This document shows, piece by piece, positions 1 to 64,000 of a stretch of 64,000 nucleotides of DNA. The position numbers were made by a program, and so were the translations under genes. The stretch is from contig NW_026861840.1 of the NCBI RefSeq assembly GCF_026571515.1, forward strand, positions 434,001-498,000, given 5' to 3'. A model generated the notes under the pieces. The model did no database searches. It was not told the origin of the DNA and worked only from the letters and a program-made list of their open reading frames with translations. The stretch comes from Ruditapes philippinarum. Taxonomy: Eukaryota. Each line of letters opens with the position of its first letter. The stretch's first letter is position 1.

Positions 1-260
1 AGAAAATAAATCCATTGCATTGGAACATTCCCGCTATAAATTATTGTTAAATGATGTTAGATTCGATGGGCTTGTCATGAATGCTTAACATACTTTTGGG
101 CCCTGTTTAAACGGGTTAATTGGTTTTAATCACTTATTTTTTTATCACGATGGCATATGTAACCAATTTTCAGAAAAAAATAAAAATCTCCTTCAATAAG
201 CAGAAGTGGGCGTGGTTATTTCCGTTGGCGAGAAGAAAAATAAGCAAAATAAGCACCTAC

Positions 261-333
261 CTGCAATGTGAATAATCAGAAGCAGCCCAATTCCAAAGTA
301 AACCACGCCCCATGAGGAAAAGTGCACGCCCAT
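261..333 (-). CDS. Putative first (signal-peptide) coding exon of a secreted-protein gene that continues beyond the window start; possibly a tandem CRISP paralogue
   Basis: ATG at 333 gives MGVHFSSWGVVYFGIGLLLIIHIA plus 1 nt, then a G|GTAGGT donor. The 73-nt, phase-1 layout matches exon 1 of the adjacent CRISP gene (70 nt, phase 1). Not in the ORF track. Confidence 0.5.
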
Positions 334-1765
334 TCTGTTATTCTTTCAGGTGGCGTAATATCCAATGTGTGGTCTCTTTATTCACTTAAAATTAGTTCGT
401 ACAAATGTTCTCTTCGAACAAAACGGCACAATGTTATCATGTGTACTGATTTTTAAAACAGAAACTTGCGTAAATAAACGAAACCTAAAATTAACATCCA
501 AGTCGTATGTTTAGATAACTATAGCTTGTCTTTTCCTATTAACCAAAGTCTTATGTTTATTGCCTCTATTAAAACTGTATACGGTTCATTTGAATGGTTT
601 ATATTTCCGACTTCATTTAATTAAAATCACTTTGAATACGGACGCACTTAAGGATATCAAATAAACAAGAAATAAGTCCAATTTTTACGAATTACACTAT
701 AAAAGTTTTGTAAATATAGTCCAATATGTCAAAAACACAATACATATTGATCGTTTAAATTCCTTTTCACAAACTATAGTTTACCAAAACATTCATTACA
801 TGTTTAATAAGGTTACTAGTATCATAGATAGTAACATGTTTGTTACTTTATGTATAAATGACTATGAATATACATATACATCCTTATACTGTGGTTAAAT
901 TTTGGTTATATGAAATGACTAAATATTTCATTAAAGGTGAGCAATAACTAACGTAAATATTGTAATTGTCACGAGACAATAACGCGCGAGCGCGTTCATA
1001 AGACGTTAAGGCGTTCCATATTAATTTTCATGTACATTTGGTATGAATACATTTGATACACTTTCATCATCTTGGTAGGGCGGTAAATTGTAGTTTTAAT
1101 GATCAACAACACACTTGACCATATCGATCTAAATATAGCCGAACACGGAAGTTATGAAATAAAAATAAGTATAGGCTGTACACACTAATATGTCTTTATG
1201 TCAATATTTTGATAAAATGTGTGTCACAGTTTCTGCGAAGCATATTATTGGGAAAAGTACAACAGCTAAAAATGTACCATTGAATTTGATTGATTGTGAT
1301 GATTTTCAACAAGTAAAGAAAAGATTAAAATTTCATTTTTTCTTCTCATAAGATCAATTATAAAAATACACTCTGAATATACTCTGATTAATAACGATTT
1401 TATTTCACACAAATGTTAACAAGAATATCATTCAAACTGATATAGTTAGGAAACGAAATAACTGTATCATTTACTGCAAGTATATGCAATTCAATGGGTA
1501 TGTATTTTCAAAATTACAAGCACCTTTTTCTTCCAATCACAGCATCATCTATTGCGAGCTGACACAAAATCAACTTGTATCGTCTTATGCATGTGCCGGA
1601 AGTAGATTTTTTTCTACGCAATAATAAGTTTAAACTCAGATTATAATAGAAAAAAAAGTATAATTAGTAAGATGAGCATACCTTGATACATGTATGAAAT
1701 GATATGAAAAGATTCATCGTAAAAAGTTTAAAAAAAAGAAAAAGAAAAATGTCGCCACTGTCTTG

Positions 1766-4082
1766 TTATGCAAATATTGTAATAAGAACAACAACAACAA
1801 TACACATAAAGCTGCTTGCGACAACCATGTGTGCTGTAGCTGTAGTGGAAATGGTTGGCGTTTCTGTGACTTGCGGAGTGGCGCCAGTCGTGCTTGTGTC
1901 GGTTGCCTGTTGTGTTGTTGTCGTGCTGGTGCCAGTAGGTTGTTGTGTTGTTGTCGTGCTAGCTACGACTGGAGGCTCGAACGCAGCACCTATATAAAAT
2001 TAAAGACAATATGAAAATGCTTCTTAAAATATAATTACGAAACATATACGGTCTTATAACCTGTCAGGAATATTTATAACGAATTTATAATACAGAAAAT
2101 TTCCTTTTGTAGAGAAAAAAGTGAGATTTCTTCATAAATCGAGAGTGTATTATATAGCTGTGTACAATATTATAAAGTTTATAATTATATAAAGATTTTT
2201 TGACAGGTTATATGGCCCTACATTAACGATTATTTGAAAATATATTCCAAACAACCGTTTATATACGGCCATATAATCTGTCAGAAGTATTTCTTACGGA
2301 TTTATAATACAGAAAACATCTTTTTTTAGAGAAAAAAGTGACATTTCTTCATAAATTCACAGCAGCAACGTAAATATGTAAATATAAATTGCTAAAACGT
2401 CACAATTATCAAATAAAAAGCTTGGTTACAAAAGTGCAGCATTATAATTTTTTAAGTCCATGAAGTTGGCACAGAGATCGACATTAAACATTCAGCTCGA
2501 CATTCGACATTTCACTGTTGAGCTGGTATGGGAAGCTGGCAAGACATTGAGCAGAACATTCAGCTCGACATTCGTTTTTTTTTACTATTTTTGAATGTCG
2601 AGCTGAATGTTGCCAGCTTCACATCCCAGCTCAACATTCAAAAATAGAAAATAAAACGAATGTCGAGCTGAATGTTGCGCTGAATGTCTGGCCAGCTTCA
2701 TATCGCAGCTCAACATTCAAAAATAGAAGAAAAAACGAATGTCGAGCTGACTGTTGTGCTGAATGTCTAGCAAGCTTCACATCCCAGCTCGACATTCAAA
2801 AATAGACAAAAAAAACGAATGTCGAGCTGACTGTTGTGCTGAATGTCTAGCCAGCTTCACATCCCAGCTCGCAATTCAAAGATAGACAAAAAACGAATGT
2901 CGAGCTGAATGTTGTGCTGAATGTGGACGCCAGATTCACATCTCAGCTCGACATTCAAAAAGAAGAGAAGAAACGAATGTCGAGCTGAATGTTGTGCTGA
3001 ATGTCTAGCCAGCTTCACATCCCAGCTCGACATTCAAAAAGAATATAAGAAACGAATATCGAGCTGAATGTTGTGCTGAATGTCTAGCTAGCTTCACATC
3101 CTAGCTCAACATTCAAAAATAGAAAAAACGAATGTCGAGCTGAATGTTGTGCTGAATGTCTAGCCAGCTTCACATCCCAGCTCGACACTCAAAAAGAATA
3201 TAAGAATCGAATATCGAGCTGAATGTTGTGCTGAATATCTAGCCAGCTTTACATCCAAGCTCGACATTCAAAATTATACAAAATACGAATGTCGAGCTGA
3301 ATGTTGTGCTGAATGTCTAGCCAGCTTCACATCCTAGCTCAACATTCAAAAATAGAAAAAACGAATGTCGAGCTGAATGTTGTGCTGAATGTCTAGCCAG
3401 CTTCACATCCCAGCTCGACATTCAAAAAGAATATAAGAAACGAATGTCGAGCTGAATGTTGTGCTGAATGTCTAGCCAGCTTCACATCCCAGCTCAACAT
3501 TCAAAAATATACAAAATACGAATGTCGGGTTGAATGTTGTGCTGAATGTCTAGCCAGCTTAACATTCCAGCTCAACATTCAAAAAATAGAAAAAACGAAT
3601 GTCGAGCTGAATGTTGTGCTGAATGTCTAGCCAGCTTCACATTCCATCACAGCATTCAAAAATAAACAAACAAAAAAACAAATGTCGAGCTGAATGTTGT
3701 GCTGAATGTCTAGCCAGCTTCACATCTCAGCTCAACAGTGAAAAGTCGAATGTCGAGCTGAATGTTTAATGTCGATCTCTGTGCCAACTTCATGGACTTA
3801 ATTTTTTTTTTATAATACTGAGCGTTTCGTGAATCAATACACATGTATGGATGTACACGTGACTTACTCGGACACCAGTTACACATTACAGGACATTCCT
3901 GTGGCACATTGCTGAATATTTCACATTTGCTGGCCCCATACTGGTTGCAATATGACGCTTCTATATTTCCGTCACAGTTTACTGAAATAAATTGTAAGTG
4001 ATTTTTAAGTGTGTAAAAAACAGCTCAAACATGCATAGATACTTTTACTTAAATTAATGCAGAAAAATTTCTTTTTTTTTCT

Positions 4083-4113
<31 letters not shown>

Positions 4114-7100
4114 CTCTTTATTTATTTATTTATTTATTTATTTATATTTTGCATCATCATCCATGATGTGCTTATAGGACTGTTCTAGTGTGTTCACTTA
4201 TAAGCTGCTAAAGGGAGAGTAATGTTTTCTACTTACACAATTTCATAACTATATCTCCATGTTTTGTATCATTAATCATGTATTCAAGGCAATTTATTTC
4301 TCTATTTTTAGAATCTCTTTATGAATTTGTTGCACCGTTTTCGCTTAAAGTTACATTTATTTACCCCTTATTGCATTACTGTCCGCGCAATGATTTCTCC
4401 AGGAGATTCACAACGTCATTCTGTACTTAGAGTTTTAGTGAAAAAAATAATTCGTATTGGTGCCATCATTAAAAGAAGATTGCATTAACTCTAAGACATA
4501 TTTTCACCAAGGAAAATTACAATTAAACATATGCACGGAAATTAATGCAAATTATTGTCTGTTTAAGTTATTAGTTCAGTAGATGTCAAATCGCTAAACT
4601 TGAAACAGAGAGGATCGCACATTCGACGACAGTTACTTTTTAATTTTTCAGTACTTTGCATTTTAACTTCATTGTTGTTCACAGTGCATCGCAATATGTA
4701 ATCAAGGGAGTTAATGAAGCGTTTGCTAAGTACAATCTATACACTGATAAAATGTCATACTTACAGCCGCACGTGGGTGCCAAGAAAAACGGCAGGTTAT
4801 TTACACAGTTACACGTGCATGTACTAAAGTCCATAGTTCCCCCATTCAGGCAAACAACTCCACCACAGTCTGGTGGATAAAAATAAAGAAAAAGTTAAAG
4901 CACATGTATATACTCTCTGAATCATGAATGTACAAAAATATCTTTTTGAAATCAACATATCATTTATTGAAAACACGTTTCACTTCAAGCCTCCAGATGA
5001 CACAAAATATTTCAAGGAAATCAAACTTGAGAAAAACGTTTTTTTTAAAGAAAAGTAAAAGATTCAAGATTCAAGTAATAAGTGCCTGTTATGTGCAATT
5101 AATGACTGATTTTGCAATACATGAACATGTATTTATTATCATATTTCTAAAAAAAACTTTACAGTTTTTCATATTTTGACCCCCTTTTTGGTAATTTGTA
5201 ACCTTTGCTATGTATTAATAACTTTCTTTGATAACTTCACAATATTTTATCTTTAGATACATTTTGAAAATTTTAACTAAAATTGGCGTGAATAGCGTGA
5301 AGGCGTGCTGCTTTAATTTCTGTAATGGACATGACCTAGTTTGAATTTGGAATAGTTCCTTGTTAGGTATACAGCCAATGACAAACAGCCTGGTAACACG
5401 TGACAGTAGACCAAGGCCAATCATTTACGGAAATAACAACCTGTCTGTGTCTATAAGGTTTATTTATTTATTTGTTTATTTCGAATTATAGGCGGTAGAT
5501 ATAGATGCATGTATATATAAAACTACATTTTAAAAATGTTGCGCCACCTACCACATAGACCATCATCGCAATTGCTGAAACACGCAGTACACTTTCCGCC
5601 AGACGTGTATGGTTTATCGCTGCCAGAGTTTCCACTGAATAAAATATAGAAAGTTTTGTTTTATCTACACCAAATTACCCCTAGTTTCCTTGGAAACACT
5701 GTAACGTTGGTTGTTTGAGTGCATCGATGACCGCTTCCGGTTTCTTACTGTCATAAAATGGTAGACTTTAAACATGAACAATATATTTTTACTCGATTCT
5801 TACTTAGCGAAAGGTGAATATTACTACTATATTAAAACATATCTTTAAATAATTTTCCTTCATTTTTATTACAAATTATCAATTAGCAGAGATAATTAAA
5901 AAAACTCACGCAGGACCATAGTTGCATACGTAGTAATGTGTGGTCCCGCATTTTGCATATCCGCAACCTATCTTTGAACTTTTGGCCCAAATCATCTAGC
6001 AAAATAAAAATTTACATAAAGTGAATAAATTAATCAATTCTTGAAATTCTTGTCCAACAAGAAAAAGAAGTGTTGAATCGTTACTTTTAAGTTGCTATAT
6101 GAACTACAAGTACATAAAATTCAATGAGTTTACTCAAACACTATACTGTATCTCGTTACTTTACACAAACTTCATATTTTCATGTGACGTTCAAATGTCA
6201 ATTCATGTTACGTGCAAACGACATTTCATATGACGATCAAAGTTATTTCATATGGTTGTAAAACGTCATTTCCTGCCACGATCAAAGTTATTTCATATGT
6301 TTGTCACACGTCATTTCATGTGACGGTCAACGTTATTTCGTATGGTCGTCAAACGTCATTTCATGTGACGATCAAAGTTATTTCATATGATTATTAAACG
6401 CCATTTTATGTGACGGTCAACGTGATAACATGTGACGACCAAAGTTACTTCATACGATTGTCAAACGTCATTTCATGTGACGGTCAACGTCATTTCATAT
6501 GACGATCAACGTTATTTCATATGGTTGTCAGACGTCCGTTTATGTGACGATCAAAGTTATTTCATATGATTGTCAAACGTCATTTTATGTGACGATCAAA
6601 GTTATTTCATATGATTGTCAAACGTCATTTCATATGACGATCAACGTTATTTCATATGATTGTCAAACGTCATTTTATGTGACGATCAAAGTTATTTCAT
6701 ATGACTGTCAAACGTCATTTCATATGACGATCAACGTTATTTCATATGAGTGTCAAACGTCATTTCATATGACGATCAAAGTCATTTTATATGATTGTCA
6801 AACGTCATTTTATATGACGATCAACGTCATTTCATATGACAATCAACGTTATTTCATATGGTTGTCAAACGTCATTTTATGTAACGATCTAAGTTATTTC
6901 ATATGATTGCCAAACGTCATTTCATGTGACGATCAACGTTATTTCATATGATTGTCAAACGTCATTTCATAAGACGATCAACGTTATTTAATATGATTGT
7001 CAAACGTCATTTCATGTGACGATCAAAGTTATTTCGTATGATTGTCAAACGTCCTTTCATGTGACGGTCACCGTCATTTTATGTGATGGTCAAACGTCAT

Positions 7101-10100
7101 TTCATGTGACGATCAAAGTCATTTCCATTGAAGTTGATTTCCAATTTCTGTATACAATTAAAATATCAAATGACGTAACCTATATGTAATATGAAGCGAA
7201 TTTATCAAACAACCACTCACAGGGGCTTTACCTGCATGTGATGTCTAGTGACTTTGCCAAATTATCGCTTCCGGTTACCTGTGCCTAAGTGTGTTATTAT
7301 TTTAAAACATCAGGTGACCTTACCTGAGTATAATGTCCGACAACTTGATTAGTTGGACTTCCGTTTGTAGCATAATCATAATCGGCCTTTTCGTCTTCCC
7401 AGCCCTGCATAGCGCTACTCCAGTCTGAATAGCCCATCGCCAAATTCTGACCAACAGTAAACCGACCTGTGTAGCATTTATTCAATAAGGCATTACATTT
7501 TTACTCTCATTGATATATTGTATCAATTTTTATACTTTTGATTTAATATTCAGTTTGTAAAAGTTGTTTCCCTTTGACTTGAATGCTACATGTATTATTA
7601 TGCATAACACAGTGAAAATCAAAGTATTTGATTGATACTCCAAAAAGGTTGGGGATAACAGGCCCACGTGAAGTCATACATGGCTTCTCTTCATCCCCCA
7701 CAGCTAGTGGCTGTCATGCTTCGATATTGCCATTATAAGTGGAGGAGGATAGTGGTGACATTTTAATTTCATGAACTCACAAATTGTACCGGGTTCGAGT
7801 CCATATCAAGGGCATCGATTGAGCAAGAATTTGCCAAACACAATTTCTTTTCACTCAGGTATTAATAGGTACGACAGAGGTCGGTATAACATGTTTGCGT
7901 CATATTATGCTTGTGAGAGAATCTGTAAATCATATCATATCATATCATATCATATCATACTTACCATATCATACATATCATATCATACCATATCATATCA
8001 TATATATCATATCATACTTATCATATCATATCATATATATCATATCATATCATACTTATCAAATCATACCATTCCATATCATATCATATATACTATTGCG
8101 AAAATATTTGTGTGTTGTATTACCAAATGCGTATCTTTTATAGTTATCGTCGTGACTTTGAACGCAGTTTTCCGCCCATCTCTGTGCAGTGTTGGCTATT
8201 TCGTCATCCCACATCTGTAAACGTTAAATGAAATCACGTTACGTAAATGGCATATGTGTACAAAAATATGTGTATGTGGGGTTTTTTTTGCCGTTTTTAT
8301 TTAAAAAAAAAACGGTATTAATCAAGATCTATGTACTGAGTGAATATAAAATATATTTTTTAGGAAATCAACGAAAATGAATAAAATATCGTGTAAGAAT
8401 AGTGTGTGCGTGCGTGCGTGCGTATGTGGGGGTGTTGGTTGTTGTTGTTGTTGGTGGTGGTGCTGCTGCTGTATTCAAATGTATATTTCATGTACGTAAA
8501 TTTAAGTTAAACTGAAAAATCTTTTTAAACATCTTACTTCATATAAGCTTGAATATAGCAAATGTTTGGAATTCGTTTTAACATACAATCAAATTCAGTT
8601 GTTTTTTTCTCTTCAATAAAAACTTATGTTTATTTACAAAGTCATCGTTTGTAGATTTCAAAGTGAAAAAAAACCCTTTCAATATGTTATTTTATTACTG
8701 ATACATTTTCAATTTTCATGAATCAAAAGGAAAATAACCGTTCAATTCACCTGACGCAATTAATTCATTTTTTAAATTCTTTGCTTGATTTGATGATAAA
8801 AAATATAAATATATATTTGAATACACGCCGATAAAACAAGTTTTACAAATGTCAATTTATTGAAAATGTTGTATTCATATGGTCACACGGACTCTATAAA
8901 GGTCATAAATTATGGCGACTTTCCAGGTTGACTAGCGACATAAGACCTAAGTTGCCATTTAAGGCACGAGCGGCGGGTACCTGAATAGAACTTTGACTTT
9001 CCGTATAGACTAGCTTTATAGTTTCATGCTGTGGGGGAGGTGGTGAGGGTATTGGTTTGAGATGGCATTTGAGGGATTTGGGTGGTGGAGGGGGTTTGGC
9101 AATTTATTCAAAGCCACTCGGACACAGATTACTACAGGTTGTATTTGACAGATGTTCGCCCAATAACGTTTTAAATACCCGATGCGTTGGAGAATATGAT
9201 TGCGAAAGAGGCGAGGCAACTTGCGATAGTGACTAGGCCGGGGGCAAACACAATAGGGATTTGTGGTATGGGTCACGGTCAGGACTATAACAATGTCATA
9301 ATTGGAGTGAGGTTTGTGGTCGGGACTGGACTTGACTTATTGTAACGGCTATGGTAGACTTTGTGACAGGTCCTAAAGAAGGGTTCGAGTAAGGGTTTGT
9401 CGTATTGGCTAAGACTGGGATTTGTGGTAGGGGCCGTCTGTAGCAGAGTGAGTTATAAATGAGCTGCGTCACGACAAAACCAACATAATGGGTTTGCGAC
9501 CAGCATGGATCCAGACCAGCCTGCGCATCCGCGCAGTCTGATCAGGATTCATGCTGTTCGCTATCAGTTTCTCTACTTGTTATAGGGGTTGTAAGCGAAC
9601 AGCATGGATCCTGATCAGACTGCGCAGATGCGCAGGCTGGTCTGGATCCATGCTGGTCGCAAACCCATTATGTTGGTTTTGTCATGACGCGGCTCAAATT
9701 ATGTTAGGTGTTTGTTTAAAGGGCTAGAGTAAGGGTTTGTGGTATGGACCAAGGCTGATGTATATGCAGTATTACGGAGTAAGGTATGGATAATGTGAGG
9801 GGTTTGCGAAATGGTGGGGAATGAGTTTATGCAAGGGATAGGAGTATGGGTGTGGTCACTTACCATCTTCATCATATCGGTTGCCGTTGGAGACACCTCG
9901 CGCCTGGCCTTGTTATGGTGGTTTAATATAGTAGTGACGTCATCGCTCGATACACCTTATAGAAAATAAAAATATTTATAAATATATTCATTATGCATTT
10001 TACACTATTACAATTATGTAAATATGTTTGACAGCTTTATTACATTGTTTAACCTTTTATTACTTTGACATTATTTTCAGCACTGAAATTTTTATTCAGT

Positions 10101-13100
10101 CATAACTGAATACAATTTAAAAAGAATTTTTTACTATTTACAAAATGTAAATATTTCATTATTGTAACCAGCATGTGATGTTATATTTTTTATTTATTTT
10201 GTTTGCATTATTTACTTCTTATGTAAATATATAAATACACGAATTCGTAACAGTTATTTATCAACTATGTATTGAAAATGTCTGTCAAAAGTTTATCAGG
10301 CCAAAAATATCTGTTTTTGGTCTCCGACACAAAATTAAAATGATGTTTGTTAGGTAGGAATTTCTTTCCGTTTTTATAAAACAATAAAAAAAGGGGTTTT
10401 ACATACAATGTCATGTATATTATATAGATTTTTGAAAAGGTGGACAGGAAAATAAAATGTCTATGGTAGGCAGTTTGGTAGGGAGATCTGAAACAAAACA
10501 TTTTTTCGTTCGGCAATATAAAATTTCTATCAATAAGATATGTCAACAAAATTCACTTTGTCACACTCAAAATAGACACTTATGATAGGTTATAATTTCA
10601 CAAAGATAGATTATTTGATTTTTCGCTCTTAACAAAGGGTCTTTCCGTGTATTGATTGTTTGCCATAATCGGTATAGCTTTCAAAAGAATTATTTAAATG
10701 CTAAAAGAAGGCTACAGAACTGTCCGAGTAATCTTCTGAGATCTATTTATTGTTCTGCAATCTTTTTTTCTCCCGAGCTTTATACGAATATTTCAGCAAC
10801 AATTTCGAGGTCTATTTAAGTTCCGTGTTTATGCCAGTATTCTCTGGAGGTTTAAGCATTCTTCGTATACAATATTGGTCCGTATGGCTCGCCTGGTTTG
10901 ACTACTATGTCATCGTGTTTTGGCTGCTATGTCATCGTGTTTCGGCTACTATGTCATCGTGTTTTGACTACTATGCCCCCATTGTTTAACTACTACGTGC
11001 TATATAGAGTTTTAGCAACTATGACCTTGTGCTTGATCTTATACGCCCTCTTTTTTTTGATAGTGATTTTATGAATATGCCCTGTTGGTTTGACTAGTTT
11101 GCCCTCGTTGTTTGTCTACTACGCCCTCTTGGTTTCATTATTATGCTCTCGTGGTTTGTCTTATGCGCCCTCGTAGTTGGACAGCTATGTTCTCGTGCTT
11201 TGTCCATTATCACGTGTATGCTCTCGTGGTTTGACAATTATGTCGTCATGGGTCCTCTACTGTGCCTTCTACTTTGAGCTCAAAACATAAACAACGCTTA
11301 GAAAAACTTATTATTATACCTGAAATTAAAAAAAAAACATAAGCATTGTACCTGAGGCTTGTACGTCACTTGAGGGTTCTTTGCACGCGGAATGATCTGA
11401 AGTGATTGTCTTGTACTTTTCCGCACAATCGACCTGTAATAGAAAAATAAATAAAAGACCTGAATAAATCCATTATTAATTTTTCATACGGTTGGTTGGA
11501 CATTGTACTTAAAACTTATTTACTAGTATTTACACTTTAGTTAACATATTACGCCTATTAACTATCTTGCAACGAAAATGAAAGTTGAAAGCTAACGAAA
11601 AATTTCCAAAATCCACATACAGAGTGGGATTTTATAATTAAGATGTATTTTTTGACCTATTTATATGGATGACCTAAATAAAAGCTGACCTTTATTGAAT
11701 CTGACCTTTCTATAGACTGACCTTCATATAATCCGGACAGCATAAAAAACGGTGTGATTTCGATCTGACATACTTATGAAATGAACTAAACAAACAATAG
11801 ACTGGTCTATGTAGATGCAAATGCCCTAGAAATTTGTTATGAGATGTTGTAATAAATAAATATAATTGATGGGTGTGAGTCATAAACAAATAATTGTTTC
11901 TGAAGGTATAACAAGTAAATTTATGGCATTTACTTTACTCAATAAATGTCAAGCAGACGACATAAATCAGAGACTGGAACAGATGAAATACTTGTTTATG
12001 AACCCTTAAAAAGAGAAAAATTATGCAAAAACTGTCAGTAACTGTACTGTGTTTCATACATAGAAATTTAATATAAATCGCCCGAAATTTTGCTGACTTA
12101 TAACTAGACATGATGACTTCAAAACCGGATATGTTTAAGGCGGATATCTTTTTTATTTTTTTCTGAAAATCAAGATTTAATATTAGTTTTCTCAAAATAC
12201 CCGTAATTAAAATATAGGTATCATTATATGTGTTAAATTTTCATACACCTGTACGGGCGGTAATATGATACGGTTGACAAAAAACTGATATACAAGCATA
12301 TGTGGTAATATGAGCAAGGGAGGTTACTGTCACCATATTTCTAAATCCCAATTATTTTAAAGGGTGAGTGATTTAGGACGATGGCGCTTACGACCAATTG
12401 CCACTCTGACCAGGCTAAGGGGGCAGGGAATCCAAAAAATTAGCAATTATGTAGTTCAGTGAGGCCAAATTTGTATTTCAAAATATATTACACAGGTAGA
12501 TAACCAGTTGTACAGCACTATTTAAAGATATATGACATACATTGAAGTAAATAATAGTTGGTATGCGTTGCTACTAAAATAATGACTAACAGCAATTTAT
12601 ATTTACCCCCACCCATCAAATATCACAGCTGAACTAAGCTTATATGGGCAACCTTCATGAAGGTGCAGGATACTCCAGAACTCGCCCGATTCCTTTAAAA
12701 ATATCACTAACGTTTAGATTTTTCACAAAATTTATCCAAAGGTTCTTGTTTGGCGCCAGCTGTGAATGCTTGATATTTAACTTTTTCACCTCCATTCGGA
12801 GAGTCACAAATACATACAAAGCTACCAAAATGTTTAGTTTCGGGTAAAAACCCAAAAAATAACGCTCAGCTTCTATAATAGTCAGATATTTTATCGAGTT
12901 ACTTGTTCGTTCGCCGGGGTTGCGATAAGCCTTGTGGTAAATATGGCCTATATACTTGAAAGCAATTTCATAAGATTAGCGATACAGCGTACAGCCGAAA
13001 TAAGCATTTTAAACATTAAAAGGCAAAGTTCATTGACCCTAATCCTGTGTTATTGGCAAACGAAATACAAACATATTTGACAGGGAACCAGACTTATAAC

Positions 13101-16100
13101 AACTCTCACTTCCGTGACAAGGAACCAGACTTATAACAACTCTCACTTCCGTATCCGGTTTACAATGTAATAATCGTACAAAATTTTATGTACAAGACTT
13201 GATGATGAATTAGACTTGAAGTTCGTTGAAGTTTTGATATAAATTATCAAGTGGTCATAATTTTGCACATGTATGTTGATATCCGGAAAACGCGAACTTC
13301 CTTCTCAGCTGAATTTCCGTCATTTTGTGTATTTAGCTGCTTCTGAATAAAATTGTCTTTTTATTTTTTATTTTTTCATTTTCCATCTTGAAGTGAAAAT
13401 GCTTATAGCAATATAGCAATTAATTTAACCTATGAAATGCACACTGGCAAATGCCATTTAGCTATTGACTAGGAAGTGCATAGCGCAGTATTTCATAAAA
13501 TATTAGAATAGTTGATGAATTCAGTATTACCGACTATATCATGTTGCAAGCGTGCATGCATAACTGTTTTATTATAGTTTGAAACTGTTCAACATTATAT
13601 TTCGAAAGACCCTGCAGGCACATACAATGCGACACCAGAAGCAAGGTAACATGGAAAATTTACTGTCTGTGCATGCAGAGATAACTCCGTGTACAAGCGC
13701 TTAATTAATAATTTACCCTCAATACAAAATTCACAATAGCAAGTTACTTGTCTACTGTAGGGTATTAAGAGCATCATGCCCCCAAGTTCATGCTAATTTT
13801 CATGAACATTTTGAAAATAGATTTTATAGTAAAATATTGTGAAGCACATACAATTCACATAGATTACAAAAAAGTGGTCAAAAGTTGCAAACATGGCCCT
13901 TACTGCGTTAGTCACGCAATAAAGATTATTTTTTTAAGATGAAAATTTTGATAAGGGTATTTTTTGCTAAATTAAAAAGTTGAAGTTTTTTTAATACAAT
14001 TTCTTTTCACTTTATCTTATTTTGAGAATTATCATAATTATAATAAAAATGTTGGTGTCTTCTTTCATCCCATCATGATATTACAAAAATATATGACCTA
14101 CTAATATTCACTGATACATATAGCACCTGTAAATGACGCCTACACTATTGTAGTTGTTTCATGTCTATATAATATTTGGTTGTCGTTTGGAGACTTTGGT
14201 TACAATAATAGTTTTCTTTAAGTTCTTTTTTGCTATTTTTAAGACTAGAATATTTTCTATTTTTATTTGTAATTAAAAGTTAAAAAAAAATTTAATACAA
14301 TCTCGTTTCATTTTTTTTTTCTTATTTTGTAAATTATCATAATTATAATAAAAATGTTGGTGTTTTCTTTCATCCCATCATGATATTACAAAAATATATG
14401 ACCTACTAATATTCACTGATACATATAGCACCTGTAAATGACGCCTACACTATTGTAGTTGTTTCATGTCTATATAATATTTGGTTGTCGTTTGGAGACT
14501 TAGATTACAATAATAGTTTTCTTTAAGATCCTTTTTTGCTATTTTTAAGACTATTATATTTTCTAATTTTATTTTTAATTTCATTCGTTCGTTCGATCAA
14601 TTCCTTCTTTTTTCCTTCGTTCGCTCCAACCTTCGTCCGATCCTTTCTTTGTTCGTTCAGTCGTTCGTTCCTTCCTTCCTTCCTTCTTTCCTTCCTTTCT
14701 TCCTTTCTTCCTTCCTCCCTTCCGTCCTTCATTCATTCATATTTATTCATATTCATATTATTCATTCAGTCATATATTCATTCTAACCGAAAAACTCTTA
14801 CCTGTCTTTTTTCTCGAAGATGTGGGTCAACATTTAGTGCCTTGCCTAAATAAAGAAAAGAACATACATTTGTAACTTGGAACTAAGACATTTTATGCAA
14901 CGCAACATTTGTTGATGCAGTTAAAATTTTGATATATCCGCGTTGACCTTCGTATTGTCATACTCACTTATTTTAAAGGTGGCAAAATGTTGCAGGATAT
15001 AATTAATCGGGACACTGTTAAAGCAGCATGCTTCCAGATTCATGCTAATTTTCATGAACAAAAAATTTAATGTATTAAAAAGTAAAATATTGTCAAGTGA
15101 AAAGTGAAAGTATTTTACACATTGCAAATGGTACTTAAAATCTACGAAAATGATCAAAAATAGATCAGAAAATGTAGAAATGGCCGTAATGGCGTTAGTA
15201 AAGCACTAGAAATATGGAGTAATCAACTGGAAACTAAGTCATTATTTCCATTTATCATGTAAATTATTTCTTAAACTGTAAATGTTTTTAATATTCTTAA
15301 AATCTTATTGCATTTTCTCAAGTTTGATTTTCTTGAAATATTTCGGCTCATCTAGAGGCTTTAAGGTCATATGGTAACTTTTATCAAGACTCCAGTGTGC
15401 ATTTATGACCCGAACAGGTGATTTTCCGTATAAGCTTCCATATGAAAGTTTCCTTGGCGGGATTCGAACCACATCGGTCCTGGAGGTCCCATCCCATATT
15501 ATCTCAAAGAATATGAATAATATATTAATGACTTAGTGTTGAGTGTCTAAAATTATATATTCCAGAAATAAAAAACCTGCTTTTGAATGTTACGTACGTT
15601 AAGTTGTGACGTCACATTCTCCAACTCATATTAGCCGCGTCACGACAAAACCAACATAGTGCATTTGCGACCAGCATAGATCCAGACCAGCCTGCGCATT
15701 CGCGCAGTCTGACCAGGATCCATGCTTTTCGATATCACTTTCTCTCCTTGTAAAAGGGTTGGTAAGCGAACAGCATGGATCCTGATCAGACTGCGCGGAT
15801 GCGCAGGCTGGTCTGGATCCATGCTGGTCGCAAATGCACTAAGTTGGTTTTGTTGTGACGCGGCTCATATATAGATTTTTTTCGCATTTAAAGGGATTAG
15901 GACTAATACTGATAATGAGTTATTTTTTAATATATTTATATTCTCTTTTTATATTTATCTATTTATTTTACTTATGTTTTAAGATTTTAAAAAGTCTATC
16001 ATCTAAGGAATGTTTTCTTAAATCTATGACAGTTATTAATTCTTAAATCTATGACAGTTATTAATTCTTAAATCTATGACAGTTATTGATACATGAAAAA

Positions 16101-16178
16101 ATGCTTACCTTCATGGGAAAGAATTAGTAACACAAACAATAAATAGTGACAACAGATTAATGACCGTGTCACCAACAT
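1766..16178 (-). CDS. CRISP/CAP-superfamily cysteine-rich secretory protein (Conus Tex31/Mr30-like architecture) with Thr-rich stalk and hydrophobic C-terminus, 11 coding exons, 377 aa
   Basis: All introns are GT-AG with consistent phases. Exons: 16178-16109 (signal MLVTRSLICCHYLLFVLLILSHE), 14845-14802 (..LREKRQ), 11433-11352 (VDCAEKYKTITSDHSAC), 9955-9864 (ILNHHNKARREVSPTATDMMKM), 8214-8124 (MWDDEIANTAQRWAENC..H), 7466-7324 (GQNLA..WEDE..GHYTQ), 5995-5910 (MIWAKSSKIGCG..YYVCNYGP), 5634-5552 (hinge PYTSGGKCTACFSNCDDGLC), 4869-4765 (EGF-like CLNGGTMDFSTCTCNC), 3981-3868 (ShK-like ..CPVMCNWC), 1989-1766 (T-rich, hydrophobic tail, TAA). Total 1134 nt with no internal stop. Confidence 0.93.
2045..2358. 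repeat. Degenerate direct repeat (~90 bp) with an internal inverted segment; possible Crypton-like non-autonomous element
   Basis: atatacggtcttataacctgtca...gagaaaaaagtgagatttcttcataaat (2045-2139) recurs at ~2261-2357; tgacaggttatatggcc (~2201) is the inverse of the unit start. Confidence 0.45.
2456..3797. mobile_element. Foldback/MITE-like element with ~120-bp TIRs enclosing ~15 tandem 76-80-bp hairpin units, flanked by TTAA
   Basis: The first 53 bp (gtccatgaagttggcacagagatcg...) are a perfect inverted match to the end at 3797. TTAA at 2452-2455 and 3798-3801. Unit: gaatgtcgagctg-N~35-cagctcgacattc plus an A-rich linker. Confidence 0.85.
4078..4145. repeat. (TTCT)n/(TTTA)n microsatellite
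   Basis: Directly visible. Confidence 0.9.
6178..7125. repeat. 45-bp minisatellite (dimer of related 22/23-bp subunits)
   Basis: Unit tgtcaaacgtcatttcatatgacgatcaaagttatttcatatgat; it explains the 15-aa periodic ORFs 6212-6397 and 6499-6906. Confidence 0.92.
7928..8092. repeat. (ATATC)n microsatellite
   Basis: Directly visible pentamer run. Confidence 0.92.
8878..9015 (-). mobile_element. Degenerate SINE body fragment (same family as 42823-43102)
   Basis: ggtcata..tggcgactttccag..aggcacgagcggcgggtacctgaatagaac resembles the 42870-42985 body. Confidence 0.5.
9461..9695. mobile_element. Palindromic MITE, Sola1-type termini, copy 1
   Basis: Near-perfect ~100-bp arms gagctgcgtcacgacaaaacc...gtcatgacgcggctc; 4-bp TSD AAAT. 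Confidence 0.9.
10890..11260. repeat. Degenerate ~22-bp tandem repeat
   Basis: Recurrent gtttgactactatg(t/c)c(a/c)tcgt variants. Confidence 0.6.
13970..14575. repeat. Recent ~300-bp tandem duplication in a CRISP intron
   Basis: aattatcataattataataaaaatgttggtg...tttgctatttttaagacta occurs twice, near-identical, with a period of ~303 bp. Confidence 0.9.
14580..14782. repeat. Compound (TTCG/TTCC/TTCA)n microsatellite
   Basis: Directly visible; source of spurious ORFs 14523-14732 and 14536-14853. Confidence 0.85.
15632..15866. mobile_element. Palindromic MITE, Sola1-type termini, copy 2
   Basis: Same arms as 9461-9695; TSD ATAT. Confidence 0.9.
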
Positions 16179-17194
16179 CGTAGAAATATATTTCTTTTAA
16201 TTACTTAAATCAATAACTTTAAATTTTCTTTCGTCTATTTCACTTTTATACACTTAACAGAAATGTACGTTGAAAGCAATGAATTTCCAGGACTTTAAAA
16301 TTCAACAAAATACTAAATTCATTAAAATCCATATGAAAAAAATCAACCAATACAACCACGTCTCATTTTTATTTACTTTATCTAACAGTTGATACACGTA
16401 TAAAGAAAGAACAAGCTCTTGCGCTTTTGAAGTTATCCAATTTCTCTCTTTTTTTCTTTTAACATATATTTTTACGGGTGAATTGAATACAAAATTGAAA
16501 TTTAAACACTGAAATAAACTAAATCAATTAATGAGTTTAGATGATGCCGATTGTATTCTAAAGTCATCAAGCATGGCAATTGTGTTAATTTATTATTATA
16601 AGTAGGTTAAAATTTATACGCCTGAAGTATGTATAATTAAGATCAACTTATGAATTTCCCTGTGTGAAGTTCGTATCAGTTATTGACTTTGTCTATAAGG
16701 TGAGGCCCCGTTGTTGTCGTCGTAGTCGTCATCGTCGTCATAACTCGTGTCCGCAGTTATGTCGGAACTCAATACGTCTAAATTAACATTTAGGTATATT
16801 ACATTTATTTCAGCATAGAATGATAAACCATGACATATTTAAGTAATATACATTTAAGTTTAGTATATGATTAATATACATATTTACGCTAGATTATTGA
16901 TTAACAAGTTTGAGAGGGAAGTCAGTGACTTCCTGGTGGTGGTTTGGTCAAGACACCCAGTACAATTGCGTTTTTGATGCTTGCTGAAATGAAAATGATT
17001 ATTCTACGCAACAAACGCATATAAAACATTGTAGATTGAATTAAACACTTATACGTTCCGACAAGTGTGATGAATTATTGATAAGCAAACTGTTTCAATT
17101 ATAGTTATTAAAGATTGCGTGATGAATTAATTGATTAATTCTTGCAAAAGAGATCATTCCCGAACGTTATATTGTGAGCTCGACATAAATTATT

Positions 17195-19165
17195 GAAGTT
17201 ATTGATGAAGGTAAACTATGAAAAGGAAATGGTATAGATGGAATACCTACTGAAGCCTTAAAGAATGACACCGCTGTTATGTTTATGTACTCTCTGTTTA
17301 ATGTATGTTTCAAAAGTGGTACAATTGCAAATATTTGTGGTAAAAGCATCATTAACCCTATTCCTAAGTCCGCAAGTATGGATCCAAGGAACCCATTATC
17401 ATATAGGGGAATTTCTTTAACTTGTTCTGTTTATAAACTCTATTGTGCTATTTTAGATAATACACTGAGTAACTGGGCTGAAAATCGAGATATCATTGTT
17501 GACGAACAGAACAGTAAGAAGCACTATTGATCATTAATCTACGCTAACAAATATTATTGATACTAGGAAAAACGTATTTAGTCTACATTTGCTGCTTTTA
17601 TAGATTTTAAAAAGGCATATAAAAATATAAATAGAGATTTACTATGGAAAAAAATTTATGACATAGGTATAAAATGTTGGGTGCTGTACAATCTTTGTAT
17701 GATTCTGTATATTCATGTGTGAGAATTAACTCCAAACATACTGACTGGTTTACTGTTAAGTCTGGATTACGTCAAGGCTGTATATTATCTCCCCTTTTGT
17801 TTAATTTACATATAAATGATCTTGCTGTTTACCTAAAATCTCTTCATATTGGTGTTGACTATGGATCTGATAAAATATGTATGTTACTTTATGCAGATGA
17901 TATTGTCTTGTTGGCAAACGATGAGAAAGATTTGCAATGTTTATTAAATACACTTATTAACAACTGATGTAGCATACCGGGTATATCGATATGTTTATAA
18001 ATAGTAGTAAAAGTCAAATTGTCTTCTTATTGCTAAATGTAAATCGGCTGATGGTCTTCCGTACAATGTACCTACCCACCTATATGATTCTACGGTTTGG
18101 CCAACAATCGGTTAAGGTTCTGCTATCTGGGGTTATCGCTCTTACTCGTGCATTAACGCAGTGCAGTTTCGCGCCATGCGCTTCTTTTTATGTGTCGGTA
18201 GATATACGTCTAACATCGCGGTTTCAGGTGAAATGGGATGGATAACCCCAGAAATCAGACAGTGGAAATCCATTGCTATTATTTATCTAGATTGTCTTAT
18301 ATGCTTGATTGTAGAGTAAACAAACGAGTTGCACTTTGTACTACATCTGCAGCAAATATGACATGTATGACGTGTCCGTCTGGTCGTGGTGGCAATAAGT
18401 TGCGTACAAACAGAATATGAGACAGAATTGCCATTATGCCTCCTTGTCATCGCACTGCATTTAGCAAGTTTCGTTGTGGTGTCGCGTCTTTACGCATAGA
18501 AACTGGGCGTTACGAAGGCTTAGATGTATTGGTGCGAAAATGCCAGTTCTGTGACAGTATTGAAGACGAAAGCCATGTCATTCTTGTATTGCTTTGTGTA
18601 CGATGACTGGAGACAATCTTTATTTAATAAAGCTAAAAAACGGTAGATAATGCATTTGTAGAAATGTCAAAAAATGAACAATTTATATTTCTGTTCACTA
18701 AAACTGAAATGATACGTTATTGTGCCAAAACTTGTTTTAACATTTTACAACGTCGTCTTTTATTTTCTTGTAAATAATGTCATTGTACTTGCTTTATTTT
18801 TACCTAGGTTAAGGTAATCATTGCTAATCAGTTCATGCAAGATCTAATCTTGGATGATAATCGATCTTTTGAAATGTTTTTAAAACGCGTGTTAGGGTTC
18901 CGATTTACAGTTTTTAATTTCTTACATCATCTTTTTAGGGCAGTTTTTACTTTTCGATTAGCAATGGTATATTCTGTTTATATACACTGTAATTAAATTG
19001 TTTGATTTTAGTCTAACTATAATAATTCTTGAAAATGTTTCTCATTGATATAATGTCTCTTGAAATTCTTAAATAGAATGGTCGTATGCAGATTTTGTGC
19101 ATATTTGTACAAGGGAGGTAACTATTTAATCTAAATATGGTTATCTAACAGACATAACAAATACA
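17195..19165 (+). mobile_element. 5'-truncated, frameshifted non-LTR retrotransposon (LINE ORF2 RT plus C-terminal domain; L2/CR1/RTE-X-like, clade not resolved)
   Basis: RT motifs GIDGIP, YRGISL, FIDFKKAY, GLRQGCILSPLLFN..INDL, LLYADD. C-terminal FRCGVASLRIETGRY..C..C..IEDESH at ~18470-18580. Stops and frameshifts present. The 3' boundary is approximate. Confidence 0.9.
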
Positions 19166-20029
19166 TGTGAGGCGCGACGCGAGAAAACCGGTCTTAATGA
19201 CATTTTTTTCGAAATTTTGTTTTTAACTAATTATTGTAGATATTTTTTTTCTGCATAAGAGAGTGAAAACCGTTTTAAGATCAAAATATTAATTATCGAG
19301 ATATGCCGATTTAAAGAACGTCATATATTTGAACACTTTGTTATCAAATGACGTCGAAAAATTAAATTGACGTTTAACGTTATTACTTGTAGACTTTTAA
19401 TGCGGCAATTACGTTTATCTTAAATCCACCCAATAATTATGTTTAAACTTTAAAAAGAAGTTAGTAATTAAGTTATGTAAACATTAGACCTCTCGCTAAT
19501 TGCGATTTTAGTGTTGCTTAGCAACGTAATAAGAACACGCATAAGCGTGTCATACACGGCGTAAACCATTGCCACGTTATATTCCTTAAATTTGGACAAA
19601 ACATTTCAACATCCTTACGGGATTTTTTCAAAATATATACTGCCTGAAAAACAAATATTGCAGACCACGAACAGAAGGCGTTGTTGGGTTTTTATATGCA
19701 CTGATCGCATAGGTTTAATCCGTTGCCGTCAGCGGGCACCTTGTTAGGCATATACCAAATACAAAATGTACAAAGAAATAAATAAACAAACAATAGCGTA
19801 TATGTCTACGTATTTTGAACATTATTTATTTTTGCGGCTATGGCAAAACTATAGACAGTTAAATAAAAAGCTCCATTTTTTTCTTTACAACAGAAAAATG
19901 TAGAAAATTGTAAAATATTAAATAATATCGTATTATGAACATAGAAACAATGGTGATAGTTTTAAACTACAAACAAAAGTTCTGTGGATACTTAAGTCAG
20001 CACTTGGCAGTTATAACAGTGCCCCTTAA

Positions 20030-23000
20030 TCACTGATAATATGACTGACTGTCTTGACTGACAAACGCTCGCACACTTCGCGACAAATATCTCTTACGCT
20101 CTGATGTCATTCCCCCGGGCGTAATAACCCTTGGACGGGCACATGAACTGAACCGGAATCCGGGTTCTTTCAAGACTTGGATCAAATGTTCCTCGCCTTC
20201 AGGTGTTTTTCTCGCCATTACCACTCCCGGTGTGTCCGACTGGAACCGGAAATGCTGGAATTTTCTATCAATAGAAAAATGATAAATATCCGTTATGACA
20301 AATGCAACAAACTTATTTCCTAATATGCATCTATAAATAAAAAAAATAAACATTTTTCAGAGCTTATTTAGAATTATTTAAGTTAAAAGAACGGTAGAGC
20401 TTGGAAAGCTCTTACATAGCATGACCGTTAACTTGGTCACGCGGCAGAAAAAAATTGTTTAAAGAATTTTATTTACGTTAAAGTGTATTAAGGTGGAGGA
20501 TATATGCGACGAATTCGTCTGCATAATATTTTGTTCCGGAACATTTTACATGTATCCTGTTTTATAATAATATAAATGTGGAGACATTCTATGTGACAAC
20601 TCTTTCTTTCATTTTTTCATGTGTAAAGTATTTTATTAGATATAGCTTATAACTTTTTAAGAACCATTGTGTAAAATCAAAGAAAAAAATACTAGTAAAC
20701 GATTAATAGAAACAACACACTCTTAAATTTTCATGTATAAGATATTTTCTCTTTCTATGGTTCAGGAACGTAGAGTCTGGATTTGTGAGTTAACAACATT
20801 TTTATTTGAATGAGATAAAAATAGTTTACCTTATACCAATAATTGGTTTGAAAAATCTCTCTAGAAAGGGTTTCCATTGCCGCCATGGCCACTGGGGGTA
20901 ACAAACAGCGCTGTTTGTTGTTCTTTGTTACATCGGCCAGCTTTTGAAGTGTTTTTACATCATGCCTCCGGAATTTAATTTTTAGATGTGCAAATCCCGC
21001 ATCAACTAAACACATCGCATGTGCATCGAAGATTTGAATTATTTTGTAAAATTGAAAAGCCTTACCTGCCGCGATTTCAAAGAAAAAATAATTATGCTTT
21101 TGAACAAATGTTACATATATTTTGTCCTTGGAGGGGTGTGGGGTTGGGAAACAGATAAAATTGTCAAAGTCTGTTTAGATTGCCGAGTAACAAGAAGTTA
21201 GAAAAGAATCTAAGTAATAAAGATTTCTTGAATCAGTACATATGGTGCATATGATACTCGATCTTTTCTATCCTTTCTATCGCGCCACATAAAATATCCA
21301 ATAGTGTATCGGTTTTTATTCTGCCCTGAAATATAAGGCAGGCTAGTTAAAATATAGTTCAATTAATTTGTATGTTTAGTAATCTATTGAGCAATAGCAA
21401 TTCAGTTATACACAATAAGTCTTTTAATTGTGAAGAAAATAGTAAGACTGATATTTTTAACTATGTACAGACATGCATTTAATTGCATTACTTGTATTGA
21501 TACTGCAGTACCTAGCGCATATTTATTTTGCAAATACTGCATAAGTACTGTCACACACAAGATATGCTGCCACTTGTACTGGTACTGAATAACTGCTCAA
21601 AATGTTGTACTGGTACTGCATTTGGCACTACTTTTGATTTCATTATAAATTGGAAAAGAACATTTTTATAACATATATTGTTCTATTTAATGGAAAGTTT
21701 ATACTTTTACATTACGGACATTTTGTTGTGACAGTCTGTATGCAAACTAAGTTAAAATCCCTTAAATGTAAAAGTACTGGTATTTATTTGCCTTAAAACT
21801 AAACGTACTGGTACAGCAGTACTGGTATTTCTCCTGATATTACATAAATTGAAACTGGTTCTGGTATTAATTTTAAAAAGTATATATATCGCAAGTATTA
21901 ATATAATTTTATATCTGATCGTTAAGATGGTAGTTAAGGTGATATAATTAACCGCATTGTAAATATTTTGTTAAAAATAAAAATAATTACCAGGGCAATT
22001 ATCCGAGTGTATCGACAAGGCAGGAGTCTGATTAGCGTGATTCTGCAATGTCCAGTCTACCATCGACAGCACAGCGTCAGGTCCGTGTGTCCCTTTACCA
22101 TCTGGACCTATGGTTTGATCTTCGTCAATCAGGAAGTTCAGTTGGTGAGGGATGCCATCCAGTCTTACTCCGAATATTTGTATTTTACGTAGGGTTAGAA
22201 AGTATAATGGACCCATCTGGCGAGAAAAATGAGGCAAACTGACGTTCTGACTAAAGTCAAATGTAAGATGGACAAACTTTTCCTCCGAGTCACGTGTGTC
22301 AACACTACGCCGTATGCACTCATTATACAGATCACGTTCCTATAAAATTACAAAACAAAAACATCCAAAGTAAAACATAATTTTAACTTCTTAAAACAAC
22401 GATCTTAATATTCAAAATCATAAGAATCATAATATTGTCGGAATAGAAAGCACATGCATTTTTTTTCAATTCTTTTCGTGCATCGAGTCTTATTTGTTAT
22501 TACAAGATATGCTTAGAAAATAATTAATAATTCATGCAGGTCAAATATCTGTTTAAATTATTTATAAGTGTGAAGTTACATTATTGTTTTTTTATATCAT
22601 TACCTTTTGTGCAAGAAGTACGTGGTCCCGCAGTGCCGTCGTTGTTGCTAGTGTCACATCCTCGGTCACTGTACCTGATATTTGTCTGCGCAGCTTCTCA
22701 CAAGTGGCACATACATCATCTTTTGGGCTAGCTATACGTATATGCGGTAAACATGTCCGCCAGATGTCTTTGAATGACGTTAGCTCTAAAGCGCGCACAC
22801 GGGGATCTGAACAAGACTGTTTGTACAGCTGATGCATGTCTTTTTTGGTTGTGTCAGACGTCAGATACACTGGTGGGATGTTGTCTAGGCAACGAGGGGC
22901 TGCAGGTTGAGGGAGACCTCTTTCTTCTGCATAATTTCGGATGAAATAAACAACGCGTATGACATCATCATACGTAATAGCATGCTTTGGTTTTTTACCT

Positions 23001-24239
23001 GCGTTGCCATGCTGTCTTGGAGTTACGCCGTGATGACTGACATGTTTAACAATGGCTCCTAATGCATATTTCGTAATGTCATAACATAACATGAATGTTC
23101 CTTTGCACACCGTTTTTCCTGACACCCGAAATGTCTTCCTAGAACGCTGCCTTTTTTTGCCACGTTTAGTTTTCTCGTCGCTTCCCTCAGCCACTAACGA
23201 CATGATACACAGTTCTTTCTCCTCCTTTGTCATTTCCCTGATAGAAAGAATATGACTCAGTATGTCGTCAAATTTAAACTTTGTATGACAATTAAGACGA
23301 CAACCACAACCTTTTATAATAAATTGTCTTACTGTCTGTGTATCATCAGATGTTTCACAAATGTCCTCCTCACTACTATTACTATCCGTTCCATCATGAT
23401 CAGACTGACTATTCGCGGTGGTGAAGTCTCTTGCTCTTGTAGCTACGAGTTCGGCCTCGTCATTCTCGCATCTTCAGCGCATTCTTCCTTCATCAGAATA
23501 TTCTGAGTCGGTATTATCTCTCGAAAATTCTGTGGTTTGAGAGTTGTTAGGAGTCCTTCCAAAAATGATCCGAGTAAAGGATTCAAGATCCTATAAATGA
23601 AAAAAAAAAATAAAAATAAAAAAAAAAAACGAATAAAAATGTTAGCTTCAGCTGGGATTCGAACTCGATTCGTTTGCGTGACAGGCCACTTCATTATCCA
23701 CTGAGCTATACACTTATCAGTTATGAAGTGGAATTATAAATCAATATTTTAATCTAAAAAACATTTTTTACTCCATGATGACTTAGCATATTTGGACATA
23801 TTACTTTCCTATTTTCTTGCAACAATTTTTAAAATGAATTATGAATTACGAGTTTGTTTTAATTTAACTTGCGACTGATTAGATTATTCTTAAAATAATT
23901 TGCCGATAATATATGAATTATGAAAACAAATGCTCAATACAAAACTGTACTGTACAGTTAAAATCAAAACAACGTAAATTCAGATCTAAATTTATTCTAT
24001 ATAAAGGCACCGCTCAGAGTTGCCAATTCTTATTCTTTTGTATATTGTATACTTAGATCTAATGTAAGTATACTGTAGATTCTTTACTGTTTACAAACGT
24101 CGGTGTACTACCAACAATAAAAGATTATCAATGCTACAGTATGCTCCGATTATAATTTATAAACATGAAAAATATGTTTTTTGTTGTTGATTTTCATCAA
24201 TTATACATAATACACACTTACTTCTAATTCCTCCTCCAT
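20030..24239 (-). pseudogene. Decayed intron-containing Sola1 DDD transposase
   Basis: Exons 24239-24222 (MEEELE), 23590-22604 (in-frame TGA at 23474-23476; CGCRLNC, VCKGTF, PRQHGN, DVCATC), 22339-21991 (HLTFDFSQ..SDNCP), 21325-~21245 (GQNKN, frameshift), ~21020-20830 (HAMCLVDAGF..WRQWKPFL, frameshift), 20264-20030 (KFQHFRF..RKRYL). Confidence 0.85.
23635..23715 (-). promoter_or_regulatory. tRNA-derived Pol III type-2 cassette (A box, B box, oligo-T) in intron 1 of the Sola transposase
   Basis: TAGCTCAGTGG (23708-23698), tRNA-Asp-like arm gcctGTCacgc, GAGTTCGAATC (23666-23656), then T-runs. The acceptor stem does not pair. Confidence 0.65.
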
Positions 24240-24574
24240 CTTTAAATGTTTCCTCTGAATTCCAAAGTCAATACACTTTTAAAAAATATCAATAGCACAC
24301 GATAAACAGTATTTCCGTATTTACATGTGTAATACGCAACAAGAGTGACGTCATTTAAATCGCTGTAGTGCACATTTATTGTCGTGTCATTAAGACCGGT
24401 TTTCTCGCGTCGCGCGTCATGTATTTGCATCCAGTAATCAATAGTCTTACTTTTAAAATACACTTTGCATATGGCAAAAATGGCACGAGTTTTCTTTTTA
24501 TTATTTTTATTTTCCCCTGTAATAATACATTTCATAATTTTCATCAAATTTATTATTACATTATTTCTATATAA

Positions 24575-24870
24575 TATTAAAGCGGCCAGCTTTAGGTTTT
24601 ATTCTACTGAATCTTAAAGCGGCCAGTCTGTAGGTTTTATTCTACTGAATCTTAAAGCGGCCAGTCTCTAGGTTTTATTCTACTGAATCTTAAAGCGTCC
24701 AGCTTTAGGTTTTATTCTACTGAATCTTAAAGCGTCCAGTCTCTATGTTCTATTCTACTGAATCTTAAAGCGTCCAGCTTTAGGTTTTATGCTACTGAAT
24801 CTATAAGTGTCCAGTCTCTAGGTTCTATTCTACTGAATCTTAAAGCGACCAGACTCTTGGTTTTAAAATC
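24575..24870. repeat. ~38-bp satellite, block 1
   Basis: Unit ttaaagcggccagtctctaggttttattctactgaatc. Confidence 0.92.
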
Positions 24871-25825
24871 TCTAGGTTTTAAAATCAGGTCTTGATAGTA
24901 AACAAGAGTCTGGATAAGAGTCCAAAAATGGTAGTAATTCTGTCAAAATTTGTGTTAAAATAATTGGCCTTCTTAGACAGTGACCTTCTATTATGCTCTT
25001 AATTAATTCAACCCATTCCCTTTTAGTAGTTTTGGAGATACTAACTTGCAATAACATAATAACTAGATCAAAATGTGTCGCCGGCCCCGACACCAGAGTC
25101 GGTACAATAGCTCTCCCTATTCTTCGAATAATCAAGCTAAAAATGCTAATTCGTATATAGAATTGCTTGATTCACATTTTTACAAGTCCCAATATGTCTA
25201 AAGTTATCTCCCTTGAAGCCATGTCATGACATTTTAGACGCGTGTCGCATTTATTTGTCTGTGAAGTTTATTTTATTTCTAGATGAAAGGGTTATTTGTT
25301 TATTTATAAATACACTAATTAACTAAGAGTGGGTTAAGTAAATATTCCAAAATATCGTTATTTAAAATCTACATTGAATTGTAAAAAAAAGAAAAAAGAA
25401 AATTCTCCCTTAATTTAGAGGTAAATAGTGAAATGGGGTGTGACTTGAATTTCTTGATTGTAAACTTTTAAAATCTATTGCAAGTATTACATAATAGCTT
25501 GAAAATTTGTTTAATTCATTGAAATGTTAAGACTATAAAGTAAAACTTTGGTTATGAAATGAAATCGGGCAAAGTTTAGTAGATTCGAGTTATTTGTTCA
25601 TGCATAGTTTATTTTACGGCATTCTTCGTATGTGGATTGAAATAGGTTTATAAAGCCTTTAAATTGTTCACTATTTTTATTCACTCGAAGCCTGTGGTTT
25701 CATTTTGATAGTGTTTAGTGAAAAAATTGTAAACTTACATAATGAAGTCTTGACACACCTTCATTCGATAGATTAACAAAATACAAAAATTTTCTTTCAA
25801 ATTTCCAACGCTACATATGATCAGA

Positions 25826-26720
25826 TGTATTTTACTGAATCTTAAAGCGTCCAGTCTTTGTTTTATTCTGAATCTTCAAGCGGCCAATCTATATGTTTTA
25901 TTCTACTGAATCTTAAAGCGGCCAATCTATAGATTTTATTCTACTAAATCTTAAAGCGACCAGTCTCTATGTTTTATTCTACTGAATCTTAAAGCGTCCA
26001 GTCTCTGTTTTTTTCTACTGAATCTTCAAGCGGCCAATCTATATGTTTTTTTCTACTGAATCTTCAAGCGTCCAGTCTCTGTTTTATTCTACTGAATCTT
26101 CAAGCGTCCAGTCTCTGTTTTATTCTACTGAATCTTAAAGCGACCAGTCTCTGTTGTATTTTACTGAATCTTAAAGCGTCCAGTCTTTGTTTTATTCTGA
26201 ATCTTCAAGCGGCCAATCTATATGTTTTATTCTACTGAATCTTAAAGCGGCCAATCTATAGATTTTATTCTACTAAATCTTAAAGCGACCAGTCTCTATG
26301 TTTTATTCTATATAATCCTAAAGCGTCCAGTGTCTAGGTTTTTATTCTACTGAATCTTAAAGCGACCAGTCTTGTTTAATTCTTCTGAATCTTAAAGCGG
26401 CAAGTCTCAAGGTTTTGTTCTATATACAAATGTAATCTTAAAGCGACCAGTCTCTATGTTTTATTCTACTGAATCTTAAAGCGTCAATTCTCTAAGTTTA
26501 ATTCTACTGAATCTTAAAACGTCCAGCCTCTAGGTTTTATTCTATATAATCTTAAAGCGACCAGTCTCCTTGTTTTATTCTACTGAATCTTAAAGCGTCC
26601 AGCCTCTAGGTTTTACTCTTTATAATCTTAAAGGTTTTATTCTATAAAATATTAAAGCGTCCAGTCTCTAGTTTTTCTTCTACTGAATCTTATAGCAGCT
26701 AGTCTCTCAGTTTTATTCTT
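25826..26720. repeat. ~36-38-bp satellite, block 2, with an internal higher-order duplication
   Basis: Same unit as block 1; a multi-unit variant pattern at ~25826-26000 recurs at ~26156-26330. Confidence 0.92.
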
Positions 26721-27153
26721 CTTTATATTTCTTTAATGTCATGTTGATCATATGCAGGGGTCTGTATATGATGTCAATATGATTCTCGTAACGGTTTCAC
26801 ATTATAAAGGGAAGTAAATGTATATTCTCTAACTTTCAAATTTCAAGAGTTATTTCCCTTTACCCTATCTCTAAGTTATAAATATACAAATTGTATGTAA
26901 TACTTTAATCAAAGTAAAAACTGGGAAGGTTGGGAAGGTCAGGAGGGCATTATCATTTGGAAATTTGGAATAATTCAAAGTGAAACATGTGAAAACTTAT
27001 ATATATAATAGAAACAATCTATCATCTTTTAACTTTTTTATTCAAAAAACAAAAACAGAATGAAACATCTTGTACAAACAAACTATACAAAGACATATCA
27101 AAATTGCACTATTTATGCTATGCACTAATTATATTTTAAACATTTAATGTCTT

Positions 27154-29282
27154 TTAATAATACACAGCTTCATAATTATTTGGATTTCTTCTGGCCTTTT
27201 CGTAGGAAGAACTATTTGTGACTTTATCATAGAAGTTCAAGAAACTGGCCAGATTATCTCTGTCAACGTTTGATAGAAATTCACTCATTGATTCATCGAC
27301 AGGTACTCCTTCGTCGGCGAAATCCGCACATGATTTGCTAAGCTGCTCAACAAGTCTATTTTTAGAAACAACCGGATCAGCATCCACTTTCACGCGGTAT
27401 CTAGGCAACGCACTGTATGCTGAATTGTTCCTTGTATTAGATGTTGACTTAGAAATTGGACCACATAACCTTTGATCAAGCTGGGAATCAGACAGAGTGA
27501 GAAATGGTCTTCGTTTCCAATCCTGAGATTTTGACATTTTATTACTTGGGATTATTTCTTGGCCGGCATCATGTGTCACAGGGGCTTGAACTGATTTCCG
27601 TTTCCACTCATTGTCAGATTTTCTTTCGATCACATGTACATCTCCCTCGGAACTACTCCTCTGAACTCTTTGTGGAGTCTGAATGCCCCAGAAAGAATCT
27701 TGTTCTATATTCGACGGTTTCTCAAAGTTTTTCTTAATAGACAAAACACTTTTTCCCATTTCACTGGACACATTTACACGTTTTGTGAGTTTTCTATATG
27801 CTACGTTCTCAGAACCTTGTTTCGGTGTTGAACTTTTTGGAACACTGACTTGTTCTCCCCACTTAGTCCACACATTGAAGACCTTGTGACCGTTAGGCAC
27901 CAAGCGTTTCTCTTCCCCTGACGATTCAAACGATGACGATGACAAATAACCGGATGTATTGGAATCCGTGTCAGATCGCGTTGACCCACATTCTGAACCA
28001 ATCACACTCGGCGTTACAGATTTCACGCGCTCCTCTCGAGACTCATTCTGCATCCCCGTTACACAAAACACTCGTCCCATGTTGGATCTACCGGAAGTCA
28101 TGTTGCGTCCAGTCTAAAAATAGAAAAGATGTAAAATATCAGTATTGCAACATTACAAGTTTATAATATAAACATAATAATAGCGTTACAACTAACATAA
28201 TTGTGAAAAAATATTTAACGTTTCGTATTTCATATACATATGTCAAAGTACGACACAGCTGTTTTATTTGTATATACGCATCAAGTATTTGCAGTCAGGT
28301 TATTTATTTACCCAGTGTCTTTCAAAAAAGACTCTGATTTTTACAAGTTTGTTAAACAAAGCAAAACAAATAAAAGTCAACTTGAATTTATCCTCTACTT
28401 ACGCAATATAGTTTTAAGTAAATATATCCCAATTATTCTATATTTTTACTTTTTAAAACAAAATTTCTACAGTATGTCCTTCGCATGCGACTTGACAATG
28501 TAAAATGAAGTGCGCCGTTCGGCTATTTAAATGCCAATTTACATTGTTTGAAGGCTTCGCATAACTTGAGATCGGATGAAACCCTGGCATATGTTTTAAC
28601 AATTGGACATAATAATTGCTTCTAATTGTTTAATATTACCTACAACCGTGCAAACAATAGATTGCAAATCTTCACAAAAGGGTTTTCAGACACAGCTATT
28701 GTATGTGATCACAGTTTTACAAACACGTCAAGTTAGCCTTGATGGACGATAATCGGAAGTAGGAAATATTATAAACTGGTTTAACAATGGGCTTTTCAAA
28801 AAGATAACCAAAGTATCATCAAAATCGAAAATCTTGTTATTATTATTAAATCGTTAAATTGGCTGAATTTACGCGCGAAATATTTCAATTAGCTATTTAT
28901 AATTGATCTAAAAATAAACCTTTTGTTAGATTTTTTTTTTCTAAAGATATAAAAGATCATTTGGTAGGATTTTTTTGTAAACTGTAAGATTAAGATTGTC
29001 TGAATGTAGCATAGGAATGTCATATGTTATTATATCTAATATTAAATGCAAATTATTAAAATAGTTCGTAGTTTTAAAAATGCATAAGTATTTGCAAAAA
29101 AATGAATGCATTAATTTGTTCAGATAAACACCTCTTAAACATTTATTTTATTTTGTATAATAGAAATTAAATGCAAAAATAATTCATATGTATTTAAGAA
29201 ACAACTGCACACATGATTTCACTATGTTACTAATGTATTTAAAATAATTTATATTTACCTTATGTTTTGATATAACCGGCAT
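27154..29282 (-). CDS. Uncharacterised Ser-rich protein, 2 exons, ~327 aa
   Basis: Main ORF 28101-27154 is preceded by acceptor cttttctatttttag|28113. An upstream exon 29282-29259 (MPVISKHK, donor AG|gtaaat) joins in frame. TATAAA at 29389-29384; AATAAA at ~27042-27037. Confidence 0.75.
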
Positions 29283-29383
29283 TGTTGATTGTCGTACTGT
29301 AATCTCTCGATAAATAATGATAAAATAGTTGTATGGTTTGGAAGATATCATAAAATGATGAAGGTCCAGTACTGGTCAGTGGT

Positions 29384-29389
29384 TTTATA
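29384..29389 (-). promoter_or_regulatory. Candidate TATA box of the 327-aa gene
   Basis: TATAAA ~100 nt upstream of the exon-1 ATG. Confidence 0.4.
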
Positions 29390-32003
29390 GTTTAACCGTC
29401 TTGACATTCCCAGGTTACTCAAATAAAGCAGCTGTGAATCCTACAACAGAATCGTGGCATACGGTTAATGACACCATAAAATTACATGTTTTTCACACCC
29501 TTTATTATTCTGAAAGGCGCTTTAAATAAATTAATTGTTTGTTTCTTGTTAATTGCGATGCGCGTGAAAGCCGTGAAGAAAACGCTCGTGTCAAAAATTT
29601 AGAGTACTCTCGTGCTGTCAAGTACTAATTTAACTTAGCACTAATTGTCAGAAGTGTCTATCCGAACTTTATGATAGTTTAATTGGGGACTGATTAATTA
29701 AATCATTGTTCATTTATTGCTTTACAATGGCGTGGAAAAGAATTGAAAAAATTGGACCGAACGTCTTTTGTAAGTATAAATGATTGGTAAATAAAAGATA
29801 AGTTTTTACTGAAAAATAGACACTGATTTTAAGAATAATGAAATAAATAAAGTGTTAATAAATAGTATTTATTTGAGTGTAATAAGTAATAATTGGCAGT
29901 CTATTTATAAGTTAGAACATCCAAATGTTAAACCATTATTGCTCGTTAAACAATAAAAACAACATATGATTTATTTTAACTGTGTGAAAAAAAGGAAAAA
30001 CGAAAAGGAATTTTGAGAGACATATAGATATACAAAGTTTAACATATATAAAATAGTCAACAGATAGTAGAAAAATGCAGTTGCTTAAGGTATGTATGGT
30101 TTTTAAATATTCTATGTAATATATATTATATTAAATGTTTTTCAACTGTATCATTTTCAAACGAGATTGCATGTTCAGTCAGTTATCAAACATCCAGGGA
30201 AAAAAAAAGAAAACTAATCTTGACATAAAGGGTATCATACAAATTGTTTACAACAAATGTTACATTTTAAACACTCATTTACGGAACAGTTGTGATACAG
30301 TTAACAAAACATACATTACTGTCAGTGCTGCTGTACTTAAAACAGTAAAATGACATCAAAATGTCAATATGATACATAATAAATGTCAAATTCTTTTAGT
30401 TATTTTCAAATTTTAAGAATAGAAAAAATGATACACATATAAACTTATTTAGAATTACCTTTAAACCTCGGTGGTGATCAGCGTAAATTTTAACAAAATC
30501 GTTGTACTTCCATTTTAATACACGGTACGCTGTTCAACTTCTTCTTCTTTGTAATCATTTAAAGCAACATTATAATTTCTAAGACAAACTAATATTATTA
30601 ATTGTATAATCTGACAGTTTAAGTACCATGACATTGATGTATCAGTTTATAAAACAGGAATTTATGTTAAAATTTCATGTCAAGGGAGGGATGCTTTTAA
30701 TTGCCTTGAAGCAACTCGAACATTTCTGACACCTAGATTGTTGTGTCGAACCCCTTGTGACACTGACAAGATGCACCCCTATCATCAGTACGAGAACCAA
30801 GAAAAAACTTGACAAAAATGATAAATATTGTAAAAATAGGCGCTTACGATTTAAGTGAAATAATATCTTTATTTTAAACAGGTAACACATGGAGAAGATC
30901 TTAATTGTAAATGTGTCCTTCTTTACAATAAATAAAAATACAACATTTAAACAGTGAAAGTATCTGTAACAAATGGAGAAAAGGAACGCTGATTACATGA
31001 CTGCTAAAAAGGTTTTGCATATTTGTTAAAAAAATATACCAAAGCACGTTAATCAAGTAGCAGTAACACTAATTCTAATTATACATACAATTTGTAGATT
31101 ATTTTAGCTTTCTGACGCAATGACTCATAGTTTAAAATCTGGGACAAAAAAAAAATGGCCGAGGTTTAGTTAAAATACTAAACTTCTTTTATTGATAAAT
31201 ATGATTCATGTATTTAAATTAGCAGTATTTTCTTTTTTTCTCTTTTTTTTAAAAAAAAAAACACTGGACGCAGAATGTTTTTTTTATAAAGATCATGCTC
31301 CGATAATGTTAGAGCACTTGACATCATGTCAAAAAAGTCATTTAACAATGTCGATGTCCATGAAGATTGTACAAGAAGATTTCATTTTAACACCGTTTAA
31401 TGATCAACAATCGATGGATGTATCAAAAGAGGGAGCTTCGGTGTTATCGTTTTGAAGATCGAACATTTTTTGTCAACAATGCAGTTAAATTAAAGACTAA
31501 GAGACGTTAGTCACTAGCTACATGTAGATTACATTGTTTACACTTGTCAAAATATTTTCTAAACGATTTAAAAGTTAGTCTTTGATTTTAAACAACTGTC
31601 TAGCAATTAAGATCTGTATCGGAGTGGTCAAGAATTTATACACGAGATTAACGTGCGAGGTTGTACCTACCTCGAGATACATTGAACGACGATATGTTTT
31701 TCAAATAACAAAACAAGATTTATGCATCAAACTATAGAACGTGAATTGTAATTTAGACCGTACCATGTTCACAGTCACCCAAAACCTACCCGAGTCCGTC
31801 TATTTGCGGAACACGAATTGTTTTATTTTAAAAAATGTTTTTTTTTTATTATTATTTTTAACCAAATATGTAAATTGACATATATTTGAAGGTCGTTTGA
31901 TATTTAGATCTAGACTTAACTTTCAACAATATTTGGATTTAAGAAACGATTTTTTTTAGATTATCCGTTCAATAAACTTATCTAACAATAATATCGTGAA
32001 TCA

Positions 32004-32140
32004 TGGCCGAGTGGTTCGTGGGTTCAAACCCCGTCTGGGGCAAGCCGTTGTTTCCATGAGCAAGAAACTTTCCCCTCACTACTTAGTATCGGTTGGTTCC
32101 AGGAACAGATTCGAGAGTGTTTCAATAAGCTTATAGCTTC
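32004..32140 (+). mobile_element. tRNA-derived SINE with an internally deleted head (family different from 42823)
   Basis: tggccgagtggt (A box) fused to gggttcaaaccc (B box), followed by body gtttccatgagcaagaaactt...gttccaggaacagattcgag. Confidence 0.6.
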
Positions 32141-32693
32141 AAACACAAGTTCGTACAAAGTATTTTTTATCTATAGTTTCTGTTTGATATTATGATTGTG
32201 CAAAAGCACCATTTTAAAAGAAACATCATGACTAAATGAAAACATGACTGTCTTAAACGACTGCCTTATTAGATGTTAAGTTTTAACTTATCTTAAACGG
32301 GGACGGAAATTTGATAGCGTAAAAAGGCTAAACGGTGAAAGAGTAATGTAGACATTTTTTTTATTGCATTTCAATTCTGATATCACGATTAGGAAATGTT
32401 ACAAAAAGCTTAATTATTTTTATCTGATCATATCTTTAAAGATTACCTTGTAATAAAAACATATTTTACAATGTAACAGCACACGATTAGAAAAAGTCCC
32501 GAAAGATCTAAACAGGTCCCCTATCAATTATCCCCTTGTTGATCCTGATCTTATCTGATGAAAACGTTTGAAGTTTTAAGGGTCAAATATCAATTATCAC
32601 ACAAAATGCTGACCCCTAGGGCTCAATTAGTCATTACGTCGTAAAACTCGGACTGACGTTCCATCAATAAAGCACCTCAGCAGCCACCTTAAA

Positions 32694-32860
32694 TATAAAG
32701 CAGCATTTATTTCTTGTCAAAACTGATCGACTTGTAATTATTTAAATAACGACACTTAAAAAAACTGAAGCAGTTATGAAATGAGCGCGCATGTGAGTGG
32801 AATAGTATTCGGATACTAATCATATCATTATTTTTCGGATATCTTTAAAACACAGTTGAT
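32694..32860 (+). promoter_or_regulatory. Candidate TATA box and non-coding first exon of the RA-domain gene
   Basis: TATAAA at 32694-32699; strong donor gat|GTAAGT at 32861; downstream acceptor tttcag|ATG at 34206/34207. Confidence 0.45.
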
Positions 32861-34084
32861 GTAAGTGATTTTTTTGTCTGTTTGATTGAAAATGAAAGCA
32901 TAAATATAACACTTATCTCTTGAATACACTCTAAAAGTGAAAGTTACTTTATACATGTAAGGTATTGTTAAACCGTTAGTTACATAGATGGAATAAAGTT
33001 ATATTAGAAATTGTTTGCAAGTAAGCTACTAAAGTGTATCTTTTATATTCGTATTGTCTGTAAATGGATTATGTAACAATTTCATATTGTTGTTTTTTTT
33101 CTCCATATTTAAGAGACTGCTTTGAAATATTGACAATGCAAAAAACGCTAGGTTATATTTTAAACACAATTGCAAGCTTTTAATATTTCTTTATAGATTT
33201 CTTTTGTCCTTTTTTGTCGCTTTCAATATCTAAATAACAACGCGACAAGTAGCTAGAAATGAACAGTTGTCTTTTATAGAATAATGTCACGGTGACATAT
33301 ATAAAACAATGTACTTGTACGTATAAGCAAAAATAACAAATCTATCTTAATTAATGGTTTTACTTGAATCAATAATTACATAAATTGTTTTTGAGAGGTT
33401 TGGTATAAGAATGCACCAAACTTGTGGGATTTAGAATCGTTTCACAGTTGATATCATATTATTATAACCGTCAAAATATTTTTTTTTTAATTTTCAAATT
33501 TTGAATATTTCGGGATTTTAATATTAAATCTACACTCTAAACGTTAAATTTAAATTATTCTTATATAAATAATCTTATTTCTATTCATTTCAATGAAATG
33601 TGTATGCTATCAATTAATAATACAGAGAACGACTCCTTTCATCTGGAAGGAGGAGGGTCATAAGTCAGTCATTATGGTGAATGTCGAGCTGTCATTATAT
33701 GATATTAAATATTAATGGTACAGCCAGAATATTTGACTTGTTTCGTCGCCAACACTTCCACAGTCTAAACGGCTCGTGTTACGTCATTATTATAAATTGA
33801 CGACATCATAAAATATTCATAAAGTCAGACAATAGATATTTAACTGTGTGATCACATACTTTGTTAGGCGACGCATAGTAACACAACCATTGCATGAATT
33901 ATGTGAAAATACCAGATTTTAAACTCGAGTCTGAAAAAGAAAGTTTACGACAATATTTAAAAAGGTTTAAATTATATCATTTCACAAATAGTTTGCAACA
34001 AAAAATACATTGTATATAATTTTTAATTCTTGCTGTTTTTCTAATATGCATGTATATCTATATTTTAACTGTATCACCTAACTG

Positions 34085-34203
34085 TTTAATAATTATATTT
34101 TCATATTAAATCACTACATTTCATATTAAATCACTATATTTCATATTAAATCACTATATTTCATTTTAAATCACTATACATATTTCATATTTAATCACTA
34201 TTT
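34085..34203. repeat. ~20-bp tandem repeat abutting the splice acceptor
   Basis: atttcatattaaatcacta(c/t) repeated ~5-6 times. Confidence 0.85.
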
Positions 34204-34206
34204 CAG

Positions 34207-35860
34207 ATGGCCGATGTTCTACATCTAAAAGACAAGGGAATTCCGCTGAAAGTAGACGGTTCCATACGATACGTAAAAGGGGCGACAAAGTACACAACAT
34301 GCGCTGACGTCATCAAAATGGTTCTGAAGAAAACCGGGATCAAAAAGGAGTACAGGCATCTTTTTGCCATATATGAAGTTTCACTTAATACAGAAAAGCC
34401 TCTGCCTTGTAAAAGCAGGATTGTTAAAGTGATACAAGCATGGAGAGGGGAGCCGAACAGGTTAGTGCTCCGGAAGTCGGAACCTCTTACCCCGGTTGAA
34501 GTGAAAGACAAACGTAGTAGATGGAACTTGAAGAAAAAATCCACACAACACATATCCGAAACACGAAAACTCCCTGACATAGAAACACTGACATCTCTCG
34601 TTGAAATGGTCGACAAACATAAGAATCGAGTACAACAAGACGCTCGTCCAAATATCGGACAAAGGGAACTGTTTGTGGATAGTACTAGTGATTCGGATAG
34701 CAGCATGGATGAATTCCTTTCAAAACTTGACCATTCAAAGATCAATGGACTTATAAATTTCTTTGCTGCTATTGCAACCAAGAAACATAGAAGACAAACT
34801 TACCGTAGGTCAAATAGCGGATCGACAAATGAATATGCTGACTCATCGGACAGCTCTCCAGTGCGTCCAAGACGACGTAAAGTAAAATGTTCTGCTGCAA
34901 AGAAAACTAAATCTCGAAGCAGCAGAAGTCGAATGATGGAATCAGCAGACGTGCATCCAAATAAAAGACACGCAGTCCAAATGGTAAATTTTGGATTTAT
35001 AGACGTCGAGCCAAGGTCACAAGACAGAGTGTACTCGCTTTCGGAGGGACATTCTTCGGATGAGCAGACGACAGCAGTGCGGCCTCGTTCCGCTAAAATA
35101 GTTTACAGCTCGCAGACGACTCATACCAGCCAAGAGAGAAATGTATTCTGTCCAAGATGACAACCATTTAAACCGAAGACTAAAAACAAGAAGAACTGTC
35201 TTAGAAGAGTCTTGTAGAAGCTTGAATAAACAATACAATATCAGAAGAATGTCCGGAAACTGTCAGGAACTCTGCTGTGAAAGTCCAATTCATAATGTTG
35301 ATTCCGGTCACGGTGAGGAATCCGACTCATCTACTGATTTGGATGCGGCATTTGTGATTAAAAAGAACGCTGGTGACGTCATAAATACGCGTCAATATAT
35401 CGAGACACCGGAACATGGCCGCATTTTCCAAACATTTGTATCTGAGAAGCAAGTAACAAGTTCTGCTAGGAAGCTAGTAGAGTACAGCATTACTGAAGAT
35501 GAATTGGATGCCTCTGAAATTATCGATATAACTTCAACGTCCGAGACAGAGGATGAGGACAGTGAGCATTACATGAATGGTTGTCGGACAGATAAATTCG
35601 AATTTGGAATTAAAACAGAAATAAGTGAAACCGAAAATTGTGCAATATCCCATAATACGCAAGACGAGGTTGGAAAACGAAATGAGTTAAATCATAATGT
35701 TGCTGATTTCATAAAGTCAGTATTTGGAAAGCAAGTGATAAATGAAGATGAAGAAATGAACAGTTTTATGAAATCTATGGTCCTTGATGATTCATCGTCA
35801 GACGAAGGGTTAAGCTCAATGGGCAGTGATTTAGAAAAAGATGTTAGAATACGAGTATGA
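34207..35860 (+). CDS. N-terminal Ras-association (RA) domain protein, N-RASSF (RASSF7-10)-like; the ORF is split by a frameshift between 35102 and 35157
   Basis: IPLKVDGSIRYVKGATKYTTCADVI..IYEVSLNTEKPLP..IVKVIQAW..LVLRK fits the N-RASSF RA domain. ORFs 34207-35160 and 35141-35860 overlap in different frames; removing one base gives ~550 aa. Confidence 0.78.
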
Positions 35861-36390
35861 CGTCTGAACTGTTAACCATTTTAAAGTAGTTCACATATTG
35901 CTTAACAATGTAAAAAACAAACTAAAATTTAGATTTGTTTTATAAAAACAAAAACCGCCTAAGCAAATATTAAAATCCAATTTCCTGATGCTCATTCAGG
36001 TGATATTCAACAAATTCTACTATATATAGGTACCTTCTCCTATTTTTTTCTCTCCTATTGCTCATTCTTGCTATCTTTCTGTCTTGAGTCTCGTGTGACA
36101 TGATAATAGTCACGTGATCTCCTACCAATACCGCATCTTACTATATGTATAATATATGTATATTTTTGTAACTAACTCAATCTGTACAGTGGTAGATACA
36201 TGTATATTCTATATCATTATAATGTTAAATTATATAATATAAAACTGCATTGTATATCATAAATTTATTTTCGTTTTAAAGTCGTATATATGTACATTGT
36301 AATTTAAACTTACGCATTAAGTGCTTATGTAAATAAATACTGATTATAAACTCACTTCTTAGTTTGTTTTATTTTCTACAAATCCTTTAA

Positions 36391-36703
36391 AGCACCATGT
36401 CTCCAGATTCATACTATTTTTTATGGAAATTTTAAGTAAAGTATTGCCTTAAATTGTAACCAAAGAATGCTGTAAGATTTTATGAAAATTATCTATAGGG
36501 CAGAATATGCAAAACATTATTCTAACTGCGTTAGTGAGGCGGCAATAATATGGTTAAACTACGACACAATCAGTCATTTATAGCGAATACAAAAATGTAT
36601 GTACATTATTTGTTGAATTGTGAACATTTTTACTTTTGTTGAAATCTTAGTACATTTTTCTCATTTTTTTGACATATTTTGTCTCAACTGGAGGCATGCA
36701 TCT
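36391..36703. mobile_element. Kolobok-like non-autonomous element (related 5' fragments at ~13765-13915 and ~15020-15200)
   Basis: TTAA flanks; imperfect TIRs agcaccatgtctccag / agatgcatgcctccag; AG..CT termini. Confidence 0.6.
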
Positions 36704-39700
36704 TTAAGCGAATACAAAATGCAAGCATAAAAATTTTGCTTTCTCATATCAATATATATTTAAAAAGTATGTTAATATGAAAAAGCCCATTTTTTTTCAA
36801 AGCCAAAATACATACTAAATAATACACACTAAAGCACTTATGAATACTAAAAGTTTAACGAAATTAGTTCGTTTCACAAAATGCCCTACTATTTTCGGAC
36901 GCCGGCAAAGTTGGGAAATTAAAAAGAAAAGTAGAAATCACTTAACAAGATAATACAATATTAGGAAGTTATTCTTAGTATACGAGTATGACATCAACTA
37001 CGTTGCTGATTTAAACGTTGGTGTGGAGGAACTTTCCATACATTACTTAATGAAATACTTGGAACGTAAAACTATCTATCATAATTATGATAAATAGATG
37101 GAAATCTGCAAGCATTTTAAAAGAATTTGCCATTTACAAGTCCCAACATCCCCTTTCCCCGTATATCATTTTCCATATTGCACGTGATATAAGAAGATAT
37201 TCATCGTCTTGCTTCAGAAAGATTGGTGGTTCTATACAGATGTTGGTTCTATGCAGGAACTCGTCAGTTCGTAAGAAAATGGAAAAATGGCTTTAACAGA
37301 CACTTGGGGATCAGGTTCTCCCTTAACTTGCTCAGCCGCTACCATCTTTTTGTCGATAACTTAATTAACATTCAAATACGAATGGGATGAGATACGGAAA
37401 TATACGAAATATTCCGAAATGACACTCTTTCAACCAATAATTTTATAAATGGAGAACAAGCTTGAAATAGGAAATTACTATTTTTTTCTGTTTTTTTTTT
37501 TATTTCAGTTTATTTTACATTAAATATCAATTTGTTATTTATACTTTAGAGTAAGGGCAAGTACTTCAGTTCGCCGGTACATTTCTAATGATCTAATACG
37601 CAATTAATAAAAACTATAACGATCTTCATCTTATTTTATTCCCCTTAAAATAGCGTCGCATTATTTGCAGCAATGCAACCCTCGACTTCTGGGCACGATG
37701 ACCGCATATTTTAACAAAATAATGGCAAATTGTCGATTTTTAAACGATATTTTATCGCTTTAAAATCATTAAACGGAACATTAACATTATGCTAAACATA
37801 GAATACAAGATGAGGTCAAATTGCTCGCGACAGGAAACAGAACTGCATGCTGGGAGCACGAGAGCGTTCCATTGTAAAATTTAAATTTAAATTAATGACC
37901 TGGGAAGTTTTTAGGGCCAATGTTTTTAATTAAGATGTGACAAAAATGTTGTATTTTGTATGTGTTAATACTTCTATTACATGGAATGTATTCAATATAA
38001 TAACAAAATTTTGAAGGCACATTATAGGCACTTTATGCCTAGGATTATTTTATTTCTTTAGAAGGGGCAAACATGAATTTTATAATGTTTAGAGATGGCA
38101 GATGCTTGTTACCTGACGAAAGTAGCGATATGTGTGAAATAATTTGTCATAAAAGTAACAAAATGTAAAAAAAGTAGTATTTTGACTTTCATTATAACTG
38201 TACTTACTGCCAAAAAAAGATGGTTCAGGTCCTTGGCCAATGGCTAACTTTTTAGGTACACCAGAATTATAAAGCTTTTCAGAAATAAATGAGGCATGAT
38301 GGGCCTTTAAAGACTGAGCGAGGAATTGTAAACTAAAATTTCATAAATACGGTGTTTAAGGAAATAGTTATAAATTGCGTTGCAATTTCAATTTCTACCA
38401 GTTCAACGAGAACAAAACTATTGAAAAGGTTATACAAATAAATAAAACTTCAGACTATTATTAAAACAGCAATTTTTTAACATATACATGTAATAAAACT
38501 ACTAAGAAATGAAGTTCCAGTATTAACACATGTTTATTTAGTTTTATTCATAATAATGTAATTTTTAAAGAGAAATCTTGCCAAGGTAAGTAAACTACAT
38601 GTATGTACTGTACAAAATAATGGAGGTCATGAAACAATGATCGAAAATGTTACGGCTTAGTATATACTTGTTCGTGAAGGCGCAACAACGCTACTTTTGC
38701 CGATTCAAAAAGTTTGACATGTCATACGTTATAAAGAAACATACATGTAATGATGATAAACTATCCTTTTTTGGTACATGTATTCTATGTACAAGTACTT
38801 TGTAGCTTTTTTTCATTGTAATATGTACAAAACATGTACTGTATAGAAGATGTTCGACAGTTGATTATCGCTACGAGATGAGTGGCGGACAAGCTAACTA
38901 CCCGGTCGTAAACTAATTCCATAGTCATTTTAATCACCCTTCCATCACCAAGTAATAGAAGTATCTTTTTTTTTCAAACCCAAAGTAAAGGCTCAACCCT
39001 TTGGAGGGAGCTGGTGAACCCCCCTGCAGAAAGCCCCATCACTGCGATTTGAACTCATCCCGGTCATTTTATTTTGGAGGCAAAAGAAATCCATCGCAGT
39101 ATGGGGCGATGGCGGGGAGGGGGGGGGAGGTAAAACTTCCGACTCATTCATCCGCTATGAACGGGAATGGGGGCTGGGGTTACCATTGGCTCGTGTGTTA
39201 CAAGGGAAAGAAGTGCTCGAAATGATATGACACGAGGTCTTTCTACACTAGTATATACTGTGATATGCTATGGAATCCCAACAGTACAGATTTCACTTTT
39301 AGTATATCTGATATTTTTAGTTTTAAATTAAGAAGACTCGTTATGATGAATAAGAATGTATCGTACGAGAGCAAAAGACGTTATGTTGTGATAATTTTAA
39401 ACGTATTCCTCAATCGATTCGACAATTTATATTCGATATTCACCAAGGCCAAAAAGCCCCAATAATACCAGAGTTTGTGGTGTAACGTGAGAAAAATGTG
39501 TCGCGAGAAATGACATGAAAATTTCATAGGGAAGGAGCTATTAAACTGACAAACATTCGATTTTTCTTGTTTTATACAATATTGAACATAATGGACATCA
39601 AGTGGTCAATCACACACGATCAATTACCTATGAAAGGACCAAGTGTGTGTCTGACATTGTTAGAGACGTGGTGTCTTTATCGTGATGGAAACAGGAATTT

Positions 39701-39979
39701 CGGACGAAGTTTTTTTTTGCGTTCATTATTACTGGCATAGAGTGAAAAATGTGTGCCTCTTTTCAGTTTTAAAACCCGCCCAGGAAGGTCATACATGGTC
39801 AAAATTTACATGAAAACATTTCAGTTAAATCAGTAAGCTAAAAATGATTTTGTCCATCATTCACTTTGGATAAAACTCATTTTTAGGAGGAAAAAAAACA
39901 GTTGCTGAATAGCGAATAAGACGGACTAAGATCAGAACGTCCCGACTGATATATTGGTCTGTACTGGTCGCCTTGGTTA

Positions 39980-40620
39980 AACAAGAACCAGTTGAACGGG
40001 GTGATGCTCCCCGAATAGATTTTGGAGACGGAAAAGTATACCTTTTGTAGTTTCAGAGTTATGTTGCAGACAAAGTTCAAAATGCGATAATTCCAAACTT
40101 CGACTACTGAATTGAGATCTACCGACTAAGTTGTCTTAGTTCCACAGTAAGGTCCTGGTCGAAGTTCAAAGTGTAAAAATAAACAAAGGGCAAAAACTCC
40201 AAAATAAGGTAAGGCAGAGTTAGGGTTCTTTTGTGCACTGTACGAACTACAAAGTGTTTTCTTTAATCTGTAAATCTGCTATGTACTGGACAATGTTCAA
40301 AGTGTAAAAACGAACGAAGGGCAATAACTTCTACATTAAGCAAGACAGATACGGTTCTCTTGCACTGTACTTCTATTTAATGAGCTCAACCTAATAGTAT
40401 CATTAAGTCAAAGTTCAAAGTGAAAAAATGAACAAAGGACAATAACACCAAAATTAGACAAGGCGGAGTTATGGTTCCTTAGCATTATATCTACCCAATG
40501 AGATCAAACTACAAAGTTTCATGTTGACGGCTCTTGTTCGAGTTATGTCCCGGACAAGAAAAGCAGACAGATGGACGGACAAAGCGGCGACTATATGCTC
40601 ATCCTTCGGGAGCACAATTA
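39980..40620 (+). mobile_element. Helentron-associated (HINE-like) non-autonomous element with ~120-bp internal repeats
   Basis: Starts aacaaga..., repeats aagttcaaagtgtaaaaa..caaagggcaataact, short (GACG/GACA) run, 3' hairpin tgctc..ttcgggagca. Related elements at ~49950-50735, 43133+, ~61900-62640 and 63600+. Confidence 0.55.
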
Positions 40621-40951
40621 GTCCTTAACTAATAGTTAAATAGCAGTTAATAGAAAGTTTGTAAACCTAATGGTGAAGTTAACAATCTCTGCAGAGTAAA
40701 CCTTTTTGGACAATGGAAGGTCTGTTTGGTTTTTGCCAAGTGGTGTTGATAAAGTGGTTATGTGAAGTCTTTTGGAAGGAGTTGGTATGGATATATATTA
40801 GGTAATTTGCGTACAAATGGCCGTTATGCAGAGGCTGTAGTATAGATTAATGAGAAAGCACAAAAACATTTTAACAACTTTATTCATAACAAGTCAAATA
40901 CAATATTCAATACACAGTAATTCTGGTGCCTCTGCCAACCAGAACCAATCC

Positions 40952-43900
40952 TTAGTTGCGAGAAGCTTGACACGTCATGTACTTGTAAATACGATCCCTG
41001 AGAATTGAATAGAAAGTAAATCAATTAAGAGTTCCTTAAAATAAAACCACAAATTATTTTAGGCATAAATGGTGATCTACCTTTGGAAAATTCATATTCA
41101 CTTCTGAAAAAAAGAAAGATTTTTCTTCATGTCGAACTTGTATATGTAAATTGAAAAATTCAAAGGACATTATATTCAATTTAATTATGTGTTATTCTTG
41201 ATCATTGATTTTTTTAAATAAACACTAAGTATATGTTAGTGTTCATCCGTGCTGTTCTACAGAAATTAGAAACTTTGACGGGAGCGATAGCGACAGGAGA
41301 ATGTTTCTAATTTCTGTAGAACACCTACGGATGAATACTAACATATTTAGTGTCAAACTTTATTTGGCCTCATAATCACTCACTTTATTACGTCACTGTG
41401 CCGTTCTATGAAGTACTATTTAAAATGGAAGTCGACTATGAACGGAATTCGATTTAGTGTCCAACTTTATTCGTCATCAAATGAAAACGCTGTATTTCTT
41501 AAAAATTCTGTGCGTTAATTTTCATAGAAGTACAAAAGTCGATACTATATCGAATTCCGTTCATAGTCGACTTCTATTTTTCATAGTACTTCATAAAACC
41601 GCATAGTGACGTAATAAAGTGAATGATAATGAGGCCAAATAAAGTTTGACACTAAATATGTTAGTATTCATCCGTGCTGTTCTACAGAAATTAGAAACAT
41701 TCTCCTGTCGCTATCGCTCCCGTCGAAGTTTCTAATTTCTGTAGAACAGCACGGATGAACACTAACATATACATAGTATCGACTTTTGTTCTATGAAAAT
41801 TAACGCACAGAATTTTTAAGAAATACAGCGTTTTCATTGGATGACAAATAAAGTTGGACACTAACAAAACGTGATATTTGAATTTATACAAAATCATTAA
41901 CCAATTGCATTCACAACCAGTAATGTTCATAAATCCAGGATAACCGTTCGATGCATTATACAAAATATGGCATAGTTTATTGTCACAAAGTTACAGATTA
42001 ATGTACTTCAAAGTACTTCTACTTATTTACGAAATCAGAAAATGAAGTATATTTTGACAAATTATAGCGAGTGTGGTTTCTTTATAGTGTGTTCTTTAGC
42101 GCAAGTGTATAATTATTTTTTCTTTATATATTTGATATTTGATCAGTACATGTATAATCAAGGCATACTTCACTTGTTGACAAAATGTGTAGGCTTGGTG
42201 AAATAAACTAAATTTTACACATCACAGACATTAATAACGAACATTTAAAAGTTGTCATGAAAGCCCAAGTTCGGCGTGCTGCTTTCAAATAGATTATACT
42301 TACTCGCGACGGTTGCTATGAATCGAGACCAAGCCTTTCGTAACTCGGCTAGTTCCGGCATTGAAGTATTGTTGACCATCGTAGTTATTGGTCCATGAAG
42401 TATAATGACAATTAGACAGCTGAACACCTGAGAGAAAATAAATAACAGAAGATAAAACTTATGTTGTTTACAAGACATAAAAAGGTATTACTTGGACACA
42501 TATTTAATTTTGTTTACAGAGATCTAACATTTAGTCCCATTTCTCCTTGTGTTAAGTATAAACTGCACTGGTGTCATGAGCAAATGTGATCTTGAGGCGA
42601 GTATGGCTAAAGTTTTTTGATTTAAAGGCAATGATGACCTTTATCATCAGGCCATCTACATATTAAAAATGTAAATTATGATACGTCGGCATAATTTGAT
42701 ATCACTTGTAGCCAAGAAGTTTGCCCTTGGCTTCATACTGTTAGATAGTTAATTGAAATAGGTAGTTACAGATGTATTGAAAGTTTCAAATTTTAAATTG
42801 GACTGTTTCAAATTTAAATATGGTTTGTTTGTTTGTTTGAATGTGTTTTACGTCACATCGACACAGTATAGGTCATATTGCGACGTTCCAGCTTTACTGG
42901 TGGAGGAAGACCTCAGGTGCCCTTCCGTGCATTATTTCAGGCACGAAAGGGCACCCGAGTAGAACCACCGACGTTCCATAAGCTAGCTGGATAGCTTCCT
43001 CACATTAAAGAATCCAAAGTCCCAGTCAGGTTTCGAACCCTCAGCGGCGAGGGGCAAGTGGTTTGAAGTCAACGACCTTAACCACTCGGCCACGGACGCC
43101 CCATTTCAAATATGGGAAAATCCATTACATACAAGAGCATCGCATGTGGTGTTAATGCTCGTCTAAAAAATTGTGCAAGTTAAAAAAAATGCCATTACTC
43201 CAAAAATGAAATTAAGAATGATGTCATTTGTCAGAATATACACTTGCCCGTCTTGATAAGTATTCCAAGTTTTATATCACACTTATTATCAGTATCTTTA
43301 TAAACTTGTTGAGTAATAAACAAATGTGTTTGCATGACGACATCAAAGTGATCATAATAGCTCCACTTTCATGGAAATAGACCAGCTAAAAGTTAAAGAG
43401 ATAAAAACGTAACAAAACTTACCAGGCATGCCACAACATTTCACTTTCCACCTCCTGTCTTCTTGGCGATTGCTGTGGTAACTTTGAAAACCACCGATGT
43501 ACCTATTGCCAGAGCATTGATATACAATGGGTTCGTCCCAGTCGTTAATATACTCTGAAATCACAGAATATTCAGTTTACAACTTGTCAAGCAAATCCAT
43601 CCACTCCCATTTTTCAGTGTATGGTTGGGATTTAAAACAGACATGAAAAAGGACTTTAATCAATTCGAACAAATAAGTTTGTGGTTCCGTATTATCTACG
43701 GTGTCCCCTAAGGGTCATGTAAACACAACAGCTTTTTTGAGTTATTTGGAGGAATTTAAGGCTCAATGGTCATATGATCAACTATAATACAAGCGAGAAA
43801 TAAACTGTTCCCTAGTGTGTCAGTTATAAACTTTACTAATGAAGGTATACCGTTTTCAGGCCAAAGCAAAGTTTTTCCAGGATATTTTATGTAATGAACC

Positions 43901-45428
43901 ACATGATCACCTGTATTACAAAACTATGTTCTCTGAAGGCAATCTTAACGAAGCTGATAAAGTGGCTCACAAAGAACACCGTAGTAATTCTGAATAATGA
44001 TTGTTTGTCACAGTATTGATCATAGGGTGACGTTCCAGGTTTATTTTACTACTGGAGGAAGACCTCGGGTGTACTTGCATTATTTCAGGCACGAACGGAC
44101 GCTTTAGTAGAACCACAACGTTTCGTAAACTAGCTAGATAGCTTCCTCACATAAAAAAAATCCAAAGTTTCTGTCGCGATTCGAACCCACAGCGTTGAGG
44201 GGCATGTGGTTTAAATTGAACGACTAACCACACGGCCACAAATGCTTCAAAATGTTTGATATACTGTGTATAGGAATAAGGTATATTGCAACTGTTGAGC
44301 AAATGATAACATAATACACGACACGTTACTTAACATATACCATGTCATAAAGACCATGCCCTAAACCTTTTTTTTTAAAGAATTTGCACCCGTTATAAAT
44401 AAAATGCAATGTAGTTCACGTGTGGCACTTTGATCTTCTCGTCAACATTTTCTTGTGAAAGGTCAGGTAAGGATCTTCTGAATAAAGGTTTGTTAAAATC
44501 TACTCAAGATGGGGATAATGGGCGGAGGAGGACGCATATGCTATTACAAAAACCTTACATTCCGAACACTGCTCTGGTTGGCTTGACGTGAGCACACATA
44601 AAACAATGTATACAAGTTTTATTAAATAATACCTGTCCAAGTACAAGTGGGTGTTAAGTCAGAAACATCACATGGAAAATCTCGGCAACTCATGTCGAAG
44701 ACACGATCTTCTTGGCGATTGTGGTGTACACTGGTTATCTGGGCGATGAACTGGTTCTCATAACGACATTCATATTGTAACGGCCGGTCTAAACTGTTGA
44801 CAATAGTGCAGCTCCCAGTGTGTATGATACTGGCCACAATTACAAGTTCCTAAATTAAATTAAAATCAGCACATTATAACATTATAAAGGTCCTGTATCT
44901 TTCACCTTCTTTATTGGTTTTTATACCATTAATGTGATGCTTAAGATTTACCAATAGCGCAAGTTCCAAAAAGAATTATTTGTTAATATATTTCTAAATT
45001 TACATTTCATGTAAGTAAAGGTAGGTAATTTGAAATTTTCGATAAAGTCCAAGCCAAATTTTTTTAAACCAGAAATGAATGCAATTATTACTTATAAACT
45101 TATAATGCGCATAAACATTTAAGGGAGACGTCGAGAAGGTTTTATATTTTATATTTACTACCAAAAAAGCAATAATAAGGCAAGATGTACGGCATATTAA
45201 TACGTGTTTGACAAAATGCTTCAAATGACATTTTGAAAGCTTGATTTCTCTGGGTTTTTTAAGGGGGGGGGGGTAGATTTGTCCATTTTGAATCAAGACA
45301 GGAATTCTGCATCAGCGGTGAAAATAAATCCCCTATCAGAATATATCTGAGATCAATTAAAACAATTGAAGGCATACAAAAATGTATATAAAATTTAATT
45401 CAATAATTCTTACCCAAATAAGATGCAT
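40952..45428 (-). CDS. Dermatopontin family / hemagglutinin-amebocyte aggregation factor-like secreted protein, copy 1 (intact, 177 aa)
   Basis: Exons 45428-45414 (MHLIW), 44849-44633, 43554-43423, 42427-42304, 40997-40952, all GT-AG, 534 nt. Three S-x-H-x-N-x-x-E-D-R repeats (SVHHNRQEDRVF, SYHSNRQEDRRW, SIHSNRREDRIY). AATAAA at 40884-40879. Confidence 0.92.
41224..41864. mobile_element. Crypton-like non-autonomous element arranged A-B-revcomp(A)-revcomp(B)
   Basis: A=41224-41453, B=41454-41547, A'=41548-41775, B'=41774-41864. A holds a hairpin with loop gggagcgatagcgac. The family assignment comes from pattern recall only. Confidence 0.6.
42823..43102 (-). mobile_element. Full-length tRNA-derived SINE
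   Basis: Head ggggcgtccgtggccgagtggttaagg..gggttcgaaacc, conserved body, (CAAA)n tail, TSD attt(c)aaatatgg on both sides. Confidence 0.88.
44010..44243 (-). mobile_element. SINE, same family, degenerate (another fragment at ~15340-15478)
   Basis: Body actggaggaagacctc..aggcacgaac..gatagcttcctcacat, plus B box. Confidence 0.8.
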
Positions 45429-46609
45429 TTCAGATGAATTATTCTGCTCGACGTGAAGACGATCCTTGATCTGAAAATTAAAAATATAAAAAGTGTAAAG
45501 TATAAATGTTGGTTCGAAATATTTCAGGAACGAGGTAAAATTTTAAAGATTTTCATAAGCGCCCGACTAAATATTAATACTAGAACCGTTTAATATGTAC
45601 AAATATATATATATATACTTAACAAAACTTATAACTGCAGTTTTTAAATGTGAATAACTTTTTTATTACTTGACATTTTTTACCCAAATTTTGGAATTCA
45701 TCGTTTGAATGGTTTATTTTTAAAATGCTATATTCAGAAATAACGGTTATTTTTGTTGTGTGCGTTCATCCGTGACATGTACATTAACAACAAAGTGCAC
45801 GTGAGGACGACAGGTTGGCGCTAAATGAAGTTATTATTGACCATCAAGGATTCTATTAAAATAAAGATATCCAAAAAACACACATTTATTGCATAATTTT
45901 TGCAATTGAAAGAAAAATGGCCGTCTACAAGTTTTTCGCAAGGGAATTTGCATTTCGGGCGCCCATTTTGAAAATAAATTTGCATAATATTTTCTCAAAT
46001 AAACATATTGACTAACATTTTACTTTAAAACTAAAAACAAACTTTCTTGGTATTTTCATATTAATGAAAATATCGTGTTTGCATTGCTTTTAGTAACTGG
46101 GTACAACGCGTTACGGAGGTCGACATAAACCAGTCTTAACTTAAATTCAATAAAGCAAATATTAAAATCACAGCGACATAATGCCCTGGAATTTATTGTA
46201 GTATTATACCCTATCGATGATCCTATGTTTTATGTTTGTATTTTAGTGAAATCAAGAGATTTAGACCTTTTTGCACCCATTATAAACACGCATTTTACAG
46301 AAATGTGAAATTCGGTTTTCGCGCAATCTTGCACACTTCGCTATTTCTCAGTAAATACGAATCGCCCTGACATAAAAATCGATACCCAACATTGCACATA
46401 TGTATACTTTATTTGGTTAAAATTTCAGAGACCTATCTTAAAAATTTGAATTTTATACGTGCACAGTTATAAGATTTGTTAAGTGTATATACCTGTATAT
46501 CATAAAAATGTACGATTACTTTAACATTTTAATGAAGTTCGACTTGAAAACACGGTGTGCATTCTACGACACTAAAGTACACAATGCTCAATGTTGATCT
46601 CTTCATAGG

Positions 46610-47063
46610 TTGAAATGAAGGGACATCATTCTGAAATTGGCATTTGCTTGAGTATCTTTTATAACTATATAATAAAAGATATCACAGGAAATTGACATTC
46701 TATAGGCAAATAATTAAAAAATAACGGCAAAATTTGTTGTTGACATTTGAGTGAATATTGCCAATTTATTATTATACAATGCTTCGATTTAAAATATCAG
46801 CGGTTGTAAAAGGACTAATTTTGTATTGTGTATCGAAATTGCTAAACTAATTTGTTTACATTGATTTTCCACGTGTGTAATTAGATAAAATGTGTATCGA
46901 GTGTGCAAAAGGCGTTGCATTCATAGTATAGAGGGATATATTTGCCGTTATTTTTTAATTATTTGCCTATAGAATGTCAATTTCCTGTGATCTCTTTTAT
47001 TATATAGTTATGAAAAGATACTCAAGCAAATGCCAATTTCAGAATGATGTCCCTTCATTTCAA
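46610..47063. repeat. ~120-bp near-perfect inverted repeat with ~210-bp spacer
   Basis: 46610-46731 versus the reverse complement of 46941-47063. Confidence 0.88.
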
Positions 47064-47917
47064 AACCAAACTACATGGTTAATAAGCTAAATCAAAATGG
47101 TGTATAGCGTCATAATTTTTATGAAAAAGTGTTGAAACCCGTCATAGAAATCATTCTACTTTATATGTAATTGACAAATTTAGTTAAAAGGCTACTTTAA
47201 AGTTTTCGCATTACAATAACGACGCACTAGCGATAATTAAAACTATGGATGCACGATCAGAATTAATAGTTGTAAAATAAGTAAACAAATTAGTGACCAA
47301 AAATTGAAAATATCTTCAGTGCAATAATCAGATAATGTGTAGACGTGTTTAGTCTTTAACAGACCCATTATTAACCAATGCTATGTGCAGTGCAGATAGT
47401 TCGGTCAAACGTGCTATGTGCAGTGCAGATACGACCATTAATAGAGATTCAGCTTAATATTGCAACAAGATATGCCACGTGTTCGGTCAAACGTAGATAT
47501 ACGTAATTTACAATAATATATACGTAATTTACAATAATATATAAGCATGTAAACATTAAAAAATTTACGGTATCATTTGATGCTATATAAGTTGTCAAAT
47601 ATTAACAAAACTAAATAATGTCCGAGTCTTGCTCTGCAGTATCAGAAGCAAACTCATTTGTATCCCAGTCTATGCACGATTCCATTTCCGGTAAAATGGC
47701 ATTGAACGGGTCGATAAGCACAATTGAAACACAACACATTCAGGACATTTTAAGTATAGTTTGATTTTATTGACCTGTCAATTATGAATACATTATAGCA
47801 CTCATTTAAATATTCGATCCCACTTCGGTTGTGTCCGTTTATTTTACGAGAATTAATATGGAGCAAATAAATAATGTTTGGATAACTCCCACTAGCTTAA
47901 TAAAGGTTCTGGGAACA

Positions 47918-47998
47918 TCCGCAATAGCGCAGTCGGTTAAGTGATTACCTAATGCATGAGAGGTCCGAGGTTCGATCCCTTCTTTCGACATTCTTTTT
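47918..47998 (+). promoter_or_regulatory. Isolated tRNA-derived Pol III A/B-box cassette
   Basis: TAGCGCAGTCGG (47925-47936), GGTTCGATCC (47969-47978), TTTTT (47994-47998). No cloverleaf and no SINE body. Confidence 0.55.
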
Positions 47999-49109
47999 AG
48001 ACTTATTCTTTCTTTATTTTTAAGAATTTTTTTATTAAATGGTCAAGCGCCTGCAAAATTGTCTACACGGATATGAAACACCTAAGAAACACTGAATTGT
48101 CACATTTTGTATTGTATTTTACGGTACTCAAATTACATTAATTGATTTTAATCCTAATGAATTTTCAGAAATTAATTCTATTATAACAAACAGTTATTAT
48201 ATAACAATGTTATATACAAAAGTATAGTATTTACAAAAAAGTGCAAAACATATTAAAAACGGAACAACCATAACTTCAAAAATGTTGAAAATAGTTATGA
48301 ATAAGAAAAAAACCTGGACATACTCTGTCTCGATCTTACAACACGTTGGACATTCAGATAAAATATACCCGTACCCTATTGCGCTATAACGGTCAGTGTA
48401 ACTTATTCATCGAAACTAGATAAGTTTAATCACGGAATTTGCCGAACATTTATCGAATATTAATATATTCTGTGCATTGACCGTATAATCAGTATGGAAT
48501 TGACAGGTTAATAAAATCAAACAATAAACTGTAAGTAAAGAAGAACAAATATTTTTACCTGAAGATATGAAGTTCAATTCAAATGTCTCAAATTATCTAA
48601 TGGTACAATCTCCGAACGCAGCACTCGAGGAACACCCGACTTGCCTTGTCGCTTGGTGAAGGTGGAATGACAAAAACGGTTGACATTGAGCGTTTATATG
48701 CGAATTTTGTAATGCAAAATGCACGAGGAAAACATGTTTTTCTATATTTTCATGGATGGCGCATTCTATTAATCCATAATGTAATTTATATAGTGTGTAA
48801 ACAAATGAGGCGCGGATCGCCGAAAGGAAACCAATAAATTCATATTTTTGACTGTTGAGGCTTAGAACTAAATATATGTTTAATTTAATAACCACTTTAA
48901 GTACCAAAAATAATGCCATTTACAAAAATATGTGAAGAAATAATACTGGTAATAGAAAAATTAATTATATAATTTAATGGCCTCCCCTACTTTCCCCTTC
49001 ACACACAAATACCCCATTGGTAGCCTCTTAAGTAATGATATGTCCAGAGCACGAATAATCCGTGTTTTGAAAAAAAATCCTCATAACATGTGATATTTAG
49101 TCATTTTAA

Positions 49110-50861
49110 GGTATCACATGCAGTTATTGTGGAGCAAACTTCAATAAAAAATTTCATTACTTCGTCAATTCTAATTAAACTTTGTGCATACTAATAATGT
49201 CCTTATGCTTCAATATAATTATCAATCTAGTCAAAATGTGTGCTTTTCGCAACAAGAAACACACTTTTACAGTTTTCCCGAATGCTTCTCTGACAAAAGA
49301 ATCATTGAGATCAATTGGTAGGAAAAATGTCCCCTTTAACACTCACTATAAAATGTACATGTATTTCATCCTTTTTTTACAGGGTAGGTTAGCAAGTGAC
49401 ATTTGTTTACGGTAACATTGGGTCACAACTCATGGTATTTGCTGTTGTTTTGTTTGTTTGTTTTTGTTGTTGTTTTTTTGTGTTTTTCTTTGCTTTACCT
49501 TTATTTGACTATTTAACAACATATAGCATGTTCCAGGTAAATATTTGCCAGTTCCAGTGGTATATAACTTCCCATTGTAGCTTTTTTTACTTGCAGAACT
49601 TTCATATGTAGCAATATTTTGATGAAAATATGTGCCACTCTTTCGGGAGACGTTCAATGGCTACATAGGAAAAATTAGATTCGGAAAATATTTGCCCTGA
49701 ATATGGGGTATGTATATTATTACTCAAATATATAAATGAAAAACGAAGTAGAACTCCGCGAGTCGGATGTGCCGCTTTGTCAACATTATAGAGCTGTCAT
49801 GCATTTTCTTCTTATCTTTCGTAAATATAGCTTATTTATAAACACCACTCTTGCAATGTACATGTACCTTTAACTTTAGTGGCATTTTAACTGATTGCAA
49901 CAATGTTACGTCAGTTTAATAAAACTGTTAAGTTATCAAAACTAAAAATATCATGGAAAAGTTTTACACTGACAGATCAAACGGAGGACTATGTGATGGA
50001 TTATTGTGCACTGCACTTCAGGTCAATGAAAAAAAGCTTGCATTCAACCAAACTCAAAGTGACCAAATTATGCTCTAGACAGGTCTGTTAAGTAAGAACA
50101 ATATCTAAAAAAGCAGTAAGTACAGAGTACAAGTTCTTGTGCACTGCACTTTCTCTATCCTATAGAGTTTCAAGTCCATAGCTTTTATAGTTTAGAAAAA
50201 TGGCCAGTACAAAAATAAAGATTAAAAATTAACAAAGGGCAATAACTCACTTGACAAGCCTATTAGGTAAGAATATTAATAAAGGGCAATAACTCAAATA
50301 TCATGCACTTCTTCGCAATGAGATATTTCATCCTATGAAATTTCAAATCTATAGCTTTTAATGTTTAGTAGACTTTGCTCGGACAAAAAAGTATGAAAAT
50401 TATCAAAGGGCAATAACTAAAAAATCATGAGGTACTGAGTACCGATTTTGTGCACTGCACGGCACTTCTTCTCAATGAGATCCATCATCCTATGAAGTTT
50501 CAAGTCCATAGATTTTATAGTTTAGGATTTTAACATTAACCAAGGGCAATAACTAAAAAAAGTAAGAAATGCAGAGTAACGATTCTAGTGCACTGCATTT
50601 CGGGTCTTTAAAAGAAGCATGAATACCAAGTGTGGAGTCAATCCGACTTATAGTGGACAAGCCTAAGGGGACACCGCCGTCACCGCCGACAAAAGTAACC
50701 CATATTTGTCGCCTTTTCAAGGCGACATAAAAATTAGCAAATACTAATATTATATTATTATTATATTTTAAAGTAAACAGTTGCCACGTGATCCTCCATC
50801 CTATAAAATAAATTTATCTGTTTTCTCCAATAAATGTTGGCAAAATGCTAGATGTGATACC
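49110..50861. mobile_element. Kolobok-like element with a nested HINE-like insertion
   Basis: TTAA|ggtatcacatgcag ... ctagatgtgatacc|TTAA; internal aaagggcaataact repeats ending in the hairpin gtcgccttttcaaggcgac. Confidence 0.65.
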
Positions 50862-52454
50862 TTAAACCACCCTGTGTTTAGTTAGATACACAGTAATATA
50901 CATTATTAAGTACATGTATAATGAGACCATGCAACTTGTAAAGAGGTGCTGCCATTACCTTTGACGGTTGAACATGATTTGCTGTTTCCCCGCCGAAAAA
51001 AAATCGAAAAGATTGAAATGACAGTAACCATCCGTACGCCCGTCAGTACGAGAGAACGTGAGGACATTTGTTATATAAAGGAAACAAAGAGAAATGACAA
51101 TTCAATAAGAGGAAGACGCTATTAAACTGACATAAACATTCGATTTTACTTATCTAACAACATAGAACATGATGGGCATCAAGTGGTCAATCACATACGA
51201 TCAATTAGCTGTGAAAGAAAAGACCAAGTGTGTCGATATATATAGTAATTAGAGAGACGTGGTATCTTAATAAATTCATTACAAAGTATATGTACTGCAA
51301 ATACACGAAAAAATGAAAATTATTTTCGTTTGTTTGCACCTGGCATTGTGAGTAAATGTGTTGCATTGTACATAATGATTATAAGATGCTAATTAATCAA
51401 AAACTTATATAAAAAAGCTAGTATATAATTATACACTAGTCAGGGCTGGCTAGCATCAAAGTGACTGGTCAGTCAGCCCGAACCGAAGACGGAGGCCATT
51501 TAATGTTTGTTGCTGATAAGGTTAGGTCAGTCAGTACTACGAGTATTTCTTATATTTTATCGCATTTTATTGGAATAAAAGTATCACTTCAACAAGTAAA
51601 GAAGTCATATTTATCACATACCCGTGCCGCTTTGCGACTCCGTAAAAAAGGTTATGCACGGTCGAGCATATATTTTGACGTGACGTCATTTACGTTCTGT
51701 AATAGAAAGAGCATCGAAACACGAGGTTATCTGATTTGTACGAGGGTGCGTACACCCCCCCCCCCCGAGTATTAATCAGATTGCCGAGTGTGTTGATGTT
51801 CTTTCTCTTTTGTATCATAGTCAAACATCAAAACACGCACTGTGCATGTATATGTATACGATTTAACTCCGACACATTTCCTCAAACTATGATACAATCT
51901 CTTTTGTATCATAGTCAAACATAAAGACACGGTCCCTATTGTCACAATATGAAACCGCACGAAAAAGTCATCAATGAACGAGCATCTGAATATGAAATTG
52001 CTATCGCTTTCCCGTTCTCTACCGTCACAATAAGTAAACCCTAGCAAAAATGAGCCAATCAATTGGCCTGCTCTGCAGTGCGGGTAACTAATACCTGCAC
52101 TCCAGTTAACGCACTGTGCATGCATGTATATATATACGATTTAACTCTGACACATTTTCAACAGAAAGGTCCCAAAACTATGATAGAAATCTTAAATACC
52201 GCAATGTAAGACCAATATTCAGTGCTTCAAATTCCGGGGATGATATAGAAGGCCTATATGTAGAGGTATGTGGCTACATGTATTTAATCAAGCTGCGTAC
52301 ATATTTTTCGGCAATCAAACTCTTCTACTTGCGTACGTGCATACCGTTACTGTAGTATTTTGACGAAGCCTGCGCCACATACCATAAATTGGAGGCCCTT
52401 GCTGCCCTAAAGGAACGAGCAAAACACTTTCTTGAGAGGAAATAAAATGTCCAG

Positions 52455-53373
52455 AAAGTCTACTGCACCCGGTATTTCCAAGCCGTCAACCATCCAGATA
52501 CTGAACGGGCTCGACGTTGTTTAAGGTATTAGGACCCTAATGGGCACTATCAGGAACTAAAGAATTTACATCATAGGTCAGATGTATACCTTAAAGTACA
52601 CCTGTATGCAAAATTTAAACAAAGTTTACCGTACGGAAATCAAGTTATGGCCACTTTTCTGAATTCAAGCTAGGATGTTATGAGGGCCCTTTTTTAGAAA
52701 TGAGGAACCTTTAAATAATCTGCAATAACATTCTAATGAAAAATGTTTTCCCATGAATTTTTGGTAAGAAACAAATAGTACCATTCAGCTAACAATCCAC
52801 ATAAGCAAAATTATGGTTTCTACTTAAAATTTATGAAATCTGTATAAAAATGTTACCCTACCCCACCTATTTTTACCACATGTCTGACCATTTTTCTACT
52901 TAGGGAGGCTAATTCAAAAAATTCTTAAAATTTACCCAAATGAGTGCCTGTTTTAAAAGTTTCCCTAAATTTTTAAAAAAGTATATTGGTTGATCTTGTA
53001 AAATATGAAATACTTTTACCGTCTAGTTTTGATTATATTACACATTGAAAATATCAGGTACCATATTTATTACTAGATTTAGCATAATTTAGCCAATAAA
53101 TACCTATATAAATTAAAAATTCAAAATTAAACACTTTTTTCTTTCCATATGGGACATGAGAGATACATAAATAATGTTAAAAGAAAAAAAGAAAGGAAAA
53201 AAAAGTTGACCTTTCTGGGGATTGAACCCATGGCCCTCATTTTCAATGTAGTTAACAGTAATTCTAGCCTATTAGAATACTCTTCAAAGCGGAGGTAATG
53301 CATTAGGGTGCTAATACCTTAACTTCGGTGATCTGACGAGAACTGGTGTTTTCAACGTAATATGGCCGTAAAT
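52455..53373 (-). pseudogene. 5S rRNA pseudogene split by a transposon
   Basis: 5' half 53373-53319 atttacggccatattacgttgaaaacaccagttctcgtcagatcaccgaagttaa; 3' half 52520-52455 acaacgtcgagcccgttcagtatctggatggttgacggcttggaaataccgggtgcagtagacttt. Together they form a full-length, diverged 5S. Confidence 0.9.
52525..53318. mobile_element. Kolobok-like MITE (794 bp) inserted in the 5S copy
   Basis: TIR ggtattag(g/c)accctaatg 17/18; TTAA TSD at 52521-52524 and 53319-53322; GG..CC termini. Confidence 0.85.
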
Positions 53374-55585
53374 ATCAGTGAAATTCGACTTTGTATATTT
53401 AAAAAAAGTAAACGAATTTGAAGTTTAGTTTATTCATATCATTTCAAATACATTTTTCTCTGTTTCCTTCTCAGCCGATAAGAGCGGTTCCCTCGTTGCG
53501 ATAGACTTTACATGTCTCAAACTTGTAAATGCGGTCCCTGGCAAAAATAGCAACAAAATGTATTATATTATGTAAAAACACTTATATCTATGAACCCTCA
53601 GATCTAATCATCAAGCTAAATATTCAATTCTGATAAACAATGATGATAATTGTAAATGCTTTCCCTTACAACAGTTTGACAGAACATTTAACATTGAAAA
53701 AAACGGTAATTATTAATCAGAGACTTCGGTCCAGGAAAATAAGGACAAAGCACCACTGACTGATATTTAACGCTCACACAGCTGAAATACTATTCAATGC
53801 TAAAAAGACTGCATTGCCCTTTGTAGGCAAAACAAAAATGTTCCTGGGGCATACTCATTGTTAAGGACAAACGATCAGTTCAAATGTACTTCAATGTACG
53901 AATTCGACAAATGTAAACGTACTTTATTCAAAGAATTCTTGTTACCCGCCAACTTCATTCATATCTCTCATTCAATTTTAATATTTCTTAATTTTCCATT
54001 AATATTAAATTATATTCATAAATATTCATGAAAAATGATTTGAACTTACTCTCGGTGATTATCATGAATCGAAATTATGCCTTTCATAACGTGACTACTT
54101 CCGGTATCAAGATACTGCCTGTCATCATAGACATTAGTTCACGCAGTAAAGTGACAATCAGCTAGATGTATTGTAAGGATCTGACATTCTAGCATAATTC
54201 TGAAATGTACTTACAACAGAACTTATAATGAAATCAAAGTGACATTGTGAAATCCTATAGCTTCATAATTTGTTGACTTCTACAAGAACAAGATTCACTT
54301 ACCTGATTAATCTGAAGGAACACTGTATTGACACTTATTGACTTTGCAATTAAGTTGATAGAAATGTTAAACTTACCTTATTGCATAGCAGAAAACTGAT
54401 TTTCTCTTTACATTTTCTGTGTAGCAGACGTCCAATGACAGACATCTTTGAAATATGTCACTTGATATTTTATATTGAAGATTTCTTATTGTTAATATCA
54501 ATTTCAGTCAAATTCAATTCAAGAACGTAATTTATGTAAAATTTATGATTGATTAAGGTCAGAAATCCTTAAGTATTCACTACATGTTTTTGTATATTAA
54601 CGATTTTCGTATGTAGATTTTATATGAGATTTCAATATGGCCGCCATTGAGATCCATGATTTCAGATTCAGAAATCCGGCCGTCTGTCCATTGGAGGATT
54701 TCCGGATTTCTGTTGTTTCATTGGTGGATTTCAAACATCGAACCTTATAAAAGTCGGAATCCAACCAATGTTGTCACTTTGGTCTTGACCTCCAAGTAAC
54801 GTAAATAAAGTATTAAAACCGCCAAAGTTCAAATACAGTAAACATTCTTACAAACGTCATTGTTAATCAAACTTGTAAGTTGGTATGTATTTATATCCAG
54901 TATAATTAACTCACTAGACACTGTTGTTGCCGAAATACGTGTTATAAACTTAGAAAACTGTATAAGAATTGTATTTATTTTCCCCATCCTGACATACGTT
55001 TACAGTATTTCTGCATTAAAGAATTCATGAATTCATAACCAACACACTTTTGAGATGGTACAGTAAGACATAAATTATGTTTACCTTTATCATTTTTTGA
55101 AGAAAGCTTAAAGCTAATGTCAGCCACTCTAAAGTCAGATGTTGGTGCTCGGTGTCATATTAGGAAAACAGGTTGTGATCGCAGTAAGAATCGCACCAAC
55201 GATTCGAGAATTGAGAGATACATACATTGACCACTAGGGATTACACAGCCGTTATTCTTGCATTTAAACAGCACCCACAGGTGTATTTTTACTGAGAAGA
55301 AAACATGCACCTTTTTTATGCTCGAAAAAAGTTTCATGAACCTTGTTTTAATGCTTCAATATTCTAAATACGAGTGTATAAATAAAGGCCAAGTTAAATC
55401 AAGCTTTGATAAAATAACTTAGTCACCCTAATGAACTGAGATAATTCAAATAAACGATTGATTTCTGTTTTAAAACATGGAACTTTATAATTTCCGAGGT
55501 TAAGTAGCTCTTTTCTTTAAATAGCCCTAAACTACATTATTCTCACTCTTTATGCACTATTAGTGTTACTATTTGAAAGTTGTCA

Positions 55586-55652
55586 AAGTCAGTCAGTCAG
55601 TCAATCAATCAATGAATGAATGAATGAATCAATCAATCAATCAATCAATCAG
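55586..55652. repeat. Compound (CAGT/CAAT/GAAT)n microsatellite
   Basis: Directly visible. Confidence 0.85.
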
Positions 55653-56446
55653 CCATATTAAACAAAATGTTTTATATTTTGTAACATATCGTGCATTTCA
55701 CAACATTTTACTTTCCATCTTCTGTCTTCACTGTGATTGTCGTGATCACTTTGCAAACCATTTATGTACATGTTGTCATTACATTCAAAAGCTAAAAGCC
55801 CGTCCCAGTCGTTAACATACTCTGAAATACACACTTGCCTTTATATAAAGCATTAGTCCAAACAATGCTTAATCAAAAGAATGCAAGATGGTGAGCTTAA
55901 AACCAACGACATGTGTTCCCAAAAGAAACCTTGAGATAATAATCAAACCAAATTTGGAACTAGGGTCAAACCAGCCTTTGATTTCCATGACTATATGAAG
56001 TATATTAGGTTAATTAATTTCGGTACAAATTCAAAATGTTAAAACCTTCCAAATTGCAACTAAAACTGAAAACGAAAACTACAAAGATTTCCAATTTGTG
56101 AAACACATATACAAATATAACAATACATAAGTTTCTGTAGTACCTGTCCAAGTACAAGACGTCAATAGACCATCAACGTCAATTGGAAAATCTGCACAAC
56201 TCATGTCGAAGACTCGATCTTCCCTATGATTGTCGTGCACGCTCGTGATATGGGAGATAAACTGGTTCTCGTGTGGACACTCGAATTGCAAATGACCGTC
56301 GAAATTATTCACAACAGTACATCTGCCAGCTTGAAATATACTGGCCACAACCAGGAGTTCCTGTCACCATGAAACAAAGAACATGCCGTGACAGCAATCG
56401 GAAAAGCAATCGGCCAATTCCGTCAAAATTCGGATAAGGACTAAAT

Positions 56447-56843
56447 CACTGTTGTACATCGTTCACCGGAAATAATGATATCACTAAAATACAAGTAGAG
56501 CGAAGTCTATACATGTATTTTGAATTAAAGGCAGATTTTGGTACAGAAAATGCGTTTTGGGCTCGATTTCGTAGTTAATATCAACATCGCTCGCAAATGT
56601 CATCAAATACACTACAATTTATCGCCAATTTAACAAAAAGAATTCAATTTGCAGAAAAAAGCAAATACTGTTCTAAAACCAGACGTATTCAGCTTCACAA
56701 AATTGTTTTAATTAGGAAAGATAAATTAGGTTATGATGGAGAAATAAGTTGAAATGTAGCCACGGGTGAACTCAACGTACAACTTTTTACTTTCGTTTTC
56801 GATGTTTTGAGGGACTATTTCCGATGAACGCTGTACAGCAGTG
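56447..56843. mobile_element. MITE with CAC..GTG termini and 5-bp TSD (Transib-like signature)
   Basis: TIR cactg(t/c)tgtaca(t/g)cgttca(c/t)cggaaata 25/28; TAAAT on both sides. Confidence 0.7.
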
Positions 56844-57484
56844 TAAATGATTATTTCATTCTGCAAAGTATTCACAAAATAGCGACTAGTTTATAAATTT
56901 GTTTTGCTCGCCCGGACCATTGAAAATTTAGTAAATATTTAGTATCAAGGCAATACAGCACTACATTCACATACTGTATAAACATTAAATATCCCAAATA
57001 AATAAACAGAAAAGCGTTAACATCCAGATGAGGTTCTATTTGAAATAATTTTTACCCAAATACGATACATTCCAGTCGTGAGAATTTGCTTGCTTGACGT
57101 GAGGATTCTTTACCTGAAAATAGTCCCAAGTTCAAATTATAAGTCAAGTTGGCAGCCAAGCTGGTTGGTGTCCTTGCGGCCTGGTGGCGTAAAAATATTG
57201 TCTAATGCCAACCTCTATCAGGACTTACCTTTGGTTAAAAATTATTCATTTCTTTTTTAATTTGGCATTAAGTCAAGACGTTCTTAATACAGGAGGCAAC
57301 AACTCTGTTATGTTAGTCACTTTATTTGGCCATGCCTCCTCGTCCAACTAAAAACACGCCTGTTCTTTATACACCATCGTTTAAGATGCTTTTAACTGAC
57401 ATGTACGGGTTTCTGTTGAATTCGCTCTTTTTTTAAAATTATGCAAACATTATCATTTACTCTTCCTTTTTACAACAAATGGAT

Positions 57485-57775
57485 CCAGGGTCGAGTGGTT
57501 ATGGTTTTTATCTTTAAGCCATTTGCGTCTCACGACGGAATCCGATTCCGGCCAGATTTTCTGAATTTTTTCATGTGAAGAAGCTATCAAATTAGCAAAC
57601 AGAGCGGAAAGTCGGCGGTTCTACTCAGGTGGTCGTGCGTGCCTGAACTAAAGCATAGAAAACCTCCTGTTTTCTTTCACAAGTAAAGCTGGAAAGTCGC
57701 CATTTGATTTTTACAATGTTTGTTACTTAAAACCGAATCAATCAATCAATCATTCAATCAACCAATTAATCAATG
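57485..57775 (+). mobile_element. Degenerate SINE (42823 family) with (CAAT)n tail
   Basis: gtcgagtggtt head; body catgtgaagaagctatc..gcggttctactcaggt..gctggaaagtcgccat. Confidence 0.75.
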
Positions 57776-58269
57776 TCTTTAAAACATTTTGACACAGTTA
57801 AACCTAACGAATCTTTAGTTGAATAACTTATATTAAATAGAGGAATTCTTACTCACAGTTTTTCGTAGAATAACTTATCACTTTTTGGAACATTTATATA
57901 TTGACAACATAAAAATTGTGGCGAGGTGCGGCGACAACTTGGAAGTTTCGCAAGTCTTTATTTTCAAAACTTAGTTGAATGTTATTGCTGTCTTTCGTAG
58001 TAAGTCGGTGTAATTGGAGATAATATTTAAATGTATAACAAGTCCATGTTAAAACGTGATGACGTCACTTGATTCCATAGTCTTACGATAACGCAGAAGC
58101 GTTCTAAAAAAAAGTCTGTGTAAACAGGTGATTCTGGAAAAATGTATTTTAAGTCAGTATGAACAGTCTATACATTCTTCTAAACAGGTGATAAAGTATT
58201 ATAGTATGTCCATGTGAACAGGCATTTTTGTAGTAACGTTTTGCTCAAAGTCATTTCAAGTAGGCAATC

Positions 58270-59115
58270 ATGTTGTAATTTATAGTAATAAGTCCATGTA
58301 AATATGTTATAATTTAGTGACGTTTTGTCATATGTCCATGCAAATAAACTTTAAAAGTCCGTGCAAATAGACTATAACGTAGTGACCGTGTGTAAATTGT
58401 CCATGTAAAAGACTTTGACGTAGATAAGTTTTGTAATAAGTCCGTGCAAATAGACTATAACGTAGTGACCGTTTGTAAATAGTCCATGTAAATAGACTAT
58501 AACGTAGTGACGTTTTGTAATAAGTCCGTGCAAATAGACTATAACGTAGTGACGTTTTGTAATAAGTCCGTGCAAATAGACTATAACGTAGTGACGTTTT
58601 GTAATAAGTCCGTGCAAATAGACTATAACGTAGGGACGTTTTGTAATAAGTCCGTGCAAATAGACTATAACGTAGGGACGTTTTGTTATAATCCGTGCAA
58701 ATAGACTATAGCGTAGTGACGTTTTGTTATAATCCGTGCAAATAGACTATAGCGTAGGGACGTTTTGTTATAATCCGTGCAAATAGACTATAGCGTAGGG
58801 ACGTTTTGTTATAATCCGTGCAAATAGACTATAGCGTAGGGACGTTTTGTTATAATCCGTGCAAATAGACTATAGCGTAGTGACGTTTTGTTATAATCCG
58901 TGCAAATAGACTATAGCGTAGGGACGTTTTGTTATAATCCGTGCAAATAGACTATAGCGTAGGGACGTTTTGTTATAATCCGTGCAAATAGACTATATAA
59001 CGTTTTGTTATAAGTCCGTACAAATAGACTTTAAGGTAGAGACGTTTTGTTGTAAGTCCGTGCAAATAGCGTTTTGTAATAAGTTTATGTACATAGACTA
59101 TAACGTTGTGACGTA
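58270..59115. repeat. 42-bp satellite
   Basis: Unit aagtccgtgcaaatagactataacgtagtgacgttttgtaat; source of the 14-aa periodic ORFs. Confidence 0.93.
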
Positions 59116-59407
59116 TTAATTTCTGTCCAGAAAATAAATAAAATAGTTTTATTTGATACTGCGCAGGTCAATGAATAGTAATTCAAAATATATGTGTTTC
59201 AACGTGTTGAGTCCAAACTCCTAAAAGTGATCTAGGTATTCAGTACTAATGAATGATCATAATTCAGATGAGATGGTATAATTTAAACTTGCAACCACTG
59301 ATTACGCAGCAGTGAGACGTCACGCAGTTTGATGACGCCATTTTAAAGTCACCGTCACACGTCGACATTTAGAGGATAAAACTTTTTCAGTCGTAGCGGA
59401 TATAATT

Positions 59408-59636
59408 GAGCCGCGTCACGACAACATAATGGGTTTGCGACCAGCATGGATCCAGACCAGCCTGCGCATCCGCGTAGTCTGATCAAGATCCATGCTGTTC
59501 GCTTACAAACTCTATAACAAGTAGAGAAACTGATAGCGAACATCATGGATTCTGATTAGACTGCGCGGATGCGCAGGCTGGTCTGGATCCATGCTGGTCG
59601 CAAACCCATTGTGTTGGTTTTGTTATGACGCGACTC
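59408..59636. mobile_element. Palindromic MITE, Sola1-type termini, copy 3
   Basis: Same arms with a small deletion in the left arm; TSD AATT. Confidence 0.9.
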
Positions 59637-62600
59637 AATTTATCGTTATAAAGTCCGTTATGTTTTTTTTCAGTAATCAGTAGATAAAGCACTCTTGATG
59701 CGCCTCCATTCAACATATACATGTATATCTGATAATAAAGTTCATACTCCCGGATTTAAGTTGCGACCAAATTTAGATATTAAAACTTTGGTTTTAACTC
59801 TAATCGTGAAATGTGTAATGTGGCCAAGTGCAAACTTGTATTGGTAAGTTTTTGTTGCCTGTGTTATGTAGGTCTACATTTTACTTTCACTTCTTCCACT
59901 CTAGGAAGTATGCCGTTACAGTTCGCAATAAAATCAAAATTGTTCATCTAAATTGAATTTGAAGAACTATTTAAACGTTTTCTGCACTATATAAATACAA
60001 TTTGTATTAAACTCAGATTGCCTAAATTTGTACAGATAGGACTCTCGCCTTGTATGCATGCGGTTGTGGGTCCGAGACTCGAGGTGGAGCTCGAGGAATT
60101 TAGCAAGGCTATTGATTCTCGATTCTGTAACAGTAACAGTATAAACTGATCTCCACAAATAACTGACAACTTTTCCATTTGAATCTTGAATCTTAGGTGG
60201 TTTCTTGCGTCATACAATTAATTATTTAAAATCGCTTCAAAGAACGTGTATATATATATACATTTTAAAGTGAATAAAATGCCATCAAAGTACAGTATAT
60301 AAAAATAATTGATGGATAAAAATATAAATTCAACCAAACCATCGAAAAACGAGGAGGAATAATATAAGAGTAAAGAATTCTCCAAGAAAACTACATTTTC
60401 TTGTGCAAAAAAAAATGCAATTACATATTTGACCTTGACACCAGTCACATACTCAACATCTTGGTGTAATCATAAGTATCGTTTTGTCACAGTATGAACT
60501 AAACCAGTCAAACATTTATAATTTATAACAATTGTGGTTATTAAAGCGAAATATAAAACAAGAAACATGACCATGCCATTAAAACATGTTTCAGCATGAG
60601 CTGTCGCTTGTAGGACCGCCAGACTTTCAGTCTTTTATGCTTTATAGGTGGAAAAGCATTTAAAATCAAGGTTATTTTTTTTTAAATATGACGGTTTAGC
60701 CACAATTGTTGTTCTGTCCAAGTACAAAGCAAATTCATCAATAAAAGACATTGTTTTTCAAATTTAATTAATTTAATTATGTTTTGTTATATTAAGGATT
60801 CATGATCATACGTTAGTTGCTTCATTTTGTATGATGATCTTGTTCTAAATGTGTCCGAATATTATTATATTAATCATAGGTTAAAGTGCGCGTGTATTAA
60901 ACTGTGTGTATTCAGTTTTTGCAAGGAATTTACGTGCGTGTAAAGTATTGATAATCGTCATTAAGATTTTTTCTTCATTCGAAGTCTTTGCATAATGCAG
61001 AAAAGATATATATAATGTTCTCCAGCCCATCTATCCGTCCGTTTTGTTTTGCATAAGAAGATTTTTTAATGACTTTTACAGGCTTTTTTTCATAAGTATG
61101 CTGTAGACTTTATGATGTCTATTTTATTTTGTTTCCATGTTTTTCTCTGCAGCAAGCTCGATTATTATTATATAGCCTTTAAGTGATAGTCATTCTTAAG
61201 GACTTAACTCATCAAAAACATGAGAATTTTATAACCTTATGCTACTTTATTATCAACATAGTGAATTGGGAAATTATTTAGTTGAATTGATTTATAATTT
61301 GTGTCCGATATAATATTGTACATGTGTATTACACAACGCACAAGACAATTCCTAAATAGCATTTGGTGTTTTGTTATCTTTTCCCGGAGTTGATGATAAA
61401 TAATTTATTTCCTGTCGAGAGAAACTAAATAGAATAAAAAAAACTCAAATTTATACCAAAAAAAAGTCATTTGACCTTTACAAATGACAAAAGTCACTTT
61501 TAGGTCAAGGTCAAAGTTGAATAATGCAATTTTCGCAATGAATGGTGTTTTGTCCAAATACTTATTTTAATTATTGAATAGATCTGTTTCATCATTGATG
61601 GCGTTTTGTTCAAGTATACAAGTATAAGTAATAAAGTCATGCCAATTTAAACATTCTAATAATTTGATCCCGACGGTAAAATGTCATTTAAAGGTCAATG
61701 CCATATCTAACTTATTCAGGTCAATGTCATACTTAAATAAGTCAACATGTCAATTTATTTCTAAATGTTCTTTTTGTCCAATTATGAATCAATATGAAAG
61801 TCACCCTTCGATTATATTTAAGGTATCCAGTCCAGTCATCAATTCAGTCATTCATGCATGGATTTTGAAATAGCCAGGCAGACTTGTGGCACATATTAAG
61901 GAAAAATGTAACCCGCAAAATGCCGAAGGGAGATCTAGGTTTTGCGCGCGTCACAATGTCACGATGAGCTAATGATGTGATACACGAGAAATTTGTTTAC
62001 CGGGAAAGATTGACGCTGCAAAAACTACAGGCCTGCCCATACATGCGTGGGCGGGGGATCATATCAAATGGATTTTTTGTAAAATTTTAAAGTGTACCAA
62101 GATGTTGATCAATTAGATATTTCTCAATCATATCTGTCTGGTTATTTTACATGTTGGAAAGGAACGGATTTTATTTACTTATGTTAAGAATTGGCAAATG
62201 ATTATTCCAGATTTAACCAAAATATACCTTGCCATTTACGATATGTCGTTTGAAAGTGTTTTTTTTTCCCTTATTTTTGCTTTTGTGGCCATTTGATTTG
62301 TAGTCCGGAACAATTTTAGCAAATTTAGTAAAGAATGATTTGTCAGATTTCACAACTTAAACCTATCAAGCGATTGCAAAAAGGTCGTTTAAAGCTGTGC
62401 TGGCTTTACAATTTAGCTCCGGCGGCCATCTTGTTCAACCGACTAGATCAATTTGAACAACTTTTGTTAAGGTCTCCCTGAAACTCAATTGTTTTCTTCA
62501 TTTTTTTCTTCATTTGAATGGACCACGAGGTTAGTAAGCTGGCGGCCATCTCATTCAATAGATGGAGCCATTTTACATTATTTCCTGGCGTACGGATACA

Positions 62601-62954
62601 AGGTGATCACATTAGCTTACGTCATCTCAAGAGCTTAAGACTTGGCCGAAGGCAGTGTTTTGTATATAGTGATTTAGAAGTTGATTCCTGGAAACTTATT
62701 CAGTCATTAAAAAAGATACTGACGAAACAAAATCAGAATTGAGACATTTCAAATATGTCCAAATATCTCGCGGATTCGCCCACAACAAGTATATTGAATG
62801 CAGTGTAAACTTGGTCGACAATGAGAAAGTTAATATGTTATAGTTATATGTAAATAAAGAAAACACAAAATTTTACCAACAACTTTTATTTATAAAATAA
62901 ATACAAAAATCATTGCACCATGAACTTTTTCTTCCTGCCAGTCAGAACTAATCC

Positions 62955-63000
62955 TTAGTTGCGAACAGCTTGACACGTTATGAACTTGTAAATACGATCC
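62955..63000 (-). CDS. Dermatopontin/HAAF-like copy 3, last coding exon (rest of the gene lies beyond the window)
   Basis: acag|G GAT CGT ATT TAC.. = DRIYKFITCQAVRN*, 46 nt, as in copy 1 exon 5; AATAAA at ~62890-62885. Confidence 0.85.
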
Positions 63001-64000
63001 CTGTCAAGATAAAGACAATATTATACACGAGAGTTTTTGCAAAATCACACTAAATTATTAGGCATATAAGCCAGCCAACCTCTGAAAAAGGTCAGATATT
63101 GTACAGTTAAAGATTCTGCATGTAGTGATTGAGGTTGTATACCAGACTTAAGTGAAATTATATTATATATATATATAAAAATTATGCTAATAAAAAACAA
63201 TTTTTTAAACTCAAAGAATATGTAAAAATATCTACAAGCCCAAAAAATTTAATTTTTTTTGTCACATTATTTGTAATCATTAAAACATATGCATTCATTT
63301 CTTATTGGAAAATTTGACTTTATAGAATATAAATGTCTAATTTATGTCTTTATTTACATGAAATGTTAAATTTGGTAATATTTTTATAACTAAGGCTTTT
63401 TTGAACATACAATATTGATAAATCTTAATTTGAACATCATATTTATGATATAAAACCAAAAAATTGTGTTACATGATCTTTAAGGTCAAATGTTTTCGAT
63501 TCGTAATCGGAAGAGGGTCCCTTATTACATTACAAAATAACAATATAAGCCCTCAGTAGAACAGCACACTCAACTTTTCTCAGTAATGCATAGGAATTAA
63601 CAAGAACGCCGCATGCGTTGTTAACGCTCGTCTGTAAATGGTAACGACTATCAATAACCAATTTTTGTAAATAGTCCAGTTATAAAGGGGCTTAACTCCT
63701 TAAAATATTGATTTCAGTATAATACCCCTTGTCTTACATCCTCACTATGGTAATCCATTATTCCACATTTCATGTTGATATCTTTCGTGATTTTGAAAGA
63801 TAGAATAATTCTTCTTAGTTCATTTTAACCAAATATTTTAGAATAATACCTTGTCTTTTTTTTTTTTTTTTTTTTTTTTGGTAATGCGCTACATAATGTT
63901 TTTTTCACAATTATTTCACTAGAGTATATAGAAATTGCTTATCGGTGTTATCTAAATCTGTCTTAAATTGTAAGTGCAGTTTAAAAAATGTTCATGAATA

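Follow-up and report, generated by a model that had tools for sequence, protein, structure and literature searches.

Why would DNA transposons, which need no RNA intermediate, hold a Pol III promoter and its terminator? The 64-kb window (the whole stretch of DNA that was analysed) raises this question, since it had been predicted to carry, inside unrelated DNA transposons, three tRNA-derived cassettes with A and B boxes and a downstream T-run. Coordinates and a motif scan located all three, with boxes and T-run, where the original prediction had placed them (Table 1). With the consensus A-box and B-box motifs as search patterns (B box exact, A box with at most one mismatch), the window scan returned three A+B matches followed by a T-run, whereas 10 shuffles gave 0.1. 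The cassettes have the A box, the B box at tRNA spacing and the oligo-T terminator of a tRNA gene, but have neither a paired-stem cloverleaf nor the ability to pass tRNA finders, as ARAGORN called no tRNA in the 64-kb window and Rfam gave no tRNA match there.

Table 1. Cassettes, carrier elements and associated features in the window
Feature	Position	Strand	Details
Cassette (i)	23635..23715	minus	A box 23708-23698, B box 23664-23656, T-run from 23639; host is Sola1 intron 1
Cassette (ii)	53197..53286	minus	A box 53279-53268 (1 mismatch), B box 53227-53219, T8 53204-53197
Cassette (iii)	47918..47998	plus	A box 47925-47936, B box 47970-47978, T5 47994-47998
Sola1 DNA transposon	19169..24418	minus	5.25 kb, TIRs about 35-40 bp, ACAT on both flanks
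Transposase exon 1 (MEEELE), then GT donor	24222..24239	minus	Annotated protein reads MEEELE|DLESLY
Transposase intron 1, contains cassette (i)	23591..24221	minus	Exon junction confirmed by annotated near-identical protein
Kolobok-type MITE	52525..53318	minus	794 bp, TTAA|GG...CC|TTAA
5S rRNA pseudogene interrupted at its TTAA by insertion of the Kolobok MITE	52455..53373	minus	Pieces 53373-53319 and 52520 to about 52455
Non-autonomous TIR element, TA ends, likely Tc1/mariner (m44-like)	47755..48526	plus	772 bp; host of cassette (iii)

The Sola1 and Kolobok labels proposed for the first two carriers hold, as does the placement of cassette (i) in intron 1. Sola1 elements have TIRs and a 4-bp target site duplication (TSD); here, ACAT stands on both sides of the element and AT-rich 4-mers precede the left ends of its relatives. 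DUF7869 is present in a protein 98% identical to the window transposase, and the termini and short exon 1 resemble those of the curated Sola1_S.grandis_34 and Sola1_A.kagoshimensis_21/22, a likeness judged by eye and not from a tree with reference Sola proteins. The Kolobok-type MITE has the TTAA TSD and RR...YY termini of a non-autonomous Kolobok element (defining criteria in PMC9587614), and its cassette (ii), located about 40 bp inside the left end, faces inward. Cassette (iii) had been assigned to a TE-like block ending at 49027, with a left end that had escaped detection; a transposable element is indeed its host, whereas that end did not stand, the real host being the 772-bp TIR element (47755-48526), from whose left TIR the cassette points inward. 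The stretch from this element up to 49027 had no other copy in the genome sample. The TIR register of the element matches TcMar_M.mercenaria_38, one of six curated m44 families, with TA at both ends; neither an empty site nor a transposase was found for it.

Copy alignments revealed that the cassette is a fixed internal part of all three multi-copy carrier families, as the original prediction required. The search with the Kolobok MITE gave 2,538 candidates, of which 40 were scored and 30 loci compared, with a left end common to all 30, and that with the element at 47755-48526 gave 1,938 candidates. TIR-pattern matches for this TA-MITE group numbered 1,571 against 10 in the control, and among copies picked by TIR pattern only, the B-box core was kept in 10 of the 14 aligned family members (15 of 30 loci were aligned, one of which belongs to another family). 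Cassette (i) is present throughout the alignment of the window's Sola1 family, where an A58>T change in the B box is fixed in a deleted sub-lineage.

These cassettes are neither SINE heads nor tRNAs. The claimed lack of a SINE body, tail or TSD agrees with their location, which is inside a TIR element in every full-length copy, and none of the marks of SINE2 elements (5' tRNA head, body, 3' tail, own TSD) was found. SINE2 elements, including the bivalve HCD SINEs, are likewise high-copy repeats with tRNA-derived A and B boxes, but their head forms the 5' end and is followed by a body, a tail and a 6-18-bp TSD in the text available of PMC11481361; the clam cassettes, in contrast, are internal, end in oligo-T and lie between TIRs or Helentron-like ends. 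The TRIMp3 elements Helenus, Ajax and Cassandra are mobile as well and have a Pol III promoter derived from tRNA or 5S, in which the boxes are kept and the cloverleaf has decayed, and Helenus has been found in molluscs (PMC10886601, available portions). They are, however, LTR retroelements in which the promoter makes the RNA intermediate (PMC10886601), whereas the clam carriers move as DNA. Unlike TRIMp3, the clam cassettes are closed by a terminator directly after the tRNA-like part, and their carriers have inverted termini instead of two direct LTRs with Pol III promoter, PBS and PPT. A separate TG..CA element with the TRIMp3 layout is present in the genome.

The T-run of all 24 cassettes examined begins at tRNA position 73-80, compared with 77-79 in five of five real tRNA genes; the background of T-runs in introns is 0.14 per lineage, a comparison to be read knowing that the T-run was partly used to find many of the cassettes. 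SINE heads in the genome sample are mostly without a T-run (2 of 20 have one). Since the T-run sits at the position of a tRNA-gene terminator, the A box, B box and oligo-T were probably taken from tRNA genes, at the DNA or the pre-tRNA level. Compared with 5 tRNAs and 7 SINE/TRIM-type heads, no cassette exceeded 67% identity. That different superfamilies captured such promoters independently, the convergence that had been proposed, is in keeping with these data, but no cassette could be traced to a source tRNA type: in a test covering five isotypes, the assignment was dropped, unrelated real tRNAs reaching z values up to 6.7 in the spacer test.

In six within-family alignments, identity was 0.92 for invariant box columns and 0.87 for all box columns, versus 0.80 for spacers, 0.78 for stems and 0.82 for flanks (invariant box versus flank, p about 0.001, calculated over columns that are not independent). 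The signal was weak in the Kolobok MITE (A box 0.82 and B box 0.79 vs 0.76 in flanks) and reversed in D1, whose B box (0.71) was less conserved than its flanks (0.86). Outside Sola1 the cassettes were found via their boxes, so that box conservation across families is partly circular there.

A non-circular test is offered by 30 loci picked solely by their Sola1 exon-2 protein, cassettes being ignored in the choice. A strict cassette was present on the coding strand, at most 1.5 kb upstream of exon 2, in 16 of these 30 loci, and in 0/30 in each of five shuffles. When 8 of the 12 loci with no upstream match were inspected at relaxed thresholds, two had cassettes with extra mismatches, two had deletions, two were truncated and two belonged to a B-box-less clade. 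This four-locus clade (L331-L333 and L335) consists of near-identical copies with open frames and an A-box-like motif, without a B box, so that the module is dispensable. The transposase tree, which took 29 of the 30 rows (one being too short), resolved six main, well-separated groups of weakly supported branching order, five of which carry the cassette. Cassette-bearing lineages are either the window's own or about 45-53% identical to the window protein, and no BLASTN similarity was detected among the upstream regions of the five cassette-bearing clades. Ungapped identity among these clades was 0.60 in the A box and 0.74 in the B box, versus 0.27-0.36 in spacer, stems and flanks. The B boxes of L377 and L380 deviate from the consensus. 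The expectation that the boxes would outlast stems and spacers was borne out both within families and across Sola1 clades.

The place of the cassette in Sola1 is also constrained, the A box being 502-559 nt away from the donor in 8 loci, drawn from this genome and from metagenome contigs, and 540-710 nt away from the left end in 7 loci. Between the B box and the splice acceptor there are 63-306 nt, which means that the T-run is usually not the polypyrimidine tract, and an explanation of the T-run as polypyrimidine tract only was rejected on this distance for most Sola1 lineages. The A-to-B spacing of the cassettes spans 43-73 nt, and such variability fits a flexible TFIIIC site.

Sola1 relatives were also retrieved from animal metagenome contigs (32 loci, 19 with enough upstream DNA); these contigs come mostly from two record series and may stand for few animals. 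A strict cassette was found in 4 of the 19, against 0-1 in 10 shuffles, and relaxed inspection showed an A box, a B-like box and a T-run in 11 of 17, some of the B boxes being weak. No Sola1 relatives were found in viral contigs. For the distant Sola1 elements, these observations cover the left part and upstream region.

The module persists across deep Sola1 lineages and in other animals while its spacer and stems drift. Could the cassettes nonetheless be neutral passengers, that is, tRNA pseudogenes or SINE heads present in founder copies and amplified along with them? The genome is rich in tRNA-like repeats, and such an origin may hold for single young families, for example the Kolobok MITE, in which box conservation is weak and the B box is broken in 2 of 6 clusters. 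For Sola1 this reading is largely refuted, as boxes and T-run remain intact at one position in five clades and in other animals despite the divergence of the intron; the identity ceiling of 67% and the missing SINE body, tail and TSD speak against it as well, and overall we regard it as improbable. We put at roughly 85% the probability that the Pol III promoter-terminator is kept by selection.

What is kept does not look like an RNA. Over 19 lineages, acceptor-stem pairing reached 35 of 133 positions, versus 39.0 when permuted and 31/35 in five real tRNAs, and Watson-Crick pairing of the T-stem outside the B box reached 20 of 57, versus 16.1 (p=0.16) and 15/15 in the same real tRNAs. The claim of a broken cloverleaf is thereby upheld, together with the absence of tRNA calls in the window. 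A Pol III transcript of roughly 75-90 nt acting as a decoy or guide RNA would explain why a whole promoter and terminator is kept, more than a B box alone, and T-stem pairing counted with G-U is slightly above permutation (29 of 57 vs 22.9, p=0.03). However, with acceptor-stem pairing at chance, unrelated spacers and a length that varies between 43 and 73 nt, a functional RNA product appears very unlikely; this chance-level pairing of the stems also weakens the suggestion that the cassettes serve as sources of short RNAs. The module is a fixed, oriented and conserved promoter and terminator without conserved RNA structure.

The genome sample extends this picture to further carriers. A 1.2-Mb sample of nine long contigs contained 49 A+B matches, 24 of them with a T-run, versus 6-11 and 0-2, respectively, in five shuffles, which is the enrichment over shuffled sequence that had been anticipated. 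The 24 T-run matches fell in Helentron-like elements (8), Kolobok MITEs (4), the TA-MITE (1), a convergent pair of unclear host (1), a foldback of a TRIM-type head (1), SINEs (2) and unassigned or non-cassette sequence (7). The Helentron-like family (L211) gave 1,548 exact matches to its B-box region and 0 in the control, and has a 1.47-kb form with two cassettes; judged by eye, its ends would fit the Helentron/pearl type, for which the criteria are a subterminal inverted repeat, terminal hairpins and a T-rich target. ARAGORN calls were limited to three Helentron-like copies, one of which scores 22.5 bits, below the cut-off of 29. A second TA-ended MITE (the L231 family, 895 candidates) carries two convergent cassettes, and a convergent cassette pair also occurs in the L337 segment. 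A curated Mercenaria TcMar-m44 family has a TIR register in common with the clam TA-MITEs; compared by eye, it also agrees with one clam TA-MITE cassette in the A box and in the spacer length of 34 nt, but the spacers are unrelated.

Most TIR families are without a cassette. Among de novo TIR groups of at least 250 bp, it was present in 3 of 18 representatives (4 counting one decayed), which is an upper estimate since the sample included loci fetched for cassette families. In the curated bivalve library, 18 B-box words occurred 16 times, and one cassette was identified, within the first 400 nt of about 800 families (a number estimated from file size), a range that falls short of the Sola1 cassette position. 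No cassette was seen in the first 400 nt of six curated Kolobok families (among the matches listed, 13 of 84 places).

What might selection on the transposon maintain? It would be a DNA element that binds TFIIIC and probably also Pol III. The recruited complexes may act as a chromatin barrier, holding the element end and the transposase promoter open and helping the transposon to avoid silencing, while the terminator would stop Pol III ahead of the transposase exons. We favor such a barrier because it suits coding and non-coding carriers alike and fits a place near the left end, although we give this specific role somewhat less than an even chance. In yeast, fly and mammals, tRNA genes and TFIIIC sites serve as barriers and are associated with both cohesin and condensin (PMC6950938, PMC4226948). 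Extra-TFIIIC sites, including the C. elegans CeRep3 repeats, are likewise tRNA-pseudogene-like with A and B boxes; they are host loci or repeats that the available text of these two papers does not describe as DNA-transposon parts (PMC6950938, PMC4226948). TFIIIC occupancy and a link to barriers, cohesin and condensin have been reported for them (PMC6950938, PMC4226948).

The same complexes could instead act in replication and repair, by pausing forks or loading cohesin or condensin so that the sister chromatid serves as the template for repair of excision gaps and the element gains copies. This would account for retention in non-coding MITEs and for the convergent pairs of the L231 family and the L337 segment. 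PMC4226948 links TFIIIC sites to cohesin and to the loading of condensin, and PMC9679248 mentions that forks pause at tRNA genes. It leaves unexplained, however, the fixed place in Sola1 (0.54-0.71 kb from the left end, intron 1, coding strand), and we consider it unlikely. A self-limiting brake, in which TFIIIC/Pol III in intron 1 holds down the transcription of the transposase by Pol II and so makes the element less costly to its host, would agree with the constant donor-to-A-box distance in the eight Sola1 loci and with few transposase reads (18 and 62). But transposases usually have low read counts, and non-coding MITEs, two of which acquired a second cassette, gain nothing from a brake; its probability is low.

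The barrier reading may have a broader form. Several superfamilies, cut-and-paste as well as rolling-circle, might repeatedly have adapted host tRNA genes to serve as a TFIIIC/Pol III barrier that travels with the element. Such a general cis-acting anti-silencing module would also scatter thousands of TFIIIC sites through mollusc genomes; we advance this tentatively, with more doubt than confidence. The capture of a small-RNA-gene promoter in mobile DNA that needs no RNA intermediate is apparently undescribed. Indeed, Pol III cassettes as parts of DNA transposons were not described in the full-text literature searched, Repbase and subscription papers lying outside that scope. The clam carriers themselves are ordinary members or derivatives of the Sola1, Kolobok, TcMar-m44 and Helentron/pearl-type groups, and in the available text of PMC10294476, PMC9587614 and PMC3879986 no Pol III module is described for such bivalve elements. 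MITEs are said in PMC3879986 to lack a Pol III promoter, and pearl and DTC84 to be without complete boxes, as far as the accessible part of that source goes.

As DNA transposons need no RNA intermediate, the conservation of a Pol III promoter-terminator in several groups of them suggests a cis-acting strategy that has so far gone unrecognised, and their escape from silencing becomes testable by one point mutation. The module also suggests a small natural part for transposon vectors. Moreover, it may account for part of the surplus of tRNA-like predictions in bivalve genomes; a surplus of tRNA predictions is reported in bivalves, and the tRNA-Ser surplus there is not in a repeat according to the available part of PMC9679248.

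Two runs labelled as RNA (X21 and X22) were rejected as such, since their thousands of loose ends at GATC sites look like proximity-ligation DNA. Two further RNA runs, X23 and X24, had equal depth in both directions and no start or end peak at the cassette, in libraries of a kind that loses short RNAs. In one bin of X23, reads fall in the region of the Sola1 cassette, again from a library type that loses short RNAs.

The 5S rRNA pseudogene split by the Kolobok MITE, overlooked in the original prediction, is the insertion site only and lies outside the element. Targeting of 5S by this MITE was rejected, as 0 of 29 other copies sit in 5S. At this site, reads join 52519 to 53318.

In the Sola1 clade formed by the sampled loci L331-L333 and L335, the reading frames are open and intron 1 contains an A-box-like motif without a B box. 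The missing B box in this clade is a natural loss, which is usable as a comparison. A ~550-bp segment bearing two convergent cassettes was observed in L337 (~500-1200, locus coordinates) and in sample block B10, and is lacking from L338, a Sola1 copy that is sister to L337.

The remaining features of the window are listed in the table, among them the 5S rRNA pseudogene that received the Kolobok MITE; none of the 29 other copies of this MITE had such a 5S location. Two tRNA-SINE heads were also found, with B boxes at 43038 and 44186 (-), belonging to the family most abundant in the sample and followed downstream by a SINE body without a strong terminator. Another weak A+B match, whose B box lies at 7793 (+), has no T-run.

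Further features of the window
Feature	Position	Strand	Remark
Long ORFs	34195-35860	+	Ras-association domain in first ORF; host gene
ORF	27154-28113	-	No Pfam match
Palindromic MITE-like/foldback repeats	9459-9699, 15630-15870, 59400-59640, 41224-41864, 46610-47063, 2452-3801		Cassette-free
5S rRNA pseudogene pieces	53373-53319, 52520-52455	-	Split at own TTAA by Kolobok MITE

Outside the window, a Helenus-like TRIM is present at L363:552-948 and in L364, in which TG..CA direct repeats enclose a tRNA-like head with a T-run and tandem arrangement is frequent; a 263-bp foldback in block B07 is built from this head. A tRNA-like head also lies inside a ~950-bp repeat (L360:505-1451, L361 and L362) whose copies are 96-98% identical. 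Genes for tRNA-Arg(TCT) lie in tandem arrays at a spacing of ~160 bp, and genes for tRNA-Lys(TTT) are clustered (loci L253-L270 and L271-L275). Sequencing runs X21 and X22 are labelled RNA-Seq, yet they contain mostly GATC junctions and resemble proximity-ligation libraries.
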